Origin: an uncultured Poribacteria bacterium
Lineage (GTDB): Bacteria > Poribacteria > WGA-4E > WGA-3G
Direction: 5' to 3'
NCBI GenBank assembly: GCA_951813565.1
Contig: OX638351.1
Span: 1,440,001 to 1,504,000, forward strand
Length of the DNA stretch: 64,000 nt
The translations under genes were made by a program, and so were the position numbers. The notes beneath the pieces were generated by a model. The model searched no databases and was not told where the DNA came from. It saw only the letters and a program-made list of their open reading frames with translations. Positions 1-64,000 of the stretch are shown here, one piece after another (position 1 is the first letter of the stretch; each line of letters opens with the position of its first letter).

Positions 1-1
1 A

Positions 2-1288
2 ACCTATTCATTTTTAAAACTTTATGTTGAACGCCCGCCTAACCCCTTAGGTCTCTTTAGTGCTGGATTGGACAAGCGGCTTGGGGGAACCCTTGAAATC
101 TATCACGGTTCTGTCCCGATGATTTCCAATGCTTCGGCGCGTAGTCTTGATAATCCATTTCTAAACCTCTTTTCAAAAATTGATCTCGTCTTTATTTTCC
201 AAGTGGTGCTAAGTTTGATAGCACTGCTTTTTGCTTATGATGCAATAGCCGGTGATCGGGAAGCAGGCACCTTACGTTTGGTTATTTCGCATCCAGTGCG
301 GCGCGGCAACATTCTGCTTGCAAAATATATTAGTGCCATGATTTGCCTGCTACTCCCCGTGCTGATGAGTCTGCTAATGGTCATGTTTCTGTTATCCATT
401 ACCGGTTCAATTCAACTAAGCGGACAGGATTTTGTTCGGATAGGCGGAATAGTACTGACAACAAGTATTTATCTGTCTGTATTTTACCTAATTGGATTGC
501 TGATTTCTACAGCGACGCGCCGCACTGCTACCTCGCTGATGTTCTGTATGTTTGTATGGGTCGTTTTGGTTCTCGTTTATCCAAACTGGAGTCGGTTTAC
601 TATAAATCCGGTGGGCGATACGCGAGCAGAAAGAACATCTACTGAAGAACATGTGAGTCAGGTTTGGGAAGAGGTTGACAGAGAAGAACAGCGATTTATA
701 GCAAACAGTCCACTTGAGGAGGACCCACCGTGGTTTAATCTAAGTTATCATGAACAAGGTCGCAGCTACGGTGATGGGCGACAAATGCTTACCTCCAAAG
801 TGAAAGCAAAATCTGAGCATTTAGTTCCTCACGTCCAAAAATATCATGAAACGATGGAAACTTTACGTATCCGTTTAGCGGAACAGACCGCTTTAATAAA
901 GAAACAGTCCTTAGATAAAACGACCTTGCGAGAAGCAAGATGGGATGAACATTTGATGAAACTCAGTCCGGTGGGTCTGTATACGTTTGCAGCTTCCGCG
1001 TGGGCAGGCACCGATCTGGATGGTATGTTTGATTATGTTGACGCTGTGCAGCAGTATCGACGTTCCACCATAAACTATTTACATGAAAAAAACGCATTCG
1101 GTAGCCGGCAATGGTTTGACACGAGCAAAGGTGAAGTAGATTGGCAGGATTTACCGCAATTTCGCTTTGAACGGGCAGATGTTTCGGAAAACGCAACGCG
1201 CGCATTCCCCGAATTGTTTTTACTGCTACTCATCAATACGGTTTTGTTCACAGTGGCGTTTATGCTATTTATCAAGGTTGAAGTTTAA
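2..1288 (+). CDS. ABC-2 type transporter permease, type A paralog (5' truncated by window edge)
   Basis: Frame is open from nt 2 (TYSFLKLYVERPPNPLGLFSAGLDK), matching the paralog at 6408. Motif YDAIAGDREAGTLRLV, multiple TM helices, large extracytoplasmic loop. Confidence 0.85.
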   Translation, partial: TYSFLKLYVERPPNPLGLFSAGLDKRLGGTLEIYHGSVPMISNASARSLDNPFLNLFSKIDLVFIFQVVLSLIALLFAYDAIAGDREAGTLRLVISHPVRRGNILLAKYISAMICLLLPVLMSLLMVMFLLSITGSIQLSGQDFVRIGGIVLTTSIYLSVFYLIGLLISTATRRTATSLMFCMFVWVVLVLVYPNWSRFTINPVGDTRAERTSTEEHVSQVWEEVDREEQRFIANSPLEEDPPWFNLSYHEQGRSYGDGRQMLTSKVKAKSEHLVPHVQKYHETMETLRIRLAEQTALIKKQSLDKTTLREARWDEHLMKLSPVGLYTFAASAWAGTDLDGMFDYVDAVQQYRRSTINYLHEKNAFGSRQWFDTSKGEVDWQDLPQFRFERADVSENATRAFPELFLLLLINTVLFTVAFMLFIKVEV

Positions 1289-1399
1289 TTGAATACATAG
1301 TCAGCGTAGGTTGGGTAGAACGCAGTGAAACCCATAACTGTCAATTTAGTGCCTGATTTCCTTGTTGGAAGGAGACTTTACCCGCCCAATTCTCTTCTT

Positions 1400-1423
1400 G
1401 TAGGAGCGAGCTCCAGCTCGCGA
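1400..1423 (+). repeat. GTAG-type REP palindrome (representative of a family recurring across the window)
   Basis: GTAG-GAGCGAGCTCCAGCTCGCGA. The same or near-identical unit occurs at ~3825, ~26898 and ~50054. Sister families: GTAGGAGGGAACTCCGATTCCCGA, GTAGGAGCGATCTCCGAATCGCGA, GTAGTCGCGCAATTCATTGCG, GTAGGTTGGGTAGA..AAACCCA. Confidence 0.8.
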
Positions 1424-1444
1424 CATCTTAGGACTGGTCGCGAG

Positions 1445-1585
1445 CTAGTGGAGTGTCTACCGAAATTTTGCGGGTAAAGGTCGCGATTCGGAGATCGCTC
1501 CTACAGAACACCCCTCTTTGTAGGAGGGAACTCCGATTCCCGACTACTGACACGAATCGCAATTTTAGTGTAGACAGAACACTAG
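1445..1585. mobile_element. MITE-like element with CTAG ends, inserted into a REP
   Basis: Imperfect TIR CTAGTGGAGTGTCTAC...GTAGACAGAACACTAG. Removing it restores an inverted REP (tcgcgagctagagctcgctccta). Confidence 0.55.
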
Positions 1586-2091
1586 AGCTCGCTCCTAATG
1601 AACTTTGACAATCAAAAGAGGTAATTTCATTTAACGTGAGTTTGATAAAAGAAATAAAATTTAGATGTTATGTTTCGCTTACGTCTATCTAATCCAGAAA
1701 CCAAAACAAATACTTTGCTCCGTAGGAGCAATATGTTTATAGCAACCATCAAACACCGCACCCCCGCTCCGTGAATCAACGCCAAATGCGCGCAAGGCAT
1801 TTAGCGGGTGCGGTATGTGATCAATCCCTCATAGCACACCGCTGGAGTGCAAGAACTTCGGGACATGTTTCTATAAACATAGCACACCGCTGGAGTGCAA
1901 GAACACATTTGTTATTGAATGTAATAGACGTGAAATATCGTTCCGTTTCCTTTAATATTTAATATTAATGTCGAACTTACTTTCATTAGGAAAGTTTGCC
2001 CGATTTGAACGTCAAAACTCATCAGAATGTAAGAAGTACCGAATTACGAACTCGCGTTTACTAAGCAAGCAGCATTCTAAAGGAAAAGCCT

Positions 2092-3627
2092 ATGATTTTT
2101 CATATTATCAAACGAGAACTCTTTGACCATATCAATAGCCTCCGATTTGTCTTAACGACGGTAATACTATTAGTCTTAATGTCTACCAATGCCTTTGTGC
2201 ATCTTCGGACACATCCCGAAAAGGTGCGTAAATATTCCAACAATATTACCAAATCTCTTGACGACTTACAATCCCGAACCGAGTTGTACACGCTGACACG
2301 AAAGGGGCCCGGCAACCTTTATAAAAGCCCATCTTCGCTTTCTTTTATCGCCGATGGAGATGATGCTTACTTACCGAGAAATATATACAGTCCAGGGTCT
2401 TGGTCGAGATCCGGTTTTGGTAGTAGAGTCAGAAGCAATTGGTGGCTAAGTTATGGCAGTGTGAACCCAGATGCAAAAGATCTCCGTCCGCAAGCAACAA
2501 AGATAGATTGGGTATTTATTATCACCTACTTGCTCTCTCTTATCCCACTCTTGTTTACATTCGACTCGTTTTCTGGTGAACGCGAACGAGGAACACTTCG
2601 ATTGTGTCTGGCAAACCCAATTTCACGCCCCACCTTATTAGTCGGTAAATTCTTGGGGACATTGATAGCCATTCTCATTCCGTTCTGTTTTGCCGTATTA
2701 CTGAATCTTGCTGTGATTTCCCTGAGTAGCTGGACGCAACTGAGTGCTATGGACTGGGGACGTTTGGGCATAATCCTGCTCATTGCAATAAGTTACGCTG
2801 GCATTTTCATCGGATTGGGGTTGATGATTTCAGCGGGGACTCGTGAACCTCGGCTCAGCTTGATTGTTGTTCTGTTGATTTGGGTAACATTCGTGGTTTT
2901 TATCCCATCAACCCTTGGAACCCTTTCCACAAAATGGATGCCGCCTTTACAAACAAACGATCAATTTAAAGCTGCCAAAGATTTAGCAATTGACGAGAAT
3001 AACACAGACTATAATGAACAAATAAAGGCAATCAAAGAGAAGAAACTTTCTGGCGCGCAAAGTAAACTTCAGCAACTGGCGAAAATGCCACGCGAAAATG
3101 TGTCCCCTGAAGATATTAAAGCCGCTGAAGAAGAATATAATTCAGTATGGCAGAAAGATGGGAATGAAGAACTACAAATCAAGTCAGAATTTATTAAAAA
3201 AGATGTAGAGATACGAGAACGTTTTAACCGATCCCATTTAGACGCACAAACCGCTCAGATTCAGAGCGCAAGAGCAATAACGCGATTTTCACCTGCAGCG
3301 ATTGTCCAATACGCGCTTGAATCGATGGCTGGGACGGGTTTTAATCGGCACTTACAATTCTTAGACAACGTGCATCTTTACACGAAACAATTTCGGCAAT
3401 TTATTGTTGAAATTGATAGATCAGACAACGAAAGCCTCCACCTTATCGGTATTCCAGAGGGCATGTCTAAGACGACGGTAACGATTGAGGCAATCCCAAA
3501 ATTTGAGGACAAAATCACCTTCAGGGACACGTTCAACTCCGCGACTTTGGATCTGTTGTTACTCGTGCTACTTCTCATGATATTTTTTTCAGGGGCATTT
3601 CTCGTCTTTTTACGGACAGAGGTCTGA
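2092..3627 (+). CDS. ABC-2 type transporter permease, type B paralog
   Basis: IKRELFDHINSLRF start, IDWVFI, FDSFSGERERGTLRL, TM helices; paralogous to 7915 and 15956 genes. Confidence 0.85.
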   Translation: MIFHIIKRELFDHINSLRFVLTTVILLVLMSTNAFVHLRTHPEKVRKYSNNITKSLDDLQSRTELYTLTRKGPGNLYKSPSSLSFIADGDDAYLPRNIYSPGSWSRSGFGSRVRSNWWLSYGSVNPDAKDLRPQATKIDWVFIITYLLSLIPLLFTFDSFSGERERGTLRLCLANPISRPTLLVGKFLGTLIAILIPFCFAVLLNLAVISLSSWTQLSAMDWGRLGIILLIAISYAGIFIGLGLMISAGTREPRLSLIVVLLIWVTFVVFIPSTLGTLSTKWMPPLQTNDQFKAAKDLAIDENNTDYNEQIKAIKEKKLSGAQSKLQQLAKMPRENVSPEDIKAAEEEYNSVWQKDGNEELQIKSEFIKKDVEIRERFNRSHLDAQTAQIQSARAITRFSPAAIVQYALESMAGTGFNRHLQFLDNVHLYTKQFRQFIVEIDRSDNESLHLIGIPEGMSKTTVTIEAIPKFEDKITFRDTFNSATLDLLLLVLLLMIFFSGAFLVFLRTEV

Positions 3628-3675
3628 TCTTATACCATTTCTAATTGATCGCCTTTCATTAACAAAAAACACGTT

Positions 3676-3782
3676 TATAGTGAACTTTGAAATTATTGGG
3701 ACACTTTGATAAACTTATCTTGGAAAGATAATAGACAATAGAAGTTTATCAAAGTGTCCCAGTAATTATAGGTTTTACTATA
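3676..3782. mobile_element. Long palindromic MITE-like element with TATAGT..ACTATA ends
   Basis: Arms ggacactttgataaactt / aagtttatcaaagtgtcc. Ends tatagtgaa / ttttactata recur at ~9530-9763, ~60848-60921 and ~61756-61893. Confidence 0.5.
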
Positions 3783-3946
3783 ATATGAATCACAAATCCT
3801 GTTACTTTCAGCACGTCTCTTCTTGTAGGAGCGAGCTCCAGCTCGCGACTGTTAGACTTTTAATTTATATGGAATAGCAGTTGTAAGCACAACCAACAGG
3901 TCATAGAAACTCAAAGATGCCCACAAACTAACAAAAGGAGCATATT

Positions 3947-4402
3947 ATGAAAAAGTATAAACGCGTTCTTATTCTGATTATTGTTTTCCTGATTATTGCA
4001 GGGGTTAGCTGCACCACGATGATCACAGATGAAATAAATATTGTGGATAGAATAACACATGATCACTACAAAGTTGATCCCAAAGGGCAATTAATCGTTA
4101 ATGCTGAGATTGGCGAGGTTTCTGTCGAGAAAACAGATCACCTCACGTCTGATATTGATTTTGATATCAAAAAGGAGTGGAAATCGGGGATGATGTTTCA
4201 ACCGAATTCGAAGCGATGGATTAAGGATATGCTCAAAGATTTGGAAGTCAAAATTAAACGCGACCCGCCAGATGTACGGCTTGACGTTAAATTCAAACGC
4301 GGAAAACAACATTGGAAAAAGGGATTAAAATGGTTGACGGTTAACATTGATCTTAAAGTGCCGCGTCAATATAAGGTCGTTTCGAATGCCCCATCTAAGT
4401 GA
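3947..4402 (+). CDS. Putative lipoprotein, DUF4097/adhesin-like beta-strand region
   Basis: AAGGAG RBS, basic N-terminus, hydrophobic stretch, lipobox-like GVSC; LIVNAEIGEVSVE and VNIDLKVP resemble the DUF4097 N-terminus. Confidence 0.55.
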   Translation: MKKYKRVLILIIVFLIIAGVSCTTMITDEINIVDRITHDHYKVDPKGQLIVNAEIGEVSVEKTDHLTSDIDFDIKKEWKSGMMFQPNSKRWIKDMLKDLEVKIKRDPPDVRLDVKFKRGKQHWKKGLKWLTVNIDLKVPRQYKVVSNAPSK

Positions 4403-4739
4403 ACAAGAATATGCATAAATAACTGATGTTGAATGTCTTAGTAGCGCGTATCTCCTAAATCAGATTTTGTTTGGTTTGCTCTGTTTTATCTAACGCTTCT
4501 TCATATTGTAGGGGCGGGACCCTGTGCCCGCCCATTGTTCCATCTTCAAGACATGGCGAGGCACCAAATCAACGGTATGAATGCCTGTTGGCATTCCCCG
4601 GAGACCTCGCCCTACAATGATTTATGAGACAGGTTGTAGTAATAATTTAAATTTTACAATTTTTTTCAAGTTATGCACCCTTTTCACCTTCAAATTGTAT
4701 CATGTATAGTCGTAAACCAATTTATTGTGGAGAACTCTG

Positions 4740-5579
4740 ATGGAAAAAGACGATATTGAACTTATTCACAACATTTTGTCCGGCGACGAGACAGCGTTTA
4801 ATGTCTTAGTCCAAAAATACCAAAAAAGTATTCACGCTATCGCGTGGCAGAGAGTTGGAGATTTTCACGTCGCCGAAGAAATTACCCAAGATGTCTTCCT
4901 ACAGGCATATAATAAACTGTCTACGCTAAAAGACCCAAATAAGTTTGCCAGATGGCTTTATGTAATTACCAAGCGGCGCTGCGCTCGCTGGCTCCAAAGA
5001 GAAAAGCCTACAATGCAATCGTTAGAAGTCGTTGATGAGGCAACTCTGGAGAAATCCGCTTTTACACATTATGTTGCAGAGCAGCGTGAGGAAGCGGCAA
5101 CCGAGCATCGCCGCGAAGTTGTTAAAAAGCTTTTGGAAAAACTGCCGGATAGCCAACGGACAGTGGTGGCACTCTATTACTTTAGGGATATGACATCCGA
5201 AGCGATTAGCAAATTTCTGGGCGTATCTATCAACACGATTAAGAGTAGACTCAGACCTGCACGACAACGTTTGAGGGAGGAAAAAATGATCACAGTTGAA
5301 TGTTATGAGCAAGACAAATTTAAAGGGAAGAAAATAACCATTCTTCAAGATATTGAGGACCTTCAAGATAGTCTGGAACGTTCAGGGTTTGAAAACCGTA
5401 TCTCGTCTATCCGTATAATTCAAAAAGGGGATTTTCCACGCAGTGGTGGGAAAGTTGTGTTTCACGAACACCCCGATTTTGCAGGTATTTTTTTACCTAT
5501 CCACATGGAACCGGAGATATCTATGAAAGAGATACCTAATTATCCTCATTCCATCCTCTCAATTAAGATTGAAGGTTGA
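4740..5579 (+). CDS. ECF RNA polymerase sigma factor fused to a C-terminal beta/gamma-crystallin domain
   Basis: Sigma region 2 (AEEITQDVFLQAY, FARWLY) and region 4 (SINTIKSRL). C-terminus has Greek-key signatures CYEQDKFKG, ENRISSIRI, FHEHPDFAG. Confidence 0.8.
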   Translation: MEKDDIELIHNILSGDETAFNVLVQKYQKSIHAIAWQRVGDFHVAEEITQDVFLQAYNKLSTLKDPNKFARWLYVITKRRCARWLQREKPTMQSLEVVDEATLEKSAFTHYVAEQREEAATEHRREVVKKLLEKLPDSQRTVVALYYFRDMTSEAISKFLGVSINTIKSRLRPARQRLREEKMITVECYEQDKFKGKKITILQDIEDLQDSLERSGFENRISSIRIIQKGDFPRSGGKVVFHEHPDFAGIFLPIHMEPEISMKEIPNYPHSILSIKIEG

Positions 5580-6407
5580 GCACCCTACTGCTTTGTCAAC
5601 ATATTATTCTCCGTCACGATTCGGAGACCGCTCCTACCGATGGAACGCTTATGGTAGGAGGGAACTCCGATTCCTGACTACTACTTTCAAGACCCATCAA
5701 TTATCACTTGACGAGGCACTACGGTGAATCTAAGAATATGGAGTTTATAGCGGATTCTACAATTAACTGGACATCTGAGCTGTCCGAGGGAACTCCGATT
5801 CCCGACTATTAGTGGTTTCGTCGCGATTCGGAGATCGCTCCTACAGAATATATGTGAACTTATTTACATAATTTACGAGTTGTGCTAAATAACCATTTGT
5901 AGAACTTTATTTCACAAAAGAAAATGTTTGTAAGTCATTATCATATATTTATATGTTCTTCAGTCCCGCCAAATGCCATAAGCGCATTTGGCGTTGATTT
6001 GGTAGGGGCGATATGTTTATAGAAAATGATTGGACGAGCACTCTTTAGTCCCGCCAAATGCCGGACGGGGAATGCCAAAAGGCATTCATACCCGGTGAAT
6101 GACTAAAGACGAATGCGCTTTTGGCATTCGCCATGATTCATACCGTTGATTTCTTGATTTGGCGCATTTGGCGTTGATTTGGTAGGGACGATATGTTTAT
6201 AGCACAAATGCAAATATATGTGAAAACCAACAAAACAAAATGTTAACTGGCACAAGTCGTATAATTTACTATAATATATTTATTTTGTCCAAACAATCCA
6301 AAAGTGCATCCGAAAATGTGTATAAATGATTCATTCCTATTTTCTGAATGATGGAGGTCTGTCCAGAAATTTGACATATTAGTCTATTCACACCAGAAAA
6401 CTGTATA

Positions 6408-7913
6408 ATGCTAACACTCATCCGCCGAGAACTTCTTGACAACCTAATGACATTCCGATTTGCTGCAGCAGTCTTCATTATGCTGTTGCTTGTAGTTGCC
6501 AACACCTTTGTGCTTATCAATGATTATGAGAGTCGATTAGCCGGCCATAATACCTCTGTCAATATGCATAAGCGACAACTGCAAGAGACTAAAACCTATT
6601 CGGCAGGTGAAGTTCGCGTTGACCGTCCGCCAAACCCATTGAGCATTTTTAATGTAGGGTTTGATAAACAACTTGGAAACGAAGCTCGTATAACCCACCA
6701 ATTTGTGCCGTCGCTGTGGGATGCTGGCATGCACGGCTCCTCTAATCCGTTTATGGATATGTTTGCTTCAATGGATATTATTTTTATTTTTCAGGTGATC
6801 CTTAGCTTGTTGGCATTGATATTTGCTTACGATGCACTTGCGGGAGAATACGAAAATGGAACTTTGCGCTTAGTCTTGACACATCCTGTTAGGCGAGGTA
6901 AAATATTGGTTGCTAAATACGTTAGTGCAATGCTCTGCCTCATTGTGCCGTTGTTGATAAGTTTGCTCCTCTCGCTTATTTTACTCACGACATCCACATC
7001 CATCGCTCTAAACACCGATGATTTTCTTCGCATCGGTGGAATCATCTTAACGTCCATTGTTTATCTTTCCGTATTCTATCTGATGGGACTGCTGATTTCT
7101 GCGGTAACCCGTAGGACGAGTACAGCATTGATGTTGTCTATGTTTGTTTGGGGATTTTTAGTATTGGTTTATCCAAATATGATTCTTGCCGTGATACCTC
7201 AACACGAGGCACCGCAGGAACGCAAGACATCCGCTTACAGTAAAATTGAACAGATGTGGAAGGAATTCGACAAAGAACGCAAGCACTACCTTGCTACTGA
7301 CGATTTTCCAGGGGAAGATTGGGGTTATGAACTAAGGGGTTGGGGAACACGTTCCAATTTTATTTTATTGGGTAATCCTCACACACTTTTCTATAAATGT
7401 CGTAGTATGATGAATTTTCAAGGGTTTGGTGAGGAAGATGAACCCAAGATTCCTCACGCACGGAAACATTTCCGCTACCTCGGTCCGAGAATTGTTGATA
7501 CCGCAGATAAGACATGGCTCGTCCGAAAGCCTGCACTTGATGACATCTTTATTCGACCTGCCAATAAAGAGAGAATCTGGTTGAAACTCTCACCAGTGGG
7601 ACTATACGATGCCGCAACACAAGCGTGGGCAGGCACTGACGTACACGGTGTTAGAGATTTTTTCGACGCTGCAAGACAATATAGAAAGCAGGTAATTGAC
7701 TATTTCTACGATACAGATGTGTTTGGATCGCGACAATGGTTCTCATCGGACAAAGGGGCTGCTGATTGGAGTGATTTACCACAATTTACTTATCAAAGGG
7801 TTGATAGCAACACAAATGCAAAGCGCGCACTGCCAGATGTATGCTTACTGCTGATGATGAATGTCGTTCTGTTTATCATTATATTTCTGATCTTCGTCAA
7901 AAGTGAGGTGTAG
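6408..7913 (+). CDS. ABC-2 type transporter permease, type A paralog
   Basis: DRPPNPLSIF, SNPF, YDALAGEYENGTLRLV, TM helices. Confidence 0.9.
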   Translation: MLTLIRRELLDNLMTFRFAAAVFIMLLLVVANTFVLINDYESRLAGHNTSVNMHKRQLQETKTYSAGEVRVDRPPNPLSIFNVGFDKQLGNEARITHQFVPSLWDAGMHGSSNPFMDMFASMDIIFIFQVILSLLALIFAYDALAGEYENGTLRLVLTHPVRRGKILVAKYVSAMLCLIVPLLISLLLSLILLTTSTSIALNTDDFLRIGGIILTSIVYLSVFYLMGLLISAVTRRTSTALMLSMFVWGFLVLVYPNMILAVIPQHEAPQERKTSAYSKIEQMWKEFDKERKHYLATDDFPGEDWGYELRGWGTRSNFILLGNPHTLFYKCRSMMNFQGFGEEDEPKIPHARKHFRYLGPRIVDTADKTWLVRKPALDDIFIRPANKERIWLKLSPVGLYDAATQAWAGTDVHGVRDFFDAARQYRKQVIDYFYDTDVFGSRQWFSSDKGAADWSDLPQFTYQRVDSNTNAKRALPDVCLLLMMNVVLFIIIFLIFVKSEV

Positions 7914-7914
7914 A

Positions 7915-9327
7915 ATGGTTTGGCATATAGCAAAACGCGAACTCTACGATAACCTGAATAGCCTCAGATTTGCACTTGCTACTGTGCTGCTACTGAGTTT
8001 GATGTTAACAAATGCAGTTGTCCATCTTCGGGAACATCCAGAGCGGGTGAAACAGTATCAAAAAGGTGTCTCCGAATACCAGAATGAATTACAGTCTCAT
8101 GCTGACAACAGTCTATATGACCTTGCACAAAAGGGACCTGGTAATCTATACAAAAAACTATCCAATCTTCGTTTCTGTGCAGAGGGTGGTGAGACGTTTT
8201 TGTCAGAATACGCTGACGGAGGATACAACCGATGGAGTACCGACACATTAAAAAGTTTCTGGATCTTAGCGTATCCCACGTCAATACCTAATCGAAAAAA
8301 CGTTCGCCCAATCGTCACCAAAGTAGATTGGGGCTTTATAATTGGGTATGTATTAAGTCTTGTTGCACTCCTGTTTACTTTCGATTCGATTTCAGGAGAA
8401 CGCGAGCGTGGCACGCTGCGACTGACGTTGGCGAATTCGATCCCACGACACACCGTGCTAATTGGCAAGTTCTTGGGAGCATTGATAAGTATTAGCATTC
8501 CGTTCACGCTTTCGATATTGATGAACCTGTTGGTGATCTCTACTTCAAGTGATGTCCACCTCGGCGCTGAAGCATGGGAGCGTTTAGGTATCATTTTCTG
8601 TATCGCTCTCTTGTATACTTGCCTTTTTCTTGCGTTGGGTCTGCTCGTGTCGGCCCGAGTGAAACGGAGCGCAGTAAGTCTCGTGGTCCTGCTATTGGTT
8701 TGGGTCGTCCTTGTGGTTTTTATGCCGAGTACCCTCGCTTCTATTGCAGGTGGATCTCCATCATCAGGCCCTACACTTGACTTCTCGGAACGTTCAGAAA
8801 AACTACATGATGAACTATCAAACGAATATGACTCTAATCGATATAAAGAACCTGAGGATTCACTCAAACGGATACAGATGGATGGTGAGTATGTCATCAA
8901 AGACGCAGAACAGCAAGAACAGTTACACGCAGAACGCTTAAATCAGCGAGTCGAACAAGTAAACCGAGCACGCGCCATAACTCGTTTTTCTCCGGTTACG
9001 ATTGTGCAGCATCTCCTTGAATCCTTTGCAGGAACTGGGTTTGAGAGACATCTCCAATTTTTAGAGAATGTTAAATCTTACGCACGAGAGTTTCGGATAT
9101 TCATTGTTGATGCAGATAGAGCTGATCCAGATAGTCTCCATATCCTTGGTTTTCGTACAGGCATGTCGCAGAAACCTGTCAACCCAGAAGTTGTTCCGAT
9201 GTTTGAAGATACTCTTAATCTCAGTAAAGACTTCAATACCGCAGCGATGGATATGCTGTTGTTAACGATGTTTGTCGTAGTGCTTCTATCGGGTGCCTAT
9301 CTCGCGTTTGTCCGTGTTGAGATTTGA
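7915..9327 (+). CDS. ABC-2 type transporter permease, type B paralog
   Basis: ATG 1 nt after the upstream stop, with GAGGTG RBS. MVWHIAKRE, VDWGFI, FDSISGERERGTLRL. Confidence 0.9.
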   Translation: MVWHIAKRELYDNLNSLRFALATVLLLSLMLTNAVVHLREHPERVKQYQKGVSEYQNELQSHADNSLYDLAQKGPGNLYKKLSNLRFCAEGGETFLSEYADGGYNRWSTDTLKSFWILAYPTSIPNRKNVRPIVTKVDWGFIIGYVLSLVALLFTFDSISGERERGTLRLTLANSIPRHTVLIGKFLGALISISIPFTLSILMNLLVISTSSDVHLGAEAWERLGIIFCIALLYTCLFLALGLLVSARVKRSAVSLVVLLLVWVVLVVFMPSTLASIAGGSPSSGPTLDFSERSEKLHDELSNEYDSNRYKEPEDSLKRIQMDGEYVIKDAEQQEQLHAERLNQRVEQVNRARAITRFSPVTIVQHLLESFAGTGFERHLQFLENVKSYAREFRIFIVDADRADPDSLHILGFRTGMSQKPVNPEVVPMFEDTLNLSKDFNTAAMDMLLLTMFVVVLLSGAYLAFVRVEI

Positions 9328-9953
9328 TCGTGATGAAACCTATATAAAGTGAATTCGATAATGATTTGAAATATATCCGTAGGTTGGGATGAGCAAGTGA
9401 AACTAATACCTCTTGTGGGAGGCGTTTTCAACGCCGATACCTTATTCAGTCGGGCTTACAAAGCCCTCCCACAAGAAATAATATGCTAATATGGACTTTG
9501 AGTGGTCTCAATCCATCCTAAAATTATTTATAGTGAAATCTAAAATTACCTGGACAGTTCTTTATAGGTTTGATGCGTTTGTAGTCGCGCAATTCATTGC
9601 GCCTCGGACATTAACCGGTAGGCGGTGAATGCCATACGGGGAATGCCTAAATGGCATTCATACCCGCCAAATGCCTAAATGGCATTTGTAGCGTTGATTT
9701 CTTGATTTGGAGGTTTCCTAACCTCGCCTATTGCAACGTATAATTAATTGTAAAATTCACTATAACTCATGTTATATATGTAAGGAGCCTCAATAACCTA
9801 ACGACCTTCGCTACACAGTAGCATTTCTGACCGTAACGTTTTATTTGAACTTTTCACAAAAAAGTGTGTGTAACCTATTAGATGTCCTGAAAACCGGACT
9901 TATCACAGAAATTTAGATTAGAAACCGTATAACCTATAAATCATTTCAAAAAA

Positions 9954-9983
9954 TGCAACCTTTATACCCTTAAAACGCGTCTA
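9954..9983 (+). promoter_or_regulatory. Putative ECF sigma promoter upstream of the ABC ATPase
   Basis: TGCAACC-N17-CGTCTA, nearly identical to motifs at 20263-20291 and 23357-23386. Confidence 0.7.
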
Positions 9984-10047
9984 TGCAACATAAGCCAATG
10001 TCACTTTAATGTCCAGAATAGAACACAAGATTTCAAGGAGGTACAAA

Positions 10048-10782
10048 ATGTTAGAAACCCGTGAACTAACAAAAGTCTATAACGAGAACGTTTTAGCTGT
10101 CAACAAATTGAACATGAAAGTCGAAGATGGCGAAATCTATGTCGTCCTCGGTGCGAACGGTGCAGGCAAAAGCACGACCATATCCATGCTGCTCAACTTC
10201 ATTGAACCGACAAGCGGCACTGCCCTTGTTGGGGACATTGAAATTCCAAAGTTCCCACTGGAAGCGAAAAAGCATCTTGCCTACGTTTCTGAGAACGTTG
10301 AACTTTACCGGAATTTTACGGCACGCCAAAACTTATCCTTTTTTGCAAAACTTGGAGGGCGAAAGAAAGTCTCGAATGCGGAACTGGATCAGACACTTGG
10401 CAGGGTTGGCTTAGCTGAGGAAGCGTTTACGCGGCGCGTCAAAACTTTCTCTAAAGGAATGCGGCAACGTCTCGGCATCGCAATTGCAATCATGAAGGAC
10501 GCACAAGCTGTCCTGCTTGATGAACCGACTTCAGGGCTTGATCCGAAGGGTGGCGCCGATTTCTTAAACCTTCTGCGTCAACTCAAAGAGGAAGGAAAAG
10601 CTATCTTTATGTCTACTCACGACATCTTTCGCGCGAAGGAGATCGCTGACAGGATAGGAATCCTTGTGCAAGGTAACCTTGAGCGAGAGTTAACGCGTGA
10701 AGAGATTCAAAATGAAAATCTTGAGGAATTGTATCTGCACTATGTTGCTGGATACGAACCCGAAGAAGACGCGACTGAGTAA
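10048..10782 (+). CDS. ABC transporter ATP-binding protein
   Basis: AAGGAGG RBS; Walker A GANGAGKS, signature FSKGMRQR, Walker B LLDEPTSGLD, H-loop STH. Confidence 0.95.
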   Translation: MLETRELTKVYNENVLAVNKLNMKVEDGEIYVVLGANGAGKSTTISMLLNFIEPTSGTALVGDIEIPKFPLEAKKHLAYVSENVELYRNFTARQNLSFFAKLGGRKKVSNAELDQTLGRVGLAEEAFTRRVKTFSKGMRQRLGIAIAIMKDAQAVLLDEPTSGLDPKGGADFLNLLRQLKEEGKAIFMSTHDIFRAKEIADRIGILVQGNLERELTREEIQNENLEELYLHYVAGYEPEEDATE

Positions 10783-10869
10783 AACTTAGTGCATTCATTA
10801 GTTCAGTTATTGTATAATTTTATTGTGAGGCGGGATACTGTGCCCGCCATCGTTCATTGCAAGACGTTA

Positions 10870-11021
10870 ACGTGAGTTTGTTAATAGATATATGAACTTC
10901 ATTTTGCATAAAATCTTATTCTCATAAGCCCGGTAGGTGCGGTTTCCCGACGAATGCCACAGGCGCATTTGGCGTTGATTCACCGCACCGAGTCCAAAAA
11001 TCTGATTTATCAAACTCCCGT
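10870..11021. mobile_element. 152-bp MITE with 9-bp target-site duplication
   Basis: TIR ACGTGAGTTTGTTAA / TTATCAAACTCCCGT, flanked by AAGACGTTA at 10861-10869 and 11022-11030. A related element lies at ~1634-1982. Confidence 0.7.
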
Positions 11022-11102
11022 AAGACGTTAGTTTAGGCGGGGCACAGAGACCCCGCTCTACAATTGTTAATTAAGGTATGATACACACTAAAAGGAAAAA
11101 CC

Positions 11103-13355
11103 GTGCGAATTAAAATACTTATGCTGGTTTGCGTCATCGTGATGGGGATGTCCTTGCAAGTTGTAATGGCAGCAGAGCATGAAGAGACACCTCCCACCGA
11201 TGTTGACACCACGAAGACCAGAGATGAGCAGAGCCGTCAAATCTTAATAGAGACCGCCCGTTTAGAGATGAATTTGGCGGAAAATCTGATGGAAAAGAAA
11301 CAAATTGAACTTGAGAACTTACGAACGATGATGGAAGAGGAAAACAACATCGTTACTGTCTCAGAAGTAAATAAAGCTGAAGAGGAATATGAGAGCGCTG
11401 CCTCGGAATATGAGAAGTCAAAACTCAATCTGCAACAGGTAGAGCTCGATTCGCTCAAAGACGCTTGGCACATCACAGTTGAAGGTACGCGTCTATATGA
11501 ATCGCGTGACGGTCGTGAAATGTTTTCCATCACATTGCGGAATAGTTCGTTACCTGTCAAATTGGTAGAGAGTTCAAAAGTACTGGAACGAGAGATTGTT
11601 ATCAGCGCACAGATTGACGACATAATCGTATCAATTAAAGAGAAGGAAGGTTTTGGTTCTGCAGGTGCGATTATTGCCAAACCTTACGAGCGCCGAATCG
11701 AAACACTCAAAGAGAACGGAGCTGTCACTTTGGAATTTGAACTCATTAAAGAGGATGTGCGGGATGTTGTAGTCCACTTAGACTACCTTGATACCGAAGA
11801 TGAACGTCATATTCATCTACAGCAGGAAGACCCATATATATCCGTCGTGTCAGCGAGGCGATACAAGGAGGGCGATCGGAGACGTTTGGAACTTGTTATC
11901 ACGTATGGTGCAGTGAAAGATGAAACAGATGAGACCAATGTTAATACAGCACAAGAGATCAACAATGTCTATGTTTCCATCAAAGACGAAAGTGACGCTA
12001 TTATCGGGTTTCCTTACGAGTTCCGCATCCCGACGTTAAAAGATGGACAGGAGAAGACTCTTGACTTTGAACTAAGACGCAATGTGGATAGTCTTATCGT
12101 TAATCTACGATACCTTGACAAGGATAACCCCTATAAAATCCATCTTGAAGAAGACACGCGTCATATCTCTATTCTCAGTGCGAAAAAATTTCGCGTCGAC
12201 AACCAGATGATGGTGACAATTCAATTAAAAAACACATCAACAACAGAAGCAATGCCAATCAATGCGACTCCGGAAGAAATCGCGGCGGCAAATGAAATCC
12301 GCGCTATTTATGTTTCTTTACTTGATGCCGTGGATAGCACAAATATTGTTAAACCGTATGAAGAGAAAATTGCTGTTCTCGGTTACAATCAAACCGCAGA
12401 ATTGACGTTCCAACTCCAGAAAGATGTTGATAGTGTCAAGGTATCAATGAAGTACCCAGAAATTCTCGAACCGGACACCCGTTTGATCTATCTCCAAAAA
12501 GAGTCCGCATTAGATGTAGTAAATGTCAGTTCGCTACGTTTTTCACAGGAAGGCAATTTAGGCAGCAGTGTTACTTACGATTTGACATTGGATAGGTTGG
12601 CAGAGACCGAAAACACGTTTCAATTGCGTGTCATAAACTTGTTAAATCGCCTTTCCTTTGAATTTCAAGACCCAGATACAAAGTCGCGGCAGTCACAGGT
12701 AAAGTTCACACAGGAACAGTCGAAACGGAATCTGTCGTTAATTGTTTATCTACCAGAAGAATTGGATGCATCCTATCTTGATAGCACACTTGAATTCTAT
12801 GTTGCCGTACTTGATGAAACCGAAGCAAGCGAACTCGGAGGTACTAACAACCGATTGGATTTACCCGCGGACAAGATTGCCAGCATTCAAGGGGGTGTGG
12901 AACGGTTTGAACTGATTCCGAAAGGTGTCCCGGAAATTGAGGTTGTCGTCCAAAACACGTTTCAAACTATTAAAATTGGCGAACAAGTTAACATGACCAC
13001 AACGCTAAAAAACATCGGCACTCGCGACCTTGTTGATATCCGCATGTTGGTTGATGTCAACCCGGATTGGAAATACACAGTGTCACCTGAAGTTATTGGA
13101 TCACTTGGGCGAAACGAAGAAACAGAAATACAACTCACACTAAATCCACCAGCGGACATTACGGTAGGAGAATATCAAGCGAAACTCAACGCGGAAGTAA
13201 CGGTTGACAACCGCAAGTTTCAGGCACGCGACCGTTCTATCACAGTACAAATCGAGTCAAAATCACAAATGTCGGTGACGACGTTATTGTTTGGTGCGTT
13301 GATACTCCTCATGATCGGTATCGTTATCGTCACAATCCGCATTAGCCGACGGTAG
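11103..13355 (+). CDS. Secreted, C-terminally membrane-anchored protein: coiled coil, three internal Ig-like repeats, NEW3-like domain
   Basis: Signal peptide; three repeats (I..I.VSI....I..PYE..I..L); C-terminal LKNIGTRDL..PDWKYTVSPE..PADITVGEY (NEW3-like); terminal TM helix followed by RISRR. Confidence 0.7.
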   Translation: MRIKILMLVCVIVMGMSLQVVMAAEHEETPPTDVDTTKTRDEQSRQILIETARLEMNLAENLMEKKQIELENLRTMMEEENNIVTVSEVNKAEEEYESAASEYEKSKLNLQQVELDSLKDAWHITVEGTRLYESRDGREMFSITLRNSSLPVKLVESSKVLEREIVISAQIDDIIVSIKEKEGFGSAGAIIAKPYERRIETLKENGAVTLEFELIKEDVRDVVVHLDYLDTEDERHIHLQQEDPYISVVSARRYKEGDRRRLELVITYGAVKDETDETNVNTAQEINNVYVSIKDESDAIIGFPYEFRIPTLKDGQEKTLDFELRRNVDSLIVNLRYLDKDNPYKIHLEEDTRHISILSAKKFRVDNQMMVTIQLKNTSTTEAMPINATPEEIAAANEIRAIYVSLLDAVDSTNIVKPYEEKIAVLGYNQTAELTFQLQKDVDSVKVSMKYPEILEPDTRLIYLQKESALDVVNVSSLRFSQEGNLGSSVTYDLTLDRLAETENTFQLRVINLLNRLSFEFQDPDTKSRQSQVKFTQEQSKRNLSLIVYLPEELDASYLDSTLEFYVAVLDETEASELGGTNNRLDLPADKIASIQGGVERFELIPKGVPEIEVVVQNTFQTIKIGEQVNMTTTLKNIGTRDLVDIRMLVDVNPDWKYTVSPEVIGSLGRNEETEIQLTLNPPADITVGEYQAKLNAEVTVDNRKFQARDRSITVQIESKSQMSVTTLLFGALILLMIGIVIVTIRISRR

Positions 13356-13364
13356 AAAACAATT

Positions 13365-13520
13365 TAGGACTTACGCACAAACGGTAGGCGGGGAATGCCA
13401 AAAGGCATTCATACCGTTGATTTGGCGTTTTGTAAACGCGCTGATAATTCAAAATTCTGCTGAAATTACACCATTTTAGCCATAATTATTCCAAAAATCG
13501 TGAAAATCGCGTAAGTCCTA
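13365..13520. mobile_element. MITE with 5-bp TSD
   Basis: TIR TAGGACTTACGC / GCGTAAGTCCTA flanked by CAATT on both sides; carries an internal interrupted REP. Confidence 0.6.
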
Positions 13521-13538
13521 CAATTCATGGAGATTAAA

Positions 13539-14945
13539 ATGAATAAAAGGTTGACACCGCTGGCAGTCCGCCTATTTTTTATTTTTGCATTGTTTGTAAG
13601 CCAAAATTTATTATTTAAAGGAGTTGGTATTGTATCGGCACAGGAACTCGTTTCACTTCGGCCAACTCGTGCCATAGAACTCGCTTTGCAGAACAACGAG
13701 GCGGTGAAAAAGGCGGAAAAAGTAGTGGAACGCGCAAAGGCAAACCTGCGCGTGTCTAAGGCTGTGTACTTGCCACAAGTAGGGATCACCAGCGAATATC
13801 AACGCCAAAAAAATGGCGATTTTAACGAAAGAGATTATCTTACCCGTGCACAGATGAGTGTTATCCTCGCTCAATTTGGTGAAATTCCGAAAGGGCTTGA
13901 CGCGACACAAGAAGAAGTGCGCAAGGCGGAGATAGAATACGAACGTATAAAGAAGGAAACTGTTCACGCCGTTCGAAATCTCTGGCATGACCTTACGCTC
14001 ACACAAGAAGAAATCACGCAACGTCAAGCGATTGAGGTAGAACTCCAGAAAAAACTGAAGAGCACACAACTCAAACACGATAAGAAACGTATTCCTTTTC
14101 TCAGTCGTCTCAATACGGAACTTGAATTGTCTGAACAGCAACTTGATCTCAACAAACTTCAACGACGACTTGACGTGGACACAGCGGAACTCATTCGCCT
14201 GACGGGACTTGACCCGCTGGCGCAAGTTGCTCTCTCACAATCCCTCCCAGATGATGACATAACACTGGATGCCGCCGTTGAACTTGCACTTGCTAATCGG
14301 CTTGACTTGCGCGACTTACAAGGTGATATTGCGCGTCAGGAACGCCTCGTCGTTGAGACAGTGTGGAATCGATTTCCTGAAATCTCTGCTGAAGCACGTT
14401 ACAAAGATCTGCATCTACTATTACAACAACACCAACAAAACCGAACTTGGGATGCAAAGGCGCTATATGATCCGATAATACATGACCGAGAACGGGATGC
14501 CGCGAGCATTTTCGCAACAGACCCACGCACACAAGACGGATGGGAGCTGCGCTTCAACCTCAACATTCCACTATATGATGGGAAAAAGACAGCAAACCTT
14601 CGCTCTATCGAGCTCGCAGAACTTGACAGACTCCAATTGGAATACGTTGAGAAAACGAAACTCATCAAGGTGGCAGTGCGTCGCGATTATCGGGAAGTGG
14701 CAAATGCGAAAGAACGCATGGAAATTGAACAGAAACGGGTGAAAATCTTTGAGCATCAACTAAGGGCAATAGAACAGGCACTTGAAGGCACTGTTGAAAT
14801 ACAGGGGTATCGCGGGTTGACTCTTAACGATGCTTTTCAGGCACAAGCACAATTCACACAGGCGCAACGGGTCTTTTATCAGGCACGCAGAGATTACGCG
14901 AAAGCAAAGGAAAAACTACGGGAAACGATGGCTTGGATAGAGTAA
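13539..14945 (+). CDS. TolC-family outer membrane efflux protein
   Basis: Signal peptide; AIELALQNN, KAVYLPQV, LDAAVELALANRLDL, LNIPLYDG two-fold OEP repeat pattern. Confidence 0.85.
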   Translation: MNKRLTPLAVRLFFIFALFVSQNLLFKGVGIVSAQELVSLRPTRAIELALQNNEAVKKAEKVVERAKANLRVSKAVYLPQVGITSEYQRQKNGDFNERDYLTRAQMSVILAQFGEIPKGLDATQEEVRKAEIEYERIKKETVHAVRNLWHDLTLTQEEITQRQAIEVELQKKLKSTQLKHDKKRIPFLSRLNTELELSEQQLDLNKLQRRLDVDTAELIRLTGLDPLAQVALSQSLPDDDITLDAAVELALANRLDLRDLQGDIARQERLVVETVWNRFPEISAEARYKDLHLLLQQHQQNRTWDAKALYDPIIHDRERDAASIFATDPRTQDGWELRFNLNIPLYDGKKTANLRSIELAELDRLQLEYVEKTKLIKVAVRRDYREVANAKERMEIEQKRVKIFEHQLRAIEQALEGTVEIQGYRGLTLNDAFQAQAQFTQAQRVFYQARRDYAKAKEKLRETMAWIE

Positions 14946-15083
14946 ACAATGTTTCCCGTAGTCGCGCAATTCATAGCGCCTCTTTTTAACGCCTTTTAAG
15001 TGTGGTTTCACACTTTATATATTCAAAACCGAAAATTGAATGGCTCTGGTAAACACAATAGGCAGGACTTGTTTTTCTCCTGC

Positions 15084-15404
15084 CTACGCTTCGCTTTTCT
15101 TAACTTCGGTATTCTGTGGGGCGTACTTTAAAAATTCCAAATCCCTTAGATGTGGCTCAACTTCCGCCAGCTGTGAACGGATTTCCTGCAAATCCGCACC
15201 CATCTGCTTTAAATTAGATTCAACTTGCCTATAGGTTTGTTTCGAAGATTGTCTCAAGAAATACGATGCTCCCTGCCATATACCTAAAAACACAACAACT
15301 GCTATGCCACTAATAACAACCGTCGTAATAGTGGACATAACAGCGACGTATTTGAGTGTCAAAAAGAGCATCACCCCAAGTAATGTCAGTATTAGAAACG
15401 GCAT
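15084..15404 (-). CDS. Small membrane protein (2 TM plus coiled coil)
   Basis: Two hydrophobic segments then heptad repeats; 12 nt from the upstream gene. Confidence 0.6.
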   Translation of the reverse strand: MPFLILTLLGVMLFLTLKYVAVMSTITTVVISGIAVVVFLGIWQGASYFLRQSSKQTYRQVESNLKQMGADLQEIRSQLAEVEPHLRDLEFLKYAPQNTEVKKSEA

Positions 15405-15416
15405 ACAATTCCCCCT

Positions 15417-15626
15417 TTACTCGTTACCTTTAGCAATTTGGATAAGCTGTCTAACCTCTTTTTTCAGTGAGATTATTTCTTCCTGCATGTGGTTTACATG
15501 TTCCTGCAGGGCATCTATCTCACGTTGAGATGCTCCCTTTTCCAAACCTTCTGCCTTTTTAGCGTAGGAAAAAGACATCCAGGTGCACACAAGTATTCCA
15601 GCTACAATAATCAATGCGATTTCCAT
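15417..15626 (-). CDS. Small membrane-anchored coiled-coil protein
   Basis: GGAGG RBS before ATG 15626; N-terminal TM, EIDALQEHVNHMQEEIISLKKEV heptads. Confidence 0.6.
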   Translation of the reverse strand: MEIALIIVAGILVCTWMSFSYAKKAEGLEKGASQREIDALQEHVNHMQEEIISLKKEVRQLIQIAKGNE

Positions 15627-15955
15627 TTTCAATTCCTCCAAATTTTTGTTGTGTTACAAAATAGAGACTGCAACGCGCGAAAGGATAGTAAAAAATGGAA
15701 AATCGGACGAAATTAATTGAGTGCGGTTCATAAATAGCCGATGTTAATATGCGCTTAAAGGTAGTAGGCACGCTCCGCGTGCCGTCCTCTACGCTAAGTG
15801 AGTCGTTACCGTTCAACCCTGTTCCGGTAAAAGCCTCAAGAAGGTGTTGGACAATCGCTACAAAAGAGATGTGAGTGAAGGAACGGGTTGATTGATAGAT
15901 ATAAAACTGCTTATCCGTACTCTTAAATTAGATGATAGGGTGCCTTACGTCATAT

Positions 15956-17416
15956 CTACTGCAAATCGCTTTTTAAAAAAGAAACCAGTGCGATAATAAA
16001 GAATAGCAGGTTAAACAGCACCAGCAACATGACTTGGGTTAACACGCTCCGATAAGAGATCTGCTCCTTAAAAACTGGCACAGCATCTGGATCCACCGGT
16101 TTCTGAGATAAGCCTTCTTTTACAGGATAGATATGTAGGCTTTTGGGATCACCCTGATCTTCTGTTTTGATGAAGTCTATGAACGTTTGACGATACCGAC
16201 GCGCCTGTTTAACAAAATTCATATAACTAACAATACCTGTATTTGCAAACCCTTCCATCGCATATTGGAAAGTCGCTATCGGAGAGATTTGGGTAAGGTC
16301 GCGAGCAAGCTGGACCTGCCTAAACTGCTGATCAATATGTCCATCATTAAAACGGGTTTTTGTCTCCATTTCTTTGGTGAGGTAAGTTGCCCAAAGAAGC
16401 GTTGCTTCGGGATTCTCAACAGAAGCTGCCTTGCTTAACTTAGAGGGTATATCTCCTGACCTACCAAAAGGATGGTATTCATCTCCAAGTTGCCTTAATT
16501 GTGCTTCTCGCTGCATGGACACCTCGTCAACCGAGGGAATAGGATTTATGTTGCCGACAAAAGTGCCAAGTAGACTCGGAAAAACAAACGCTAAGCAGAC
16601 CCAGGTGAGTAAAAGCCATACCAAACTTGTTATTGGATTTGAAACACGACTTGAGAAAAAGAGACCAAGGAAGATAAAAATAGAGATGTGTAACGCAAAC
16701 AATCCTATCATTCCCAAAATACATAGCCAATCCCTCGACTCAAACGGAATATTTTTTGAAATAAGGATAACCAGCAAGTTCATCAAGATGCCAATCATAA
16801 GCGGTACCATAAGTGTCACAAATGCACCGAGGTATTTCCCCAACAACACCTGCCCGCGCGATACTGTATTGGACATCATCAAACTTAGTGTCCCGCTCGC
16901 TCGTTCCCCAGCAATAGCATCAAAAGTGAATAAAATCGCAAAAAAACTCATCAGGATACCGATGAAAACCCAGTCGATTTTGATCCGTCGCATCCCAGTA
17001 CCGCCTGTATTTTGCAAAGGGTACTCTAATGTCCACGGGGCTTTCCACGCATAATCTTCAAATTCCTCATAACCGCTTCGACTGGCTGTTCCGGTATTCT
17101 GCATTTTGACAGAACGCGGAATTAATTTATCTGTCCCATCGGCACAAAATGTCAACCCGGTAGGGTGTCTTAGAATCTCACCAGGTCCTATCAGTGCTAA
17201 TTCCGCCAAACCCTTACCCGCTTGTTCTTTGATATAATCTCTATTTTGTTGTACATGGCGGTTGTAAGTATTGATTTGTGTTGTATAACCATCGCCGCCA
17301 AGACTATATATCAGTGCATTCGCCATAAACAGCACAGGCAGAAGGATGATCATCAAGGAAAATCGGAGCGTCGTGAGATTGTGGTATATCTCTTTCCTCG
17401 CAATGTGCCAAACCAT
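15956..17416 (-). CDS. ABC-2 type transporter permease, type B paralog
   Basis: MVWHIARKE, IDWVFI, FDAIAGERASGTLSL. Confidence 0.9.
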   Translation of the reverse strand: MVWHIARKEIYHNLTTLRFSLMIILLPVLFMANALIYSLGGDGYTTQINTYNRHVQQNRDYIKEQAGKGLAELALIGPGEILRHPTGLTFCADGTDKLIPRSVKMQNTGTASRSGYEEFEDYAWKAPWTLEYPLQNTGGTGMRRIKIDWVFIGILMSFFAILFTFDAIAGERASGTLSLMMSNTVSRGQVLLGKYLGAFVTLMVPLMIGILMNLLVILISKNIPFESRDWLCILGMIGLFALHISIFIFLGLFFSSRVSNPITSLVWLLLTWVCLAFVFPSLLGTFVGNINPIPSVDEVSMQREAQLRQLGDEYHPFGRSGDIPSKLSKAASVENPEATLLWATYLTKEMETKTRFNDGHIDQQFRQVQLARDLTQISPIATFQYAMEGFANTGIVSYMNFVKQARRYRQTFIDFIKTEDQGDPKSLHIYPVKEGLSQKPVDPDAVPVFKEQISYRSVLTQVMLLVLFNLLFFIIALVSFLKSDLQ

Positions 17417-17434
17417 CTGCTTCAACTCCTCTTT

Positions 17435-18958
17435 TCAACTCAAATCATATCGTAGAAAGGATACATAAGCGACCATGAATAAGACGATATTCCATGCCAA
17501 TAGAATCAAAATATCCATCGACGCACGGGACAAGCTTTCGGAAAGGGAAAGCCGTTGATGTTGGAAAACGGGCAGATCGGTTAACTCAGCATCTCCCTTG
17601 TCATTAGAAAACCACGCGCGCGAAGAAAATGCCTTTTTATCTTTTAAATACTCAACAATCTCACGCTTATAGTTTCTTGAACCCGCAATAAAATCGTTAT
17701 AACGCTGTCGGTCTGTGCCTGCTATTGTGCCAACAGCGAAGTGATATGTGTCTGCAAAGGAGATACGGGAGAGAGCATCAGCAAACTTAGAATTCTTCTC
17801 TCGTGCCTCAGCGGGTTCTTTGAGAATTTCTTCCGCTCTATCCGCATATTCAACCCGAAGTTGCTCTTGATAGCCTAAAATTTCTTGGAAGATAGAAGTA
17901 TTGGCTTGGGCGACATTTGTGACACTATAACTCTCTGTTAAGAAATAACCTCCGAACATAGAACCACTGCCAACTCCTCTTGATGATGCCCCCGGTTCCC
18001 AAATAATTGACTTTTGCAGATCTTCGTAGCCTCTCTGTCTGCGATAGGCATCCCGATCTTTTTTAAATTGTTCCCATACATCAGCAGCAGGCTGGATCAA
18101 CGACATTTCAGATTTCACTGGATGCGGCGGAAATTTTTCCACTCCAAATGCCACGACATTTGAATGAACACTTGTGAGGATCACCCAAATAAACATGGAA
18201 AGGATCAGCGTTGTTGCGGCTTGTTTTGTCCAAACAGACAAGGCAAGTCCTAAAAGATACCACGTTGACACGTACAGCAGCGAAACACCGAATATCGTCA
18301 TGATGTGTAATATGTCGTTTCCATCAAAGACGATAACTGGTGAAGAAAACGCGAGCAACAGTGCCACAATTAAACTCACCAAAACAATTGGAAACAGAGA
18401 CAGCATCCCACCGAGATATTTCCCAAACACTATCGTATCTCTCGGTATCGCATTAGATAACACAAGTTTCAGTGTGCCATCTTCTCTTTCACCCGAAATC
18501 GTGTTGTAGGCAAACAGAATCGCTAACGCGCTCAGCACGATCTTGAAGATGAAAACCACATCCACGGTTAGGAACATCGCAAGGAATGGATTATCTGAAC
18601 CCCGTTTTTGCGTTGGTGCTTCCCAAATAGGGAAGTTGAATTCAAAGATAGGCTTTCCCAACTCAACGGTGACCGTATTGGCACCAGCGTTCTCCGCACC
18701 CACGTTAAAGATGCTAAACGGATTCGGCTTGCGGTGTGCCTTCGGCTTGATTTTGGAATAGAGTTCCCATTCCTGTGCTTCCGTCTCTGCCTCTCGGACA
18801 GCAGTGTTATATCCCGCCAAACGTTTTTCGTAGTCGTCTACCTGAACAAATACTGCGACAGCAGTTGAAAGCAGACACACAATAAGCCCAATCATGAATC
18901 GGGATGTTAAGATATTTGAGACGAATTCCCGTTGGATAATCAGCCAAAGTGTGGACAT
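17435..18958 (-). CDS. ABC-2 type transporter permease, type A paralog
   Basis: RKPNPFSIFNVG, DNPFL, YNTISGEREDGTLKLV. Confidence 0.9.
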   Translation of the reverse strand: MSTLWLIIQREFVSNILTSRFMIGLIVCLLSTAVAVFVQVDDYEKRLAGYNTAVREAETEAQEWELYSKIKPKAHRKPNPFSIFNVGAENAGANTVTVELGKPIFEFNFPIWEAPTQKRGSDNPFLAMFLTVDVVFIFKIVLSALAILFAYNTISGEREDGTLKLVLSNAIPRDTIVFGKYLGGMLSLFPIVLVSLIVALLLAFSSPVIVFDGNDILHIMTIFGVSLLYVSTWYLLGLALSVWTKQAATTLILSMFIWVILTSVHSNVVAFGVEKFPPHPVKSEMSLIQPAADVWEQFKKDRDAYRRQRGYEDLQKSIIWEPGASSRGVGSGSMFGGYFLTESYSVTNVAQANTSIFQEILGYQEQLRVEYADRAEEILKEPAEAREKNSKFADALSRISFADTYHFAVGTIAGTDRQRYNDFIAGSRNYKREIVEYLKDKKAFSSRAWFSNDKGDAELTDLPVFQHQRLSLSESLSRASMDILILLAWNIVLFMVAYVSFLRYDLS

Positions 18959-19182
18959 TATTTCCTTTTAATTAAAGACGCAATCTTGGTATTGAAACGT
19001 GCATAATCTTTATTTTGATGATATTTCAGATTACATGCTTTCTTTTAAAATCTTAATTTATGGTAGATTTTAGAATTAATTGGACAGCACTTAACGGTAG
19101 GAGGGAATTCCGATTCCCAACTATCAAAGCGTTTAGTCGCTATTCGGAGATCGCTCCTACAGTAAACGCACCTATTTTGCAT

Positions 19183-20082
19183 CTAACGGTCCTGAATCGT
19201 TGAGGATGGCGGTGCTATTTGGACATCTCCCGGAACAGGAGTTAAAACATCTGGAATTGGCGTATCGCTCAGTCGCAAGACCAAATCATGGCGGCGTTTC
19301 TCCGCAGAGATTTTGACCGTTTTGGATGTCGTCATGCCGCCGTTGTACTCCACAGATACTGTGGCAAATATGGGCAAATTCACGTATTTCACAAAGTACC
19401 CATCCGAATCTGTATGCGTTGGTGTAATACTTCCATTTCCGCTATTAACTCCATCAAAACTCCGATAGTTAATGTTAAACTTCACTGCAGCTTTGGCTAA
19501 TGGTGTTCCGTCCGCCAAAAGGACTTTGCCACGGATACGCATACGAGGAAGCACTTTTATTGTTATGTCTTTGATGTCTAATCCTGACTTGATGTATAAC
19601 GGAATACCACCCATAGATGACAATTTCTTTGATTCAACAAACCTTGCCCCAAAAATCGGACGAATTGGGTGATGTGATATTTTCAACTTTGGGGCATCAA
19701 TAGGCAAAAAACTTAAGCCCGCGACATCAATGGAGTGAATCTCGGTGTCTGCTTCAGAGGCACCTATTTCAGGAGATACCACGAATTGCGCGTGTCCGGG
19801 GAGAATATCGCTGATTTGAAAGTGTCCAGCAGCATCGGTTTTCAATTGATGTATCGGTAGTGGTGCCTGCCACATCTCACCATCAATAATATCAATTGGG
19901 TGAATGGCTAACCTGAACCCAGGAATCGGGTCGCCGTCCATATCAACAATTTGACCAGAGAGAGTACTTGTATTCTTCTGTGCAATATTGTGTGACGAAG
20001 CCACAAAAAGTGCCAGAATACCAACGAGAACAAGAATACTTGCGGGAATTGCAGAGCGTTGTTTGAAACTTGTAAAATTCAT
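19183..20082 (-). CDS. Exported protein with two carboxypeptidase-regulatory-like (CarboxypepD_reg) beta domains
   Basis: AAGGAG RBS; N-terminal TM/signal; SGQIVDMDGDPIPG..KTDAAGHF and RGKVLLADGTPLAKA..HTDSDGYF. Confidence 0.7.
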   Translation of the reverse strand: MNFTSFKQRSAIPASILVLVGILALFVASSHNIAQKNTSTLSGQIVDMDGDPIPGFRLAIHPIDIIDGEMWQAPLPIHQLKTDAAGHFQISDILPGHAQFVVSPEIGASEADTEIHSIDVAGLSFLPIDAPKLKISHHPIRPIFGARFVESKKLSSMGGIPLYIKSGLDIKDITIKVLPRMRIRGKVLLADGTPLAKAAVKFNINYRSFDGVNSGNGSITPTHTDSDGYFVKYVNLPIFATVSVEYNGGMTTSKTVKISAEKRRHDLVLRLSDTPIPDVLTPVPGDVQIAPPSSTIQDR

Positions 20083-20262
20083 AATTACTTCTCCTTTTAC
20101 GTGCATTTTATGGTAGATTTGAATTTATTTGGACAGTATCGCTCTGTGAATCAACGCTGAATGCACATAAGGCATTCAGCGTTGATTCACAGGAAATGTG
20201 TCCAATTATTTCCATATTTCACCATTAAATGGATTTTAACACTAAAATTGGCTTATGACGTT

Positions 20263-20291
20263 AAGTCGCGTTTTAAAGGAAAAAGGTTGCA
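20263..20291 (-). promoter_or_regulatory. Putative ECF sigma promoter upstream of 20082 gene and permease pair
   Basis: Minus strand TGCAACC-N16-CGACTT. Confidence 0.7.
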
Positions 20292-20340
20292 TAAAATGAA
20301 TTTTTGGGAAAATTTTATACTCGGTAGGTAAGGAGACAGA

Positions 20341-23322
20341 TTATTGGTTGTTTCCCAATATTCCTGACCAGATCGCACGTCGCGCATCCGTGCTGTCAGG
20401 TTTTTGGGTAATGGTAATATTAATACTCGCTGCTTCAAGAGGCGGTTTTCCGGGCATGCCGCCTAATGTAGTTGGTAGGGTAATTTTTTCACCTTTTCGC
20501 TCAAGGGTTAACTCTACGACATCACCTGATTTCCAGTCTTTTGCCGATCTTCTGACGTCTTCAAATGTCTTCACGGGTGTGTCGTTGATCGCAATAAGTT
20601 TGTCACCGTCTTGATACTTGGGCGATCGAAAAATAATCAGACTCCCCTCCTTCGTATTCCTGAGTAAACGAATGGACAACATCTCATTGAGAATATACCT
20701 AAGGTTCGGTAGTTTTTCACCAAATTCTATCTGTGCATCTACACCCGCGTTTTTAAGGTATTCTTCTAAAGGTAATCGCTCTGTGCCTGTTACATATTTA
20801 TTGAAAAATGATTCAAAATCTTTACCTGCAATTTGGCTGACGATCCTGATGACATCATTAATAGCGAACACGTTATCGGTAAGCCCAAATTCCTTATACA
20901 TCTGCTTCATCACATCGTCTAAGCTACTCCGATTTCGCGTTAGCGCGCGAATCTCTAAATCTAAAGCCATCGCAACGAGACTCCCACCGTCATAAACAAG
21001 TTCTCGGTTGGCAAATTTGTTTTTGCCTGCCTCTCGGATAGAACGTTTCCCTTGTTCTGATAAATATGATTCCGACGAACGTTTAAGATTTATAAGAAAA
21101 TCGTTTTCAGAAATAAGTCCAAGGCGAGTACAAACAACATTTGAATAATACGAAGTGAACCCCTCGGTAAACCAATATTCCTGTTTACCAGCCTCAGTGA
21201 ACCAATTTTCCGACTTGGCAAAATAAATGGCTTTTCCATTCCACATATAGCAAACCACGCCTGCCACTAAATTAGCCCAAAAACTTCTATTCGTTTCGTC
21301 TAATTCGCCTCCGATCAGAGCGGTGATGCTACGTCCTGATGCACCACCGCTGCGATATCCTTCCGCACCATAAGGGTTAGCGACAAACAGCATCCTGTCT
21401 TTCGGGGTACCCCCAAATACTTCTGTATACGCTTTCAGGATTGCTTCAATAGTACGCTGTATTTTATCCATAGATGCTTTAAAGCGTCCACCAATGGCAA
21501 GCACTATCTCCGCATCTCCAGATTTTACTATTCGTTCACAATGTTCACCAAGCACAAGATACGCATTCATCAAGTCGTCCTGATCTTTACAAACAAAACG
21601 ATGGTCTTCAGGTTCAATCCGCTCCCAAGCCGTTGAAACATGCCAATTATCAGGGACGTTAACTTGCAATTCAATATCTTTCACCTTACCCACGATAAAT
21701 AGGGCATATCCAGTCCAAAAGATGCAATCTTCTTGGGTGTACGGTGCTTCATCCCTGCCTGTAGGCCAATCCCGTTCATCATGGTTTAACAACGCTTTGT
21801 AGTACAACTTCACAGGTAAGTCATCCCGCGTTTCAACAACCCATTGTGTTTTGTCAATCTCTTCAACAGGTAACGTTTCTCCATTTACATCAGTAACTGT
21901 CAAGTCGCGAAGATAACGAGCATATCCATCATACAACCATTCAGTATCAAAGCGGCTCATGGATAACATCAGATGTTTTTTGCCGCTTTTAGCACCACTG
22001 CCAATTTTCGGTGTTAGGATACACTTGACTTCTGCTATGCGCGGTTCATCAGCATCTATTGTGACTTCATATCTTGCCGATGCAAGTTCCATCTGGTTTT
22101 CAAGATTCACTGGTTTACTGAAATTCCTGATGACGTGCCACTTCTCAAAAACTGCTTCGTCACGATAGCTATTTTGCCATCTGTATGTCCACTGCGTCCC
22201 GACTTGCACAGGGAGGTATTCTCCACCCTCAAGCGGAACTTCGTATTTAAACAATTCAGCTTCAGTTACGACACCGTTGGCGTGTTCATATCGCATCTTA
22301 ACAAGTCCAACACCCTTAGCGAACCATAAATAACGGGTGCCGTTAACAAGTGCATTCCGCAGTTCAGCATTTGTGCCTTCTACATCAGCATTTGTAAAAA
22401 CGGTTTTATGCTTCAGACATTTTTCAAATACCGCCGCCGACACTTCTACCCTTTCATAACCTTCCAAAGTCGTTTTTGCTTTTGATTTCCAAGCACCTTT
22501 TTGCTCCCAACTTTTTCCGATATTCATAGGAAACCTAAAAAGGTTAATCTTACCGTGGCTGACATAATGTAACAACATATACATTGGTGATGGATCACCA
22601 TCATCATGACCTCTTGTGCCAATACCGGAAGATGTGAAAACCTTATCGGTTCGGTTTAGACGGAAACCACCTTCTGCTAAATGCTCGCCACTTTCCGTTA
22701 CCGCAGTCGCTTGAATGCTAATGTATCGTGGTTCGCCTCTCAATAAATTAGGACTCAAATTTTCGCGAATCATTGACTCCTCCTTCTCCAGTCTCTTCCG
22801 TGCACGGTATAACCGACTCTTTACCGTGTTCAGCGATATGTCTAAACGCGCACTCACCTCTTCACAGGTCAAACCTTTGAAATAGTGTAGGACAATTACG
22901 GAACGTTCAGACTTTGGTAGTTTTTGGAGGAGATTTTCCACGACTTCGCGTAACCTGCTTGTTGATGCTTGTGTCTGCTCTTCTTCAAGATAGCGGACGT
23001 AGAACAGCCTTTCCAGTTCTGATTTTGGCATCGCATCTATAGATGGCATTGCAAGTGGCTTTTTTCGTATCCACTCTACGCACCGACGTTTTGCTATTAC
23101 GCGAAGCCACCCTAAAAAACGTTTGGGGTCTCGTAACGTTGGCAGGGAGTTAAAAGCATGGATAAAGGTGTCCTGCGTAACTTCTTGCGCTGCATGGAAG
23201 TCGCCGATTTCTTGCCATGCAAGAGAGTGAACCCACTTTTGATGCTTTTGCACGAGCGCAGTGAAAGCGTACTCATCTCCTGACAAGATGCGCTGAATCA
23301 GACCAACATCGTCATTTTTCAT
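20341..23322 (-). CDS. ECF sigma factor fused to beta-rich domain, M61 (glycyl aminopeptidase)-like domain lacking HEXXH, and PDZ
   Basis: Sigma regions 2/4 in aa ~1-185; M61-like WFTEGFTSYY and YDGGSLVAMALDLEIR..SLDDVMK; PDZ GDKLIAINDTPV; no TM helix evident. Confidence 0.8.
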   Translation of the reverse strand: MKNDDVGLIQRILSGDEYAFTALVQKHQKWVHSLAWQEIGDFHAAQEVTQDTFIHAFNSLPTLRDPKRFLGWLRVIAKRRCVEWIRKKPLAMPSIDAMPKSELERLFYVRYLEEEQTQASTSRLREVVENLLQKLPKSERSVIVLHYFKGLTCEEVSARLDISLNTVKSRLYRARKRLEKEESMIRENLSPNLLRGEPRYISIQATAVTESGEHLAEGGFRLNRTDKVFTSSGIGTRGHDDGDPSPMYMLLHYVSHGKINLFRFPMNIGKSWEQKGAWKSKAKTTLEGYERVEVSAAVFEKCLKHKTVFTNADVEGTNAELRNALVNGTRYLWFAKGVGLVKMRYEHANGVVTEAELFKYEVPLEGGEYLPVQVGTQWTYRWQNSYRDEAVFEKWHVIRNFSKPVNLENQMELASARYEVTIDADEPRIAEVKCILTPKIGSGAKSGKKHLMLSMSRFDTEWLYDGYARYLRDLTVTDVNGETLPVEEIDKTQWVVETRDDLPVKLYYKALLNHDERDWPTGRDEAPYTQEDCIFWTGYALFIVGKVKDIELQVNVPDNWHVSTAWERIEPEDHRFVCKDQDDLMNAYLVLGEHCERIVKSGDAEIVLAIGGRFKASMDKIQRTIEAILKAYTEVFGGTPKDRMLFVANPYGAEGYRSGGASGRSITALIGGELDETNRSFWANLVAGVVCYMWNGKAIYFAKSENWFTEAGKQEYWFTEGFTSYYSNVVCTRLGLISENDFLINLKRSSESYLSEQGKRSIREAGKNKFANRELVYDGGSLVAMALDLEIRALTRNRSSLDDVMKQMYKEFGLTDNVFAINDVIRIVSQIAGKDFESFFNKYVTGTERLPLEEYLKNAGVDAQIEFGEKLPNLRYILNEMLSIRLLRNTKEGSLIIFRSPKYQDGDKLIAINDTPVKTFEDVRRSAKDWKSGDVVELTLERKGEKITLPTTLGGMPGKPPLEAASINITITQKPDSTDARRAIWSGILGNNQ

Positions 23323-23356
23323 GCCAATCCTCCAAAATAAATTGCCTTATAGTCTA

Positions 23357-23386
23357 TAGTCGTGTTTTAAGGGAGTAAAGGTTGCA
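23357..23386 (-). promoter_or_regulatory. Putative autoregulatory ECF promoter of the sigma-M61-PDZ gene
   Basis: Minus strand TGCAACC-N17-CGACTA, ~35 nt upstream of the ATG. Confidence 0.7.
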
Positions 23387-23611
23387 TAAAATGCAATTAC
23401 AAGACAAAATTTTGGGAAATAAATAGTTTTAGACCTGCAAAAAGGTCAGCATTTACTTAAACTGGATACAAACTGCTGTATGCTGCAGAAATCAGCGAAA
23501 CCAAGCAATTCCGAAATATTTAGTAATAAATGTGGACAAAATATCGTTATATCTGGTACAATACGTTAAATATAACGATTTGATTTCTTGATTGAGAAAG
23601 GAGGTGCAATT

Positions 23612-24880
23612 ATGGGATTGGCTGAAGTAGACACTAACCATGCTGTATTGCGCGCGACCGATGTTCCACATCCTTACCTACATACCATATTTGAAGTCAG
23701 TGATAAATATCTAAGACGCGTTTTCAATGAACAACAGTTGAATGATTTTAAAACTGATTGCCTCCATAACATTCAAGGAGATAGAGATTCGACCATAGAA
23801 CAGTTTATCAAAGCATACTACGATTTAGTGAAGAAAGAATATCAAAAACAATATGCTAATGCCGATCCATCTCTGAATCAAGATATTTTTTTTGAACCTC
23901 ACAGACCGAAAATGTTGTGGGGTAACTGCCTGGACTTTTTGCGGCGCATGGACAGCGAAAGCGTTCAGTTGATGATCACTTCGCCACCATATTACAACGC
24001 AAGAGATTATTCCCAGTGGGAAACTCTGGATGACTATTTGGATGAAATGTCCAGTATTATCAAGGAATGCTATCGGGTCCTGGACAATCATCGCCCTTTC
24101 GTTTTCAATGTCGGAGATATATTTGACAACGACAACAGACATACCAAATCGACTTGGGGAAAACGCCGAATACCTTTGGGTGCATATTTCACTATGATAT
24201 TTGAAGAACACGGTTTTCAATTTGTGGATGACTTCATCTGGGACAAAGGGGAAGTTCAGACTCAGCGACATAAGAATGGAAACAGACCTTACCCATTGTA
24301 TCAATATCCCGTCAACTGTTATGAGCATATTTTTATTTTCTACAAGCATCGGTTGGATGAAACACTTTATCCCTGTCCAGTATGTGGATGTCTGAAAATC
24401 AATGGGAATGCATACTCTGGAGTAGGTATCAAATCTTGGGAATGCAAGAATTTAGACTGTTTCAAGCGATCAGCAGGCAATCGCGGCAAACGTTTTTCTG
24501 CCCGTACGCAGTTGATGACGGGTTTGCAACGATCCCATAACTTTGTTGATGAAGATTTGCTGCGGCAATGGCGTCGCGATATCGTCAAATTAGCACCAGT
24601 AATCAAGATAAACAGCAAGGGTCAAAACACGCTTGGACATACAGCCCCCTTCCCACGCGAAATTCCCGAATACGCAGTTCGGGTGTTCAGTGGTATAGAG
24701 GAATCTGTCCTCGATCCTTTTGCAGGTTCATTCACGACCACAATAGAATCATTGAGGTTAGGACGAAATAGTATTGGAATAGAACTGAATAGAACATTGT
24801 TTAGAGATGCCGTCCTGAATCGGATCCCAGGTGGTCTCTTTACTACGGAACCGAAAGAGGTGGAAAGTGAATGGATCTGA
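23612..24880 (+). CDS. Site-specific amino (N4-C/N6-A) DNA methyltransferase, beta class, with inserted Cys cluster
   Basis: AAGGAGGT RBS; TSPPY precedes VLDPFAGS; HTAPFP; insert CPVCGC..WECKNLDC. Confidence 0.9.
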   Translation: MGLAEVDTNHAVLRATDVPHPYLHTIFEVSDKYLRRVFNEQQLNDFKTDCLHNIQGDRDSTIEQFIKAYYDLVKKEYQKQYANADPSLNQDIFFEPHRPKMLWGNCLDFLRRMDSESVQLMITSPPYYNARDYSQWETLDDYLDEMSSIIKECYRVLDNHRPFVFNVGDIFDNDNRHTKSTWGKRRIPLGAYFTMIFEEHGFQFVDDFIWDKGEVQTQRHKNGNRPYPLYQYPVNCYEHIFIFYKHRLDETLYPCPVCGCLKINGNAYSGVGIKSWECKNLDCFKRSAGNRGKRFSARTQLMTGLQRSHNFVDEDLLRQWRRDIVKLAPVIKINSKGQNTLGHTAPFPREIPEYAVRVFSGIEESVLDPFAGSFTTTIESLRLGRNSIGIELNRTLFRDAVLNRIPGGLFTTEPKEVESEWI

Positions 24881-25520
24881 TACCGATAAACGTGTAATCG
24901 GTCTTTATGGTGAGATGCGATTGGCAATGGAACTACATAAACGAGGATGGCAAGTTTATAGTGCATATATTGATGAGAAATACGATTTTGTCATTCTGAA
25001 AAGTTACTGTGAAAACTGCAAAACCTTCAAAGATGCATGGACTCGTGAAGAAACTTATATAGATAAGAAAGGCAATGAGAAGAAAGGTAAAACAGTAACT
25101 CAGCTATGCAATACATGTCACCAAGACAGTCTGAAGATGCTCGTTCGATTTATACAAGTAAAGACATCAGAGGGAATTTCTGGAAAGAAAACAAAATCAG
25201 GAGAAAAAATAAAAACGTATAGTTTCCATGCGAAAATCCGTTATCACCTGGCAGATTCCAGAATATTTTACGCATGGATACAAGTTTGGGACGAAGACAA
25301 CGTCAACTACTACATTTTCAAAACGGAAGATGTTGCACTTTTTGATAATTTGCAGATAGCATCCTATCAAATAACCGACAATCAGAAAACGTCACTGAGA
25401 ATGAACAAAGAGGGAAAAGTACTAAATGAGGGGAAGATATATGATTACAGTGCGTTTGAAAAATTTCACAATAATTTCGATTGTTTGGAAAAGATAATTC
25501 CTGGTGATGATTGGAAGTAA
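24867..25520 (+). CDS. Putative PD-(D/E)XK restriction endonuclease with zinc ribbon
   Basis: Overlaps the MTase end; GEMRLAMELHKRGW, YDFV, FIQVKT; CENC..CNTC. Confidence 0.65.
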   Translation: MNGSDTDKRVIGLYGEMRLAMELHKRGWQVYSAYIDEKYDFVILKSYCENCKTFKDAWTREETYIDKKGNEKKGKTVTQLCNTCHQDSLKMLVRFIQVKTSEGISGKKTKSGEKIKTYSFHAKIRYHLADSRIFYAWIQVWDEDNVNYYIFKTEDVALFDNLQIASYQITDNQKTSLRMNKEGKVLNEGKIYDYSAFEKFHNNFDCLEKIIPGDDWK

Positions 25521-25654
25521 CCACAATGAGCAAGGAGGTAACCCAATAAAAGCCAAGAAGAAGCCTCTATACGCTCTCTGGGCAACCCACCAAGCCCAAA
25601 ACTACTTATTGCAAATTTGTTATTCGGAAAATGTCTGTAGACGTAGTGGAAATG

Positions 25655-26749
25655 TTAATAATCCGCGACAGAACCGTCTGCTAAACGAGCGTTGGGCCAA
25701 TTAAACCTTCTTCCCGAATTACTAACTTCAATCACCTTCGCCTCATCCACTTCAACGCCCAACCCCGGACCTTCAGGTAGCGAAACGTATCCTTCATCGT
25801 CCATCTCCCACGTTTTATGTGCAACACCAGCAGGTAGGACATTCTCATAACCTTCGTGGATAAGGAAAAACGGCACAGAGGCAGATAGGTGAAAACTCGC
25901 TGTAAGACCGAGATAAGACATAGTGCAGTGCGGTGCTATCGGGACGTGATGTGCTTCTGCAAGTGTAGCAACTTTTTTGACTTGCGTGATGCCGCCGCCA
26001 TGTCCAACATCGGGTTGAAGGATGTCAATCACTTGTGCTTCAAGAATTTCACGCACTTCCCATATTGTGCGGTCGCGTTCACCTGTCGCTAACGGCACAG
26101 GCACAAATTCGCGGATCTTTCGCATCACTTCAATGTTGCCCGGCACCCATGCTTCTTCAAGGAAAAGCAAATCGTCGGATTTGAGGTGTCCCGCAAATTG
26201 TTTAACGACAGGTGGCGGCATGCAACTATGTGCATCGAACATCACCGCGCCATCAGTACCAACTTTCTCTCGTGTGTCGTGAACCCGCTGCACCATATTT
26301 GCAATTTCATCCGGCGTGCCAGCGAAAGTTTTAGAACCACCCGGTCCCGTTTTAATAGCCTTTGGACTCGGATACTTCCATATTTTATCACGACAGGGTC
26401 CGCCGAGCAAGCGATAGACCGGTACGCCCCACAGTTTCCCAGCAATATCCCACAACGCCATATCAATAGCAGAGATCGTATGCACCATCAATCCGCCACC
26501 ACGGATATTGCGATGTGCGCGGAATAGGCGCTGCCAGTGATGTTCAATACGTGTCGGGTTTTCTCCGATAATCATTGTGGACAGGGAACGTGCCAATTCA
26601 CAGGTGACGTTTGTCTCCATATTGTTGATTTCGCCCCACCCTGTAACGTCCATGTTAGTTTCAATCTTGACATACGCTTTCTCACCCATCGGGTAAGCCT
26701 CAAGGTTTGTCACTCGAATTTGCGATCCTTTATCTTCATAGTCTGCCAT
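25655..26749 (-). CDS. Mandelate racemase/enolase superfamily dehydratase (galactonate dehydratase-like)
   Basis: ISAIDMALWDIAGK..GVPVYRLLGG, MFDAH, FLEE, ATGER, IAPHC, GPGLGVE. Confidence 0.9.
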   Translation of the reverse strand: MADYEDKGSQIRVTNLEAYPMGEKAYVKIETNMDVTGWGEINNMETNVTCELARSLSTMIIGENPTRIEHHWQRLFRAHRNIRGGGLMVHTISAIDMALWDIAGKLWGVPVYRLLGGPCRDKIWKYPSPKAIKTGPGGSKTFAGTPDEIANMVQRVHDTREKVGTDGAVMFDAHSCMPPPVVKQFAGHLKSDDLLFLEEAWVPGNIEVMRKIREFVPVPLATGERDRTIWEVREILEAQVIDILQPDVGHGGGITQVKKVATLAEAHHVPIAPHCTMSYLGLTASFHLSASVPFFLIHEGYENVLPAGVAHKTWEMDDEGYVSLPEGPGLGVEVDEAKVIEVSNSGRRFNWPNARLADGSVADY

Positions 26750-26844
26750 TACAAAATCTCCCTTCTTTTTGTTGTGTTTTAGTTTTTCATAATTTCTGAA
26801 GTTTGTCAAACCTTTTCATAAGAATATCGGTGATGGTGGACATG

Positions 26845-26966
26845 CAGAACCATTCAATTTTTCAGTAATTTCTAACTTTTCTCAAAGGTCTCTTCCTGTA
26901 GGAGCGAGTTCCAACTCGCGACCTTTCGGCTAAAACGGGTAATAAGCTGACAATTGAATGCCTCTG
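26845..26966. mobile_element. REP-carrying MITE (copy 1)
   Basis: TIR CAGAACCATTCAATT / AATTGAATGCCTCTG; homologous to 50002-50122. Confidence 0.65.
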
Positions 26967-27055
26967 GTTAACATGAAATTTGTTGACGAAAACAACAGAA
27001 ATTGATACATTAACCTATATGACCGAATGCTCAACCAAATCAAGGAGACTAAATT

Positions 27056-28123
27056 ATGGCAACGGATCAAACATATCGTATCGGAGTCATTGGCTGTGGT
27101 GGAATGGGTCGGTCCCATTCCAGATCATGGCAAAAACAAGAGAATGCTGAAGTCGTAGCAGCAATGGATATCTACGAAGAATCTGCAAAACGCGTCGCAG
27201 ACGAATATGATGTCCCAGCTATCTACACCGACGTTGATGAAATGTTAGCAAAAGAGGATTTGGACATCGTTAGCATTACGACGTGGCAGGGACCGCGTGC
27301 TGAAGCCACAGTTGCTGCAGCGAAAGCTGGCGTGAAAGGAATTATCGGTGAAAAACCGATGTCCGCTTCGTTGGGTCAAGCAGATGATATGCTTGCCGCC
27401 TGTGAAGAGAACAATGTCAAACTTGTCATCGGACACCAAGGCAGATACAGCGCACAGAACACAGAAATTCGCAGACTCGTAGCTGCAGGTGCAATTGGGC
27501 AACCGACAACACTGCATCACCGCGCCAAAGCACACGCAGGTCTACTCAACACAGGCACACACGCGATTGATGGTTGGCGTTACCTGTTGTCCGATCCTGA
27601 GACGTTATGGGTTATCGGGCAAACATCGCGCACAACTGATCGATGGGAACGCCGCACAATTTGCGAAGACCTCTGTATGGGATTAATCTGCTTCGAAGGT
27701 GGCGCGCGTGCTATCTACGAAGGTGACCTGCCCGATCCGGGTGTTTCCATGCCGAGAATCGCTGGCACAGAGGGGCAAATTCGTAATGGTGATAACGGTA
27801 CAGTGCTGCTCCAAAACGGAGATGCGAAAGGTTGGCAAACAATTACGCCACCACCGGAACCCAAAAACCAATTCCAAGAATTAATTGAGTGGATAGAAGG
27901 CAAAATCCCGACCCACCGGGGCAGAGGGGAACAAGCCCGATACACCATCGAAATTATGATGGCGATTTATGAATCCTTACGCATTAAAGACGTTGTCAAT
28001 ATGCCGTTGGAAACCAAAGAATTGCCACTTGAGTTGATGGTTAATGACGGCACGCTTCCTGTCTTGGAAGAAGGTAAATACGACCTGCGTACCCCATTTG
28101 AAGGACAAACCCGGAAAAGGTAA
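27056..28123 (+). CDS. Gfo/Idh/MocA family oxidoreductase
   Basis: IGVIGCGGMG, GEKPM, GTHAID. Confidence 0.9.
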   Translation: MATDQTYRIGVIGCGGMGRSHSRSWQKQENAEVVAAMDIYEESAKRVADEYDVPAIYTDVDEMLAKEDLDIVSITTWQGPRAEATVAAAKAGVKGIIGEKPMSASLGQADDMLAACEENNVKLVIGHQGRYSAQNTEIRRLVAAGAIGQPTTLHHRAKAHAGLLNTGTHAIDGWRYLLSDPETLWVIGQTSRTTDRWERRTICEDLCMGLICFEGGARAIYEGDLPDPGVSMPRIAGTEGQIRNGDNGTVLLQNGDAKGWQTITPPPEPKNQFQELIEWIEGKIPTHRGRGEQARYTIEIMMAIYESLRIKDVVNMPLETKELPLELMVNDGTLPVLEEGKYDLRTPFEGQTRKR

Positions 28124-28135
28124 TTCGTCTTTTTC

Positions 28136-28265
28136 TTGTAGGAGGGGTTTTCAACCCCGATTGTTGAAGATTTTCAACCTTTTTTGTAGGAGGGGTTTTC
28201 AACCCCGATTGTTGAAGATTTTCAACCTTTTTTGTAGGAGAGGTTTTCAACCCCGATTGTTGAAG
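28136..28265 (+). repeat. Tandem REP array, three copies with a 48-bp period
   Basis: ttgtaggaggggttttcaaccccgattgttgaag at 28136, 28184 and 28232 with identical linkers. Confidence 0.9.
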
Positions 28266-28311
28266 GTTCACACGCTGAAATCCGATTATATTGTAATAGA
28301 GGAGAATTAGG

Positions 28312-28779
28312 ATGTCAAAAGAGAGTAGACGCTCTTTTTTACAAATCGCCACCGCTTTCATTGGTGGATTAGTGAGTTTAGCTGCCGGTATCCCGTTAAT
28401 CGGATTTGCTATTTCCCCTGCGTGGAAAAAAGGCGAATCGCAATGGGTTGACGTGGGAACGGTAGACCGCCTCAAAAACAGTCGCTTTAAGAAAGTCAAT
28501 TATACGTTCACAGCGAAAGATGGTTGGGTGAAAGCCACAAAGAAACGTTCTGTTTACGTGACGGATGCTGGTAATGGGGAATGGAGTGTCTTTTCACGGA
28601 CCTGCTCACATCTCGGTTGCCTTGTCCGATGGGATGAGAGTAAAGAATCGTTCCTATGCCCATGCCACGGTGCTATTTTTGATAAGACTGGAGCTGTTGT
28701 TGCCGGTCCGCCACCGGAACCGTTGCAGAAACTTGAAGTCAAAGTAGAAAATGGCCTTTTATATGTGAAGGAGGCGTAA
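28312..28779 (+). CDS. qcrA: Rieske 2Fe-2S subunit of a quinol:cytochrome c oxidoreductase
   Basis: Tat motif SRRSFL plus TM; CSHLGC and CPCHG; GPPPEPL. Confidence 0.9.
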   Translation: MSKESRRSFLQIATAFIGGLVSLAAGIPLIGFAISPAWKKGESQWVDVGTVDRLKNSRFKKVNYTFTAKDGWVKATKKRSVYVTDAGNGEWSVFSRTCSHLGCLVRWDESKESFLCPCHGAIFDKTGAVVAGPPPEPLQKLEVKVENGLLYVKEA

Positions 28780-29981
28780 TGAAACAGTTTCTCAATGATC
28801 GCCTCCCATTAGATGGGGTGATGGCGCATCTGCGCAAACCGCTGCCGAAACATATCAATCTGCTTTTTTCGCTCGGCAGTTTAGCGATGTTTCTACTGCT
28901 ACTTCAAGCAGCGACAGGGGCATTTTTAGCGCTATCCTATTCTCCTTCGCCAGACCACGCCCATAATGCAGTCAATTATATCACAAACGAGGTGCCGTTC
29001 GGTAACTTTGTGCGCGGTTTGCACCATTGGGGTGCCAGTGCGATGGTCATCATTGTCTTTCTGCATATACTCCGCGTTGTGCTTTACGGATCATACAAAG
29101 CACCGCGTGAACTCACCTGGGTTGTTGGCGTTCTGCTGCTATTGGTTACGCTCGGTTTCGGATTTACAGGTTATTTGCTGCCATGGGACGAAAAAGCGTA
29201 TTGGGCAACGGTTGTCGGAATTGAAATCTCAAGCACCGCGCCTATATTAGGCGATGTAGTCGCAAAGGTTATGCGTGGCGGTGCCGAGGTTGGCGCGGTG
29301 ACGCTGTCTCGGTTTTACGCACTGCATACGATTTGGTTGCCGTGGTTGGCTTTCGGTCTGGTCGGTGTGCACCTTTTCCTCGTCCGATTCTACGGTTCCT
29401 CAGGTTTACCGAAGAACACACCGGAGGAGATGAAAACCGGCAAACCGTTCTATCCAGATCAGGTATTTGAAGATGTTGTTGGCATGCTAATTCTCTTTGT
29501 AATACTTGCTTGCGCTGCGCTGTTCGCTCCTGTTCCGCTTGAAGATGTCGCAGACCCGACAAATGCAGATTACGATCCTCGTCCTGAATGGTATTTCTTG
29601 TTCCTATTTCAACTGCTCAAATACTTCCAAGGTCCCTTTGAAATTCTTGGGACATTTGTTATCCCGACAGTCGGCATGTTGCTACTGTTATTCTTGCCTT
29701 TCTTAGACAGAAGTGAGCGCAAAGTTCTTTGGAAACGCCCAATTGCAATGACGGTCACAAGTGTCTGTGTTGTAGCGATTGTAGGATTAACAATCCTCGG
29801 TGCGACTGCGCCGAAACTTGAAACGCAGGAGGAAGCAGCACAACCAGCAGATGAAGTGCAGCAGGTCATCCCACCTGATACCGAAACAGAAAATGTTGAC
29901 GAAGGGGAAGATGTGTTTGATTTCCAATTGACTGAGGAAGAAATTGAAGGGGCGAGAGAAGTGGGAGAAGAATCGGAATAG
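28779..29981 (+). CDS. qcrB: Cytochrome b (b6 plus subunit IV fused)
   Basis: RGLHHWGAS, FLHILR, GFTGYLLPWD, PEWYFLF; acidic C-terminal tail; overlaps the Rieske stop. Confidence 0.9.
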   Translation: MKQFLNDRLPLDGVMAHLRKPLPKHINLLFSLGSLAMFLLLLQAATGAFLALSYSPSPDHAHNAVNYITNEVPFGNFVRGLHHWGASAMVIIVFLHILRVVLYGSYKAPRELTWVVGVLLLLVTLGFGFTGYLLPWDEKAYWATVVGIEISSTAPILGDVVAKVMRGGAEVGAVTLSRFYALHTIWLPWLAFGLVGVHLFLVRFYGSSGLPKNTPEEMKTGKPFYPDQVFEDVVGMLILFVILACAALFAPVPLEDVADPTNADYDPRPEWYFLFLFQLLKYFQGPFEILGTFVIPTVGMLLLLFLPFLDRSERKVLWKRPIAMTVTSVCVVAIVGLTILGATAPKLETQEEAAQPADEVQQVIPPDTETENVDEGEDVFDFQLTEEEIEGAREVGEESE

Positions 29982-30357
29982 TTCGTAGGTTGGGTTGAGG
30001 CATGAAACCCATAGGCGTCAATTTAAGAAATAACGCGTTTGTAGTCGCGCAATTCATTGCGCCTCGGACATTCTCTTGTGGGAGGGTTTTGAAAGCCCGA
30101 TTTTGTAACCCTCTACCTGTTATATCCGAATCAGCGCTAAATGCGCTTTTGGCATTTGTCTGGGTTGAAAACCCGCAGCATGCCAAACGCGCATGCTGCG
30201 TTGATTCGCTCCCACAAGAGGATATATTCTTAAACTGACGCCCGCTGAATGCCACAAAGGCATTCATAGCGTTGATTAGGTAGAGTAGAACGAAACCCAA
30301 CTTTGCCATTCTATTGTTAAGTTTGACTGCTCATAATCGCAAATAAAAAATCGAAAC

Positions 30358-31650
30358 ATGGAAAAACAATTCACACTTTTTCCCATAGATACCGAGTTTG
30401 AAGTCCCAAAAGAGAGGACAGCATCTGACGGCGTAACGTTAGTCTCGTTCCGTGAATTAGTGCCTGAAATCGTTGATACCGGCTACTTAACACACGCCAT
30501 CGTATCGTATCCTGCGAAATTTATCCCACAAGTTGTTAGATATGCAATCAACACCTACACAAAGGAAGGGGATTGGATTATTGATCCGTTCGCAGGTTCA
30601 GGAACAGTAGGTGTTGAGGCATATCTGTGCAAACGCAATGCTGTGCTACTGGATCTCAATCTACTTTTGAATCACATTATGCCGCTGAAGATATACCGCG
30701 AAAAAGAACAGTTGCATAAAGAGCATTTATGCAAATTGCTTGACAGCATGAGAGAAAGTAAAAACCACCGTTTTATACCCTCCTGGTCTAATGTCCAATA
30801 CTGGTACGCACCTGAAATCTTGAAATTGCTATCGCACCACTGGGGTTATATCTACAGCATAGAACAAGATGTCTACGCTGCCATTATCAAAACGGCACTG
30901 TTGAAGGTGAGCAAACGTTTCTCTTATACTGAACATAGAACACCAAAATTAGCCAGATCCAAGCGAAAATTAGCTGCTATAGAAGGACTACTCCGCGAAA
31001 ATTGGAAAGACCAGTTAATAGAGATAGTCTACGATCATTCCTTGAAAACGTTAAGAAGTCTCAACGACTTTGTGATGCAGACACAACATCATCAAAATCA
31101 GGTTGATTTTCAGGGAGGCGTTGATTCCTCCTATATTGATGTGCCTCGCGAATGTGACGCATTAATCACATCACCGCCCTATCTCCAAGCACAGGAATAT
31201 ATCCGCTCCACAAAAATGGAACTCTTTTGGTTAGGACATACTGATGAGGAAATAAAGGAATTATCACGTCTTGAAATCCCGTATCGGAAGGCAGATCGTG
31301 TCATTCATACGCCAACATTGGATAAAGTCAGAGACCAACTCTCCCGTCCAGACTTGCATAAACGACTTGACTCCTATTTTTGCCATACGATAAATGCGCT
31401 TGAAAATGCAATGTATCGATTAAAACCGAACGCTGCCGCCTGTATTTTCGTCGGTAATCCGCGTATTGATGGGATAACGGTTGAACTATGGAGAATCTTG
31501 GCAGAATACTTTTCGGAACGCGGATACTTATTTGAAAAAGTTTATGAAGATAGGATTAAAACGCGACAACTGTTCGGTGTGCGGAAGAATAAGAACCCTG
31601 ATGGCATGAAGTCAGAATTTTTGTTGATTTTGAGAAAGATGACTGTTTGA
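30358..31650 (+). CDS. Amino DNA methyltransferase, alpha-type motif order (likely N4-cytosine), orphan
   Basis: YPAKFIPQ, IIDPFAGSGT precedes ITSPPY. Confidence 0.85.
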   Translation: MEKQFTLFPIDTEFEVPKERTASDGVTLVSFRELVPEIVDTGYLTHAIVSYPAKFIPQVVRYAINTYTKEGDWIIDPFAGSGTVGVEAYLCKRNAVLLDLNLLLNHIMPLKIYREKEQLHKEHLCKLLDSMRESKNHRFIPSWSNVQYWYAPEILKLLSHHWGYIYSIEQDVYAAIIKTALLKVSKRFSYTEHRTPKLARSKRKLAAIEGLLRENWKDQLIEIVYDHSLKTLRSLNDFVMQTQHHQNQVDFQGGVDSSYIDVPRECDALITSPPYLQAQEYIRSTKMELFWLGHTDEEIKELSRLEIPYRKADRVIHTPTLDKVRDQLSRPDLHKRLDSYFCHTINALENAMYRLKPNAAACIFVGNPRIDGITVELWRILAEYFSERGYLFEKVYEDRIKTRQLFGVRKNKNPDGMKSEFLLILRKMTV

Positions 31651-31774
31651 TAGCGATTTTTGTTTGTTTCCACAAGGAGGCAAAACGATGAGAATCTTAG
31701 TTTGCATCCTCCTGCCAATTTTGACGTTGTACTTGTCAAATGGACACAAGATAGAATTTGAATTTAACACTTAC

Positions 31775-31804
31775 TTGACATTTGATGCTGATCTATACTA
31801 AAAT
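31775..31804 (+). promoter_or_regulatory. Putative sigma70 promoter of the ssp operon
   Basis: TTGACA-N18-TAAAAT. Confidence 0.5.
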
Positions 31805-31852
31805 AGTAAGAGAGGTTTAGGAAAATTAACAGAATAATACAATTATACTTTT

Positions 31853-32791
31853 ATGGGAGCAAAAATTATGGGGTTTAGGTTCACAGGACACGAAACTTTT
31901 CCATGCCGATACCCTTGGCTACCCAAAGCAGTTGCCGCCCTAAAAGAACAACCAAGTTTATTTAAAGATATAGACAATGCTATAGTCCGACTTGGTGTTG
32001 GTAAACAAATGGCCAGATCGATAAGATTTTGGGTGGAAGCCGCAAAGTTCGTTAAAAAGCAGGAAAAGGGTGATTTTAAAATCAGTAAATTGGGTAGAAA
32101 GTTGTTTGTTGAAGAAAAATATGATCCGTATTTAGAAGATATCCAAACCCTTTGGCTTATTCATTGGAATTTTTCAACTCACCTTGAGAGTCCTATTTTT
32201 GCCTGGGACTTCCTTATGAATCGGTGGCAAGATCCTGAGATTTTTGCGGAGACTGTAATTCAAACTTTTAAAAAAGAAGCAGATTTACAAGGTCGAAAAT
32301 TATCATGGGCGACACTTAAACAGCATTTCAATATTTTTCTTCATACCTATGTGCCAACGCGCGGAAAAAAAGTAGCCGTACTTGAAGACAATCTTGATTG
32401 CCCTTTGATTGAACTGAATTTGATTCGTCAGGTTGGTGAAAGAGTTTCAGGTGGTAACGGAAAACGCGAACCAATTTATGCTTTCAATCGTGAACCGAAA
32501 TCGCAAATTAGTCAACAACTTTTTTTCTATTGCCTAAACGATTTTTGGGAAACCTATCATTCTAAAGAGCAATCTTTGCAGTTTCGCCAAATTGCTTCTG
32601 GACATGGCAGCCCAGGCCAGATTTTTAAGTTTTCAGAAGTAGAAATTCGCATTCGTTTAGAAGATATCAAAGAATTAACGGATGGCGCAATGAGTTTTCG
32701 AGAATCGGTGAATCAGAGGGTCATTGAAAAAAACGATAAGAAAATTAAATCAGAAGATTTGTTAGACGCTATTTACGCAGAGGAAATTTAG
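31853..32791 (+). CDS. sspB: DUF4007 protein, SspB-like nickase
   Basis: FTGHETF..WLPK, LGVGKQMARSIRFW, YDPYLED..TLWLIHW, CPLIELNLI; operon context. Confidence 0.85.
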   Translation: MGAKIMGFRFTGHETFPCRYPWLPKAVAALKEQPSLFKDIDNAIVRLGVGKQMARSIRFWVEAAKFVKKQEKGDFKISKLGRKLFVEEKYDPYLEDIQTLWLIHWNFSTHLESPIFAWDFLMNRWQDPEIFAETVIQTFKKEADLQGRKLSWATLKQHFNIFLHTYVPTRGKKVAVLEDNLDCPLIELNLIRQVGERVSGGNGKREPIYAFNREPKSQISQQLFFYCLNDFWETYHSKEQSLQFRQIASGHGSPGQIFKFSEVEIRIRLEDIKELTDGAMSFRESVNQRVIEKNDKKIKSEDLLDAIYAEEI

Positions 32792-32794
32792 TTT

Positions 32795-35700
32795 TTGAAT
32801 AAAACAATAGCTGATATATTTCATATTAACCAACGTTTCTTGCGCTCAACGCACCTTGAACGGGATTTTTCAAATCCTGACGGTTGCCAAGGGTACATAC
32901 CTACAGAATTTACCAGATCTTGTTTGGAGCGTTTGGCCGAAGGGTTGAAAACGAATTCTCCAAGTCGAGCATGGCGGTTAACTGGGGATTATGGGACCGG
33001 AAAATCAAGTTTTGCTTTGGTATTGGCCCACCTATTTTCGGGGCATCAAAATGGAGTATGCAAAAATCTACGGGAGTCCATTAAGATCAAAAATTCTTGC
33101 CTTAACGGAACAGGTCTTACACCGATTTTGGTAACTGGTAACCGATCATCTTTGAAGGATGCTCTCCAATCAGCTTTGCAAAAATCCATTGATAATGTTA
33201 CTGGGAATTCTAAGGCAAAACTTCCGACTCAGCTGCAGCGGATCGTAGAAATTTCAAATGAGGACATGTCTTCGCCTGTTAGTTATTCATTATTTCCTGG
33301 TGAATTGGACGAAATTTCAAGTATTGGAGATAAAGATATTGTTGAGGCGTTCATTGAGTTTAGTCATTTTGTCAAAGCGAAATCCAAGAGATCAGGAGTT
33401 CTTCTTATTCTGGATGAATTGGGTAAATTCCTTGAATTTGCAGCAATGTATCCTGATCGTCAAGATATTTACCTATTGCAACAATTGGCTGAAGCAGCTT
33501 CACGCAGCGGCGATACGCCTTTATTTGTTTTAGGGCTTTTACATCAAGGTTTCAGTGCTTATGCGGATAATCTGGACGTAACATCTAAACAAGAATGGGA
33601 AAAAGTTGCTGGAAGATTTGAAGAAATACTTTTCAATCAACCTCTTGATCAAATTGTCCATCTACTATCATCTGCTTTGGAGATTCAGACACAAGATGTG
33701 TTTAAGGAAAAACAAAACGAAGCAAGATCTCAAATGAGGTATGCCCTTAAGCATGGATGGTACGGACCTGTCCCATTAAAAGATGAGTTGTTAAATAAAG
33801 CGGCGCAATTCTTTCCGTTAGGGCCTCTGACAGTTCCTGTTATCGTGCGTACGATGCATCGTTTTGGACAGAACGAAAGATCTTTGTTTAGTTTTCTTCA
33901 ATCCTCAGAACCATTCGGTCTACAAGCCTACGCTTCACAACAACCTCTTAGAGGTGCTGGGTTATACCAAATTCATAATTTCTACGATTATGTTCGAGCA
34001 AATCTGAGCCATTCGCTTAACCTCACGAACATGCAGACCCATTGGAGTGTGGTTGATTCGGTTATTTCCAGTTATATACCTAATGATAATTTAGAAATGG
34101 AAGTACTCAAAACAGTAGGTGTGTTAAACCTACTGAATGCCAATGACCTAATACCCACTGAGGAACTTGTGATTCAGGCGGTAAAATCACGTAAGAAACC
34201 GTCTCGTCGTGTCAGTGAAGTAATAGATATTCTGAAACATAAAAAACGCGTGCTATATGATCGAGGTATTGCTGGCGGTTTATGTCTTTGGCCGCATACC
34301 AGTGTGGATTTGAACGCTGCTTATAAAAACGCAGAACGGGCAATAGCAGATATTGGACCAGTAAGTGAAAGAATTAAAACCTATCTTGATTCGAGACCAA
34401 TCGTTGCTCGCAGACACTATATAGAAACAGGAAATTTAAGGCATTTTGAAATCCAGTATTTATCTGGTTCTGAATTTGTCCAATCCACACTTTCCTTGAA
34501 TGAAGGTGTGGATGGAAAAATTATCATCGTTCTATGTGATTCACGGCAAGAGCGGCAGCAAGCATTACAAGAGGCTAAATCTGCTAATCATCCCCAAGTG
34601 ATTGTTGCTATTCCTGATCCGTTGCATAATATCGCTGACTATCTTCGGGATATTTTGTGCTGGGAATGGGTTGGCAAAAACACATTAGAACTTAATTCTG
34701 ACCGTTATGCAAGTGAAGAAGTATTACGCCAGCGTGATGCTGCCCATATACGCCTTAGGAAACGAATCTCGGACTTAATTGATCTCCGTAACTATTCAGG
34801 AAATATAAATTTTAATTGGTTTTCCGAAGGGGAACAGTTACCGATTTCTACAGGTAAAAAACTTTTAAAACATCTTTCAAAAATTTGTGACCAAGTTTTT
34901 GATCAAGCTCCCAGAGTTCAAAATGAACTTGTTAATAGACAGAACTTGAGTTCTGCTGCGTCCGGTGCCCGAATGAGATTGATTAGGGCAATGCTTGAAA
35001 GCGAATCTAAACCTAACTTAGGAATGCAAGACGATAAACGTCCTCCTGATATGTCAATGTACCTTTCGATTTTAAAGCAGGGAAATATTCACGTTGAAGG
35101 GGAAAAGACATGGTATATTCAAGAACCTCCGTCCGATGTTGATCTATGCCATATCTTACCGGTACTCAGACATATTGAGGACATATTGAAATCTGCGTTG
35201 GATAAAAAAGTTCCTGTGAAAGAACTATTTGCAGAACTCAGAAAACCTCCATACGGGGTTCGGGATGGTTTAAGACCGCTGCTGTTGGCGATTTACTATG
35301 TTGCACATCGACAGGAAATTGCAATCTTTGAAGATGGCACCTTTTTGCGTGAGGTGAGAGGGGATGATTTTTACCGCCTAATCAGAGCACCAGAGTACTT
35401 TGAAATCCAACATAGTGCGATTGAAGGTATCCGCGCATCGGTTTTTGATCAGTTGATTCAGGTACTTGAGATTCCGCAAACATCAGGTAAACAGGATTCA
35501 CGAATTCTTGATGTTGTGCTGCCTTTATGTAACTTTGTTGCACAACTTCCGGAATATGTTCATAAGACAAAGAAACTATCTCCGGAGGCCATCGCTGTTC
35601 GTGAAAAACTCATGTCAGGTGCGGAACCTGCACCACTACTTTTTCGGGATTTACCGATTGCTTATGGTGAGGTGCCATTTGATATAACCCAACCTATTGA

Positions 35701-36334
35701 CGACAGTCAAGTCCAAGAGTTTGCCGAGGGAATCAAATTTTATCTGGCTGAGCTTAAGAACGCTTACACAGAATTGCTTGAACGCATAAAAAATGCTATT
35801 TTTCAAGCGTTTGAGGAGGGTTGCAATACAGAAGGAAGAAACTCAATCGCAAGACGTGCTGATAATTTGTGGGGAATGGTGAGTGAATACCAACTCAAAG
35901 CTTTCTGTGGTCGTTTAAAAGATAAGAAACTTTCTGATACAAAATGGATTGAATCAATTGCTAATTTGGTTATTTCAGATTCCCCTTCATCCTGGGGTGA
36001 TTCTGATGAAAACGTGTTTCAATATGAATTAGCAGCTTTAGTAACAAGGTTTAAACACGTCGAACGCATCTATCACGCAGCGAAAAATATTCCTGAAAAT
36101 AACAGTGGAATTCTCCTCTTAGTTACACAAGCGGAGGGCAATGAACATGGAGAAGTCGTGTACTCTCTTCCGCAAGAAGATCCGAAGTTAGTGAATATTG
36201 AAGAAGAAATTCAGAGTTTGCTGAGTACTCACGACCGTCGTTTAAGCTTAGCAGCTATTGCCCGTGTGCTTTACAGTGAACTCAGCGATAATGTAAAGAA
36301 ACCTGATAAGAAAGAAACCGATAAGGAGAACTAA
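32795..36334 (+). CDS. sspC: Large P-loop ATPase, SspC-like
   Basis: GDYGTGKS, LILDELGKFLE, EWEKVAGRF, QNERSLFSFL, PPYGVRDG. Confidence 0.8.
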   Translation: MNKTIADIFHINQRFLRSTHLERDFSNPDGCQGYIPTEFTRSCLERLAEGLKTNSPSRAWRLTGDYGTGKSSFALVLAHLFSGHQNGVCKNLRESIKIKNSCLNGTGLTPILVTGNRSSLKDALQSALQKSIDNVTGNSKAKLPTQLQRIVEISNEDMSSPVSYSLFPGELDEISSIGDKDIVEAFIEFSHFVKAKSKRSGVLLILDELGKFLEFAAMYPDRQDIYLLQQLAEAASRSGDTPLFVLGLLHQGFSAYADNLDVTSKQEWEKVAGRFEEILFNQPLDQIVHLLSSALEIQTQDVFKEKQNEARSQMRYALKHGWYGPVPLKDELLNKAAQFFPLGPLTVPVIVRTMHRFGQNERSLFSFLQSSEPFGLQAYASQQPLRGAGLYQIHNFYDYVRANLSHSLNLTNMQTHWSVVDSVISSYIPNDNLEMEVLKTVGVLNLLNANDLIPTEELVIQAVKSRKKPSRRVSEVIDILKHKKRVLYDRGIAGGLCLWPHTSVDLNAAYKNAERAIADIGPVSERIKTYLDSRPIVARRHYIETGNLRHFEIQYLSGSEFVQSTLSLNEGVDGKIIIVLCDSRQERQQALQEAKSANHPQVIVAIPDPLHNIADYLRDILCWEWVGKNTLELNSDRYASEEVLRQRDAAHIRLRKRISDLIDLRNYSGNINFNWFSEGEQLPISTGKKLLKHLSKICDQVFDQAPRVQNELVNRQNLSSAASGARMRLIRAMLESESKPNLGMQDDKRPPDMSMYLSILKQGNIHVEGEKTWYIQEPPSDVDLCHILPVLRHIEDILKSALDKKVPVKELFAELRKPPYGVRDGLRPLLLAIYYVAHRQEIAIFEDGTFLREVRGDDFYRLIRAPEYFEIQHSAIEGIRASVFDQLIQVLEIPQTSGKQDSRILDVVLPLCNFVAQLPEYVHKTKKLSPEAIAVREKLMSGAEPAPLLFRDLPIAYGEVPFDITQPIDDSQVQEFAEGIKFYLAELKNAYTELLERIKNAIFQAFEEGCNTEGRNSIARRADNLWGMVSEYQLKAFCGRLKDKKLSDTKWIESIANLVISDSPSSWGDSDENVFQYELAALVTRFKHVERIYHAAKNIPENNSGILLLVTQAEGNEHGEVVYSLPQEDPKLVNIEEEIQSLLSTHDRRLSLAAIARVLYSELSDNVKKPDKKETDKEN

Positions 36335-36338
36335 AACA

Positions 36339-37148
36339 GTGCCTCAAAAAGATCGTCATATTCTCAGTCTTTCAGGTGGAAAAGACAGTACCGCATTAGC
36401 TATCTATCTACGTGACGATGTTCCCGACATGGAATACATCTTTCACGATACTGGCAAAGAACTGCCTGATACATATAAATATCTCAAACGCCTGCAAGCG
36501 TATTTAGGCGTAGAGATTCAAAAGACTACCAAACATACAAGTTTTGACAAGATGTTAAGGGCGTATGGAGGTATGCTGCCTTCCAACCACCGCCGGTGGT
36601 GTACCAGAATGTTAAAATTAAAACCTTTTGAGGATTATGTTGGTGATGATCCAGTCGTAAACTATGTTGGACTTCGAGCTGACGAAGACAGAATTGGCTA
36701 TATCAGTCACAAACCCAATATTAAGGTAGTCTATCCATTTCAAGATGATGGAAAAGTTTATGAGGATATAATTAAGATTTTAGAAGACTCAGGTTTGGGG
36801 ATGCCTCCCTACACTGATTGGGGGCGTACTCACTCGGGCTGCTTTTTCTGTTTTTATCAACAAAAAATTGAGTGGGTCAGATTAAAACAGACATATCCTG
36901 GACTTTTTGAAGAGGCAAAAGCTTACGAAAAACCTAACAAGATCAATGGAAATATTTTTTATTGGAATCAGGACGAATCACTTGAAGAACTTGAGCAACC
37001 TGAACGTATGGCAGAAATCATTTCTAACTGGGAAAAGACACAAAAAAGATTGAAAGCCAAACGAAAGAATAGACCGTTAGTATCTGTGTTAGCTGGATAT
37101 GAGTCTGAGGATGAAGAAGATAGAAGTTGTTTAATGTGTTTTTTATAG
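36339..37148 (+). CDS. sspD: PAPS reductase-family protein, SspD-like
   Basis: SGGKDS PP-loop, RWCTRMLK, SGCFFCFYQ, C-terminal CLMC. Confidence 0.85.
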   Translation: MPQKDRHILSLSGGKDSTALAIYLRDDVPDMEYIFHDTGKELPDTYKYLKRLQAYLGVEIQKTTKHTSFDKMLRAYGGMLPSNHRRWCTRMLKLKPFEDYVGDDPVVNYVGLRADEDRIGYISHKPNIKVVYPFQDDGKVYEDIIKILEDSGLGMPPYTDWGRTHSGCFFCFYQQKIEWVRLKQTYPGLFEEAKAYEKPNKINGNIFYWNQDESLEELEQPERMAEIISNWEKTQKRLKAKRKNRPLVSVLAGYESEDEEDRSCLMCFL

Positions 37149-37191
37149 TACTAAACCGTACTTAGAATAATAACGTATTGGGAGGAATGTA

Positions 37192-39525
37192 GTGGAAAAG
37201 AATAAGACATTTGGGGCAGAATCTAAAAGGACTTGGGATGTACTTGATCGCAGCATTGGGTTTTATATTCCACCTTACCAACGTCAATATGATTGGGATA
37301 AAAGACATATTACACGTCTTTTTGAAGATATTAATCACGGATTAATGGAACTGTTACGTAACGAAAAGAAGGATTCAATTACCTTTATTGGCACATTGAT
37401 TGTAATCGACGATACACGACCTGAAACAATTGCGCCAAATATCTCTAATTCAAACCTTCCGGGAAATGGTAATATTCAATCAGTTGTTGATGGGCAACAA
37501 CGGCTTACTACCATTCTATTGATGAATATTTGTCTCCATGATGAAATAAATAGACGTAGAAATAAGCTTGAAGAGAAAAAAGAAGGTAAACCAGCATTTG
37601 AGTGGTTATATGATAGGATAGTTAATGTATGTCCTAATCTACAAGAAACATTTGAAGAAGATAAGAGGCGTGGGGACGGTGTGTACAAATGGCAACCCCG
37701 TATGATCCGGGCATATACTGATTCATGGTCTTGTTTTCAACACGAAGCGAGATATGAATCACCGATTGCGGCGTTTATTCATGGTTATTCAAAACGCATT
37801 CATAATGACGATGAGAACTCAATGAACGAACCTTACTCTGGGGATAGTTATATTGATAGTAAAGATGTTTTGTGGAAGAATAATGTGGAGATACAAAAAC
37901 TGATTAAGATGATTTCAGGGCAAGTCAAAAAGGATCTAAAGATACTTCCTCTAAAACAGGTTGCGGCAGATCCTGATTTTCAAAAAGTAATATTGGAGGA
38001 AGAATTTCCAGAAGAAGTATGTAATATTTTATCTAACGAAGGGCATGATGATTTCAAGGAATTAATCCGTCTAGTTTTCTTTGCCAATTTTTTGATGTAT
38101 AAGGTATGGGTTACAGTTGTATCAGCACCGGGTGCTTATGCTTATAGTATATTTGAATCTTTAAACACTACTGGAGAGCCGCTTACAGTATTAGAAACTT
38201 TTAGGCCTAAGATAATAGAATTTGAGGGACCAGACAATTATGAAAATTCGGATTCCCGGACGTATATGGGGGCCGTTGAAGAATATTTGAAGCGATTTAC
38301 TACTGCAAAAACAAGACAAAAGGAAACCTATAACTTGCTACGACCTTTTGCCCTTGCTGAATCTGGTAAAAAACTTCTTTCAGATCCTGTCGATCAGAGA
38401 CAGTATATGAGGAACCAATACGAAAGTCTAACAAACGAAGAAAAGCGTGACTTTGTTAGAAATTTGAGCCATGTAGCAAATTTCATGTCAAAGGTATGGA
38501 AGAAAGAAGGGAGTGCATTTTCAGATATAATAGAATTCACCGAGGAGTCCAGGAGGAGTGTAGTCTTAATGTGTATGGGAGTTCTTGGAAAAGCTAACCC
38601 TATTACAATCGGACCTTTAACCCGGTTTTATTCCCAAGTGTTATTAGCGCATCCGGATACGCGTTCCAAAGCTGTTGATGAGTTGGAAGGAGCTGTAAAA
38701 GCAATGACAGCTTTTTTTGCATTATGGCGCGGGATTGGAAAAACAACAGGAACTCTCGCTGACCAATATAAAGATTTAATGGATAAAGGATTTGATGAGG
38801 TAGGGATTAAACCTTTCTCTAGGTGTCCACGCGAGGAAAAAGCAATAGAGTTTTTAACTGCTGCAGAATTACGAAAAGCTTTAAGGTATATTTTGAGTAG
38901 AGGTAGAACTTTAGCAATCACATCCAAAAAAGAGTGGGTAAGACTTACAGCTGAAAGACCAGTCTATGATATTTCAAAACCATTGGCCCGATTTTTGCTT
39001 TTTGCGTCAGCCCATGATACAGTTGAAGATGACAGTGATTCTGAACTTCAGAAGGCAGGGGTACAAGGAACCATGGACATGCTCACCTGGAACAAATGGA
39101 GTGATGATTTAACCATTGAACATGTTGCCCCACAAGAACCTGATCCTGATCAAGACGATTGGCCAAAATCTTTATATGAAAACCCTGTTATCTTAAATTA
39201 TTTAGGAAACTTGACACTCTTACCTACTGCTGTGAATTCTTCATTTAATAACAAGGCATGGCAAAAGAAGAAGAAAATGTACCATGTTTTATCTGGACTT
39301 ACGTCGGAGGAACGAGAAGCACGATTGGTAGACGCAAGACGGAATGGTGTAGAGTTACCAGAGAGTACGGAAGAAATTTTGCGTTCAGGAAAGTACTTCC
39401 CCCATCTTGCGACTATTTGCAACGTTGAAAAATGGGACGAAGAGCTTGTTCGAAAACGGACTAAAAGATTGGCAGAGTTGGTATGGACAAATATCTCCGC
39501 ATGGTTAGGATTTGATGAAGAATAA
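37192..39525 (+). CDS. sspE: DUF262 plus DUF1524 (HNH) protein, SspE-like effector
   Basis: IPPYQRQYDW, VDGQQRLTT, FESLNTTG, TIEHVAPQ, LGNLTLL..VNSS. Confidence 0.85.
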   Translation: MEKNKTFGAESKRTWDVLDRSIGFYIPPYQRQYDWDKRHITRLFEDINHGLMELLRNEKKDSITFIGTLIVIDDTRPETIAPNISNSNLPGNGNIQSVVDGQQRLTTILLMNICLHDEINRRRNKLEEKKEGKPAFEWLYDRIVNVCPNLQETFEEDKRRGDGVYKWQPRMIRAYTDSWSCFQHEARYESPIAAFIHGYSKRIHNDDENSMNEPYSGDSYIDSKDVLWKNNVEIQKLIKMISGQVKKDLKILPLKQVAADPDFQKVILEEEFPEEVCNILSNEGHDDFKELIRLVFFANFLMYKVWVTVVSAPGAYAYSIFESLNTTGEPLTVLETFRPKIIEFEGPDNYENSDSRTYMGAVEEYLKRFTTAKTRQKETYNLLRPFALAESGKKLLSDPVDQRQYMRNQYESLTNEEKRDFVRNLSHVANFMSKVWKKEGSAFSDIIEFTEESRRSVVLMCMGVLGKANPITIGPLTRFYSQVLLAHPDTRSKAVDELEGAVKAMTAFFALWRGIGKTTGTLADQYKDLMDKGFDEVGIKPFSRCPREEKAIEFLTAAELRKALRYILSRGRTLAITSKKEWVRLTAERPVYDISKPLARFLLFASAHDTVEDDSDSELQKAGVQGTMDMLTWNKWSDDLTIEHVAPQEPDPDQDDWPKSLYENPVILNYLGNLTLLPTAVNSSFNNKAWQKKKKMYHVLSGLTSEEREARLVDARRNGVELPESTEEILRSGKYFPHLATICNVEKWDEELVRKRTKRLAELVWTNISAWLGFDEE

Positions 39526-39543
39526 TTAAACAAAACACGCATT

Positions 39544-40695
39544 ATGAAAACTGTTTACGCGGACAACAACGCCACAACCTCTGTTGACTCTGAAGTGATG
39601 GAGGCAATGATGCCCTACATCACAAAGGGATTTTACAATCCAAGTGCGATCAGTGGTCGCATATATGGGATTGACAAAGCCATAGCAAAATCAAGGCGGA
39701 CAGTGGCAGAATTCTTAGGGGCTTCAGATGCAAAAGAGATTGTCTTTACTTCTTGTGCGACTGAAAGCAATAATTGGGCGATTTTCGGTGCGGCTCGCGC
39801 AAATCCTGAGCGTCAACACATTATCACATCCGAAGTAGAGCACTCATCCGTTTTAGAAACTTGCAAATCACTATGTAAAAGTGGGTATGATGTTTCATTT
39901 CTCAACGTAGATAGTGACGGCAACCTGAACGTAGATGAGTTAATGGACTCCATTCGCCCTGATACGCTTTTGGTCACGTTAATGGCGGCAAACAATGAAA
40001 CAGGGGTTATATTTCCTATAGACCACTTATCTACGGTAGTTAAAGAACGAAATCCAAACATTATATTTCATACGGATGCCACACAATACGTTGGCAAGTT
40101 ACCAATTAATCTTAACCAAGTTTTTGAACATATTGATCTGCTATCCTTTTCCGCTCATAAGTTTCACGGTCCAAAAGGTATAGGTGGACTTTTCATTCGT
40201 AAAGGTACAAGGCTAGTGCCACTTCTATATGGTGGCAATCAAGAGAATGGACGTAGGAGTGGAACGGAAAATGTGTCTGGTATAATCGGACTTGCCAAAG
40301 CCTGTGAATTAGCTGATGACAACATCTACAATTTGCAAAGTGTTCAGGCATTACGCGATCAATTGGAAAAAGAATTACTGAAGTTGTTTCCTTCTGCTTT
40401 AGTAAATGGTGGAAATGCAAACCGCTTGCCTAATACACTGAATATCGCATTCAGAGATATGGATAGCGAAACACTTCTACACCAACTTTCACTGCATGGT
40501 GTTTACGCTTCAAATGGTTCGGCATGTTCCACTGGCTCTCTGAATTATTCTCACGTTCTTTCAGCAATGGATATGCCGTATGATTACATTGCTGGTAGTA
40601 TCAGATTTAGTTTTAGTCGCTTAAATAGTTCAGAAGATGTGGAAATAATAATAGAGACAATGAAACAGATAAAGTCAGGACTATTTAGCGTATAA
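39544..40695 (+). CDS. sspA: Cysteine desulfurase (IscS/DndA-like), SspA
   Basis: YADNNATT, HTDATQ, SAHKFHGPKG (PLP Lys), SNGSAC (catalytic Cys); 18 nt after sspE. Confidence 0.85.
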   Translation: MKTVYADNNATTSVDSEVMEAMMPYITKGFYNPSAISGRIYGIDKAIAKSRRTVAEFLGASDAKEIVFTSCATESNNWAIFGAARANPERQHIITSEVEHSSVLETCKSLCKSGYDVSFLNVDSDGNLNVDELMDSIRPDTLLVTLMAANNETGVIFPIDHLSTVVKERNPNIIFHTDATQYVGKLPINLNQVFEHIDLLSFSAHKFHGPKGIGGLFIRKGTRLVPLLYGGNQENGRRSGTENVSGIIGLAKACELADDNIYNLQSVQALRDQLEKELLKLFPSALVNGGNANRLPNTLNIAFRDMDSETLLHQLSLHGVYASNGSACSTGSLNYSHVLSAMDMPYDYIAGSIRFSFSRLNSSEDVEIIIETMKQIKSGLFSV

Positions 40696-40753
40696 AACCC
40701 TCCATCTCATTTATGAGATCACTTGTAGACACCTCAATCCTCCCACTTTTTGG

Positions 40754-40782
40754 TTGACACCATCCCCGTTTTGTTATAAAAT
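40754..40782 (+). promoter_or_regulatory. Putative sigma70 promoter of sppA
   Basis: TTGACA-N17-TAAAAT. Confidence 0.6.
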
Positions 40783-40836
40783 AGAAACAAAAAACCGTAG
40801 CGGCGGTGCCATCATGCCCGTCCATAAGGAGACAAA

Positions 40837-42654
40837 ATGAAAACATTAAGGACCTTTTGGCAGACAGTCATACCGTTACTCCTAATCATCTCTTCTATAT
40901 TGCCATTATCTGCTGAAGAACAAACCGAAGAAGAGACAGTACCTCTCGTTAAAAAATACGTTGAATTCACACTGAGTGGCACCTACACCGATACAAAAGA
41001 GATTAGTTTATTTGGAACTTCTTCAACAAAGACATTGCGCGGACTCTTCAAGAAACTTGATGCTCTTAAAAACGATGATGATGTGGCTGGTGTAATCTTC
41101 AATATCCGAAATATTGGAATAGGATGGGCAAGTCTTCAGGAACTCAGAGATAAATTAAGTGAATTCAGTGAAACTGAAAAAGAAATGATCGGCTATCTTG
41201 AAAGCGGTGGCAATGTCCAATATCTCCTTGCTACTGCAATGGACCGCATTGTGCTAATGCCAACTGGAAGTCTCAATCTAATCGGTTTACGCGCAGAAAT
41301 TCTCTTCTACAAAGGGCTTCTGGAAAAACTGGACGTTGAGGCAGATATGCTCGCAATGGGACAATTCAAATCTGGTATTGAACCCCTCACACGCGACAGC
41401 ATGTCCGATGCCTTCCGTGACTCAATGACTGGTTTGCTTGATGATTTATATACGCAAATGCTGGAAAAGATTGCCGATGGTAGAGATGGGATTACCTCAG
41501 AGATTGCAGCCGAGTTGATAGACCGTGGTCCTTTCACTGCAAAGGAAGCACAGGAAGCAAAGCTCGTTGACACGCTGCAATACTATGACCAACTTTTAAA
41601 TGCAATCAATGAAACACCAAACACAGCAGTTGCTAAACAGGACGATAAAAAGAAGCGGAAAATGCCCAATATGAATAGTTTTATGGGAATGATGCAGTTG
41701 TTTAATATGTTGAATCCGCCGCAGCGTGCAAAGGCGCGTCCCGCAGATAATCAACTTGCCCTTATCTATGCAAGCGGTCCCATTTTACCCGATTTTGACT
41801 TGCCTTTTCCTACAACGTCTCTGATTACGCCGAAGACGTTAAAGAAAGCGTTTGCAAAAGCGCGCGCCGACAATGCTATTAAAGCGGTGGTGTTACGCGT
41901 GGATAGTCCGGGCGGTTCCGCAATCGCCTCCGACCTAATTTGGCGAGAGGTGATGCGCACACAACGCGAAAAACCTGTTATCGTATCTATGGCAAATTAC
42001 GCCGCCTCTGGTGGTTATTATATTTCAATGGCTGCAGGAACAATCGTAGCGCAACCCGGAACGCTTACAGGTTCAATCGGGGTCTTCGGCGGCAAACTCA
42101 ATCTGAAAGGCCTCTATAACAAGGTTGGGTTAAAAAAAGAGATTATAACGCATGGGCAAAATGCAACACTCTATTCAGATTACGGCAGCTTTACGGAGAC
42201 TGAACGCGAACGCGTTGAAAAGATGATGAAGACTATCTATGAAGATTTTGTCACGAAAGCGGCATCTGGTAGGAAGACAACTTTTGACGAAATTGATGCG
42301 GTTGCACAAGGCAGAGTCTGGACAGGAAAGCAGGCAAAAGAACTCGGTCTCGTTGATGAACTTGGCGGACTTGAGACTGCGCTTTCCATCGCTAAGAAAG
42401 AAGTGGGACTGACTGATGAAGATAAAGTTGACATCATCGTGCTACCAGAACAGAAACCTTTTTTTGAACAAGTTTTAGAGAGCATGCTTGAAGAAGAGGT
42501 GGGAATCTCAGCACCATTGCCTTTACAGTTAGCACAACAGCACCCTGCTATCCATAAGCTAAGCACACAATGGCATCGGATAGTAACATGGTTAACCCTA
42601 TTTGAAAAAGAACGAGTGGTCACTGCCTTACCTTATGACATTTTAATTCGGTGA
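40837..42654 (+). CDS. sppA: Signal peptide peptidase SppA (67K type, S49)
   Basis: LRVDSPGGSA, AASGGYY, TGSIGV, QGRVWTG, LGLVDELGG; duplicated S49 domain. Confidence 0.92.
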   Translation: MKTLRTFWQTVIPLLLIISSILPLSAEEQTEEETVPLVKKYVEFTLSGTYTDTKEISLFGTSSTKTLRGLFKKLDALKNDDDVAGVIFNIRNIGIGWASLQELRDKLSEFSETEKEMIGYLESGGNVQYLLATAMDRIVLMPTGSLNLIGLRAEILFYKGLLEKLDVEADMLAMGQFKSGIEPLTRDSMSDAFRDSMTGLLDDLYTQMLEKIADGRDGITSEIAAELIDRGPFTAKEAQEAKLVDTLQYYDQLLNAINETPNTAVAKQDDKKKRKMPNMNSFMGMMQLFNMLNPPQRAKARPADNQLALIYASGPILPDFDLPFPTTSLITPKTLKKAFAKARADNAIKAVVLRVDSPGGSAIASDLIWREVMRTQREKPVIVSMANYAASGGYYISMAAGTIVAQPGTLTGSIGVFGGKLNLKGLYNKVGLKKEIITHGQNATLYSDYGSFTETERERVEKMMKTIYEDFVTKAASGRKTTFDEIDAVAQGRVWTGKQAKELGLVDELGGLETALSIAKKEVGLTDEDKVDIIVLPEQKPFFEQVLESMLEEEVGISAPLPLQLAQQHPAIHKLSTQWHRIVTWLTLFEKERVVTALPYDILIR

Positions 42655-42658
42655 TTTT

Positions 42659-43462
42659 ATGAAAAACAATGACTTCCAAGTTGATTTAACTGATGAACAG
42701 GTTGCCTTTTTTCAAGAGAACGGATATCTGAGCATTCCGCGGATTACAACAGATGAAGAGATTGAATGGCTCAAGGGCATTTACGATGAACTCTTCACTG
42801 AACGCACAGGTGAGGAGCAGGGACGCTATTTTGATTTGGCAGGTCCCCGGGCACATACTGGACAAGAGACACTGCCGCAAGTATTAGGTCCAGAAGCACA
42901 ATTTCCTGAACTCCGCGAATCTGTCTATTTCCAAAATGCACAACGACTCGCGGCAAAGCTGCTCAGTGTTGAAAAAGAAAAGGTTGGCGGTGGTGGACAC
43001 ATGATTTTGAAGCCTGCACACTACGGCAACGAAACACCGTGGCATCAGGACGAGGCATATTGGAATCCGGAAGTCTTGCCGCATAGTTTAAGCGTATGGC
43101 TTCCGCTTGACAAAGCAACGCTTGAAAGTGGATGTCTTCATTTTATTCCGAAGTCTCACAAAGGCGAAGTACGTTGGCATCGGCATATTAACGATGATCC
43201 GCTTGTGCATGGCTTGGTAACCGATGATGTTGATGTCTCGGAAGCAGTTGCATGTCCGATACCAGCAGGCGGTGCTACGTTCCATCACTGTCGGACTTTA
43301 CACTATTCTGCGCCGAACAGCACTGCACAAGAACGTAGGGCATATATTCTTGTCTTCAGCGGTCCACCACAAAAATTGGATAACCCGGCAGAACGTCCGT
43401 GGATAAAAGAGGAGCAGGAGGCACTCGCAAAACTAAAATCGTTAGCAGCAGATAGGGAATAG
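42659..43462 (+). CDS. Phytanoyl-CoA dioxygenase (PhyH) family protein
   Basis: TPWHQD, NGYL, GCLHFIPKSH, LHYSAPN..RRA. Confidence 0.92.
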   Translation: MKNNDFQVDLTDEQVAFFQENGYLSIPRITTDEEIEWLKGIYDELFTERTGEEQGRYFDLAGPRAHTGQETLPQVLGPEAQFPELRESVYFQNAQRLAAKLLSVEKEKVGGGGHMILKPAHYGNETPWHQDEAYWNPEVLPHSLSVWLPLDKATLESGCLHFIPKSHKGEVRWHRHINDDPLVHGLVTDDVDVSEAVACPIPAGGATFHHCRTLHYSAPNSTAQERRAYILVFSGPPQKLDNPAERPWIKEEQEALAKLKSLAADRE

Positions 43463-43506
43463 TAATTACATATTATAAAGTAGCAGGCACACTGAATTAA
43501 TCAACA

Positions 43507-43845
43507 ATGCGTGATGTACAAACACGAGAGATACAATATTACCGAACTTCAGATGGGCAAAGACCTTTTATAGAATGGTTGGAATCAATCTGAAATACGA
43601 ACACACAAGCTCGAATCCAGGCTCGACTTGAACGGCTTGAAGATGGCAATTTTGGCGACTGTCAATCTGTTGGTGATGGTGTATTTGAGTTACGGATCCA
43701 TTTTGGAGCAGGTTATCGAATCTATTTTGGACAAGTAGGGAACACAATCGTTCTTTTATTATGTGGTGGAGACAAATCATCACAAACGCGTGATATTGAA
43801 CGGGCAAAAATATATTGGCAAGAATATAAGGAGGCACATCAGTGA
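43507..43845 (+). pseudogene. RelE/HigB-family toxin, nonsense-inactivated copy
   Basis: Near-identical to 45603-45941 but codon 29 CGA has become TGA (43591-43593). Confidence 0.85.
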
Positions 43846-44222
43846 GAAAAATGGGAATGTGGCGCGAGTACCTTATTGAAAAACTTGCTGACAGAGAAAG
43901 CGCAATTAACTATCTCCAAGCTATCCTTGAAGACTATCAAATTTTTGAGGATTCGACAGTCGTTCTAAGATCTCTCCATACCGTTGTTGAAGCGCAGGGT
44001 GGTGTTTCGGAACTGGCAAAGCAGACAGATATGGACCCACAAGTGCTTTCGAAAGTCCTATCTAATGAAGGGACACCTTTGATTGATGTTCTTACAGTTG
44101 TCCTTAAATCGCTTGGCTATCAACTTTCGATCCAACCGATAGACCCTGAAAACCTAAACTTTGAAGCGTTCGCTGATGTGTTAGAGACACAAAACACATC
44201 GACACAGATAGCAGAAAATTAG
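43842..44222 (+). CDS. HTH addiction-module antitoxin (copy 1)
   Basis: [29 protein letters not shown]; overlaps the toxin end (GTGA). Confidence 0.85.
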
Positions 44223-44258
44223 TTACATGCAAAAGGAACATGAGAAAAACCCGCGCAC

Positions 44259-44327
44259 CGTCCGTGGATAAAAGAGGAGCAGGAGGCACTCGCAAAACTA
44301 AAATCGTTAGCAGCAGATAGGGAATAG
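44259..44327 (+). repeat. Duplicated phyH 3' end (copy 2 of 4)
   Basis: Identical to 43394-43462; further diverged copies at 45491-45558 and 46354-46422. Confidence 0.9.
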
Positions 44328-44926
44328 CACAAACGAGCATTCTTGTAGGAGGGCTTTCTAAGCCCGATTTACAAGACGCAGCGTTCGTAGTCGCGCAATT
44401 CATTGCGTCTCTTACATTGTGTCAAAATACATTCTTGTAGGAGGGGTTTTCAACCCCGATTTCCTTCTTGTCCGAGCGAGTTCCAACTCGCGACCTTTAG
44501 ACTAAACGGCTTAACAAACGAAAAATTGAATGCCGCTGATAAATTTTTACTTGACAAACACTATTTGCTTATGTAATAATTAATATTACAATAAATTTTT
44601 AAGTGATGAGATGCCCCAATTATGTCAACATTTCAAAATACCAACATTCAGAGGACTATTGAAAACATCACCGAAATGCCACAAAAAATAGGAATTCCGA
44701 CAGAATATCAAAAGTTACCAAAAATAAAAAAAACTAAAATTAATAATTCTCCAAAAAACACCTATAAACCCAGTCAAATACTGGATTTAAAGCAATATTC
44801 AAAAAGTTACCACGGTATGAAAAAAGTTACCAAATGGTAACTTTTCCATGCAAATAATCCTGTGAAATTATACCATTTCTGATATTAACTCTTTTCTTCT
44901 TTTGTTAATAATCGTTCTGGTGAGAG

Positions 44927-45421
44927 GTGGTACAAATGAATTTCTCAAACCTGCTTGAAAAATGGGGAATGGCATCTTTGGAAATCACGCCTCTTTTTCT
45001 GCAAATGGAGTGGACTCCAAAGGATGCGGATAAAAATGCCGCTTGGGCACTCTATATCGAATTGCTTACACGGATTACGACACAACCATTGCCCGTCGAA
45101 CACGGTGATGAAAAAACAGCTTTGGATAGTGTGTATTCACTGTTCGAAACGACAAGAGAAGTTATCAGAGAACATGGACCGGAGTGTATTAACTTTACAA
45201 AAATCGCAATTGTTGTTCTTAACCAAGTGATCCGTCCTTTTACCGCAAAGTGGCACCGAAAAAGTATAGCAGGAGACTTTGAGGACGAAACAGAACGCAC
45301 CGTTTTTCGAGACGAATTGGCTGCACTACAGCAGGAATTACGTAAATATTCTCAAATGTTGGCGGATATTGCTGATGTTGAAGACTTAACTAATCTTGAG
45401 GGGACAGAGGACACTGCGTAA
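44927..45421 (+). CDS. Hypothetical all-alpha protein
   Basis: Protein-like ORF (AAWALYIELLTRITTQPL..ALDSVYSLF..LNQVIRPFTAKWH); function not recognised. Confidence 0.7.
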   Translation: MVQMNFSNLLEKWGMASLEITPLFLQMEWTPKDADKNAAWALYIELLTRITTQPLPVEHGDEKTALDSVYSLFETTREVIREHGPECINFTKIAIVVLNQVIRPFTAKWHRKSIAGDFEDETERTVFRDELAALQQELRKYSQMLADIADVEDLTNLEGTEDTA

Positions 45422-45602
45422 ATGTAGTCGTTCAAAACAATTTAAGTCTTTACTCAAAAACGGTTTTGGGATTCTCCGTTTACCGCGCACCGTCCATGGC
45501 AAAAAGAGGAGCAGGAGGCACTCACAAACTTAAGTCGTTGGCGGCAGATAGGGAATAGCAATTACATATTATAAAGTAGCAGGCACACTGAATTAATCAA
45601 CA

Positions 45603-45941
45603 ATGCGTGATGTACAAACACGAGAGATACAATATTACCGAACTTCAGATGGGCAAAGACCTTTTATAGAATGGTTGGAATCAATCCGAAATACGAACAC
45701 ACAAGCTCGAATCCAGGCTCGACTTGAACGGCTTGAAGATGGTAATTTTGGCGACTGTCAATCTGTTGGTGATGGTGTATTTGAGTTACGGATCCATTTT
45801 GGAGCAGGTTATCGAATCTATTTTGGACAAGTAGGGAACACAATCGTTCTTTTATTATGTGGTGGAGACAAATCATCACAAACGCGTGATATTGAACGGG
45901 CAAAAATATATTGGCAAGAATATAAGGAGGCACATCAGTGA
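45603..45941 (+). CDS. RelE/HigB-family addiction-module toxin (intact copy)
   Basis: [42 protein letters not shown]. Confidence 0.92.
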   Translation: MRDVQTREIQYYRTSDGQRPFIEWLESIRNTNTQARIQARLERLEDGNFGDCQSVGDGVFELRIHFGAGYRIYFGQVGNTIVLLLCGGDKSSQTRDIERAKIYWQEYKEAHQ

Positions 45942-46318
45942 GAAAAATGGGAATGTGGCGCGAGTACCTTATTGAAAAACTTGCTGACAGAGAAAGCGCA
46001 ATTAACTATCTCCAAGCTATCCTTGAAGACTATCAAATTTTTGAGGATTCGACAGTCGTTCTAAGATCTCTCCATACCGTTGTTGAAGCGCAGGGTGGTG
46101 TTTCTGAACTGGCAAAGCAGACAGATATGGACCCACAAGTGCTTTCGAAAGTCCTATCTAATGAAGGGACACCTTTGATTGATGTTCTTACAGTTGTCCT
46201 TAAAGCACTGGGCTATCAACTTTCGATCCAACCGATAGACCCTGAAAACCTAAACCTTGAAGCGTTCGCTGATGTGTTAGAGACACAAAACACATCGACA
46301 CGGATAGCAGAAAATTAG
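45938..46318 (+). CDS. HTH addiction-module antitoxin (copy 2)
   Basis: Three aa differences from copy 1; coupled to the toxin. Confidence 0.88.
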   Translation: MRKMGMWREYLIEKLADRESAINYLQAILEDYQIFEDSTVVLRSLHTVVEAQGGVSELAKQTDMDPQVLSKVLSNEGTPLIDVLTVVLKALGYQLSIQPIDPENLNLEAFADVLETQNTSTRIAEN

Positions 46319-46545
46319 TTACATGCAAAAGGAACATGAGAAAAACCGCGCACCGTCCGTGGATAAAAGAGGAGCAGGAGGCACTCGCAAAACTTAAATC
46401 GTTAGCAGCAGATAGGGTGTAGCAGCTACATATTAAAAGTAGTCGGCACACCAAAAAGGCACAGAGTATTCGCGCCTACAAACGCAACCTAACAAACTGA
46501 CAGCACGGAGACGCTAAATCCGCTTATATTTATGAAAGGAACTTT

Positions 46546-46977
46546 ATGGGAAGTGTTTATATCTTGAAGAACAAGGCAATGCCGAACTTAGTAAAAATCG
46601 GATTTACGGAGACACAAACTGCACAAGCTCGAGCAGATCAACTTTATCATGGCTATAATGATAGCGTAGGAACAGGTGTCCCGCTGCCTTTTGATGTTGT
46701 TCATGAAGAATTATGTGACAATCCAAAGGAACTTGAAACCTTGATACATCAAGAACTTGCTGAATTGCGTCCTAACAAAGATCGTGAGTTTTTCACATTT
46801 CCAGAACCATCAGAAGCGATACAAAAACTTAAAGAAGTTCATAAACGCCTGCCATCACATGCTAACTGTGTTAGTTCTGACAGTCTTTGGAGAAAGTGGA
46901 CATCACAATTTTTGACACGTTTCAGTAAACTCTCCAACAAGAGAACGCCAGCACCTAAAGAGGAGGAACAATTTTGA
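46546..46977 (+). CDS. T5orf172/GIY-YIG-like nuclease-domain protein
   Basis: GSVYIL, LVKIGFT, TGVPLPF, LETLIHQEL, REFF. Confidence 0.8.
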   Translation: MGSVYILKNKAMPNLVKIGFTETQTAQARADQLYHGYNDSVGTGVPLPFDVVHEELCDNPKELETLIHQELAELRPNKDREFFTFPEPSEAIQKLKEVHKRLPSHANCVSSDSLWRKWTSQFLTRFSKLSNKRTPAPKEEEQF

Positions 46978-48491
46978 ACGGTAAACCTCATTATAGTGCG
47001 GACAGCGGTTTTGCTTGTGCAGCTGCAGGCAGAGGAATAACAGAGGCACTACAAGAACATCTTAATGTTATTATCCGTGATGAGAATCTTGAAATCGCAT
47101 TCAACAACGATTATTATCAGGCAGAGATAGAAACTTTAGTTCAGGATAGAGATGAACTTGAGAATCGGAAGGTTCAACGACTAAATGCTATCAGCGAGGC
47201 AACTAAAGAACTTGAAACAAAGGGAATAGAATTAGCCGAGTTGAAAGTAAAAATGGAATCCCCAGTAGAAATCTTGGAAACATCGGAAGGTTCACGTATT
47301 GTGGAACTAAACGAAAAAATTGAAGAAAAGATTTCAGATATGGAATCCAAGAAAGCAGAGAAAGCCAAAATCGAAACAGATTTAGAATCACCAACCCAAG
47401 TTGAATTAGATGCTCTGACCACTGATGGAACAGTTCACCAACCCGATGCAAACTGGTTCTCTAAATTACGAAACTGGTTTTCTAATGTCTTCGCGGTGCT
47501 TCCAAAAGGTATTTTCGCTGCGTTTGCCACAGTTATTGTTATCGCACTATTTGGCTATCTCTATCTTTTCTATGTGTCTGCAGGAGAAAAAATAGTCAAA
47601 TCAAGTGATGAAATGGATTTAACTGCTCTTATTGACTACGAGGCGTTAGACAGATCATGGCAATCGAATGCTTGGTTGATTCTTATGTTTCCTTCTATAT
47701 TCATCTTCCTTGCAATTGCAACCCATCTAAGTATGGAATCTGAGAAATGGACAAAATGGTTATATTTTGGTGGTTTTTTGGTAGCCACCTTCTTGATTGA
47801 AGGAATAATTGGATGGCGGATTGCACATAACATAATTGAGGCACAGAAAGCAGCATCAACAAACGGACAGAATCAAGATAGTTTCAGACTACTATTCTTA
47901 CTTTTTCTTTTCTTAGGTTTTGGTCCTTCAGTCCTGTTAGGTTTAGGCTTACAGTGGATATTAGGATTATGGGAAAACATCCGCCCACAACATGACAAGT
48001 CTAAGCAGGTGGAAATGCAGATTAGATCAGAAAAGAATGAAAAACTGGTTGAATTATCTGTTTTAAACACTGAAATCCAAAATTTAGAAGAAGGTTTGAG
48101 TCGACTTCATGAAGACAAACAAGACTATTCAGAATCACTTATGAAAACATATAGGCATCCGATTGAAACCCAAATTGCTGGCTTAGATACTGAAATTCAA
48201 AGTATTCAAGACAAAATTCAATTGCTTAACGAGCAGGTTGACAGCCTTCAAATGGAAATTGATCGTTGTGAAGCCGAGATTAGCACACACTTAAAAGGGC
48301 AACGTGAAAGAGTTCTTGACATAAAAAAGATGGAAGCACAAGCTAATGAATTCGTGACGGGATGGTGTCGGTATGTAGCACAATGTAGAACCGATCTTCA
48401 ACCCCAGGAAATCTCAAGTCAAATCACCGATATCCAAGAACTTGCCAAGCAGACACTTGAGAATTTCAAAACAACTCTTAAAACAGTTTAG
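46974..48491 (+). CDS. Coiled-coil protein with central 4-TM bundle
   Basis: Long heptad regions flank four hydrophobic helices; start overlaps the upstream stop (TTGA). Confidence 0.75.
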   Translation: MNGKPHYSADSGFACAAAGRGITEALQEHLNVIIRDENLEIAFNNDYYQAEIETLVQDRDELENRKVQRLNAISEATKELETKGIELAELKVKMESPVEILETSEGSRIVELNEKIEEKISDMESKKAEKAKIETDLESPTQVELDALTTDGTVHQPDANWFSKLRNWFSNVFAVLPKGIFAAFATVIVIALFGYLYLFYVSAGEKIVKSSDEMDLTALIDYEALDRSWQSNAWLILMFPSIFIFLAIATHLSMESEKWTKWLYFGGFLVATFLIEGIIGWRIAHNIIEAQKAASTNGQNQDSFRLLFLLFLFLGFGPSVLLGLGLQWILGLWENIRPQHDKSKQVEMQIRSEKNEKLVELSVLNTEIQNLEEGLSRLHEDKQDYSESLMKTYRHPIETQIAGLDTEIQSIQDKIQLLNEQVDSLQMEIDRCEAEISTHLKGQRERVLDIKKMEAQANEFVTGWCRYVAQCRTDLQPQEISSQITDIQELAKQTLENFKTTLKTV

Positions 48492-48501
48492 AGGTTTTTA
48501 T

Positions 48502-49371
48502 ATGAAAAGAATTAATGTTGTTGTAGTAATGTATATTCTATTTCTTATTTTACTAAATGTTAGTCATTCGGATAGTAAGGTATCAGATGCTCCCGTAAAT
48601 ATCATCGTTATTATTGATACGTCGGATCGTATTTCCAAAGAAAAACATCCCGACCAAAGAGAAAGAGACATTGACATTCTAAAAGAGATTGTTGATCAGT
48701 TTTATAAACTTGTTGAACCCACCATCATGAAAGGTGGCACAATTAAAACTCCACATAGTCTTACTTTTGTAGTTCCACCTCAACTCAAAACACAGAAGCC
48801 CCCGAATGAAATTATAAATATGTTGACAATTGAGGCACCAAAGAAACGTAGCGAAAATCCTGGATTCCAAAAAAAGAAGGTGGAATTAATTGATGCTATT
48901 TCCGAGTTATACGACCATGTTCAACAGAACCCACAAACCGGATCAGATATTTGGGATTGGTTTAGGTCTCAAGCCAAGCCATCCTTTTCGAAAAACCACC
49001 AGAACCTGGTAATCTGTCTTTCTGATGGCTACCTCAACTTTGATATTGACATTGAAGCGGAGCGTCCCAAAGGAACATGTATGAGGATTGGTGCAGTGCG
49101 TGATGATCCAGAAGCGGTCAACAAAATAAAAAATGGAAGTGAGGGGTTATTACCAGTAGCAAACTTCAGTGATTTCAATACAAAATTCTTGATGCTTGAA
49201 ATACGACTACGCGAAAAAAACGGAGTGAAGTATTTCCAAGATTTTGGCATTATTCAAGCGTATTGGGAGACATGGTTAAATGCTATGGGCATTAAGGACA
49301 TTAAACTTTTTGAACAACTGGGCACAGGAGGTTTGAAAAATATGATTGAAAACTTCATTCAATCAAAATAG
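48502..49371 (+). CDS. Exported vWA-like protein
   Basis: Signal peptide; NIIVIIDTSDRI (MIDAS-like), GSDIW, LVICLSDG. Confidence 0.65.
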   Translation: MKRINVVVVMYILFLILLNVSHSDSKVSDAPVNIIVIIDTSDRISKEKHPDQRERDIDILKEIVDQFYKLVEPTIMKGGTIKTPHSLTFVVPPQLKTQKPPNEIINMLTIEAPKKRSENPGFQKKKVELIDAISELYDHVQQNPQTGSDIWDWFRSQAKPSFSKNHQNLVICLSDGYLNFDIDIEAERPKGTCMRIGAVRDDPEAVNKIKNGSEGLLPVANFSDFNTKFLMLEIRLREKNGVKYFQDFGIIQAYWETWLNAMGIKDIKLFEQLGTGGLKNMIENFIQSK

Positions 49372-49548
49372 TTAACACCTTGCTCAGTGGAGGCATTTAC
49401 AAATATCCGTTACAAAATACGTTTCACTACACGCACTGCGGTAAGACACTAAATCCCAGCACTTACAAAATTTCGTAGGTCGGTAGATCATAAGCGAAAT
49501 CCAACCTACGCGCTGCTTTGCAATCAATTTAAAGAAGGTTCCTAAACA

Positions 49549-49662
49549 ATGAATATCTTCTGTACAGGCATCAGTTGTTCAGGACGCAAAAAATTAATCA
49601 AAGATTTTGAAGCACGCTGCGTCCAAAGAGAACTGAACATCGGCTTTTTTCAATCTCTTTGA
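49549..49662 (+). pseudogene. Duplicated 5' fragment of the downstream kinase-like gene
   Basis: MNIFCTGISCSGRKKLIKDFEARCVQRELNIGFF then stop; matches the start of the 50208 gene. Confidence 0.8.
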
Positions 49663-49883
49663 TGTTGTTTCACAGCAATATGTTTGTCAATCAGTTCAAG
49701 CACGGCGGGTACCAATTCTGTAGGAATCGCCATCAACGTGCTGGACTCATCCTGAAATGCAGCCTCATCTTCAGCAACAGCTTCATCCTCTGTTTGTTGT
49801 TCGTAATGTGCAATGACACTTTGTACGCGCGCTTCATCCCACCCAGGCGGAAATTTATTCTGCGTTATCCTCTGTTTCTCCAT
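49650..49883 (-). CDS. Small acidic protein, possible orphan antitoxin
   Basis: FPPGWDEARVQSVIAHYEQQTEDEAVAEDEAA..IPTELVPAV; antitoxin role inferred from family resemblance only. Confidence 0.55.
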   Translation of the reverse strand: MEKQRITQNKFPPGWDEARVQSVIAHYEQQTEDEAVAEDEAAFQDESSTLMAIPTELVPAVLELIDKHIAVKQHQRD

Positions 49884-50001
49884 CGTCGGTATACCATTTT
49901 CTGGATTGTGATAAAAACGAATGTTCTTTATACTTCTGTCTCTCTAAAATTATAACGGACATCAAGTCCAAATCGCAAATCGTTTTGATATACAAATTCC
50001 T

Positions 50002-50122
50002 CAGATCCATTCAATTTTCCAATAATTTCTTTCTTACCCTAAAACCTCTTCCTGTAGGAGCGAGCTCCAGCTCGCGACCTTTAGACTAAGACGGGTAATA
50101 AACCGACAATTGAATGCCTCTG
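50002..50122. mobile_element. REP-carrying MITE (copy 2) with perfect 10-bp TSD
   Basis: TIR CAGATCCATTCAATT / AATTGAATGCCTCTG; ACAAATTCCT at 49992-50001 and 50123-50132. Confidence 0.8.
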
Positions 50123-50207
50123 ACAAATTCCTTGAATTCACACAACACTCGTGGTATACTCCATAGTATATAAGCAGAGTTTCAGAATAAGTGAAGGTTA
50201 CGAAACA

Positions 50208-51239
50208 ATGAATATTTTCTGCACAGGCATCAGTTGTTCAGGACGCAAAGAGTTAATCAAAGATTTTGAAGCACTCTGCGTGCAAAGAGAACTGAACATC
50301 GGCTTTTTCAACGTTGGCGATTACATGCACCGAGTTGCTGCGGAATCACGCGTCCATTTCACAGAAAAGGTGCTCGATTCAGATCCGGCTGTTTTATCGT
50401 TAGCGCGACGCACTGCTTTCTACGAAATCGCAAGGGATGCCAAATTTTACGAACACGCCATCATAGGGCTACACGCCTGCTTCCGATGGCGTGGCAGTCT
50501 GCTTGAAGGATTCTCCTTTAAAGATATTGATATTATTCCGCCCGATATGTTCATCAACGTAGTTGACAATATCACAGACATCTACGCTCGGATGGAAAAA
50601 AGCACGCAATGGGCGGGTATCAAAAAAGCAGCACTCAATGTCTGGTTGGACGAGGAAGAATTTCTTACAAGACAGATTGCGCATCTCACAGAAAAACCGC
50701 ACTACACTGTTGCACGGCAACACGAACTCGCGAATTTCTATGAACTCCTTTTTTCAGACAAACCGAAATTCTATCTCAGCTACCCGATTACACTGCTAAG
50801 GGATACCCCAGAGGAGATTGAGAAAATTCGCAAACTCGGTGAAAAACTGCGCCACGCTTTTATTGTCTTTGATCCGCTGACAATTAAGGATATGGCACTT
50901 GTCACCTTCTCAAAAGCGGAGGCTGATGACGAAATGTTGAATGTGCCTGAAACGATGAGCGAATTGGACGATGACGTTATTGAGCAGATTAAAACGCGAA
51001 CTATTTCACGGGATTACCAGTTTGTCCACCAAAGCGATTTCGTTGTTGTGCTTTATCCTACAGACAAATTGTCGCCCGGTGTTCTCAGTGAGATGAACTA
51101 TGCTACCCGTCATAATAAGCCGGTATACGCCGTTTACAACGAAACGCGGAGCATCTTCTTTGAAAACTTATGTGATAAGATTTTTGACACCTTTGAGGAG
51201 TTAGACGATTTTTTGAAGGAAACGTACCAGAATAGATGA
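50208..51239 (+). CDS. P-loop nucleotide kinase-like domain fused to nucleoside 2-deoxyribosyltransferase-like domain
   Basis: N-terminal TGISCSGRK (atypical Walker A); C-terminal FYLSYP..RDYQFVHQSDFVV..SPGVLSEMNYA..NKPVY. Confidence 0.6.
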   Translation: MNIFCTGISCSGRKELIKDFEALCVQRELNIGFFNVGDYMHRVAAESRVHFTEKVLDSDPAVLSLARRTAFYEIARDAKFYEHAIIGLHACFRWRGSLLEGFSFKDIDIIPPDMFINVVDNITDIYARMEKSTQWAGIKKAALNVWLDEEEFLTRQIAHLTEKPHYTVARQHELANFYELLFSDKPKFYLSYPITLLRDTPEEIEKIRKLGEKLRHAFIVFDPLTIKDMALVTFSKAEADDEMLNVPETMSELDDDVIEQIKTRTISRDYQFVHQSDFVVVLYPTDKLSPGVLSEMNYATRHNKPVYAVYNETRSIFFENLCDKIFDTFEELDDFLKETYQNR

Positions 51240-51443
51240 AGTAAGACTGTAGGTTGGGTAGAGCGTAAGCAAAACCCATAACTGTCAACTTAAGGATATG
51301 TTTTCTTGTGGGAGGGCTTTCTAAGCCCGATTTTCTTGTAGGAGCGACTCTTGTAGTTACCACATATCAACACGTGTCTACATATTTTTATATTTCACCT
51401 TGAGTTGTTAGTTGTCAATGAAAAACTGAATACCATCCTGACT

Positions 51444-52340
51444 ATGAACATTGTCATCCTTTCCCGTGGACCCGAAAACCACTCAACCAGCAGCCTCGTT
51501 GAAGCCGCTGAAAATGCTGGACACACCGCCCAAGTCCGAGATCCATTCGGTTTTTATCTTCAAATCGGTGGCACTGGAAATCGTATCACCTATGATGGAG
51601 TTCCCGCAGAAGATTTTGATGTCGTTATCCCACGACTCAGCGGTGCCACAGCAAGATACGGCGGAGAGGTTCTGTCTCATTTTGAATGGCTCGGCATTTC
51701 TGTGGTGAATTCCGCACATGCTATCGCGGACGCACGGCATAAATTTCGTTCCCTACGTATCCTCGCACAGCACGGATTACCTGTCCCGCCGAGTCTCACG
51801 GTCGGTTCCGCCACGTTTTTAGAAGATGCCACACCTGAAATAGGGGATTATCCGTTCATTATAAAACCTTTTTACGGCACCCACGGAATTGGTGTGATGT
51901 TGTTGGATACGCCAACTTCCCTAAACTCAGCTGTAGAGACGATGTGTGACCTTCATCGGGATTATGTCATTCAATCCTTTATTGCAGAAGCGGCTGGTGT
52001 TGACATCCGAGTTCTGGTTGTCGGAGGCAAAGTAATAGCGGCGATGAAAAGATGTGCAGTCCCCGGTGAATTCCGAGCGAACATTCACCAAGGCGCAAAC
52101 GGCGAAGCGATAACGCTCACAAACGAATACAGTCGTATCGCTACTGATGCAGCAGCCGCATTAAAATTAGGGATCGCTGGTGTAGATATACTTGAAACAA
52201 AAAATGGTCCTGTTACCTTAGAAGTCAACCCGTCACCTGGCTTTGAAGAATTAGAGTCGGTAACTAAAATTGATATTGCAAAGACAATGATTGAATATGC
52301 TGTGCAATTGGCAGAAAATCACAAACGAGATACGACCTAA
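51444..52340 (+). CDS. rimK: RimK-family ATP-grasp ligase
   Basis: MNIVILSR, DVVIPR, DIRVLVVGG, EFRANIHQG, AGVDIL, LEVNPSPG. Confidence 0.85.
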   Translation: MNIVILSRGPENHSTSSLVEAAENAGHTAQVRDPFGFYLQIGGTGNRITYDGVPAEDFDVVIPRLSGATARYGGEVLSHFEWLGISVVNSAHAIADARHKFRSLRILAQHGLPVPPSLTVGSATFLEDATPEIGDYPFIIKPFYGTHGIGVMLLDTPTSLNSAVETMCDLHRDYVIQSFIAEAAGVDIRVLVVGGKVIAAMKRCAVPGEFRANIHQGANGEAITLTNEYSRIATDAAAALKLGIAGVDILETKNGPVTLEVNPSPGFEELESVTKIDIAKTMIEYAVQLAENHKRDTT

Positions 52341-52357
52341 AAGGAATACGTAACTAA

Positions 52358-53527
52358 TTGGCTTCTCATCAACGAAAAATTTTGATGTTCAATCATGAAT
52401 TCCCTCCTATCGGTGGTGGTGGTGGTTGGGTGAATTATTTCTTAGGGAAACATTTCGCTGCAGCGGGACACGATGTGCATCTGATTACCTCACAATTTCG
52501 TGATTGTGCAAAAATGGAAGAAATAGAAGGTTTTCATGTGCATCGGGTGAACGCACTACGGAAAAATCCGAATGTATGTGCAGTTCACGAGATGCTAACT
52601 TATGCAGTGAGTTCCAGTATTTATGGGTTGAAATTTGCAAAGCAGTTCAAACCGGATATTGTTCAAGTCTTTTTCGGTATTCCTGCGGGAGGCGGCGCAT
52701 ATCTTCTGCAAAAATTCAATAATGTACCGTATGTTGTGTTTTTAGGTGGACGAGATGTGCCGCGTCCCAATCCCGATCCGCCTTATTATCGTTGGCTATA
52801 CTTGCTGCTAAAACCAATGATTCGAGCGATTTGGGACAACGCTGCTGCGGTCGTAGCCTGCAGTGACGGTCTACGAGACCTCGCGCATATAACAGATACA
52901 AACTTAAAAATGGATGTCATTCCTGATGGCTTAGATTTAGCAAGTTTTGAATCAACACAACGGAAGACGAATCCGAAAACACTGCGCTGTCTTGCCATTG
53001 GCAGACTTATTCCGCGTAAGGGGTTCCAATTTCTCATTCGCGCGCTTCCACAGATTCTTGATAAAGTTCCGCAAAATTTTGAGATAGAGATTGTTGGTGA
53101 TGGGCCCTACCGCGAAGAACTGATAGGATTAGCAAGAAACCTCAATGTAGATTCATATATCCGTTTTGTTGGCACGGTGCCATATTCAGAATTACCGCAA
53201 AAGTACCGTGAAGCAGACATCTTTATTTTACCCTCATTAGCTGAAGGCATGCCGCTCGTCGTTTTGGAGGCAATGGGAACAGGTCTGCCGATTATCGCGA
53301 GCCGTGTTCAAGGTATTGATGAACTTGTCGTGGAAGACGTTAACGGTGTATTGTTTGATCCCGGCGATGTTGATGAACTCGCAATTAGTCTTGCCAAACT
53401 CATTAACGCAGGTGAAACGCGAGTTGAGATGGGAAAAGCAAGCAGAGAAAAGGTTAAACCCTACGATTGGAAAAACATCGCTGACACATATCTTGCCCTT
53501 TATGACGACATTCTAACAAAATATTAA
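52358..53527 (+). CDS. Glycosyltransferase family 4
   Basis: EFPPIGGGG, GRLIPRKG, PSLAEGMPLVVLEAM. Confidence 0.92.
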   Translation: MASHQRKILMFNHEFPPIGGGGGWVNYFLGKHFAAAGHDVHLITSQFRDCAKMEEIEGFHVHRVNALRKNPNVCAVHEMLTYAVSSSIYGLKFAKQFKPDIVQVFFGIPAGGGAYLLQKFNNVPYVVFLGGRDVPRPNPDPPYYRWLYLLLKPMIRAIWDNAAAVVACSDGLRDLAHITDTNLKMDVIPDGLDLASFESTQRKTNPKTLRCLAIGRLIPRKGFQFLIRALPQILDKVPQNFEIEIVGDGPYREELIGLARNLNVDSYIRFVGTVPYSELPQKYREADIFILPSLAEGMPLVVLEAMGTGLPIIASRVQGIDELVVEDVNGVLFDPGDVDELAISLAKLINAGETRVEMGKASREKVKPYDWKNIADTYLALYDDILTKY

Positions 53528-53597
53528 TTGTAGGAGCGATCTCCGAATCGCGACCCTCTTGTAGGAGCGATCCTAAGAAAGGAGAACAAACAGACAC

Positions 53598-55055
53598 ATG
53601 CTTCCAATAAAAATACTTGCTATCGGTGCGGGCGGTTTACAGCGCGCCTTAACACACCAATTTGTTCATATCCTCAATCAACGAGAACTTTACAATGGCG
53701 GAATCTTTGTTGGGCAACCGAGAGGGACTGAAAAAGCCGATGCCTTTAACACACAAGAAGGCGTATATCATGTCGTCACATTTGATCTTGCCGGTATTCA
53801 TGACATCCAACAGATTTCAAGTGTAGTTGGTGCGACAACGCTTTCAACTGAAGTAGGACGAGAACAGTTCTATGCACAAACCGAAAATCCGTTAGACCTT
53901 ATTTTAATAGGCGTAACCGAAGCAGGAATCGCTAAAGGCGAACTCGCTATGGATGTGTTAGATGAGACGCTTTATCGCTATTTTAGTCATCACGGCGCAG
54001 ATGCGGACATCTGTGTTATCAATACCGATAACCTCCGAAACAATGGCGATGTTATCCAAGATATTCTTCTCAACGAATATCCGAAACGCATCGATGATTA
54101 TACAGAATGGTTGACGACAAAAGTCGGTTTCCTCAACGAGATGGGAGACAGACTTGTACCGCATGTGGACGCTGTCCCCGATGAGATTAAGGAAGCAGCA
54201 CAAGCACAGATTGAAGGTTCTGATAAATTGATTACCTACGCAGAACAAATGCCCGCGACACCGCTGATTCTTGAAGACTTGGGCGATAGGTTACGCGTTC
54301 CCTTCGGTGAACTTGATGACTATAGCGTTGTTGTTAGTCGGGATAGCATTGAACCGTATCACGATTGGAAATTGCTGCTCGTGAATTCCGTGCATGTGCC
54401 GGGAATTACACACAAAGGCACACTCTCTGGGATTGACTTTGTTAATGAGGCAGCATCACATTCTGTATTCGCACTGCATCTGGAACGGTTGATGCGCGGA
54501 TACGCAGAAATTGTTGAGGCAGATATTCCGATAGATGGGAAAAGCGCGCATGCGTATACACTGGAATTCATTGACCGTATCCGCCGTGTTAAAGATGATA
54601 ACGCACGGATTAACATCATTGAAACGGTAAAACTCCGTGAACGCGCAGCGGATATTGTTCGATCACCGAACTATCATAATAGCACAGAACTTTTCAAATC
54701 CGATTTCGCTTACTCCTTCGCAACTGTGCTCCGATTTTTGACACCACACACAATATCAGGTGACGACTACCGAGGCATCACCGATACAGGCGCAGAATAC
54801 GAAATCCGAGACCCCGACCGCACTATACAGGATGTGTTGAAAGGATCATTTGGCACAAGCGAAACAGATGTGGAAAGCCGAATAGAAACCATTTTCTCAA
54901 ACGCAACCCTATGGGCACCGCAAAACGCAAAACCTGAAAATGCATTAAGTCAAAATCAAGACTTTAGTAGGCGTGTTGCACACTATTATCATCAATTGGT
55001 CAATGGGAAAACATGTCTTGAGGTTTTAGAAAGCATCAATTTGCAGAACGCGTAA
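53598..55055 (+). CDS. Mannitol dehydrogenase-family (tagaturonate/altronate reductase-like) protein
   Basis: IGAGGLQRA, VTEAGI, NTDNLRNNG, GDRLVP, KLLLVNSVH. Confidence 0.7.
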   Translation: MLPIKILAIGAGGLQRALTHQFVHILNQRELYNGGIFVGQPRGTEKADAFNTQEGVYHVVTFDLAGIHDIQQISSVVGATTLSTEVGREQFYAQTENPLDLILIGVTEAGIAKGELAMDVLDETLYRYFSHHGADADICVINTDNLRNNGDVIQDILLNEYPKRIDDYTEWLTTKVGFLNEMGDRLVPHVDAVPDEIKEAAQAQIEGSDKLITYAEQMPATPLILEDLGDRLRVPFGELDDYSVVVSRDSIEPYHDWKLLLVNSVHVPGITHKGTLSGIDFVNEAASHSVFALHLERLMRGYAEIVEADIPIDGKSAHAYTLEFIDRIRRVKDDNARINIIETVKLRERAADIVRSPNYHNSTELFKSDFAYSFATVLRFLTPHTISGDDYRGITDTGAEYEIRDPDRTIQDVLKGSFGTSETDVESRIETIFSNATLWAPQNAKPENALSQNQDFSRRVAHYYHQLVNGKTCLEVLESINLQNA

Positions 55056-55118
55056 AAGAAAAGGCGCGCTTACAAAGCACGCCTACAAGAAAATCAGACT
55101 TATCAAGAACAGCAGGGA

Positions 55119-56072
55119 CTAACCAGCAAGAGAAATAACACCCTTCTTACGTTGCAACACAGCATCATAAAACCGCATCGTACCGACACAATCATGAATG
55201 CTTGATACAGGTTCTCTGTCCTCACGAATAGCGTTAGCAAACTCAGTGAGACTGATACCGTCACCCGTCAATTCACCATTGCGTTGATCCGAAAAGTTAG
55301 ATGAAAAATGATTTCCACCTTCTGTATAATGTTTAAAACCCCACAATCCATCTAAGACGATATATTCATGCTGCCCAGTAATTTCAATATGGTCGTAGTT
55401 GCGTCCCCATAAACGTTGGCTACTGAGTTGCAAAGTTCCAACCGCACCGTTCGTATATTCTACGGCAACAGCGAATGAACCTTGTCCGTCAACCTCATTG
55501 TGAAAAACGCTAAGTTCATTAACATCAGCACCAGCAATGTGCCGTGCTAAATCGAAGTGATGGATAGCGAAATCAAGTAGATAATGTTTGAGCGATCCGT
55601 ACTTTCCACTACAGAACGAACAGAAAAGTTGTGTGAGTTGACCGAAGGATTCGGTCTGCATGATTCTCCGTGCCTCTCGCACACCAAGGCTAAACCGACG
55701 TTGAAAGTTCACCATCAATGTCTTGCCATGCTTTTCAGCGGTCTCTGCCAGAGTAATCGTTTCTTCAAGCGACGGGGCGGGAGGTTTCGGCGTAAAAACA
55801 TGATACCCAGCCGCAAGTGTCTCAAGCACGAGTGGCTGCCTCGGATCCGGTCCCATACTTATGATTACTGCTTCCAAATCCTCTTTTTCAAACATTTCGT
55901 GTCGATCCAAATAATATCTGCCTGTACCAAATTTACCTGCCGCAGATTTTGCTCTATTTTCGTCTGCATCACAAACCGCTTGCAGTGCTACTGGTGCTAA
56001 ATGTAACGCGGGATAGATCGTGTGCCTCGCGAACCCACCAGCACCCAGAAATCCAATTCGAAGAGGTTCCAT
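55119..56072 (-). CDS. Gfo/Idh/MocA family oxidoreductase
   Basis: IGFLGAGGFA, TPKPP, VNFQRRF, DFAIHHFD. Confidence 0.88.
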   Translation of the reverse strand: MEPLRIGFLGAGGFARHTIYPALHLAPVALQAVCDADENRAKSAAGKFGTGRYYLDRHEMFEKEDLEAVIISMGPDPRQPLVLETLAAGYHVFTPKPPAPSLEETITLAETAEKHGKTLMVNFQRRFSLGVREARRIMQTESFGQLTQLFCSFCSGKYGSLKHYLLDFAIHHFDLARHIAGADVNELSVFHNEVDGQGSFAVAVEYTNGAVGTLQLSSQRLWGRNYDHIEITGQHEYIVLDGLWGFKHYTEGGNHFSSNFSDQRNGELTGDGISLTEFANAIREDREPVSSIHDCVGTMRFYDAVLQRKKGVISLAG

Positions 56073-56451
56073 ATTATTTCCTTTGTACGCTTCAATGTGC
56101 GTTTTCAAAAATAAAAATTTGTATCCAATTTAGCATAACTCTACTTCTCTGTAAAGAAAAATCACAATACAACCAAGCCATGTAGTTTTCGGTATCCCTT
56201 ACGTTTTAGCATGGTCGCGACCAGGAGTCGCTCCTACAAGAAGAGATATTTGACAGAAGCACCTACAGTTAGGGAAAACGTCTACAGACAAATGTTCGTC
56301 TATTTCATATTCCACCATAATATGATGCAAACCATCTGCCTGAATTCCGTTTTAACTCAACCTAATTAACAAAAATCTGTCAAAAAACAACACGCAAATA
56401 GAGAATATCGCACAAATTTTTTCTCCTTCCTGATGAAAGACAAAAAAGAGA

Positions 56452-57822
56452 ATGTATAAAAAAAGAAACAACCAACGGCGAAACTTCGGATTTGCCCTGC
56501 TTCAAGGCACCTTCATGCGAATCAACCTCGCTTTTGTAGATGCATCAACGGTGCTTTCTGCTTTTATCCATAAGCTCACTGGGTCCGAGATGATGGTAGG
56601 TTTGACCGGTTCAATAATGACAGCAGGTTGGATGTGGCCACAGTTGTTGGTGTCAAATCTGCTGGAACATCGCCAGCGCAAAATGCCGTATTACGCAGTC
56701 GGCATGAGCATCCGCGTGTTCGCATGGCTTGCAATCTCCTTTTGTACTATTGGTATTGGCGCACAAAATCCGATCTTACTCGCTGTCTGCTTTTTAGGAT
56801 TCTATTTTCTGTCTTCCTCTGCAATGGGTGTTTCTACGCTGCCCTATATGGACATCATTTCTAAATCCATAGCACCAAATCGACGAGCGCGCTTTTTTAG
56901 TTTACGGCAAATCTTTGGCGGATTTTTTGGAATTTGGGTTGGGTTTTTGGTGCGTGCTATGCTCGGAAATGAAGATGAATTTACTGGCATCCTCGGATGG
57001 ATTACGCAGGGCTTCAAAACGCTTACTATGTATTTTATCAGTTCCGTTTGTCAGATAGAGACTGAACTCGGATTTCCATCTAATTACGCCTTTCTCTTTA
57101 TTTGCTCGGTAAGCACTGCTTTTCTCTCGTTCATTAGTTTCTTAGCTGTGCGTGAACCGATTCATCCTGTCAACTCTCAACGCCAACCGATGTGGCAACA
57201 CCTAAAGCAGGGCCCACATTTCTTACGAACAGACCCAAATTATCGGAGATTTATCTTCTTCCGTATCGGATTGCATTTTTCCAGTATGGCAACCCCTTTT
57301 TACACAACTTACGCCTTGTTTGAATTAGGTGTTTCTGAGGCAACTATCGGTTTTTTCATCGTATGTTCCGCACTAAGCGGTGTCGTTTCAAACGCATTTT
57401 GGGGGTATATCGGTGAAAAATATGGGGTGCGGTGGGTGCTGATTATCACAGCAGGGCTAATGTTGTTCCCACCGATAATGGCATTCTTTTCTGGAGTATT
57501 GCCCGTTTCTTTTCACGTGCCTGTCTACCTGTCAATCTTCACGATTGGTGGTATCTTGACAAACGGTATGATGGTTGGATTCATGGCATACATGCTAAAC
57601 ATCGCGCCGCCGCGCAGTCGTCCGAGTTACATCGGATTTATGAACACGCTGCTCTTACCCGCCAGTTTCGCGCCGGTAATAGGAGGTCTCCTTGTGAAGC
57701 TTATCGGTTATCGGTGGTTGTTTGCTGTGTGTTTTGGTATCTGTCTTATTGCCTTCCGCATCGCAACAGGACTACAAGAAATCATGCATGAGGATGAGTT
57801 GGAAGAGAATACTGAAGTGTAG
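56452..57822 (+). CDS. MFS transporter
   Basis: About 12 TM helices; WGYIGEKYGVR motif-A-like loop. Confidence 0.85.
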   Translation: MYKKRNNQRRNFGFALLQGTFMRINLAFVDASTVLSAFIHKLTGSEMMVGLTGSIMTAGWMWPQLLVSNLLEHRQRKMPYYAVGMSIRVFAWLAISFCTIGIGAQNPILLAVCFLGFYFLSSSAMGVSTLPYMDIISKSIAPNRRARFFSLRQIFGGFFGIWVGFLVRAMLGNEDEFTGILGWITQGFKTLTMYFISSVCQIETELGFPSNYAFLFICSVSTAFLSFISFLAVREPIHPVNSQRQPMWQHLKQGPHFLRTDPNYRRFIFFRIGLHFSSMATPFYTTYALFELGVSEATIGFFIVCSALSGVVSNAFWGYIGEKYGVRWVLIITAGLMLFPPIMAFFSGVLPVSFHVPVYLSIFTIGGILTNGMMVGFMAYMLNIAPPRSRPSYIGFMNTLLLPASFAPVIGGLLVKLIGYRWLFAVCFGICLIAFRIATGLQEIMHEDELEENTEV

Positions 57823-58039
57823 GATTTTGGGTTCGCAATATCGTTGAAATCTTATGCCAAATATGGTATCATTTTGAAACAAGCAATCAGCAACTTTGGG
57901 AAAGTGAATGAAGAAAGAAAATCAAGACCACTAAAAGACAGTTGACGAAATACAGAGTAATATTCTTACCGTCGGATTCGCGAGATAGTTGGCAAATATG
58001 AACTAACCAAACACAGTCAACTTTAAGGGATTTAGCAAC

Positions 58040-58753
58040 ATGGAACAGCGATTTGAGAAATGGAATAATTGGCTTGATAAAATTGATGTAGATGTCTGCC
58101 GCCTTATCAGTAATCGAACAATCTTCCGAGAAGTCCAAGAGATTATTGATAACAATCCGAAGATCCAAAGTCCAAATTTATTTTATGCATATCTTGAAGA
58201 CACCTATGTTGCTTTTACAGCAATGGCAGTTCGTCGACAAATCAAGCCACAGAAAAATAGTATTTCATTTACTGGACTGTTGCAAGAAATAATAGATACT
58301 CCTTGCGTACTTTCACGAGAACGTTTTACAAATATGTACCCGCAATCTATGCAAAAGCGTGCTAATTCTGATTTTTCACAATTTGCGGGAAGCTGTGAAG
58401 ACCATGTTGACCCCAACGTGGTTAGACAAGATTTGAAAAATTTAAATGATTTGGGATCTGAATTGGAAGTCTTCGCGGACAAACGGATAGCACACCACGA
58501 CAAGCGTACGCCGGAAAAAGTGCCAACTTTTGATAACTTGGATGCGTGTATAGATTACCTGGAAGAACTCACTAAAAAGTATTTATTATTATTTAGGGGT
58601 GTAGCAAGACCTTTACCAATTATAACAAACTTAGGTGATTGGCAAGAAATTTTTCGAGAACCCTGGATACTTCCAGATGATATGTCAAGCGTTGATTCAA
58701 CTGAGTGGTGGAATACTGAAGGTGATAAGGAGTGGGATGAATGGTCTCCGTGA
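58040..58753 (+). CDS. HEPN-fold (AbiU2-like) protein with acidic Trp-rich tail
   Basis: AMAVRRQ..SISFTGLL and FADKRIAHHD (variant of RxKxxAH). Confidence 0.6.
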   Translation: MEQRFEKWNNWLDKIDVDVCRLISNRTIFREVQEIIDNNPKIQSPNLFYAYLEDTYVAFTAMAVRRQIKPQKNSISFTGLLQEIIDTPCVLSRERFTNMYPQSMQKRANSDFSQFAGSCEDHVDPNVVRQDLKNLNDLGSELEVFADKRIAHHDKRTPEKVPTFDNLDACIDYLEELTKKYLLLFRGVARPLPIITNLGDWQEIFREPWILPDDMSSVDSTEWWNTEGDKEWDEWSP

Positions 58754-59076
58754 AACCGGCAGATGTCGTGATTGCCGATTTTCCGGGTATCACAGGAGTT
58801 AAGAGGCGTCCAGCGGCGGTTCTTTCAACAATAGATTATCACGTTTTCCACAGAGACGTAATTCTTGGTGCGATCACTACCAATTTGGCAGTGGCGACAA
58901 CACCGACAGACCATTTGATCGTAGATTGGACAATGGCAGGACTCCGAAGACCGAGTGCGTTCAGAACTTTCCTTGTGACGCTTCCACAAAGAGAACTGAT
59001 AGCAACAATTGGACACTTATCAGATTCCGACCGTACAGCAGTAGAAGAATGTGTACGAAAAGCAATTGCCGTATGA
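58741..59076 (+). CDS. PemK/MazF-family toxin
   Basis: DVVIADFP..VKRRPAAVLS, ILGAITT, AGLRRPS, IGHLS. Confidence 0.85.
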   Translation: MVSVKPADVVIADFPGITGVKRRPAAVLSTIDYHVFHRDVILGAITTNLAVATTPTDHLIVDWTMAGLRRPSAFRTFLVTLPQRELIATIGHLSDSDRTAVEECVRKAIAV

Positions 59077-59094
59077 ATACCTAAAGTCTAAGTC

Positions 59095-60507
59095 ATGCTC
59101 ACAAACCAACTCCCCAATATCCTCCTCATCATGTCCGACGAACATGCCCCGATGTTTAGTGGACCGTATGGACATTCCCTTGTCCAAACGCCACACATGG
59201 ACAGACTTGCCAAAGACGGTGTCACCTTCACAAATGCCTACTGCAATTCACCGCTCTGCATGCCCTCACGGATGTCCTTCATGACAGGTAGGTATATCCA
59301 TCACATAGGTGCGTGGGACAATGCAGCACCGTTGCGTCCAGATGCTGTCACGTGGCCACATCTCCTACGCGACGCTGGTTATGATGTCGTTCTCTCAGGA
59401 AAACAGCATTTCGGAGGGATGGATCAGTTGCACGGGTTTCGTGCGCAACTTGCCCGAGACCTTCACGCAGAAAGGCAGCACGGTCTTACGGACTGGGATA
59501 ACGGCACGCCACCAGCATCCCGTCCCTGGCAAGGACTCGCACAAGCTGCTCCCGGAACAACGGTGGAAATTGAAGTTGATGACCTTGCTGAGGCAGAGGC
59601 TTTAACGTATCTCCGAGACCCGGCGCGACAAGAACAACCGTGGGCACTCAACGTCTCGTTCATTGCGCCCCATTTTCCGCTTGTTGTCCCACAACGGTTT
59701 TGGGACCTTTATCCACTTTATGAGATTGATTTACCCAACATTCCAGACGGACACCTTGAAAATCAGCATCCTGTCTATCAACGGATGCGGCGCATGTTCG
59801 GATGTGTTGATTTTCCAGAGGATTTAGTCCGTCGCGCACGCGCAGGCTATTACGGGTTAATTACCTACCTTGATGAGAAGATCGGAAATCTGATTCAGAC
59901 ACTTGAGGAGACAAGGCAGTTGGAGAATACCGTTGTCATCTATACCAGTGATCACGGTGAGATGAACGGCGAACACGGCATGTGGCGCAAGTCAAACTTC
60001 TATGAGGCTTCCGCTCGTGTGCCGCTACAGATTATGTTTCCTGAACAGGTGCCGGCAGGCAAACGCATTGATGAAGTCGTCTCACTTATTGACCTGACAG
60101 CAACGTTGGTTGATTTTGCAGGTGGACATTCCTTAAGTCAATTTGATGGTGATAGTCTGCTTCCCTTGATACAAGGCACAGCAACCGATTGGAAAGATTT
60201 CGCGTTCTCCGAATATCTTGCCCACGGCGTTGAACGTCCAATGGCGATGTTACGTAAAGGGAGATACAAATTCAACTATAGCCTCGGGGATCCACCTGAA
60301 CTTTACGATATAATTGAAGATCCAGGTGAATTTCGCAATCTTGCCAATGAACCTGAATATCAGAACATCTGCAACGAAATGCAAACACAACTGTTAGCAG
60401 AATGGGACCCCATTGAAATTGAGACACAGGTGCGAGAGAGTCAGAAGGCACGTATACTGATTGATAAAGTCACTGATGGTCAATGGCGAAAGCCGCCTGA
60501 TAAGTGA
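59095..60507 (+). CDS. Sulfatase (choline-sulfatase-like)
   Basis: PNILLIMSDEH, CMPSR (FGly motif), GKQH, PHFP, TSDHG. Confidence 0.92.
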   Translation: MLTNQLPNILLIMSDEHAPMFSGPYGHSLVQTPHMDRLAKDGVTFTNAYCNSPLCMPSRMSFMTGRYIHHIGAWDNAAPLRPDAVTWPHLLRDAGYDVVLSGKQHFGGMDQLHGFRAQLARDLHAERQHGLTDWDNGTPPASRPWQGLAQAAPGTTVEIEVDDLAEAEALTYLRDPARQEQPWALNVSFIAPHFPLVVPQRFWDLYPLYEIDLPNIPDGHLENQHPVYQRMRRMFGCVDFPEDLVRRARAGYYGLITYLDEKIGNLIQTLEETRQLENTVVIYTSDHGEMNGEHGMWRKSNFYEASARVPLQIMFPEQVPAGKRIDEVVSLIDLTATLVDFAGGHSLSQFDGDSLLPLIQGTATDWKDFAFSEYLAHGVERPMAMLRKGRYKFNYSLGDPPELYDIIEDPGEFRNLANEPEYQNICNEMQTQLLAEWDPIEIETQVRESQKARILIDKVTDGQWRKPPDK

Positions 60508-60570
60508 AAGCAGAAAAAGAAAAGAATACTGACTTCCAACCTTCCAATTTTTTGTTGTAAGTTTGCTATT

Positions 60571-60847
60571 ATAATCTAAGTTGCTACCTATGTAGCACAA
60601 ACTTTATGAAGATTAAGAAAATATTTCGGTAATTCTAATTTTTCCCAAACCCGGTAGGTGCGGTTTCCTAACCGCACTGGATCTTTCTCCAAAATTACCG
60701 AATTAATAAATTAAACTTCATTTAGTTTGTGTCATAAGGGCGCAAACTAAAAGTTCACGCTACAAAATATTGGCTAATTATCAGCATTTTTTTCACTAAA
60801 GATGGAGTTTCCATGTCTAAAATCTTATAGGTAGCAACTTGGGTTAT
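60571..60847. mobile_element. MITE-like element with nested palindromes
   Basis: TIR ATAATCTAAGTTGCTACCTAT / ATAGGTAGCAACTTGGGTTAT; internal inverted pairs and a REP at 60654-60677. Confidence 0.6.
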
Positions 60848-60916
60848 TATAGTAAAACCCGAAATTACCTATATACCGCAGCTCCCTGACGACCTGTAAA
60901 CATATTTCGAATTTTA

Positions 60917-61714
60917 CTATAAAAATTCATTGGGAATCTGTGAACTGGGGTAGTCCTTGTTTTCATCTCGATTCAAAACGGGTTCAGGAATTTCGTCGTT
61001 CCAATAGTCTGGAATAGTGTTTGGACGGCTAATCCATACGAGAAGCATTGTGCGTCGTTCGTCCGTATAGTTTTTTCGGACTGAATGCAGAAGGCGTGCG
61101 TCTCGCATCACTAATGAACCTGCCTTAACACATACATCCACCTGATCTGGATGGTCACTGAACATCACAGAATATTCTTCTTTAGATTCTGATCCTGGTT
61201 TTCGGACATTACTGAGTTCGCTTGCATAGAGAAGTTTGTCGTGCAAATCAATGCGCTTGTAATGCGTGCTCGGAATAACCTTTAAACATCCGTTTTCTGG
61301 TGTTGTATCGGTGAGATAATACTTCATAAAGATATGTTGCGGCCAAGGGGCATAACTAATTGGATCATTCCAATAGAACCAATCTTGATGCCAATAGAGT
61401 GGAGGTGCTCCTGGATCTTTCGTCAGAATGGTGATACCTCCGGCGACTGGGAAATCGCCAAATCCCATTTTTTCTAATGCCTTGAGAGTAGGGTGCCATT
61501 CTAACAGTCTCTGAATGAGAGTATTATCTTCGCTTGTAACTTGTAGATGATGTCCATGATATCTGGTATGGTCTGGTTGCACATAATTAGCGAGAAGTCG
61601 TTCCGATTCGTCACGGAGTTCCTGTAGGAATGCATCTGTGAGAATGTTGTCAATGACACAGAAACCATCGCGAATCATTTGCTCGCGTTTTTGTAAAGCG
61701 ACTTCAGAAGTCAT
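60917..61714 (-). CDS. Phytanoyl-CoA dioxygenase (PhyH) family protein
   Basis: LYWHQD, NGCLKVIPSTH, DARLLH..N..DERR. Confidence 0.9.
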   Translation of the reverse strand: MTSEVALQKREQMIRDGFCVIDNILTDAFLQELRDESERLLANYVQPDHTRYHGHHLQVTSEDNTLIQRLLEWHPTLKALEKMGFGDFPVAGGITILTKDPGAPPLYWHQDWFYWNDPISYAPWPQHIFMKYYLTDTTPENGCLKVIPSTHYKRIDLHDKLLYASELSNVRKPGSESKEEYSVMFSDHPDQVDVCVKAGSLVMRDARLLHSVRKNYTDERRTMLLVWISRPNTIPDYWNDEIPEPVLNRDENKDYPSSQIPNEFL

Positions 61715-62094
61715 TAAAGTTCTCCATAGAGTTTATACTAAACTTTGGACAATTTTATAGTAAAACCCATAATTACTGTATACACCAACGCAATGGCTAG
61801 GTTCCTAGCGGAAACACCCAAGCAAAACACCTCGCCAGCGGCGATGAGCGTTTACTTCATGAAAACCTGTCTACATGTTTCGATCTTTACTATAAATTGT
61901 CGAAACCTTAGTATATTATATCATTCTTCTCTAAAATTGACAGCTTTTTCTTCTATTCTTCATTTTGTAGCACGAACTGTTCCTTTGTGGCCACGCGTGT
62001 CGCAAACTAAATGGTCCTGCTGTGCCTCTATTTTACCTTGAAAGATCTACCGGAATATGCTATGCTGTAGACATCACAAATCGAAGGGAATATT

Positions 62095-63519
62095 TTGATG
62101 TCTCATTCAAGCAAAAAACGACCTAACCTCATTTATGTTTTCGCAGATCAACTCCGCTATCAATCATGTGGCTACGCAGGGGATACCCGCGCGCGTACGC
62201 CAAACATCGACCGACTTGCCACAGATGGAGCGAATTTCTGTAACGCAGTCTCTGGTAGTCCGATGTGTGCACCTTACCGTGCCTCGTTATTCACTGGCAA
62301 ATATGCAAGTAGCACTGGCATGGCAATCAATGAACTCCGCATGAACCCAAACCATGACTGTTTCGGACACGTTTTGCATCGCAACGGTTATCAGACAAGT
62401 TATATCGGAAAGTGGCACTTGTGGGCAAATCAGTTGGGAAAACATCACGACCCTCAGAATTCGTATATTCCGCCAGGAGCGCATCGACTCGGTTTTGATG
62501 GAGAGTGGTCAGCATACAATTTCCATCATACCTATTTCGACACATATTATCATAAAGATAGTCCAGAAAAGATTACGATTCCCGGTTATGAACCGGATGG
62601 ACAGACAGATTTAGCGATTGACTATCTTCAACGCGCATCAAAAGAAGACAATCCTTTCGCACTTTTCCTCTCAATAGGCACACCGCATGACCCGTGGACA
62701 CAGAACAACGTTCCGAGTGTTTATTATGAGATGTTCCAAGATGCTGACTTCCCGTTACCACCGAACTATAAAGAAGAAAACGACCCTTATGGCGATACGT
62801 GGGCAATGATGTCCGCGGGAAACCGTGCTAAATTACCTGAATGGATGCGTGTTTATTACGCAATGACGACTAATTTGGATTGGAATATCGGTAGGTTGCT
62901 GCAAGCTATTGATGAACTCGGATTACGGGACGACACTATCTTTGTGTTTACCTCTGACCATGGTGAGATGTTCGGTGCGCAGGGACGCAAGGCAAAGAAT
63001 ATCTTTTATGAAGAAGCGGTGCGTATTCCGTTTCTTGTCCGTTGGGACAGCCAAATTCCGAATGGATATGTCACGGACGCATGCTTAAATACACCGGACA
63101 TCATGCCAACGCTACTGTCAATGATGGAGCTGCCAATTCCAAAAGATGTTGAAGGTTCAGATCTCAGTCTGGCAGCATTTAATCACCCCTTCAATGAACC
63201 AGAGGCTGCGTTTATGCAAGGAATGGGATGTACAGCGAAATGGGAAGATGGTTACGAATGGCGAGCCCTCCGAACAAAGCAGCATACTTATGCTGTTCAC
63301 CGTCCTGATGGATGTGAGAAGCTTTTTGACAATGTGGCTGACCCATTCCAAACCCGTAATTTAGCAGATGACACTGCATCGGCAGCGTTTCGAGATGATC
63401 TCCGTGAGATGTTAAAGCAACGCATGAATGCGCTTAACGATACCTTTGAAGCATGCACGTGGTATCGGGACAATTGGACAGAGGATCGGATTATTCTAAG
63501 AACAGCAACGCTGAAATAG
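62095..63519 (+). CDS. Sulfatase
   Basis: PNLIYVFADQ, CAPYR, GKWH, PHDP, TSDHG. Confidence 0.92.
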   Translation: MMSHSSKKRPNLIYVFADQLRYQSCGYAGDTRARTPNIDRLATDGANFCNAVSGSPMCAPYRASLFTGKYASSTGMAINELRMNPNHDCFGHVLHRNGYQTSYIGKWHLWANQLGKHHDPQNSYIPPGAHRLGFDGEWSAYNFHHTYFDTYYHKDSPEKITIPGYEPDGQTDLAIDYLQRASKEDNPFALFLSIGTPHDPWTQNNVPSVYYEMFQDADFPLPPNYKEENDPYGDTWAMMSAGNRAKLPEWMRVYYAMTTNLDWNIGRLLQAIDELGLRDDTIFVFTSDHGEMFGAQGRKAKNIFYEEAVRIPFLVRWDSQIPNGYVTDACLNTPDIMPTLLSMMELPIPKDVEGSDLSLAAFNHPFNEPEAAFMQGMGCTAKWEDGYEWRALRTKQHTYAVHRPDGCEKLFDNVADPFQTRNLADDTASAAFRDDLREMLKQRMNALNDTFEACTWYRDNWTEDRIILRTATLK

Positions 63520-63595
63520 ATTTATACACAGCTTTCAAGCGGACTATTTTGTTATGGAGTGCTTACTGGGAGTTAGTCAATTTCCATAGAAATTT

Positions 63596-64000
63596 TTAAT
63601 ACCACACCGCTTTATCTACAACGTTCTGTAATGGTTCGCCCGCAGCGAATTGACGCGCGTTTTCTAAAAGAATCTCAAAGTGGCGTTCCGAGATATTTTC
63701 CGCATCCTTAACGGCAATATGTGGCGTTATTAGGACATTAGGCATTTGCCACAGCGGACTTTCGGCAGGCAAAGGTTCAACTTCAAAAACATCTAATCCA
63801 CATCCTGCAATAGTTCCTTGCTCAAGTGCTTCAATAAGGTCAGCGAGTTTTGTTGTTTTACCACGACCAATGTTGATGAAATAAGCTGTCTTTTTCATGA
63901 GTGCGAAGCGATTTTTGTGCCACATCCCTTCCGTTTCTGGTGTGTGAGGTGTCGTAACTATCACAAAGTCGGCAAACGGAAGGAGCGAGTCTAATTCTGA
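63596..64000 (-). CDS. D-2-hydroxyacid dehydrogenase (5' part outside window)
   Basis: FINIGRG, LDVFEVEPLP, VLITPH. Confidence 0.85.
   Translation of the reverse strand, partial: SELDSLLPFADFVIVTTPHTPETEGMWHKNRFALMKKTAYFINIGRGKTTKLADLIEALEQGTIAGCGLDVFEVEPLPAESPLWQMPNVLITPHIAVKDAENISERHFEILLENARQFAAGEPLQNVVDKAVWY

Follow-up and report, generated by a model that had tools for sequence, protein, structure and literature searches.

The 64,000-nucleotide stretch of an uncultured Poribacteria genome analysed here (the window) encodes what we read, with a probability of about 0.64, as a TolC-dependent exporter in which a common core would serve many alternative membrane modules and the tips of the permease stalks would set specificity. 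The reading draws on sequence comparisons and structural models. Because one core set, made up of an ABC ATPase, an outer-membrane channel and a bridging protein, occurs together with 8 to ~55 permease genes, these parts likely form a single envelope-spanning export pump.

The host genome is one contig of 5.43 Mb. Domain assignments come from a Pfam-type scan of 19 window ORFs. The genes stand where an earlier sequence-only reading of the same stretch had placed them, except that the gene of permease A1 begins before the window. The features of the locus are as follows.

2..1288, plus strand: permease A1 (type V/ABC-2 membrane subunit, DUF3526), 491 aa; the gene starts 187 bp upstream of the window
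2092..3627, plus strand: permease B1, partner of A1, 511 aa (domain match, tree)
3947..4402, plus strand: predicted lipoprotein, 151 aa, with a lipobox-like VSC
4655..4705, plus strand: ECF-type promoter-like motif, TGCACC...GTATC, ~66 bp upstream of ECF1
4725..5579, plus strand: ECF1, a soluble ECF sigma that ends in a beta/gamma-crystallin-like domain slightly below the Pfam cut-off; probable start 4740
6408..7913, plus strand: permease A2, 501 aa, with a predicted NosY-like membrane fold, a long periplasmic helical stalk and a variable beta tip
7915..9327, plus strand: permease B2, partner of A2 (domain match, tree)
9953..9999, plus strand: ECF-type promoter-like motif, TGCAACC-N17-CGTC, upstream of the core operon
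10048..10782, plus strand: the single cognate ABC ATPase (ABC_tran match), 244 aa
11103..13355, plus strand: candidate non-canonical periplasmic adaptor, 750 aa, with hairpin, Ig-like domains, NEW3 and a C-terminal TM helix
13527..14945, plus strand: cognate TolC-family outer-membrane channel (OEP/TolC match), 472 aa
15084..15641, minus strand: two small proteins of 106 aa and ~68 aa with hydrophobic N-termini, downstream of B3
15956..17416, minus strand: permease B3, partner of A3 (domain match, tree)
17435..18958, minus strand: permease A3, 507 aa
19183..20106, minus strand: secreted or anchored 307-aa protein containing carboxypeptidase-regulatory-like domains; an ECF-type motif lies upstream, near 20290
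20341..23322, minus strand: ECF2, a soluble ECF sigma of 993 aa with a fused M61 aminopeptidase-like domain without HExxH and a weak PDZ match
23341..23387, minus strand: ECF-type promoter-like motif upstream of ECF2

Long gaps in the locus (1289-2091, 3628-3946, 5580-6407, 9328-10008 and others; the A1-B1 gap is 803 bp) are packed with several families of short palindromic repeats. Their interpretation as an array was rejected, the elements being short palindromes. Rfam gave no matches in the window or in the 20 kb upstream of it, and no RNA dataset was listed as carrying the region 6000-15900. The 151-aa predicted lipoprotein was assigned to no family in Pfam and NCBIfam searches. Beside the locus, at 23588-25520, the gene of an N6/N4 DNA methyltransferase precedes that of a 229-aa protein assigned to no family, and the two may form a restriction-modification pair; ~12 kb upstream of the window lies the gene of a 3868-aa secreted-looking protein (genome 1416371-1427977, minus strand).

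Permease modules

All six window permeases hit ABC2_membrane_2, with E-values of 3e-24 to 8e-34; the DUF3526 match exceeds its cut-off in 5/6. Two permeases of a further type, C, stand in tandem just upstream of the window (L001:16343-19374) and bring the family permeases of the host genome to eight, all at this locus: three A-B pairs and two C. The first C gene is frameshifted; one run (97% of words) agrees with the frameshift and the contigs of three other runs carry a form one base longer, so the frameshift looks strain-specific. Directly upstream of the C permeases are three tandem paralogues (L001:13012-16229; 302, 355 and 328 aa), secreted-looking and with coiled-coil-like C-termini, which may possibly be cargo or unrelated.

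The earlier reading had divided the window permeases into two sequence types, always ordered A then B, and had proposed a phylogeny to separate them. Identity among the window permeases is 30-47% for A-A and B-B comparisons and 22-30% for A-B. In a tree of 93 sequences, taken from the window, from the single-contig Poribacteria genome G117 and from seven Aminicenantes-like loci, A, B and C form separate clades (support 0.998, 0.993 and 1.0). A is followed by B in 77/81 evaluable cases at 62 related loci, and C by B in 0/42 cases. These data bear out both the types and their order.

Distances among A permeases mirror those among their B partners (r=0.97 for 22 adjacent pairs; 0/2000 permutations as high). 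Free mixing of A and B is thereby rejected, and as partners co-diverge, the swappable unit is likely a fixed A-B pair, with the caveat that gene linkage alone also predicts A-B co-divergence. The idea of interchangeable permease pairs consequently stands in part: a core shared by the pairs is backed by the genomic data given below, but A and B co-diverge as fixed pairs and an unpaired type C exists. Type C likely works as a homodimer. An unbroken tandem array of four A-B pairs is found in G117 (L150:4057-16772), with no ATPase or ECF nearby. A plasmid search with A2 gave no match at E 1e-8.

A type V membrane fold with a coupling helix is predicted for the permease by the A2 model (pLDDT 88.5, pTM 0.84). 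Its closest solved fold is NosY (Z 27.2, rmsd 2.7, 252 aligned), ahead of ABCA4 (Z 20.0), ABCG (19.5-19.8) and MacB (7.9 over 184 residues), and NosY is also the best solved relative by sequence (E 6e-15). Added to this fold in the model are long periplasmic helices, one of 51 residues (~75 Å), with a small beta-sheet at the tip; no solved structure matched the stalk in the fold search of the A2 model. The stalk tip is predicted to differ between paralogues. Conservation peaks in the coupling helix (65-69% within A or B, 46-49% between types) and is lowest in the second periplasmic stalk (26-28% within A or B), in line with the conserved transmembrane cores and divergent loops noticed at first reading. 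The window permeases are under purifying selection, with a median dN/dS of 0.09-0.13 for orthologues of seven of them (3 to 11 comparisons each, window copies only) versus 0.02 for the ATPase. Stalk dN/dS among orthologues is 0.06-0.20, which led us to reject both a general decay of the stalk and its fast positive selection.

The proposed shared core and its candidate adaptor

The ATPase, adaptor and TolC genes are contiguous in 59/62 Poribacteria loci. Two of the three exceptions are contig ends; the third is the closest relative (L002 in genome G151), in which the 10 kb upstream of the adaptor contain no ATPase, the gene (99%) lying elsewhere in the genome. The permeases around the core differ in number, type and order among the 62 loci. 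Among 151 Poribacteria genomes, which include kin that are not independent of each other, 102 have both the adaptor and family permeases (best E up to 1e-25), 44 have neither, five keep family permeases without a detected adaptor, and none has the adaptor only. The gene association, on whose conservation the earlier reading had staked the shared core, is conserved. The permease search scored at most ~15 candidates per genome, which makes its permease counts lower bounds. Two full adaptor copies occur in twelve genomes; both copies sit in a full core in three assemblies that are represented twice among the loci.

The single-contig genomes G117 and G133 have 52 and 56 permease matches, each with one adaptor, one cognate TolC and one cognate ATPase (95%; next best 35-36%), and all four parts are missing from G024 and G044, which are also single contigs. 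A survey of G117 in 20 stretches, which covered all its permeases, found 51 of them (21 A, 21 B, 9 C) in 17 clusters, with the sole cognate ATPase at the core. At least 440 aa are encoded by 48/51, one further permease is cut by a stretch border, and one A-B pair adjoins two fused ABC exporters. The genome-wide count of permeases versus cognate ATPases is therefore eight to one in the host and 51 to one in G117, where, as a genomic pattern, one ATPase gene stands for several unlinked membrane modules. Each cognate part is single in the host genome, as the earlier reading had it for the locus: one ATPase, one TolC and one copy of the anchored 750-aa protein.

The ATPase most likely starts at 10048, preceded by a GGAGG site. 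Its Walker A, Walker B with the catalytic Glu, ABC-2-type signature variant, D-loop and H-loop appear intact by sequence reading, and the Q-loop position is Glu (YVSEN). The protein is 86-98% identical across 59 Poribacteria loci; the next-closest ATPase in the host genome is only 37% identical, and the next ATPases score up to 149 bits versus 533 for the cognate one. No second cognate ATPase was found in the 25 kb upstream of the window or elsewhere in the genome. An own ATPase for each pair just outside the window, which would have spoken against a shared one, was thus looked for and rejected. The next TolC of the host is 24% identical to the cognate TolC; the host's other TolC adjoins its own AcrA/MacA-like gene and ATPase, as judged from the sequence start only.

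Outside Poribacteria, the best 80 of 405 confirmed metagenome stretches, all close to one Aminicenantes-like protein, never show more than one cognate ATPase, with as many as seven permeases next to it, and a divergent TolC is present in 34/35 of those loci that reach 5 kb upstream. TolC is linked to the adaptor in two distant lineages, in differing orientations.

The 750-aa protein comprises a signal-like N-terminus, an alpha-hairpin (residues 40-119), five predicted Ig-like domains, the last of them NEW3, and a C-terminal TM helix. Its model has a hairpin (40-79/86-119), five beta-sandwiches and a C-terminal helix (pLDDT 80.5), with a domain arrangement that is uncertain because pTM is 0.45. 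As nothing but the signal-like segment and a linker of low confidence comes before the hairpin and the five beta-sandwiches all lie downstream of it, N-terminal half-domains are lacking. The C-terminal TM helix is present in 98/99 full-length relatives and a hydrophobic N-terminus in 91/99, and the model predicts anchoring by the C-terminus with the hairpin at the far end. There are 428 relatives among 50%-identity representatives, many of ~500 aa. Named relatives belong to Aminicenantes, Handelsmanbacteria, Acidobacteriota and B38; clusters of look-alikes are most frequent in Aminicenantota and Zixiibacteriota, and two homologues carry the source name 'AcrA (membrane-fusion protein)'.

A profile of the adaptor family, built from 90 distant relatives, matches the hairpins of 6VEJ (Pseudomonas RND membrane fusion protein, E 1e-5), MacA, MexJ, MexA, ZneB and AcrA, and also NEW3-type domains of glycosidases. 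Family members have an RLS-type tip (R 45/90, L 82/90, S/T 73/90) at +4/+11 spacing, the same spacing as R119, L123 and S130 of MexA (PMC4446572). The tip of the window protein itself is altered (Asn, Met, Thr and a two-residue insertion). In a Pfam scan of the 90 members, NEW3 was the only match, with no adaptor family and no lipoyl or beta-barrel domain. The predicted domain build, a hairpin without flanking lipoyl or beta-barrel halves, puts the 750-aa protein outside the classical adaptor family (MFP/HlyD/AcrA/MacA). The remark that the locus has no classical HlyD/AcrA adaptor was thus true, but the family of the 750-aa protein does bear an adaptor hairpin. The RLS motif on this efflux-adaptor hairpin favours the adaptor role proposed for the protein, and we suggest that it is likely the missing adaptor and works like a classical one. 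The altered tip of the window protein and the lack of a Pfam adaptor family in the 90 members count against the exporter reading.

A complex prediction of three copies of TolC residues 156-472 with the adaptor tip (residues 58-106) scored 0.01 versus a mark of 0.32, the partner fold being uncertain and the controls unfolded. With the complete adaptor model as query, a fold search returned nothing beyond generic Ig chains (TM-score by query length up to 0.19). Most aligned Poribacteria sequences have a longer adaptor tip and a longer second TolC turn than the Aminicenantes-like set, a paired lengthening that is suggestive only.

ECF sigma factors and promoter motifs

The two ECF sigmas with fused domains that had been noticed in the locus are present, and both consist of sigma2-sigma4 and a fused domain with no adjacent anti-sigma. 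A TM helix after the sigma domain, which many members of the ECF family carry, is absent from both of them and from those directly upstream of G117 A-B pairs. The host genome has 29 close family members and G117 has 74, with highly mixed fused domains (M61 and S9 peptidase, AhpC/TSA, beta-clamp, BNR repeats, HTH). In G117 a domain-fused ECF lies upstream of 13/24 permease runs (same strand, within 4.5 kb) versus 0.57 expected, an enrichment overstated by the uniform null and by duplicated cassettes that are not independent; in the other 11/24 runs the 4.5 kb upstream hold no ECF.

Four window genes, those of ECF1, ECF2, the 307-aa protein and the ATPase, have an ECF-type motif in front of them. 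For the window permeases, a search of the nearest 250 bp found no promoter motif. Upstream of the ATPase, the ECF-type motif occurs in 25/54 loci and a sigma70-like motif instead in 20/54. The ECF-type motif also lies upstream of 17/29 family ECFs versus 29/2851 long ORFs; both patterns were defined after inspection of the same sequences.

HExxH is missing from the M61 domain of ECF2 and from 2/6 aligned homologues and retained in the other four, and its loss in ECF2 fits a binding role. ECF-M61 fusions exist with and without HExxH (window 20341-23322; L153:11211-16618), and in G117 a motif-less fusion adjoins a sigma-less copy that keeps HExxH. G117 also has ECF sigmas fused to a DNA polymerase III beta-clamp (L156:10258-11625 and L159:13784-15511, with two and three Pfam domains); one such fusion heads an A-B pair. 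ECF sigmas that carry regulatory extensions are already known as a class (ECF41, ECF42, ECF57, ECF238; PMC8999054), which likewise has sigma2-sigma4 and a fused domain without a separate anti-sigma. The Poribacteria proteins differ from this class in their expansion, in their very mixed domains and in heading permease cassettes. By analogy we infer that the domain-fused ECF sigmas may sense ligands.

Mechanism, alternatives and relation to known systems

In the exporter that we propose, a core of one ATPase, the hairpin-plus-Ig adaptor and TolC would be loaded with a fixed A-B pair or, likely, with a C homodimer. The adaptor would oligomerise and dock tip-to-tip on TolC, an ATPase dimer would power whichever membrane module binds, and the stalk tips would set cargo specificity. 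Cargo would probably be captured from the periplasm or the membrane surface, as in MacB, and domain-fused ECF sigmas may turn on individual cassettes, plus the core in some lineages. Our best guess at the cargo, a weak one, is envelope-active peptides or lipophilic compounds; the fused peptidase, redoxin and BNR domains and the small envelope neighbours hint weakly at envelope stress or at removal of peptides or toxins. More tentatively, at slightly worse than even odds, the system could be a plug-in platform in which one core, including a new kind of adaptor, serves up to ~50 scattered type V subunits, many of them as sensor-plus-module cassettes. A domain-fused ECF would then detect a cue and supply the matching cargo-binding pair to the common core.

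The shared core could be real and the machine an importer or a NosDFY-like mechanical device whose job is not net export; its stalks would then bind ligands from outside (metals, metallophores, nutrients) or act on periplasmic partners. We consider this unlikely. It gains from NosY being the best solved relative (E 6e-15; Z 27.2), which counts against the exporter reading. The NosY complex is a mechanical device, not a translocator; NosY itself is a 275-aa homodimer without long stalks that acts on NosD in copper delivery, and NosDFY is not known to have a TolC or an adaptor. NosY is the closest to our permeases in membrane fold and sequence, but neither NosD nor other nos families are found among the 19 window ORFs scanned. 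Caulobacter has DUF3526 proteins, presumably ZnuH and ZnuI. Its ZnuGHI, the one characterised operon of this make-up in a genome with DUF3526, resembles our system in combining one ATPase with two ABC-2 permeases, and as zinc starvation induces znuGHI and a TonB receptor adjoins it, it points to uptake; this Zur-repressed, putative uptake system counts against the exporter reading as a precedent, and the available part of its description has one pair and mentions no TolC or adaptor (PMC4176598). Dozens of specificity modules per ATPase also resemble multitask importers such as those of Bacillus subtilis MsmX, in which several membrane modules with genes at other sites depend on a single ATPase (PMC7658222). 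MsmX systems, however, are importers with solute-binding proteins that have only the ATPase in common, and few systems share it, whereas here a three-part core appears to be shared by up to ~50 subunits. Against both variants, the core always has TolC and an efflux-type hairpin. The permeases have a type V fold, not that of a type I importer, and neither a TonB receptor nor any solute-binding protein family was found among the window ORFs scanned.

It is improbable that only core-adjacent permeases use the core and that distant cassettes use other ATPases, bind ligands or signal for their ECFs without an ATPase, or are decaying duplicates. G117 cassettes up to megabases away from the core would fit such independence, as would the five genomes with permeases and no detected adaptor, the G117 pair beside two fused ABC exporters and a few broken copies. 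Yet the next-best ATPases (35-38%) are also found in genomes without the whole system, the coupling helix is the part best conserved across types (46-49%), 48/51 G117 copies are full length, and purifying selection acts on the window copies, the only ones measured. We give a very low probability to the view that the 750-aa protein belongs with the ordinary accessory or surface proteins of the COG1470/NEW3 type, that its hairpin is a generic coiled coil and that TolC is a mere neighbour served by a classical adaptor elsewhere. NEW3 is the sole Pfam family in the 90 members, shorter COG1470 clusters are distant look-alikes (score 0.77), the hairpin matches solved adaptors with modest E-values only (1e-5 to 0.14), and the whole model finds only generic Ig chains (TM-score up to 0.19). 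On the other hand, once NEW3-type glycosidase domains are set aside, the best matches among solved structures are adaptor hairpins, with the alignment at the tip motif, two homologues bear the AcrA name, TolC linkage recurs in two distant lineages with differing orientations, and the host's other TolC appears, from its sequence start only, to have an AcrA/MacA-like gene and an ATPase of its own.

The exporter that we favour likely works like MacAB-TolC or YbhFSR but belongs to neither. With MacAB-TolC it shares an ABC ATPase, an adaptor with an RLS-type hairpin, TolC and a membrane subunit with a large periplasmic part. However, MacB is a type VII transporter and aligns with A2 at Z 7.9 (184 residues) versus 27.2 for NosY, and the window permeases fall in ABC-2 Pfam families, not in MacB/FtsX, and do not have the four-helix MacB/FtsX fold. 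MacAB-TolC has one transporter per pump, the Poribacteria system dozens. YbhG, the adaptor of YbhFSR, is of the classical type. YbhF has two fused ATPase domains, in contrast to the single 244-aa domain of the window ATPase, and YbhFSR has one permease pair only; the likeness would lie in two different membrane subunits with one ATPase gene in a tripartite efflux system (PMC8277102, PMC13739795). MacA is built of lipoyl, beta-barrel and membrane-proximal domains and is anchored at its N-terminus (PMC13328181); the 750-aa candidate adaptor has a signal-like N-terminus and a C-terminal TM helix.

A 2021 review limits tripartite assemblies to ABC transporters of types IV and VII and files YbhFSR with MacB (PMC8277102). 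Adaptors are described as a hairpin with lipoyl, beta-barrel and membrane-proximal domains in PMC4446572 and PMC13328181, and the sections consulted of the latter do not mention Ig-like adaptors. Literature searches covering few subscription papers found no description of DUF3526, only Thermococcus secretome work for NEW3/COG1470 with an ABC transporter, and nothing on such a system for Poribacteria sigma, ABC and TolC proteins.

The permeases represent a large gene-family expansion in Poribacteria, gained or lost as a block, with no function described in the literature searched. Poribacteria are best known as sponge symbionts. If our reading is true, the known repertoire would gain a type V tripartite pump, together with an adaptor in which the hairpin alone is retained. 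With some 20 natural A-B pairs in a single genome, there would be a direct route to test how one ATPase couples to many membrane subunits and where cargo specificity lies. Overall, the shared-energiser principle, known from importers, would extend to a whole trans-envelope exporter.

Follow-up and report, generated by a model that had tools for sequence, protein, structure and literature searches.

A conserved M61 peptidase body lacking its zinc motif on a Poribacteria ECF sigma factor, most likely an enzyme-derived one-component sensor

What use would a sigma factor have for a peptidase body whose zinc-binding motif is gone? The question is raised by one reading frame in a 64,000-nucleotide stretch of DNA from an uncultured Poribacteria bacterium (contig OX638351.1, positions 1,440,001 to 1,504,000; hereafter the window), which a preliminary description had read as an ECF sigma factor joined to a catalytically dead M61 peptidase and a PDZ domain, possibly sensing peptides. 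We consider the fusion most likely to be an enzyme-derived one-component sensor, belonging among those ECF sigma factors whose extensions are regulatory. The features involved are collected in Table 1.

Table 1. Positions in the window of the fusion gene, its parts and its neighbours
Feature	Position (nt)	Strand	Remarks
Fusion ORF (ECF sigma, DUF3108-like, pseudo-M61, PDZ)	20341..23322	-	993 aa
Promoter-like block 1, TGCAACC-N17-CGAC	23359..23390	-	~64 nt upstream of the sigma start codon
Sigma-70 region 2	23059..23256	-	residues 23-88; Pfam, above cut-off
Sigma-70 region 4	22789..22947	-	residues 126-178; Pfam, above cut-off
Shine-Dalgarno-like GGAGGAG and ATG (Met184), in frame	22771..22785	-	predicted start of a sigma-less 810-aa form
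DUF3108-like beta-sheet domain	22108..22737	-	residues 196-405, ~210 aa; weak LolA-like fold match
M61 N-terminal beta domain	21565..22089	-	residues 412-586; Pfam M61_N 418-586 and structural alignment
GGASGR, aligned to GGLEHR of 4FGM	21331..21348	-	residues 659-664; amine-binding Glu replaced by Ser
Degenerate zinc motif GVVCY at the HExxH position	21247..21261	-	residues 688-692; aligned to HEYFH of PDB 4FGM
30-nt tandem duplication (WFTE twice), ending at E720	21163..21222	-	20/30 nt identical
Y777 of YDGG	20992..20994	-	kept in 49/49 dead copies
PDZ-like domain	20467..20610	-	residues 905-952; Pfam PDZ_2, E 3e-4, below curated cut-off
Promoter-like block 2, TGCAACC-N16-CGAC	20265..20295	-	sole other copy in the genome
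CarboxypepD_reg-domain protein behind block 2	19183..20106	-	hydrophobic N-terminus
CGTC-type promoter-like site ahead of the ABC-2 permease pair	~18977-19003		
ABC-2 permease pair	15956..18958 (17435-18958, 15956-17425)	-	recurrent downstream partner, 32/52 loci

The fusion itself is confirmed by the Pfam domains of the frame, with the M61 match at residues 693-761 and the PDZ match falling below cut-off, and the structural alignment to 4FGM extends to residue 991, covering the PDZ-like region. The domains first listed thus stand, and what had been missed is the DUF3108-like domain between sigma and M61. The sigma core consists of sigma2 and sigma4 with a short linker and no sigma3, and a bipartite -35/-10 motif lies upstream of its own gene, both as in ECF (group 4) factors; its closest PDB sigma matches are RpoE, AlgU-like and SigW. 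The frame was also said to be free of transmembrane segments, and no membrane helix was found in it: the highest 19-residue Kyte-Doolittle mean is 0.98, against 1.9-2.5 in membrane-anchored paralogues, and hydropathy stays at or below 1.02 across residues 170-420 in 100 sigma-bearing family members. An assembly or frameshift artefact is ruled out, because one DNA contig from a second study spans the whole gene, with no difference in the motif among the differences listed, 65 weaker ones aside, and two genera have the frame in full.

Both the Pfam alignment and the structure prediction proposed as a check give the extension an M61/gluzincin fold (Z 30.5 to 4FGM, 27.0 to 8J9C). The missing HExxH is indeed missing at its expected place, within LVAGVVCYMWNG (nt 21235-21270, which includes the zinc-motif region); an HExxH elsewhere in the frame, or a non-gluzincin fold, is ruled out by the PDB alignment and the fold matches. 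Across the dead copies the catalytic Glu and the second His are likewise gone (0/49 each). Of the motifs described as kept, the Glu and YxxG are both present in this copy, the former as E720 of WFTEG, the third zinc-ligand position; the tyrosine is universal among dead copies, but the Glu is not a family trait, being kept in only 10 of 49, with Ala in 80%. The short WFTE duplication is real, though shared by only 9 of 121 proteins and placed in a low-confidence loop. In the catalytic enzymes the Tyr of YxxG is the transition-state residue and the Glu of GAMEN/GxLEH binds the substrate amine, a role as in M1. This second residue, a feature of characterised M61/M1 aminopeptidases, is missing even from the intact paralogues: Ser replaces it in those adjacent to fusion genes also, and the pattern G-x-[LMI]-E-[HNYF] was found in 0 of 144 HExxH-bearing representatives. 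The zinc-site replacements are varied, with 31 different 5-mers among the 121 proteins. Adenine-directed (DGR-like) diversification of the motif was considered and dropped, since the substitutions also affect C positions and, within a lineage, are fixed.

Is the loss, then, simply decay? Among the fetched loci HExxH is missing from 49 of 52 sigma-fused copies and present in 50 of 50 sigma-less ones, and, when the query is taken with its 120 best homologues, it is missing from 109 of 110 sigma-bearing proteins. The dead catalytic domain shows dN/dS of 0.124 and 0.209, compared with 0.205 for intact neighbours, and full-length frames are retained in two genera at dS up to ~0.7. The suggestion that homologous fusions might consistently lack HExxH under purifying selection is borne out by these counts and ratios, and the loss in sigma-fused copies is not decay. 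That the peptidase part is functionless and has been decaying since a duplication is very improbable indeed; a frameshifted copy in one of ten genomes of the genus (G006) and the differing rates at which lineages lost the first His and the third ligand speak for it, but constraint equal to that of intact copies, together with the long-retained frames, refutes it in the main. Fold, motif loss and purifying selection together support a conserved cytoplasmic pseudo-peptidase on an ECF sigma factor. A single origin of the loss is probable, not firm: tree support for it is 0.974, or 0.949 for the core without the motif columns, in a subset tree the window's branch stood apart from the rest, and the trees of sigma, middle domain and M61_N place one intact fusion (L124), perhaps a relic, perhaps a mosaic, inside the dead group.

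What such selection would maintain is less plain. We lean, at chances a shade under even, towards a soluble ECF sigma factor that carries the zinc-ligand-less M61 body as a built-in sensor and would be released by the substrate of its active sisters; peptide binding and sigma gating by the pseudo-peptidase are what we infer from the sequences. Cleft-lining W694, W717, G721, Y725 and Y777, kept in 100% of dead copies, count in favour of this reading. So do the contrast between dead sigma-fused and intact sigma-less copies, the dN/dS of the dead domain, the promoter-like block taken up below and the intact paralogues that stand downstream, usually translationally coupled, in the sister genus. 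Several observations count against it. The variety of 5-mers replacing the zinc motif does not point to a single new pocket under conservation, four dead entries in the protein database, judged from the protein sequence, are sigma-less, and the residues by which dead copies can be told from intact ones are as concentrated in the sigma-proximal DUF3108-like domain as in the cleft. Membrane-anchored sigma-M61 fusions and BlaR1-M61 fusions, moreover, retain HExxH, so that sensing, if any, need not require catalytic loss.

The distribution of these class-specific residues, in which the DUF3108-like domain adjoining sigma4 is rich, agrees with a different arrangement, whereby that domain reads the signal, possibly a lipid or lipopeptide as LolA-like folds might suggest, with the dead peptidase along only as a structural passenger. 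Its top Foldseek matches are of the LolA family (E 3e-4, TM ~0.4), its Atlas feature matches, below 0.9, are DUF3108-like, it also follows other Poribacteria sigma factors with a different enzyme behind, and stand-alone exported DUF3108-like proteins are encoded in 22 of 52 loci. We nevertheless regard this as quite unlikely: the fold matches are weak and extend alike to generic beta-barrels, the peptidase body is equally constrained, and one lineage (L110/P0105) has retained the dead peptidase without the domain, which we count for the cleft as sensor.

An internal start offers another candidate role for the extension. The Shine-Dalgarno-like sequence before Met184 has a mean duplex energy of -10.3 kcal/mol, compared with -2.9 to +1.6 at 11 other conserved Met, the Glu181 codon is GAG in 50 of 50 copies against a background of 37%, and Met184 is ATG in 49 of 50, which suggests that a sigma-less form is also produced. 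The dead body might then act by protein contact and not through a ligand, forming an oligomer either with the active enzyme's copy or with the sigma-less product, and sigma activity would depend on the proportions of the partners, as with a tethered plus a free anti-sigma. Besides the conserved start signal, this scenario accommodates the translational coupling of the intact paralogue (its start overlaps the upstream stop in 22 of 24 pairs examined), the diversity of zinc-site replacements and the charged, sigma-class-specific E487, E567, E593, E774 and E853 (kept 94-100%), and activation by protein interaction is on record for ECF42/57 (PMC8999054). We think it unlikely all the same, as the model alone supplies no input signal and the same start signal is present in many membrane-anchored paralogues, so that the Met184 start may be a relic of fusion. 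Nor does the window's genus have an adjacent partner enzyme: 31 of 41 loci of the sister genus have an intact paralogue downstream, but none of seven fetched relatives from the window's genus has one next to the fusion gene, nor has the window, which weighs against the sensor model as well. In four genomes of this genus (G012, G014, G017 and G107, 93-95% complete) the same query recovered the dead copy only.

The anchored paralogues bear on a further alternative. The genome holds 29 close paralogues of this sigma clade, mostly membrane-anchored hybrids, and IutY-type hybrids are an established case of proteolytic release (PMC8999054); the extension here might similarly be a soluble anti-sigma shed by cleavage in the flexible linker (residues 184-197, pLDDT <50), with the PDZ domain or the dead body only recruiting or timing a protease. 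This is quite improbable, since regulated intramembrane proteolysis would lack a membrane helix to act on, the conservation of the cleft would be left unexplained, and the conserved LTENIM-type helix that follows Met184 in most paralogues (19 of 27 by pattern) is absent from all 50 members of this clade. That helix may resemble the anti-sigma helix 4 that binds sigma2, a likeness that searches of PDB and Pfam did not recover.

Returning to the built-in sensor, which genes would respond to it? The ECF-type block TGCAACC-N16/17-CGAC occurs exactly twice in the genome, before the sigma gene and before the next gene, and it recurs ahead of downstream genes. It is present in 55 of 58 genomes with the fusion gene and in 1 of 54 without, a co-occurrence that is not independent evidence because block and gene are physically linked. 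The specificity resides only in the full block: a loose promoter pattern gave 18 matches for 12-16 expected, hence no enrichment, and a scan for sigma70 promoters and terminators gave nothing exceeding shuffles. The -10 element is CGAC, whereas 17 of 24 paralogue promoters have CGTC; the supplement of PMC7826278 gives -35 motifs GCAACC and TGCAAC and -10 motifs CGTC and CGACA for other ECF groups. The CarboxypepD_reg-domain protein is probably exported. In the absence of ligand, the extension would keep sigma2 and sigma4 off RNA polymerase; a cytoplasmic peptide-like ligand held in the uncleaving cleft would free the sigma factor, which would transcribe its own gene in positive feedback, together with the genes for exported proteins, for ABC-2 exporters and for the active peptidases, whose activity would clear the signal. 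Since no peptidase is adjacent in the window's genus, the response there would consist of the exported protein or the permeases.

Such a protein could have arisen if an exported M61-like peptidase was fused to a sigma factor, the membrane segment being absent or lost, and a tandem duplication then copied the peptidase part, beginning at the internal start; the upstream copy would have retained sigma and lost catalysis, the downstream copy retained catalysis without sigma. The M61 module has been recruited repeatedly into signalling proteins, as an unrelated sigma factor (34% identity) bears the same peptidase with RELFH and BlaR1/M56 transducers bear it too. A more ambitious version, which we hold to be doubtful, would have a receptor made from the very enzyme it controls, with every stage surviving in one family, from exported peptidase through membrane-anchored and then soluble sigma with intact peptidase to tandem sensor and coupled cytoplasmic enzyme; with a CGAC promoter of its own, orthogonal to others, and with the internal start supplying a sigma-less sensor besides, uncleaved substrate would induce signal-clearing enzymes and exporters, perhaps as a general route by which Poribacteria derive sensors from their own hydrolases. 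If the sensor reading is right, a sigma factor gained a new input by copying, then disabling, the catalytic body of a gene under its control. The intact paralogue would offer a direct way to the ligand, through its substrate and then the dead copy, the two-site promoter a ready reporter, and the soluble sigma with its private promoter a would-be scaffold for a compact cytoplasmic biosensor. The finding also adds to a picture in which Poribacteria expand one sigma clade with many differing sensory bodies.

Lastly, the fusion needs to be set beside known systems. Our search of the open literature found no description of a sigma-M61 fusion or of Poribacteria sigma fusions; in the accessible text of PMC7826278, 'peptidase' and 'Poribacteria' are absent from the main text and 'M61' and 'Poribacteria' from the supplement. 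With the ECF factors bearing soluble C-terminal extensions, as partly catalogued in PMC8999054 and PMC7826278 (SnoaL-like in ECF41/56/294/295, TPR in ECF42, Cys-rich in ECF238, WD40 in ECF57), it shares the sigma2 and sigma4 core, the in-frame extension, the lack of an adjacent separate anti-sigma gene and a conserved upstream promoter-like block. The extension itself is none of theirs, being composed of DUF3108-like, M61 and PDZ parts, and at ~800 aa, a whole enzyme body minus its catalytic residues, it exceeds the ~20-400 aa described in those sources. With M61 aminopeptidases (4FGM, 8J9C and, at Z 22.3, 7XYO) it shares the three-part fold, the domain order and the W-x-x-EG and Y-x-x-G motifs in register; unlike them, it has no HExxH, no GxLEH Glu (lacking in its intact paralogues too) and no signal peptide, and is fused to sigma and DUF3108-like domains. 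IutY-type hybrids (ECF243; PMC8999054) likewise join sigma and regulator on one polypeptide, and their topology is that of most paralogues in this genome, whereas the fusion has neither membrane helix nor periplasmic part. The BlaR1 sensor (PMC5957439) is also homologous to the enzyme class it induces and retains its ligand without turnover, but it spans the membrane, binds its ligand covalently and acts via a repressor, while the soluble fusion would drive transcription directly. A further parallel is yeast GAL1/GAL3 (PMC3048525), in which an ancestral enzyme-regulator was split by duplication into enzyme and regulator genes. That split was shown by experiment, whereas we infer ours from sequences; the proteins are unrelated, and the bacterial regulator is a transcription factor in its own right, its gene standing in tandem with the enzyme's and coupled to it, so that the fusion, if our reading is true, would be a bacterial single-polypeptide counterpart of the yeast pair.

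In the M61 part of the focal protein, GVVCY (residues 688-692) aligned opposite HEYFH of PDB 4FGM, so the preliminary description was right that the HExxH zinc motif is missing. Alignment and structure prediction, which it had proposed as a check, also bore out the fold: the closest structures to the AlphaFold2 model (mean pLDDT 76.9, pTM 0.60) were M61 proteins, led by 4FGM (Z 30.5, with 518 residues superposed at rmsd 6.8), then 8J9C (Z 27.0) and 7XYO (Z 22.3), with M1 peptidases after them. The absence of a TM segment likewise held, since the hydropathy scan found no hydrophobic stretch above 0.98. Between the sigma and M61 parts lies a separate beta domain whose own fold matches were weak (LolA-like and generic barrel) and whose counterparts in paralogues score as DUF3108-like; that this domain does the sensing we consider improbable. 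The contig of a second study carries the entire focal gene, and source records assign the homologues to Candidatus Poribacteria.

Coordinates of the sigma-pseudo-M61 gene in the window and of the parts of its product
Feature	Position	Strand	Length or basis
Sigma-pseudo-M61 ORF	20341-23322	-	993 aa
Sigma70 region 2	res 23-88		Pfam
Sigma70 region 4	res 126-178		Pfam
Separate beta domain	res 196-405		pLDDT 92 (model)
M61_N	res 418-586		Pfam
M61	res 693-761		Pfam
PDZ	res 905-952		Pfam, sub-threshold

Loss of HExxH is a family trait of the sigma-fused copies. In a set made up of the query and its 120 best homologues (out of 349), HExxH was present in 8 of 121 proteins, seven without a sigma domain and one (P0106) with it; the other 113 comprised 109 with sigma and four sigma-less database entries. 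When 176 genomes of the phylum were searched, 81 gave a match, of which 80 belong to the window's family. Loci were sampled from 42 of 48 genomes of the sister genus (same family) with a close match, from 8 of 9 close relatives in the window's own genus and from some distant paralogues; in one of them (L132:1509-4612, genome G006) the fusion gene is spread over three frames, by frameshifts or sequencing errors. Over the 102 copies aligned across at least 400 residues, fragments excluded, sigma-less copies were intact in 50/50 and sigma-fused copies dead, that is without HExxH, in 49/52. The dead copies never keep the catalytic Glu or the second His (0/49 each), seldom the first zinc His (8/49) or the third-ligand Glu (10/49), and always the YxxG Tyr (49/49). 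More widely, 144 of the best 150 representatives at 50% identity among 7,948 matches carry HExxH, the remaining six being the focal family, its fragments and P0244, a homologue considered below. Pairwise Nei-Gojobori dN/dS over the catalytic domain, restricted to pairs at dS 0.05-1.0 (which are not independent of one another), was 0.124 in own-genus dead copies (8 sequences, 28 pairs), 0.209 in sister-genus dead copies (41 sequences, 468 pairs) and 0.205 in the intact paralogues next to the fusion (19 sequences, 150 pairs). The check on homologous fusions suggested earlier thus came out in favour of consistent loss, and decay of the M61 part appears very improbable indeed.

The dead copies fall into a single clade whose sister group is the adjacent intact paralogues, with support of 0.974 in the full tree and 0.949 for the core minus motif columns, and this clade was not recovered in every partition or subset tree. 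Locus L124, the sole soluble intact fusion, lacks an adjacent paralogue and represents either a relic or a mosaic. Since Ser replaces the GGLEHR Glu of 4FGM, which we take from M1 to be amine-binding, in dead and adjacent intact copies alike, their parent was probably not a canonical aminopeptidase. Membrane-anchored sigma-M61 fusions (P0122, P0123, P0154) retain HExxH. A distinct membrane-anchored sigma lineage (34% identity) bears the M61 module with RELFH in seven near-identical records, P0244 and its cluster, arranged as sigma, Ig-like, M61 and PDZ; here the first His was lost independently, and His to Arg is also the commonest replacement at that position in the window's family. BlaR1/M56 proteins P0256, P0260 and P0263 carry this M61-like module at the C-terminus with HExxH intact, and in P0333 and P0357 it is joined to a beta-lactamase-fold domain.

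The 28 close sigma paralogues in the window's genome are mostly membrane-anchored (19 by hydropathy), and the anchored ones carry beta-propeller domains. WD40 proteins are abundant in Poribacteria according to the available part of PMC3909097, in which the term 'sigma' has no match. The soluble clade has neither the membrane segment nor the conserved helix ahead of it (0/50). For anti-sigma helix 4 the source is part of PMC7406223. A large family (P0125-P0208, e.g. P0125) joins membrane-anchored sigma to DUF3108-like, Ig-like and alpha/beta-hydrolase-like domains, with a GFSASG motif intact-looking by eye; exported proteins that lack sigma but have similar domains (e.g. L118:5238-8219) lie inside sister-genus pseudo-M61 clusters. 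Elsewhere, L082:1-4308 (G000 C1:3818096-3822403, +) is a single 1435-aa ORF with ECF sigma, FtsZ and DnaE domains, and L081:1-1221 joins sigma to a tubulin/FtsZ GTPase domain.

Nearly all loci have a promoter-like block, CATTTTATGCAACC-N-AAAA-NN-CGAC, 62-114 nt upstream of the sigma start, and extra copies precede downstream genes. A 45-site matrix located just two copies across the 5.4-Mb genome, block 1 at window 23359-23390 and block 2 (promoter 2) at 20265-20295. The pattern occurs in 55/58 family genomes with the gene versus 1/54 without it (reversed control 0), a co-occurrence largely expected because the two are linked. Of the close sigma paralogues, 24 have a motif; its -10 is CGTC in 17, and CGAC belongs to the focal sigma only; comparable -35 and -10 motifs are recorded for other ECF groups in the part of the PMC7826278 supplement available. 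The focal sigma would presumably read the CGAC block. In locus L127 (~6605-6680, -) block 2 is tandemly duplicated, 41 nt apart. Palindromic multi-copy repeats lie either side of the promoter-2 gene (window 20143-20200 and 19086-19160), one of them between promoter 2 and the gene start.

Our preferred reading, as a near-even proposition, is that the pseudo-M61 extension is an enzyme-derived cytoplasmic sensor that would gate the attached sigma, which would then turn on its own gene cluster. In 31/41 sister-genus loci the dead fusion is followed downstream by an intact paralogue (30 by script plus L112; one fragmentary, two clipped at contig ends). The commonest form has ~800 aa, no signal peptide and a start at the position of Met184, the sigma/extension junction; of 24 pairs inspected, 22 show this start overlapping the fusion stop, by 1, 4 or 17 nt. 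Further along are copies with hydrophobic N-termini, and the clusters also hold exported DUF3108-like, LamG and Ig-like proteins; an ABC-2 permease pair follows in 32/52 loci. The main contrary result is that none of the 7 own-genus loci sampled has an adjacent intact copy, which disfavours a simple model in which the sigma induces its own peptidase. A single distant paralogue is present in the window's genome; it has HEVFH and an N-terminus of lipoprotein type. Four genomes of the window's genus yielded the dead copy alone in the phylum search. Control of sigma by protein-protein contact or titration seems to us rather unlikely. After the permeases in 8 own-genus loci comes a 231-aa ORF (L129:2418-3110, -) with no Pfam match, which by eye looks RAMP/Cas7-like. 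Divergent DNA methylase and probable restriction endonuclease genes (window 23588-25520, +) lie upstream of the fusion gene, and this neighbour differs between relatives.

An internal start may lie at Met184, whose codon is ATG in 49/50. The Glu181 codon is GAG in 50/50 against a 37% background, top of 49 conserved Glu columns, preceded by G in 48/50. Mean energy of the anti-SD duplex is -10.3 kcal/mol here, compared with values between -2.9 and +1.6 for 11 other conserved Met. Because many paralogues carry the same signal, it may be a relic or a source of free extension. Freeing of sigma by proteolytic release we regard as hardly probable.

Our literature search found no description of a sigma-M61 fusion. 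With respect to M61, the focal protein is a homologue and not an active member. From the available parts of PMC8999054 and PMC7826278, it would operate in the manner of ECF sigmas that carry regulatory extensions, and its own extension fits none of the types given there. Analogies, again from sources seen in part, may be drawn between the focal system and GAL1/GAL3 (PMC3048525), and between the focal protein and the BlaR1 sensor (PMC5957439).
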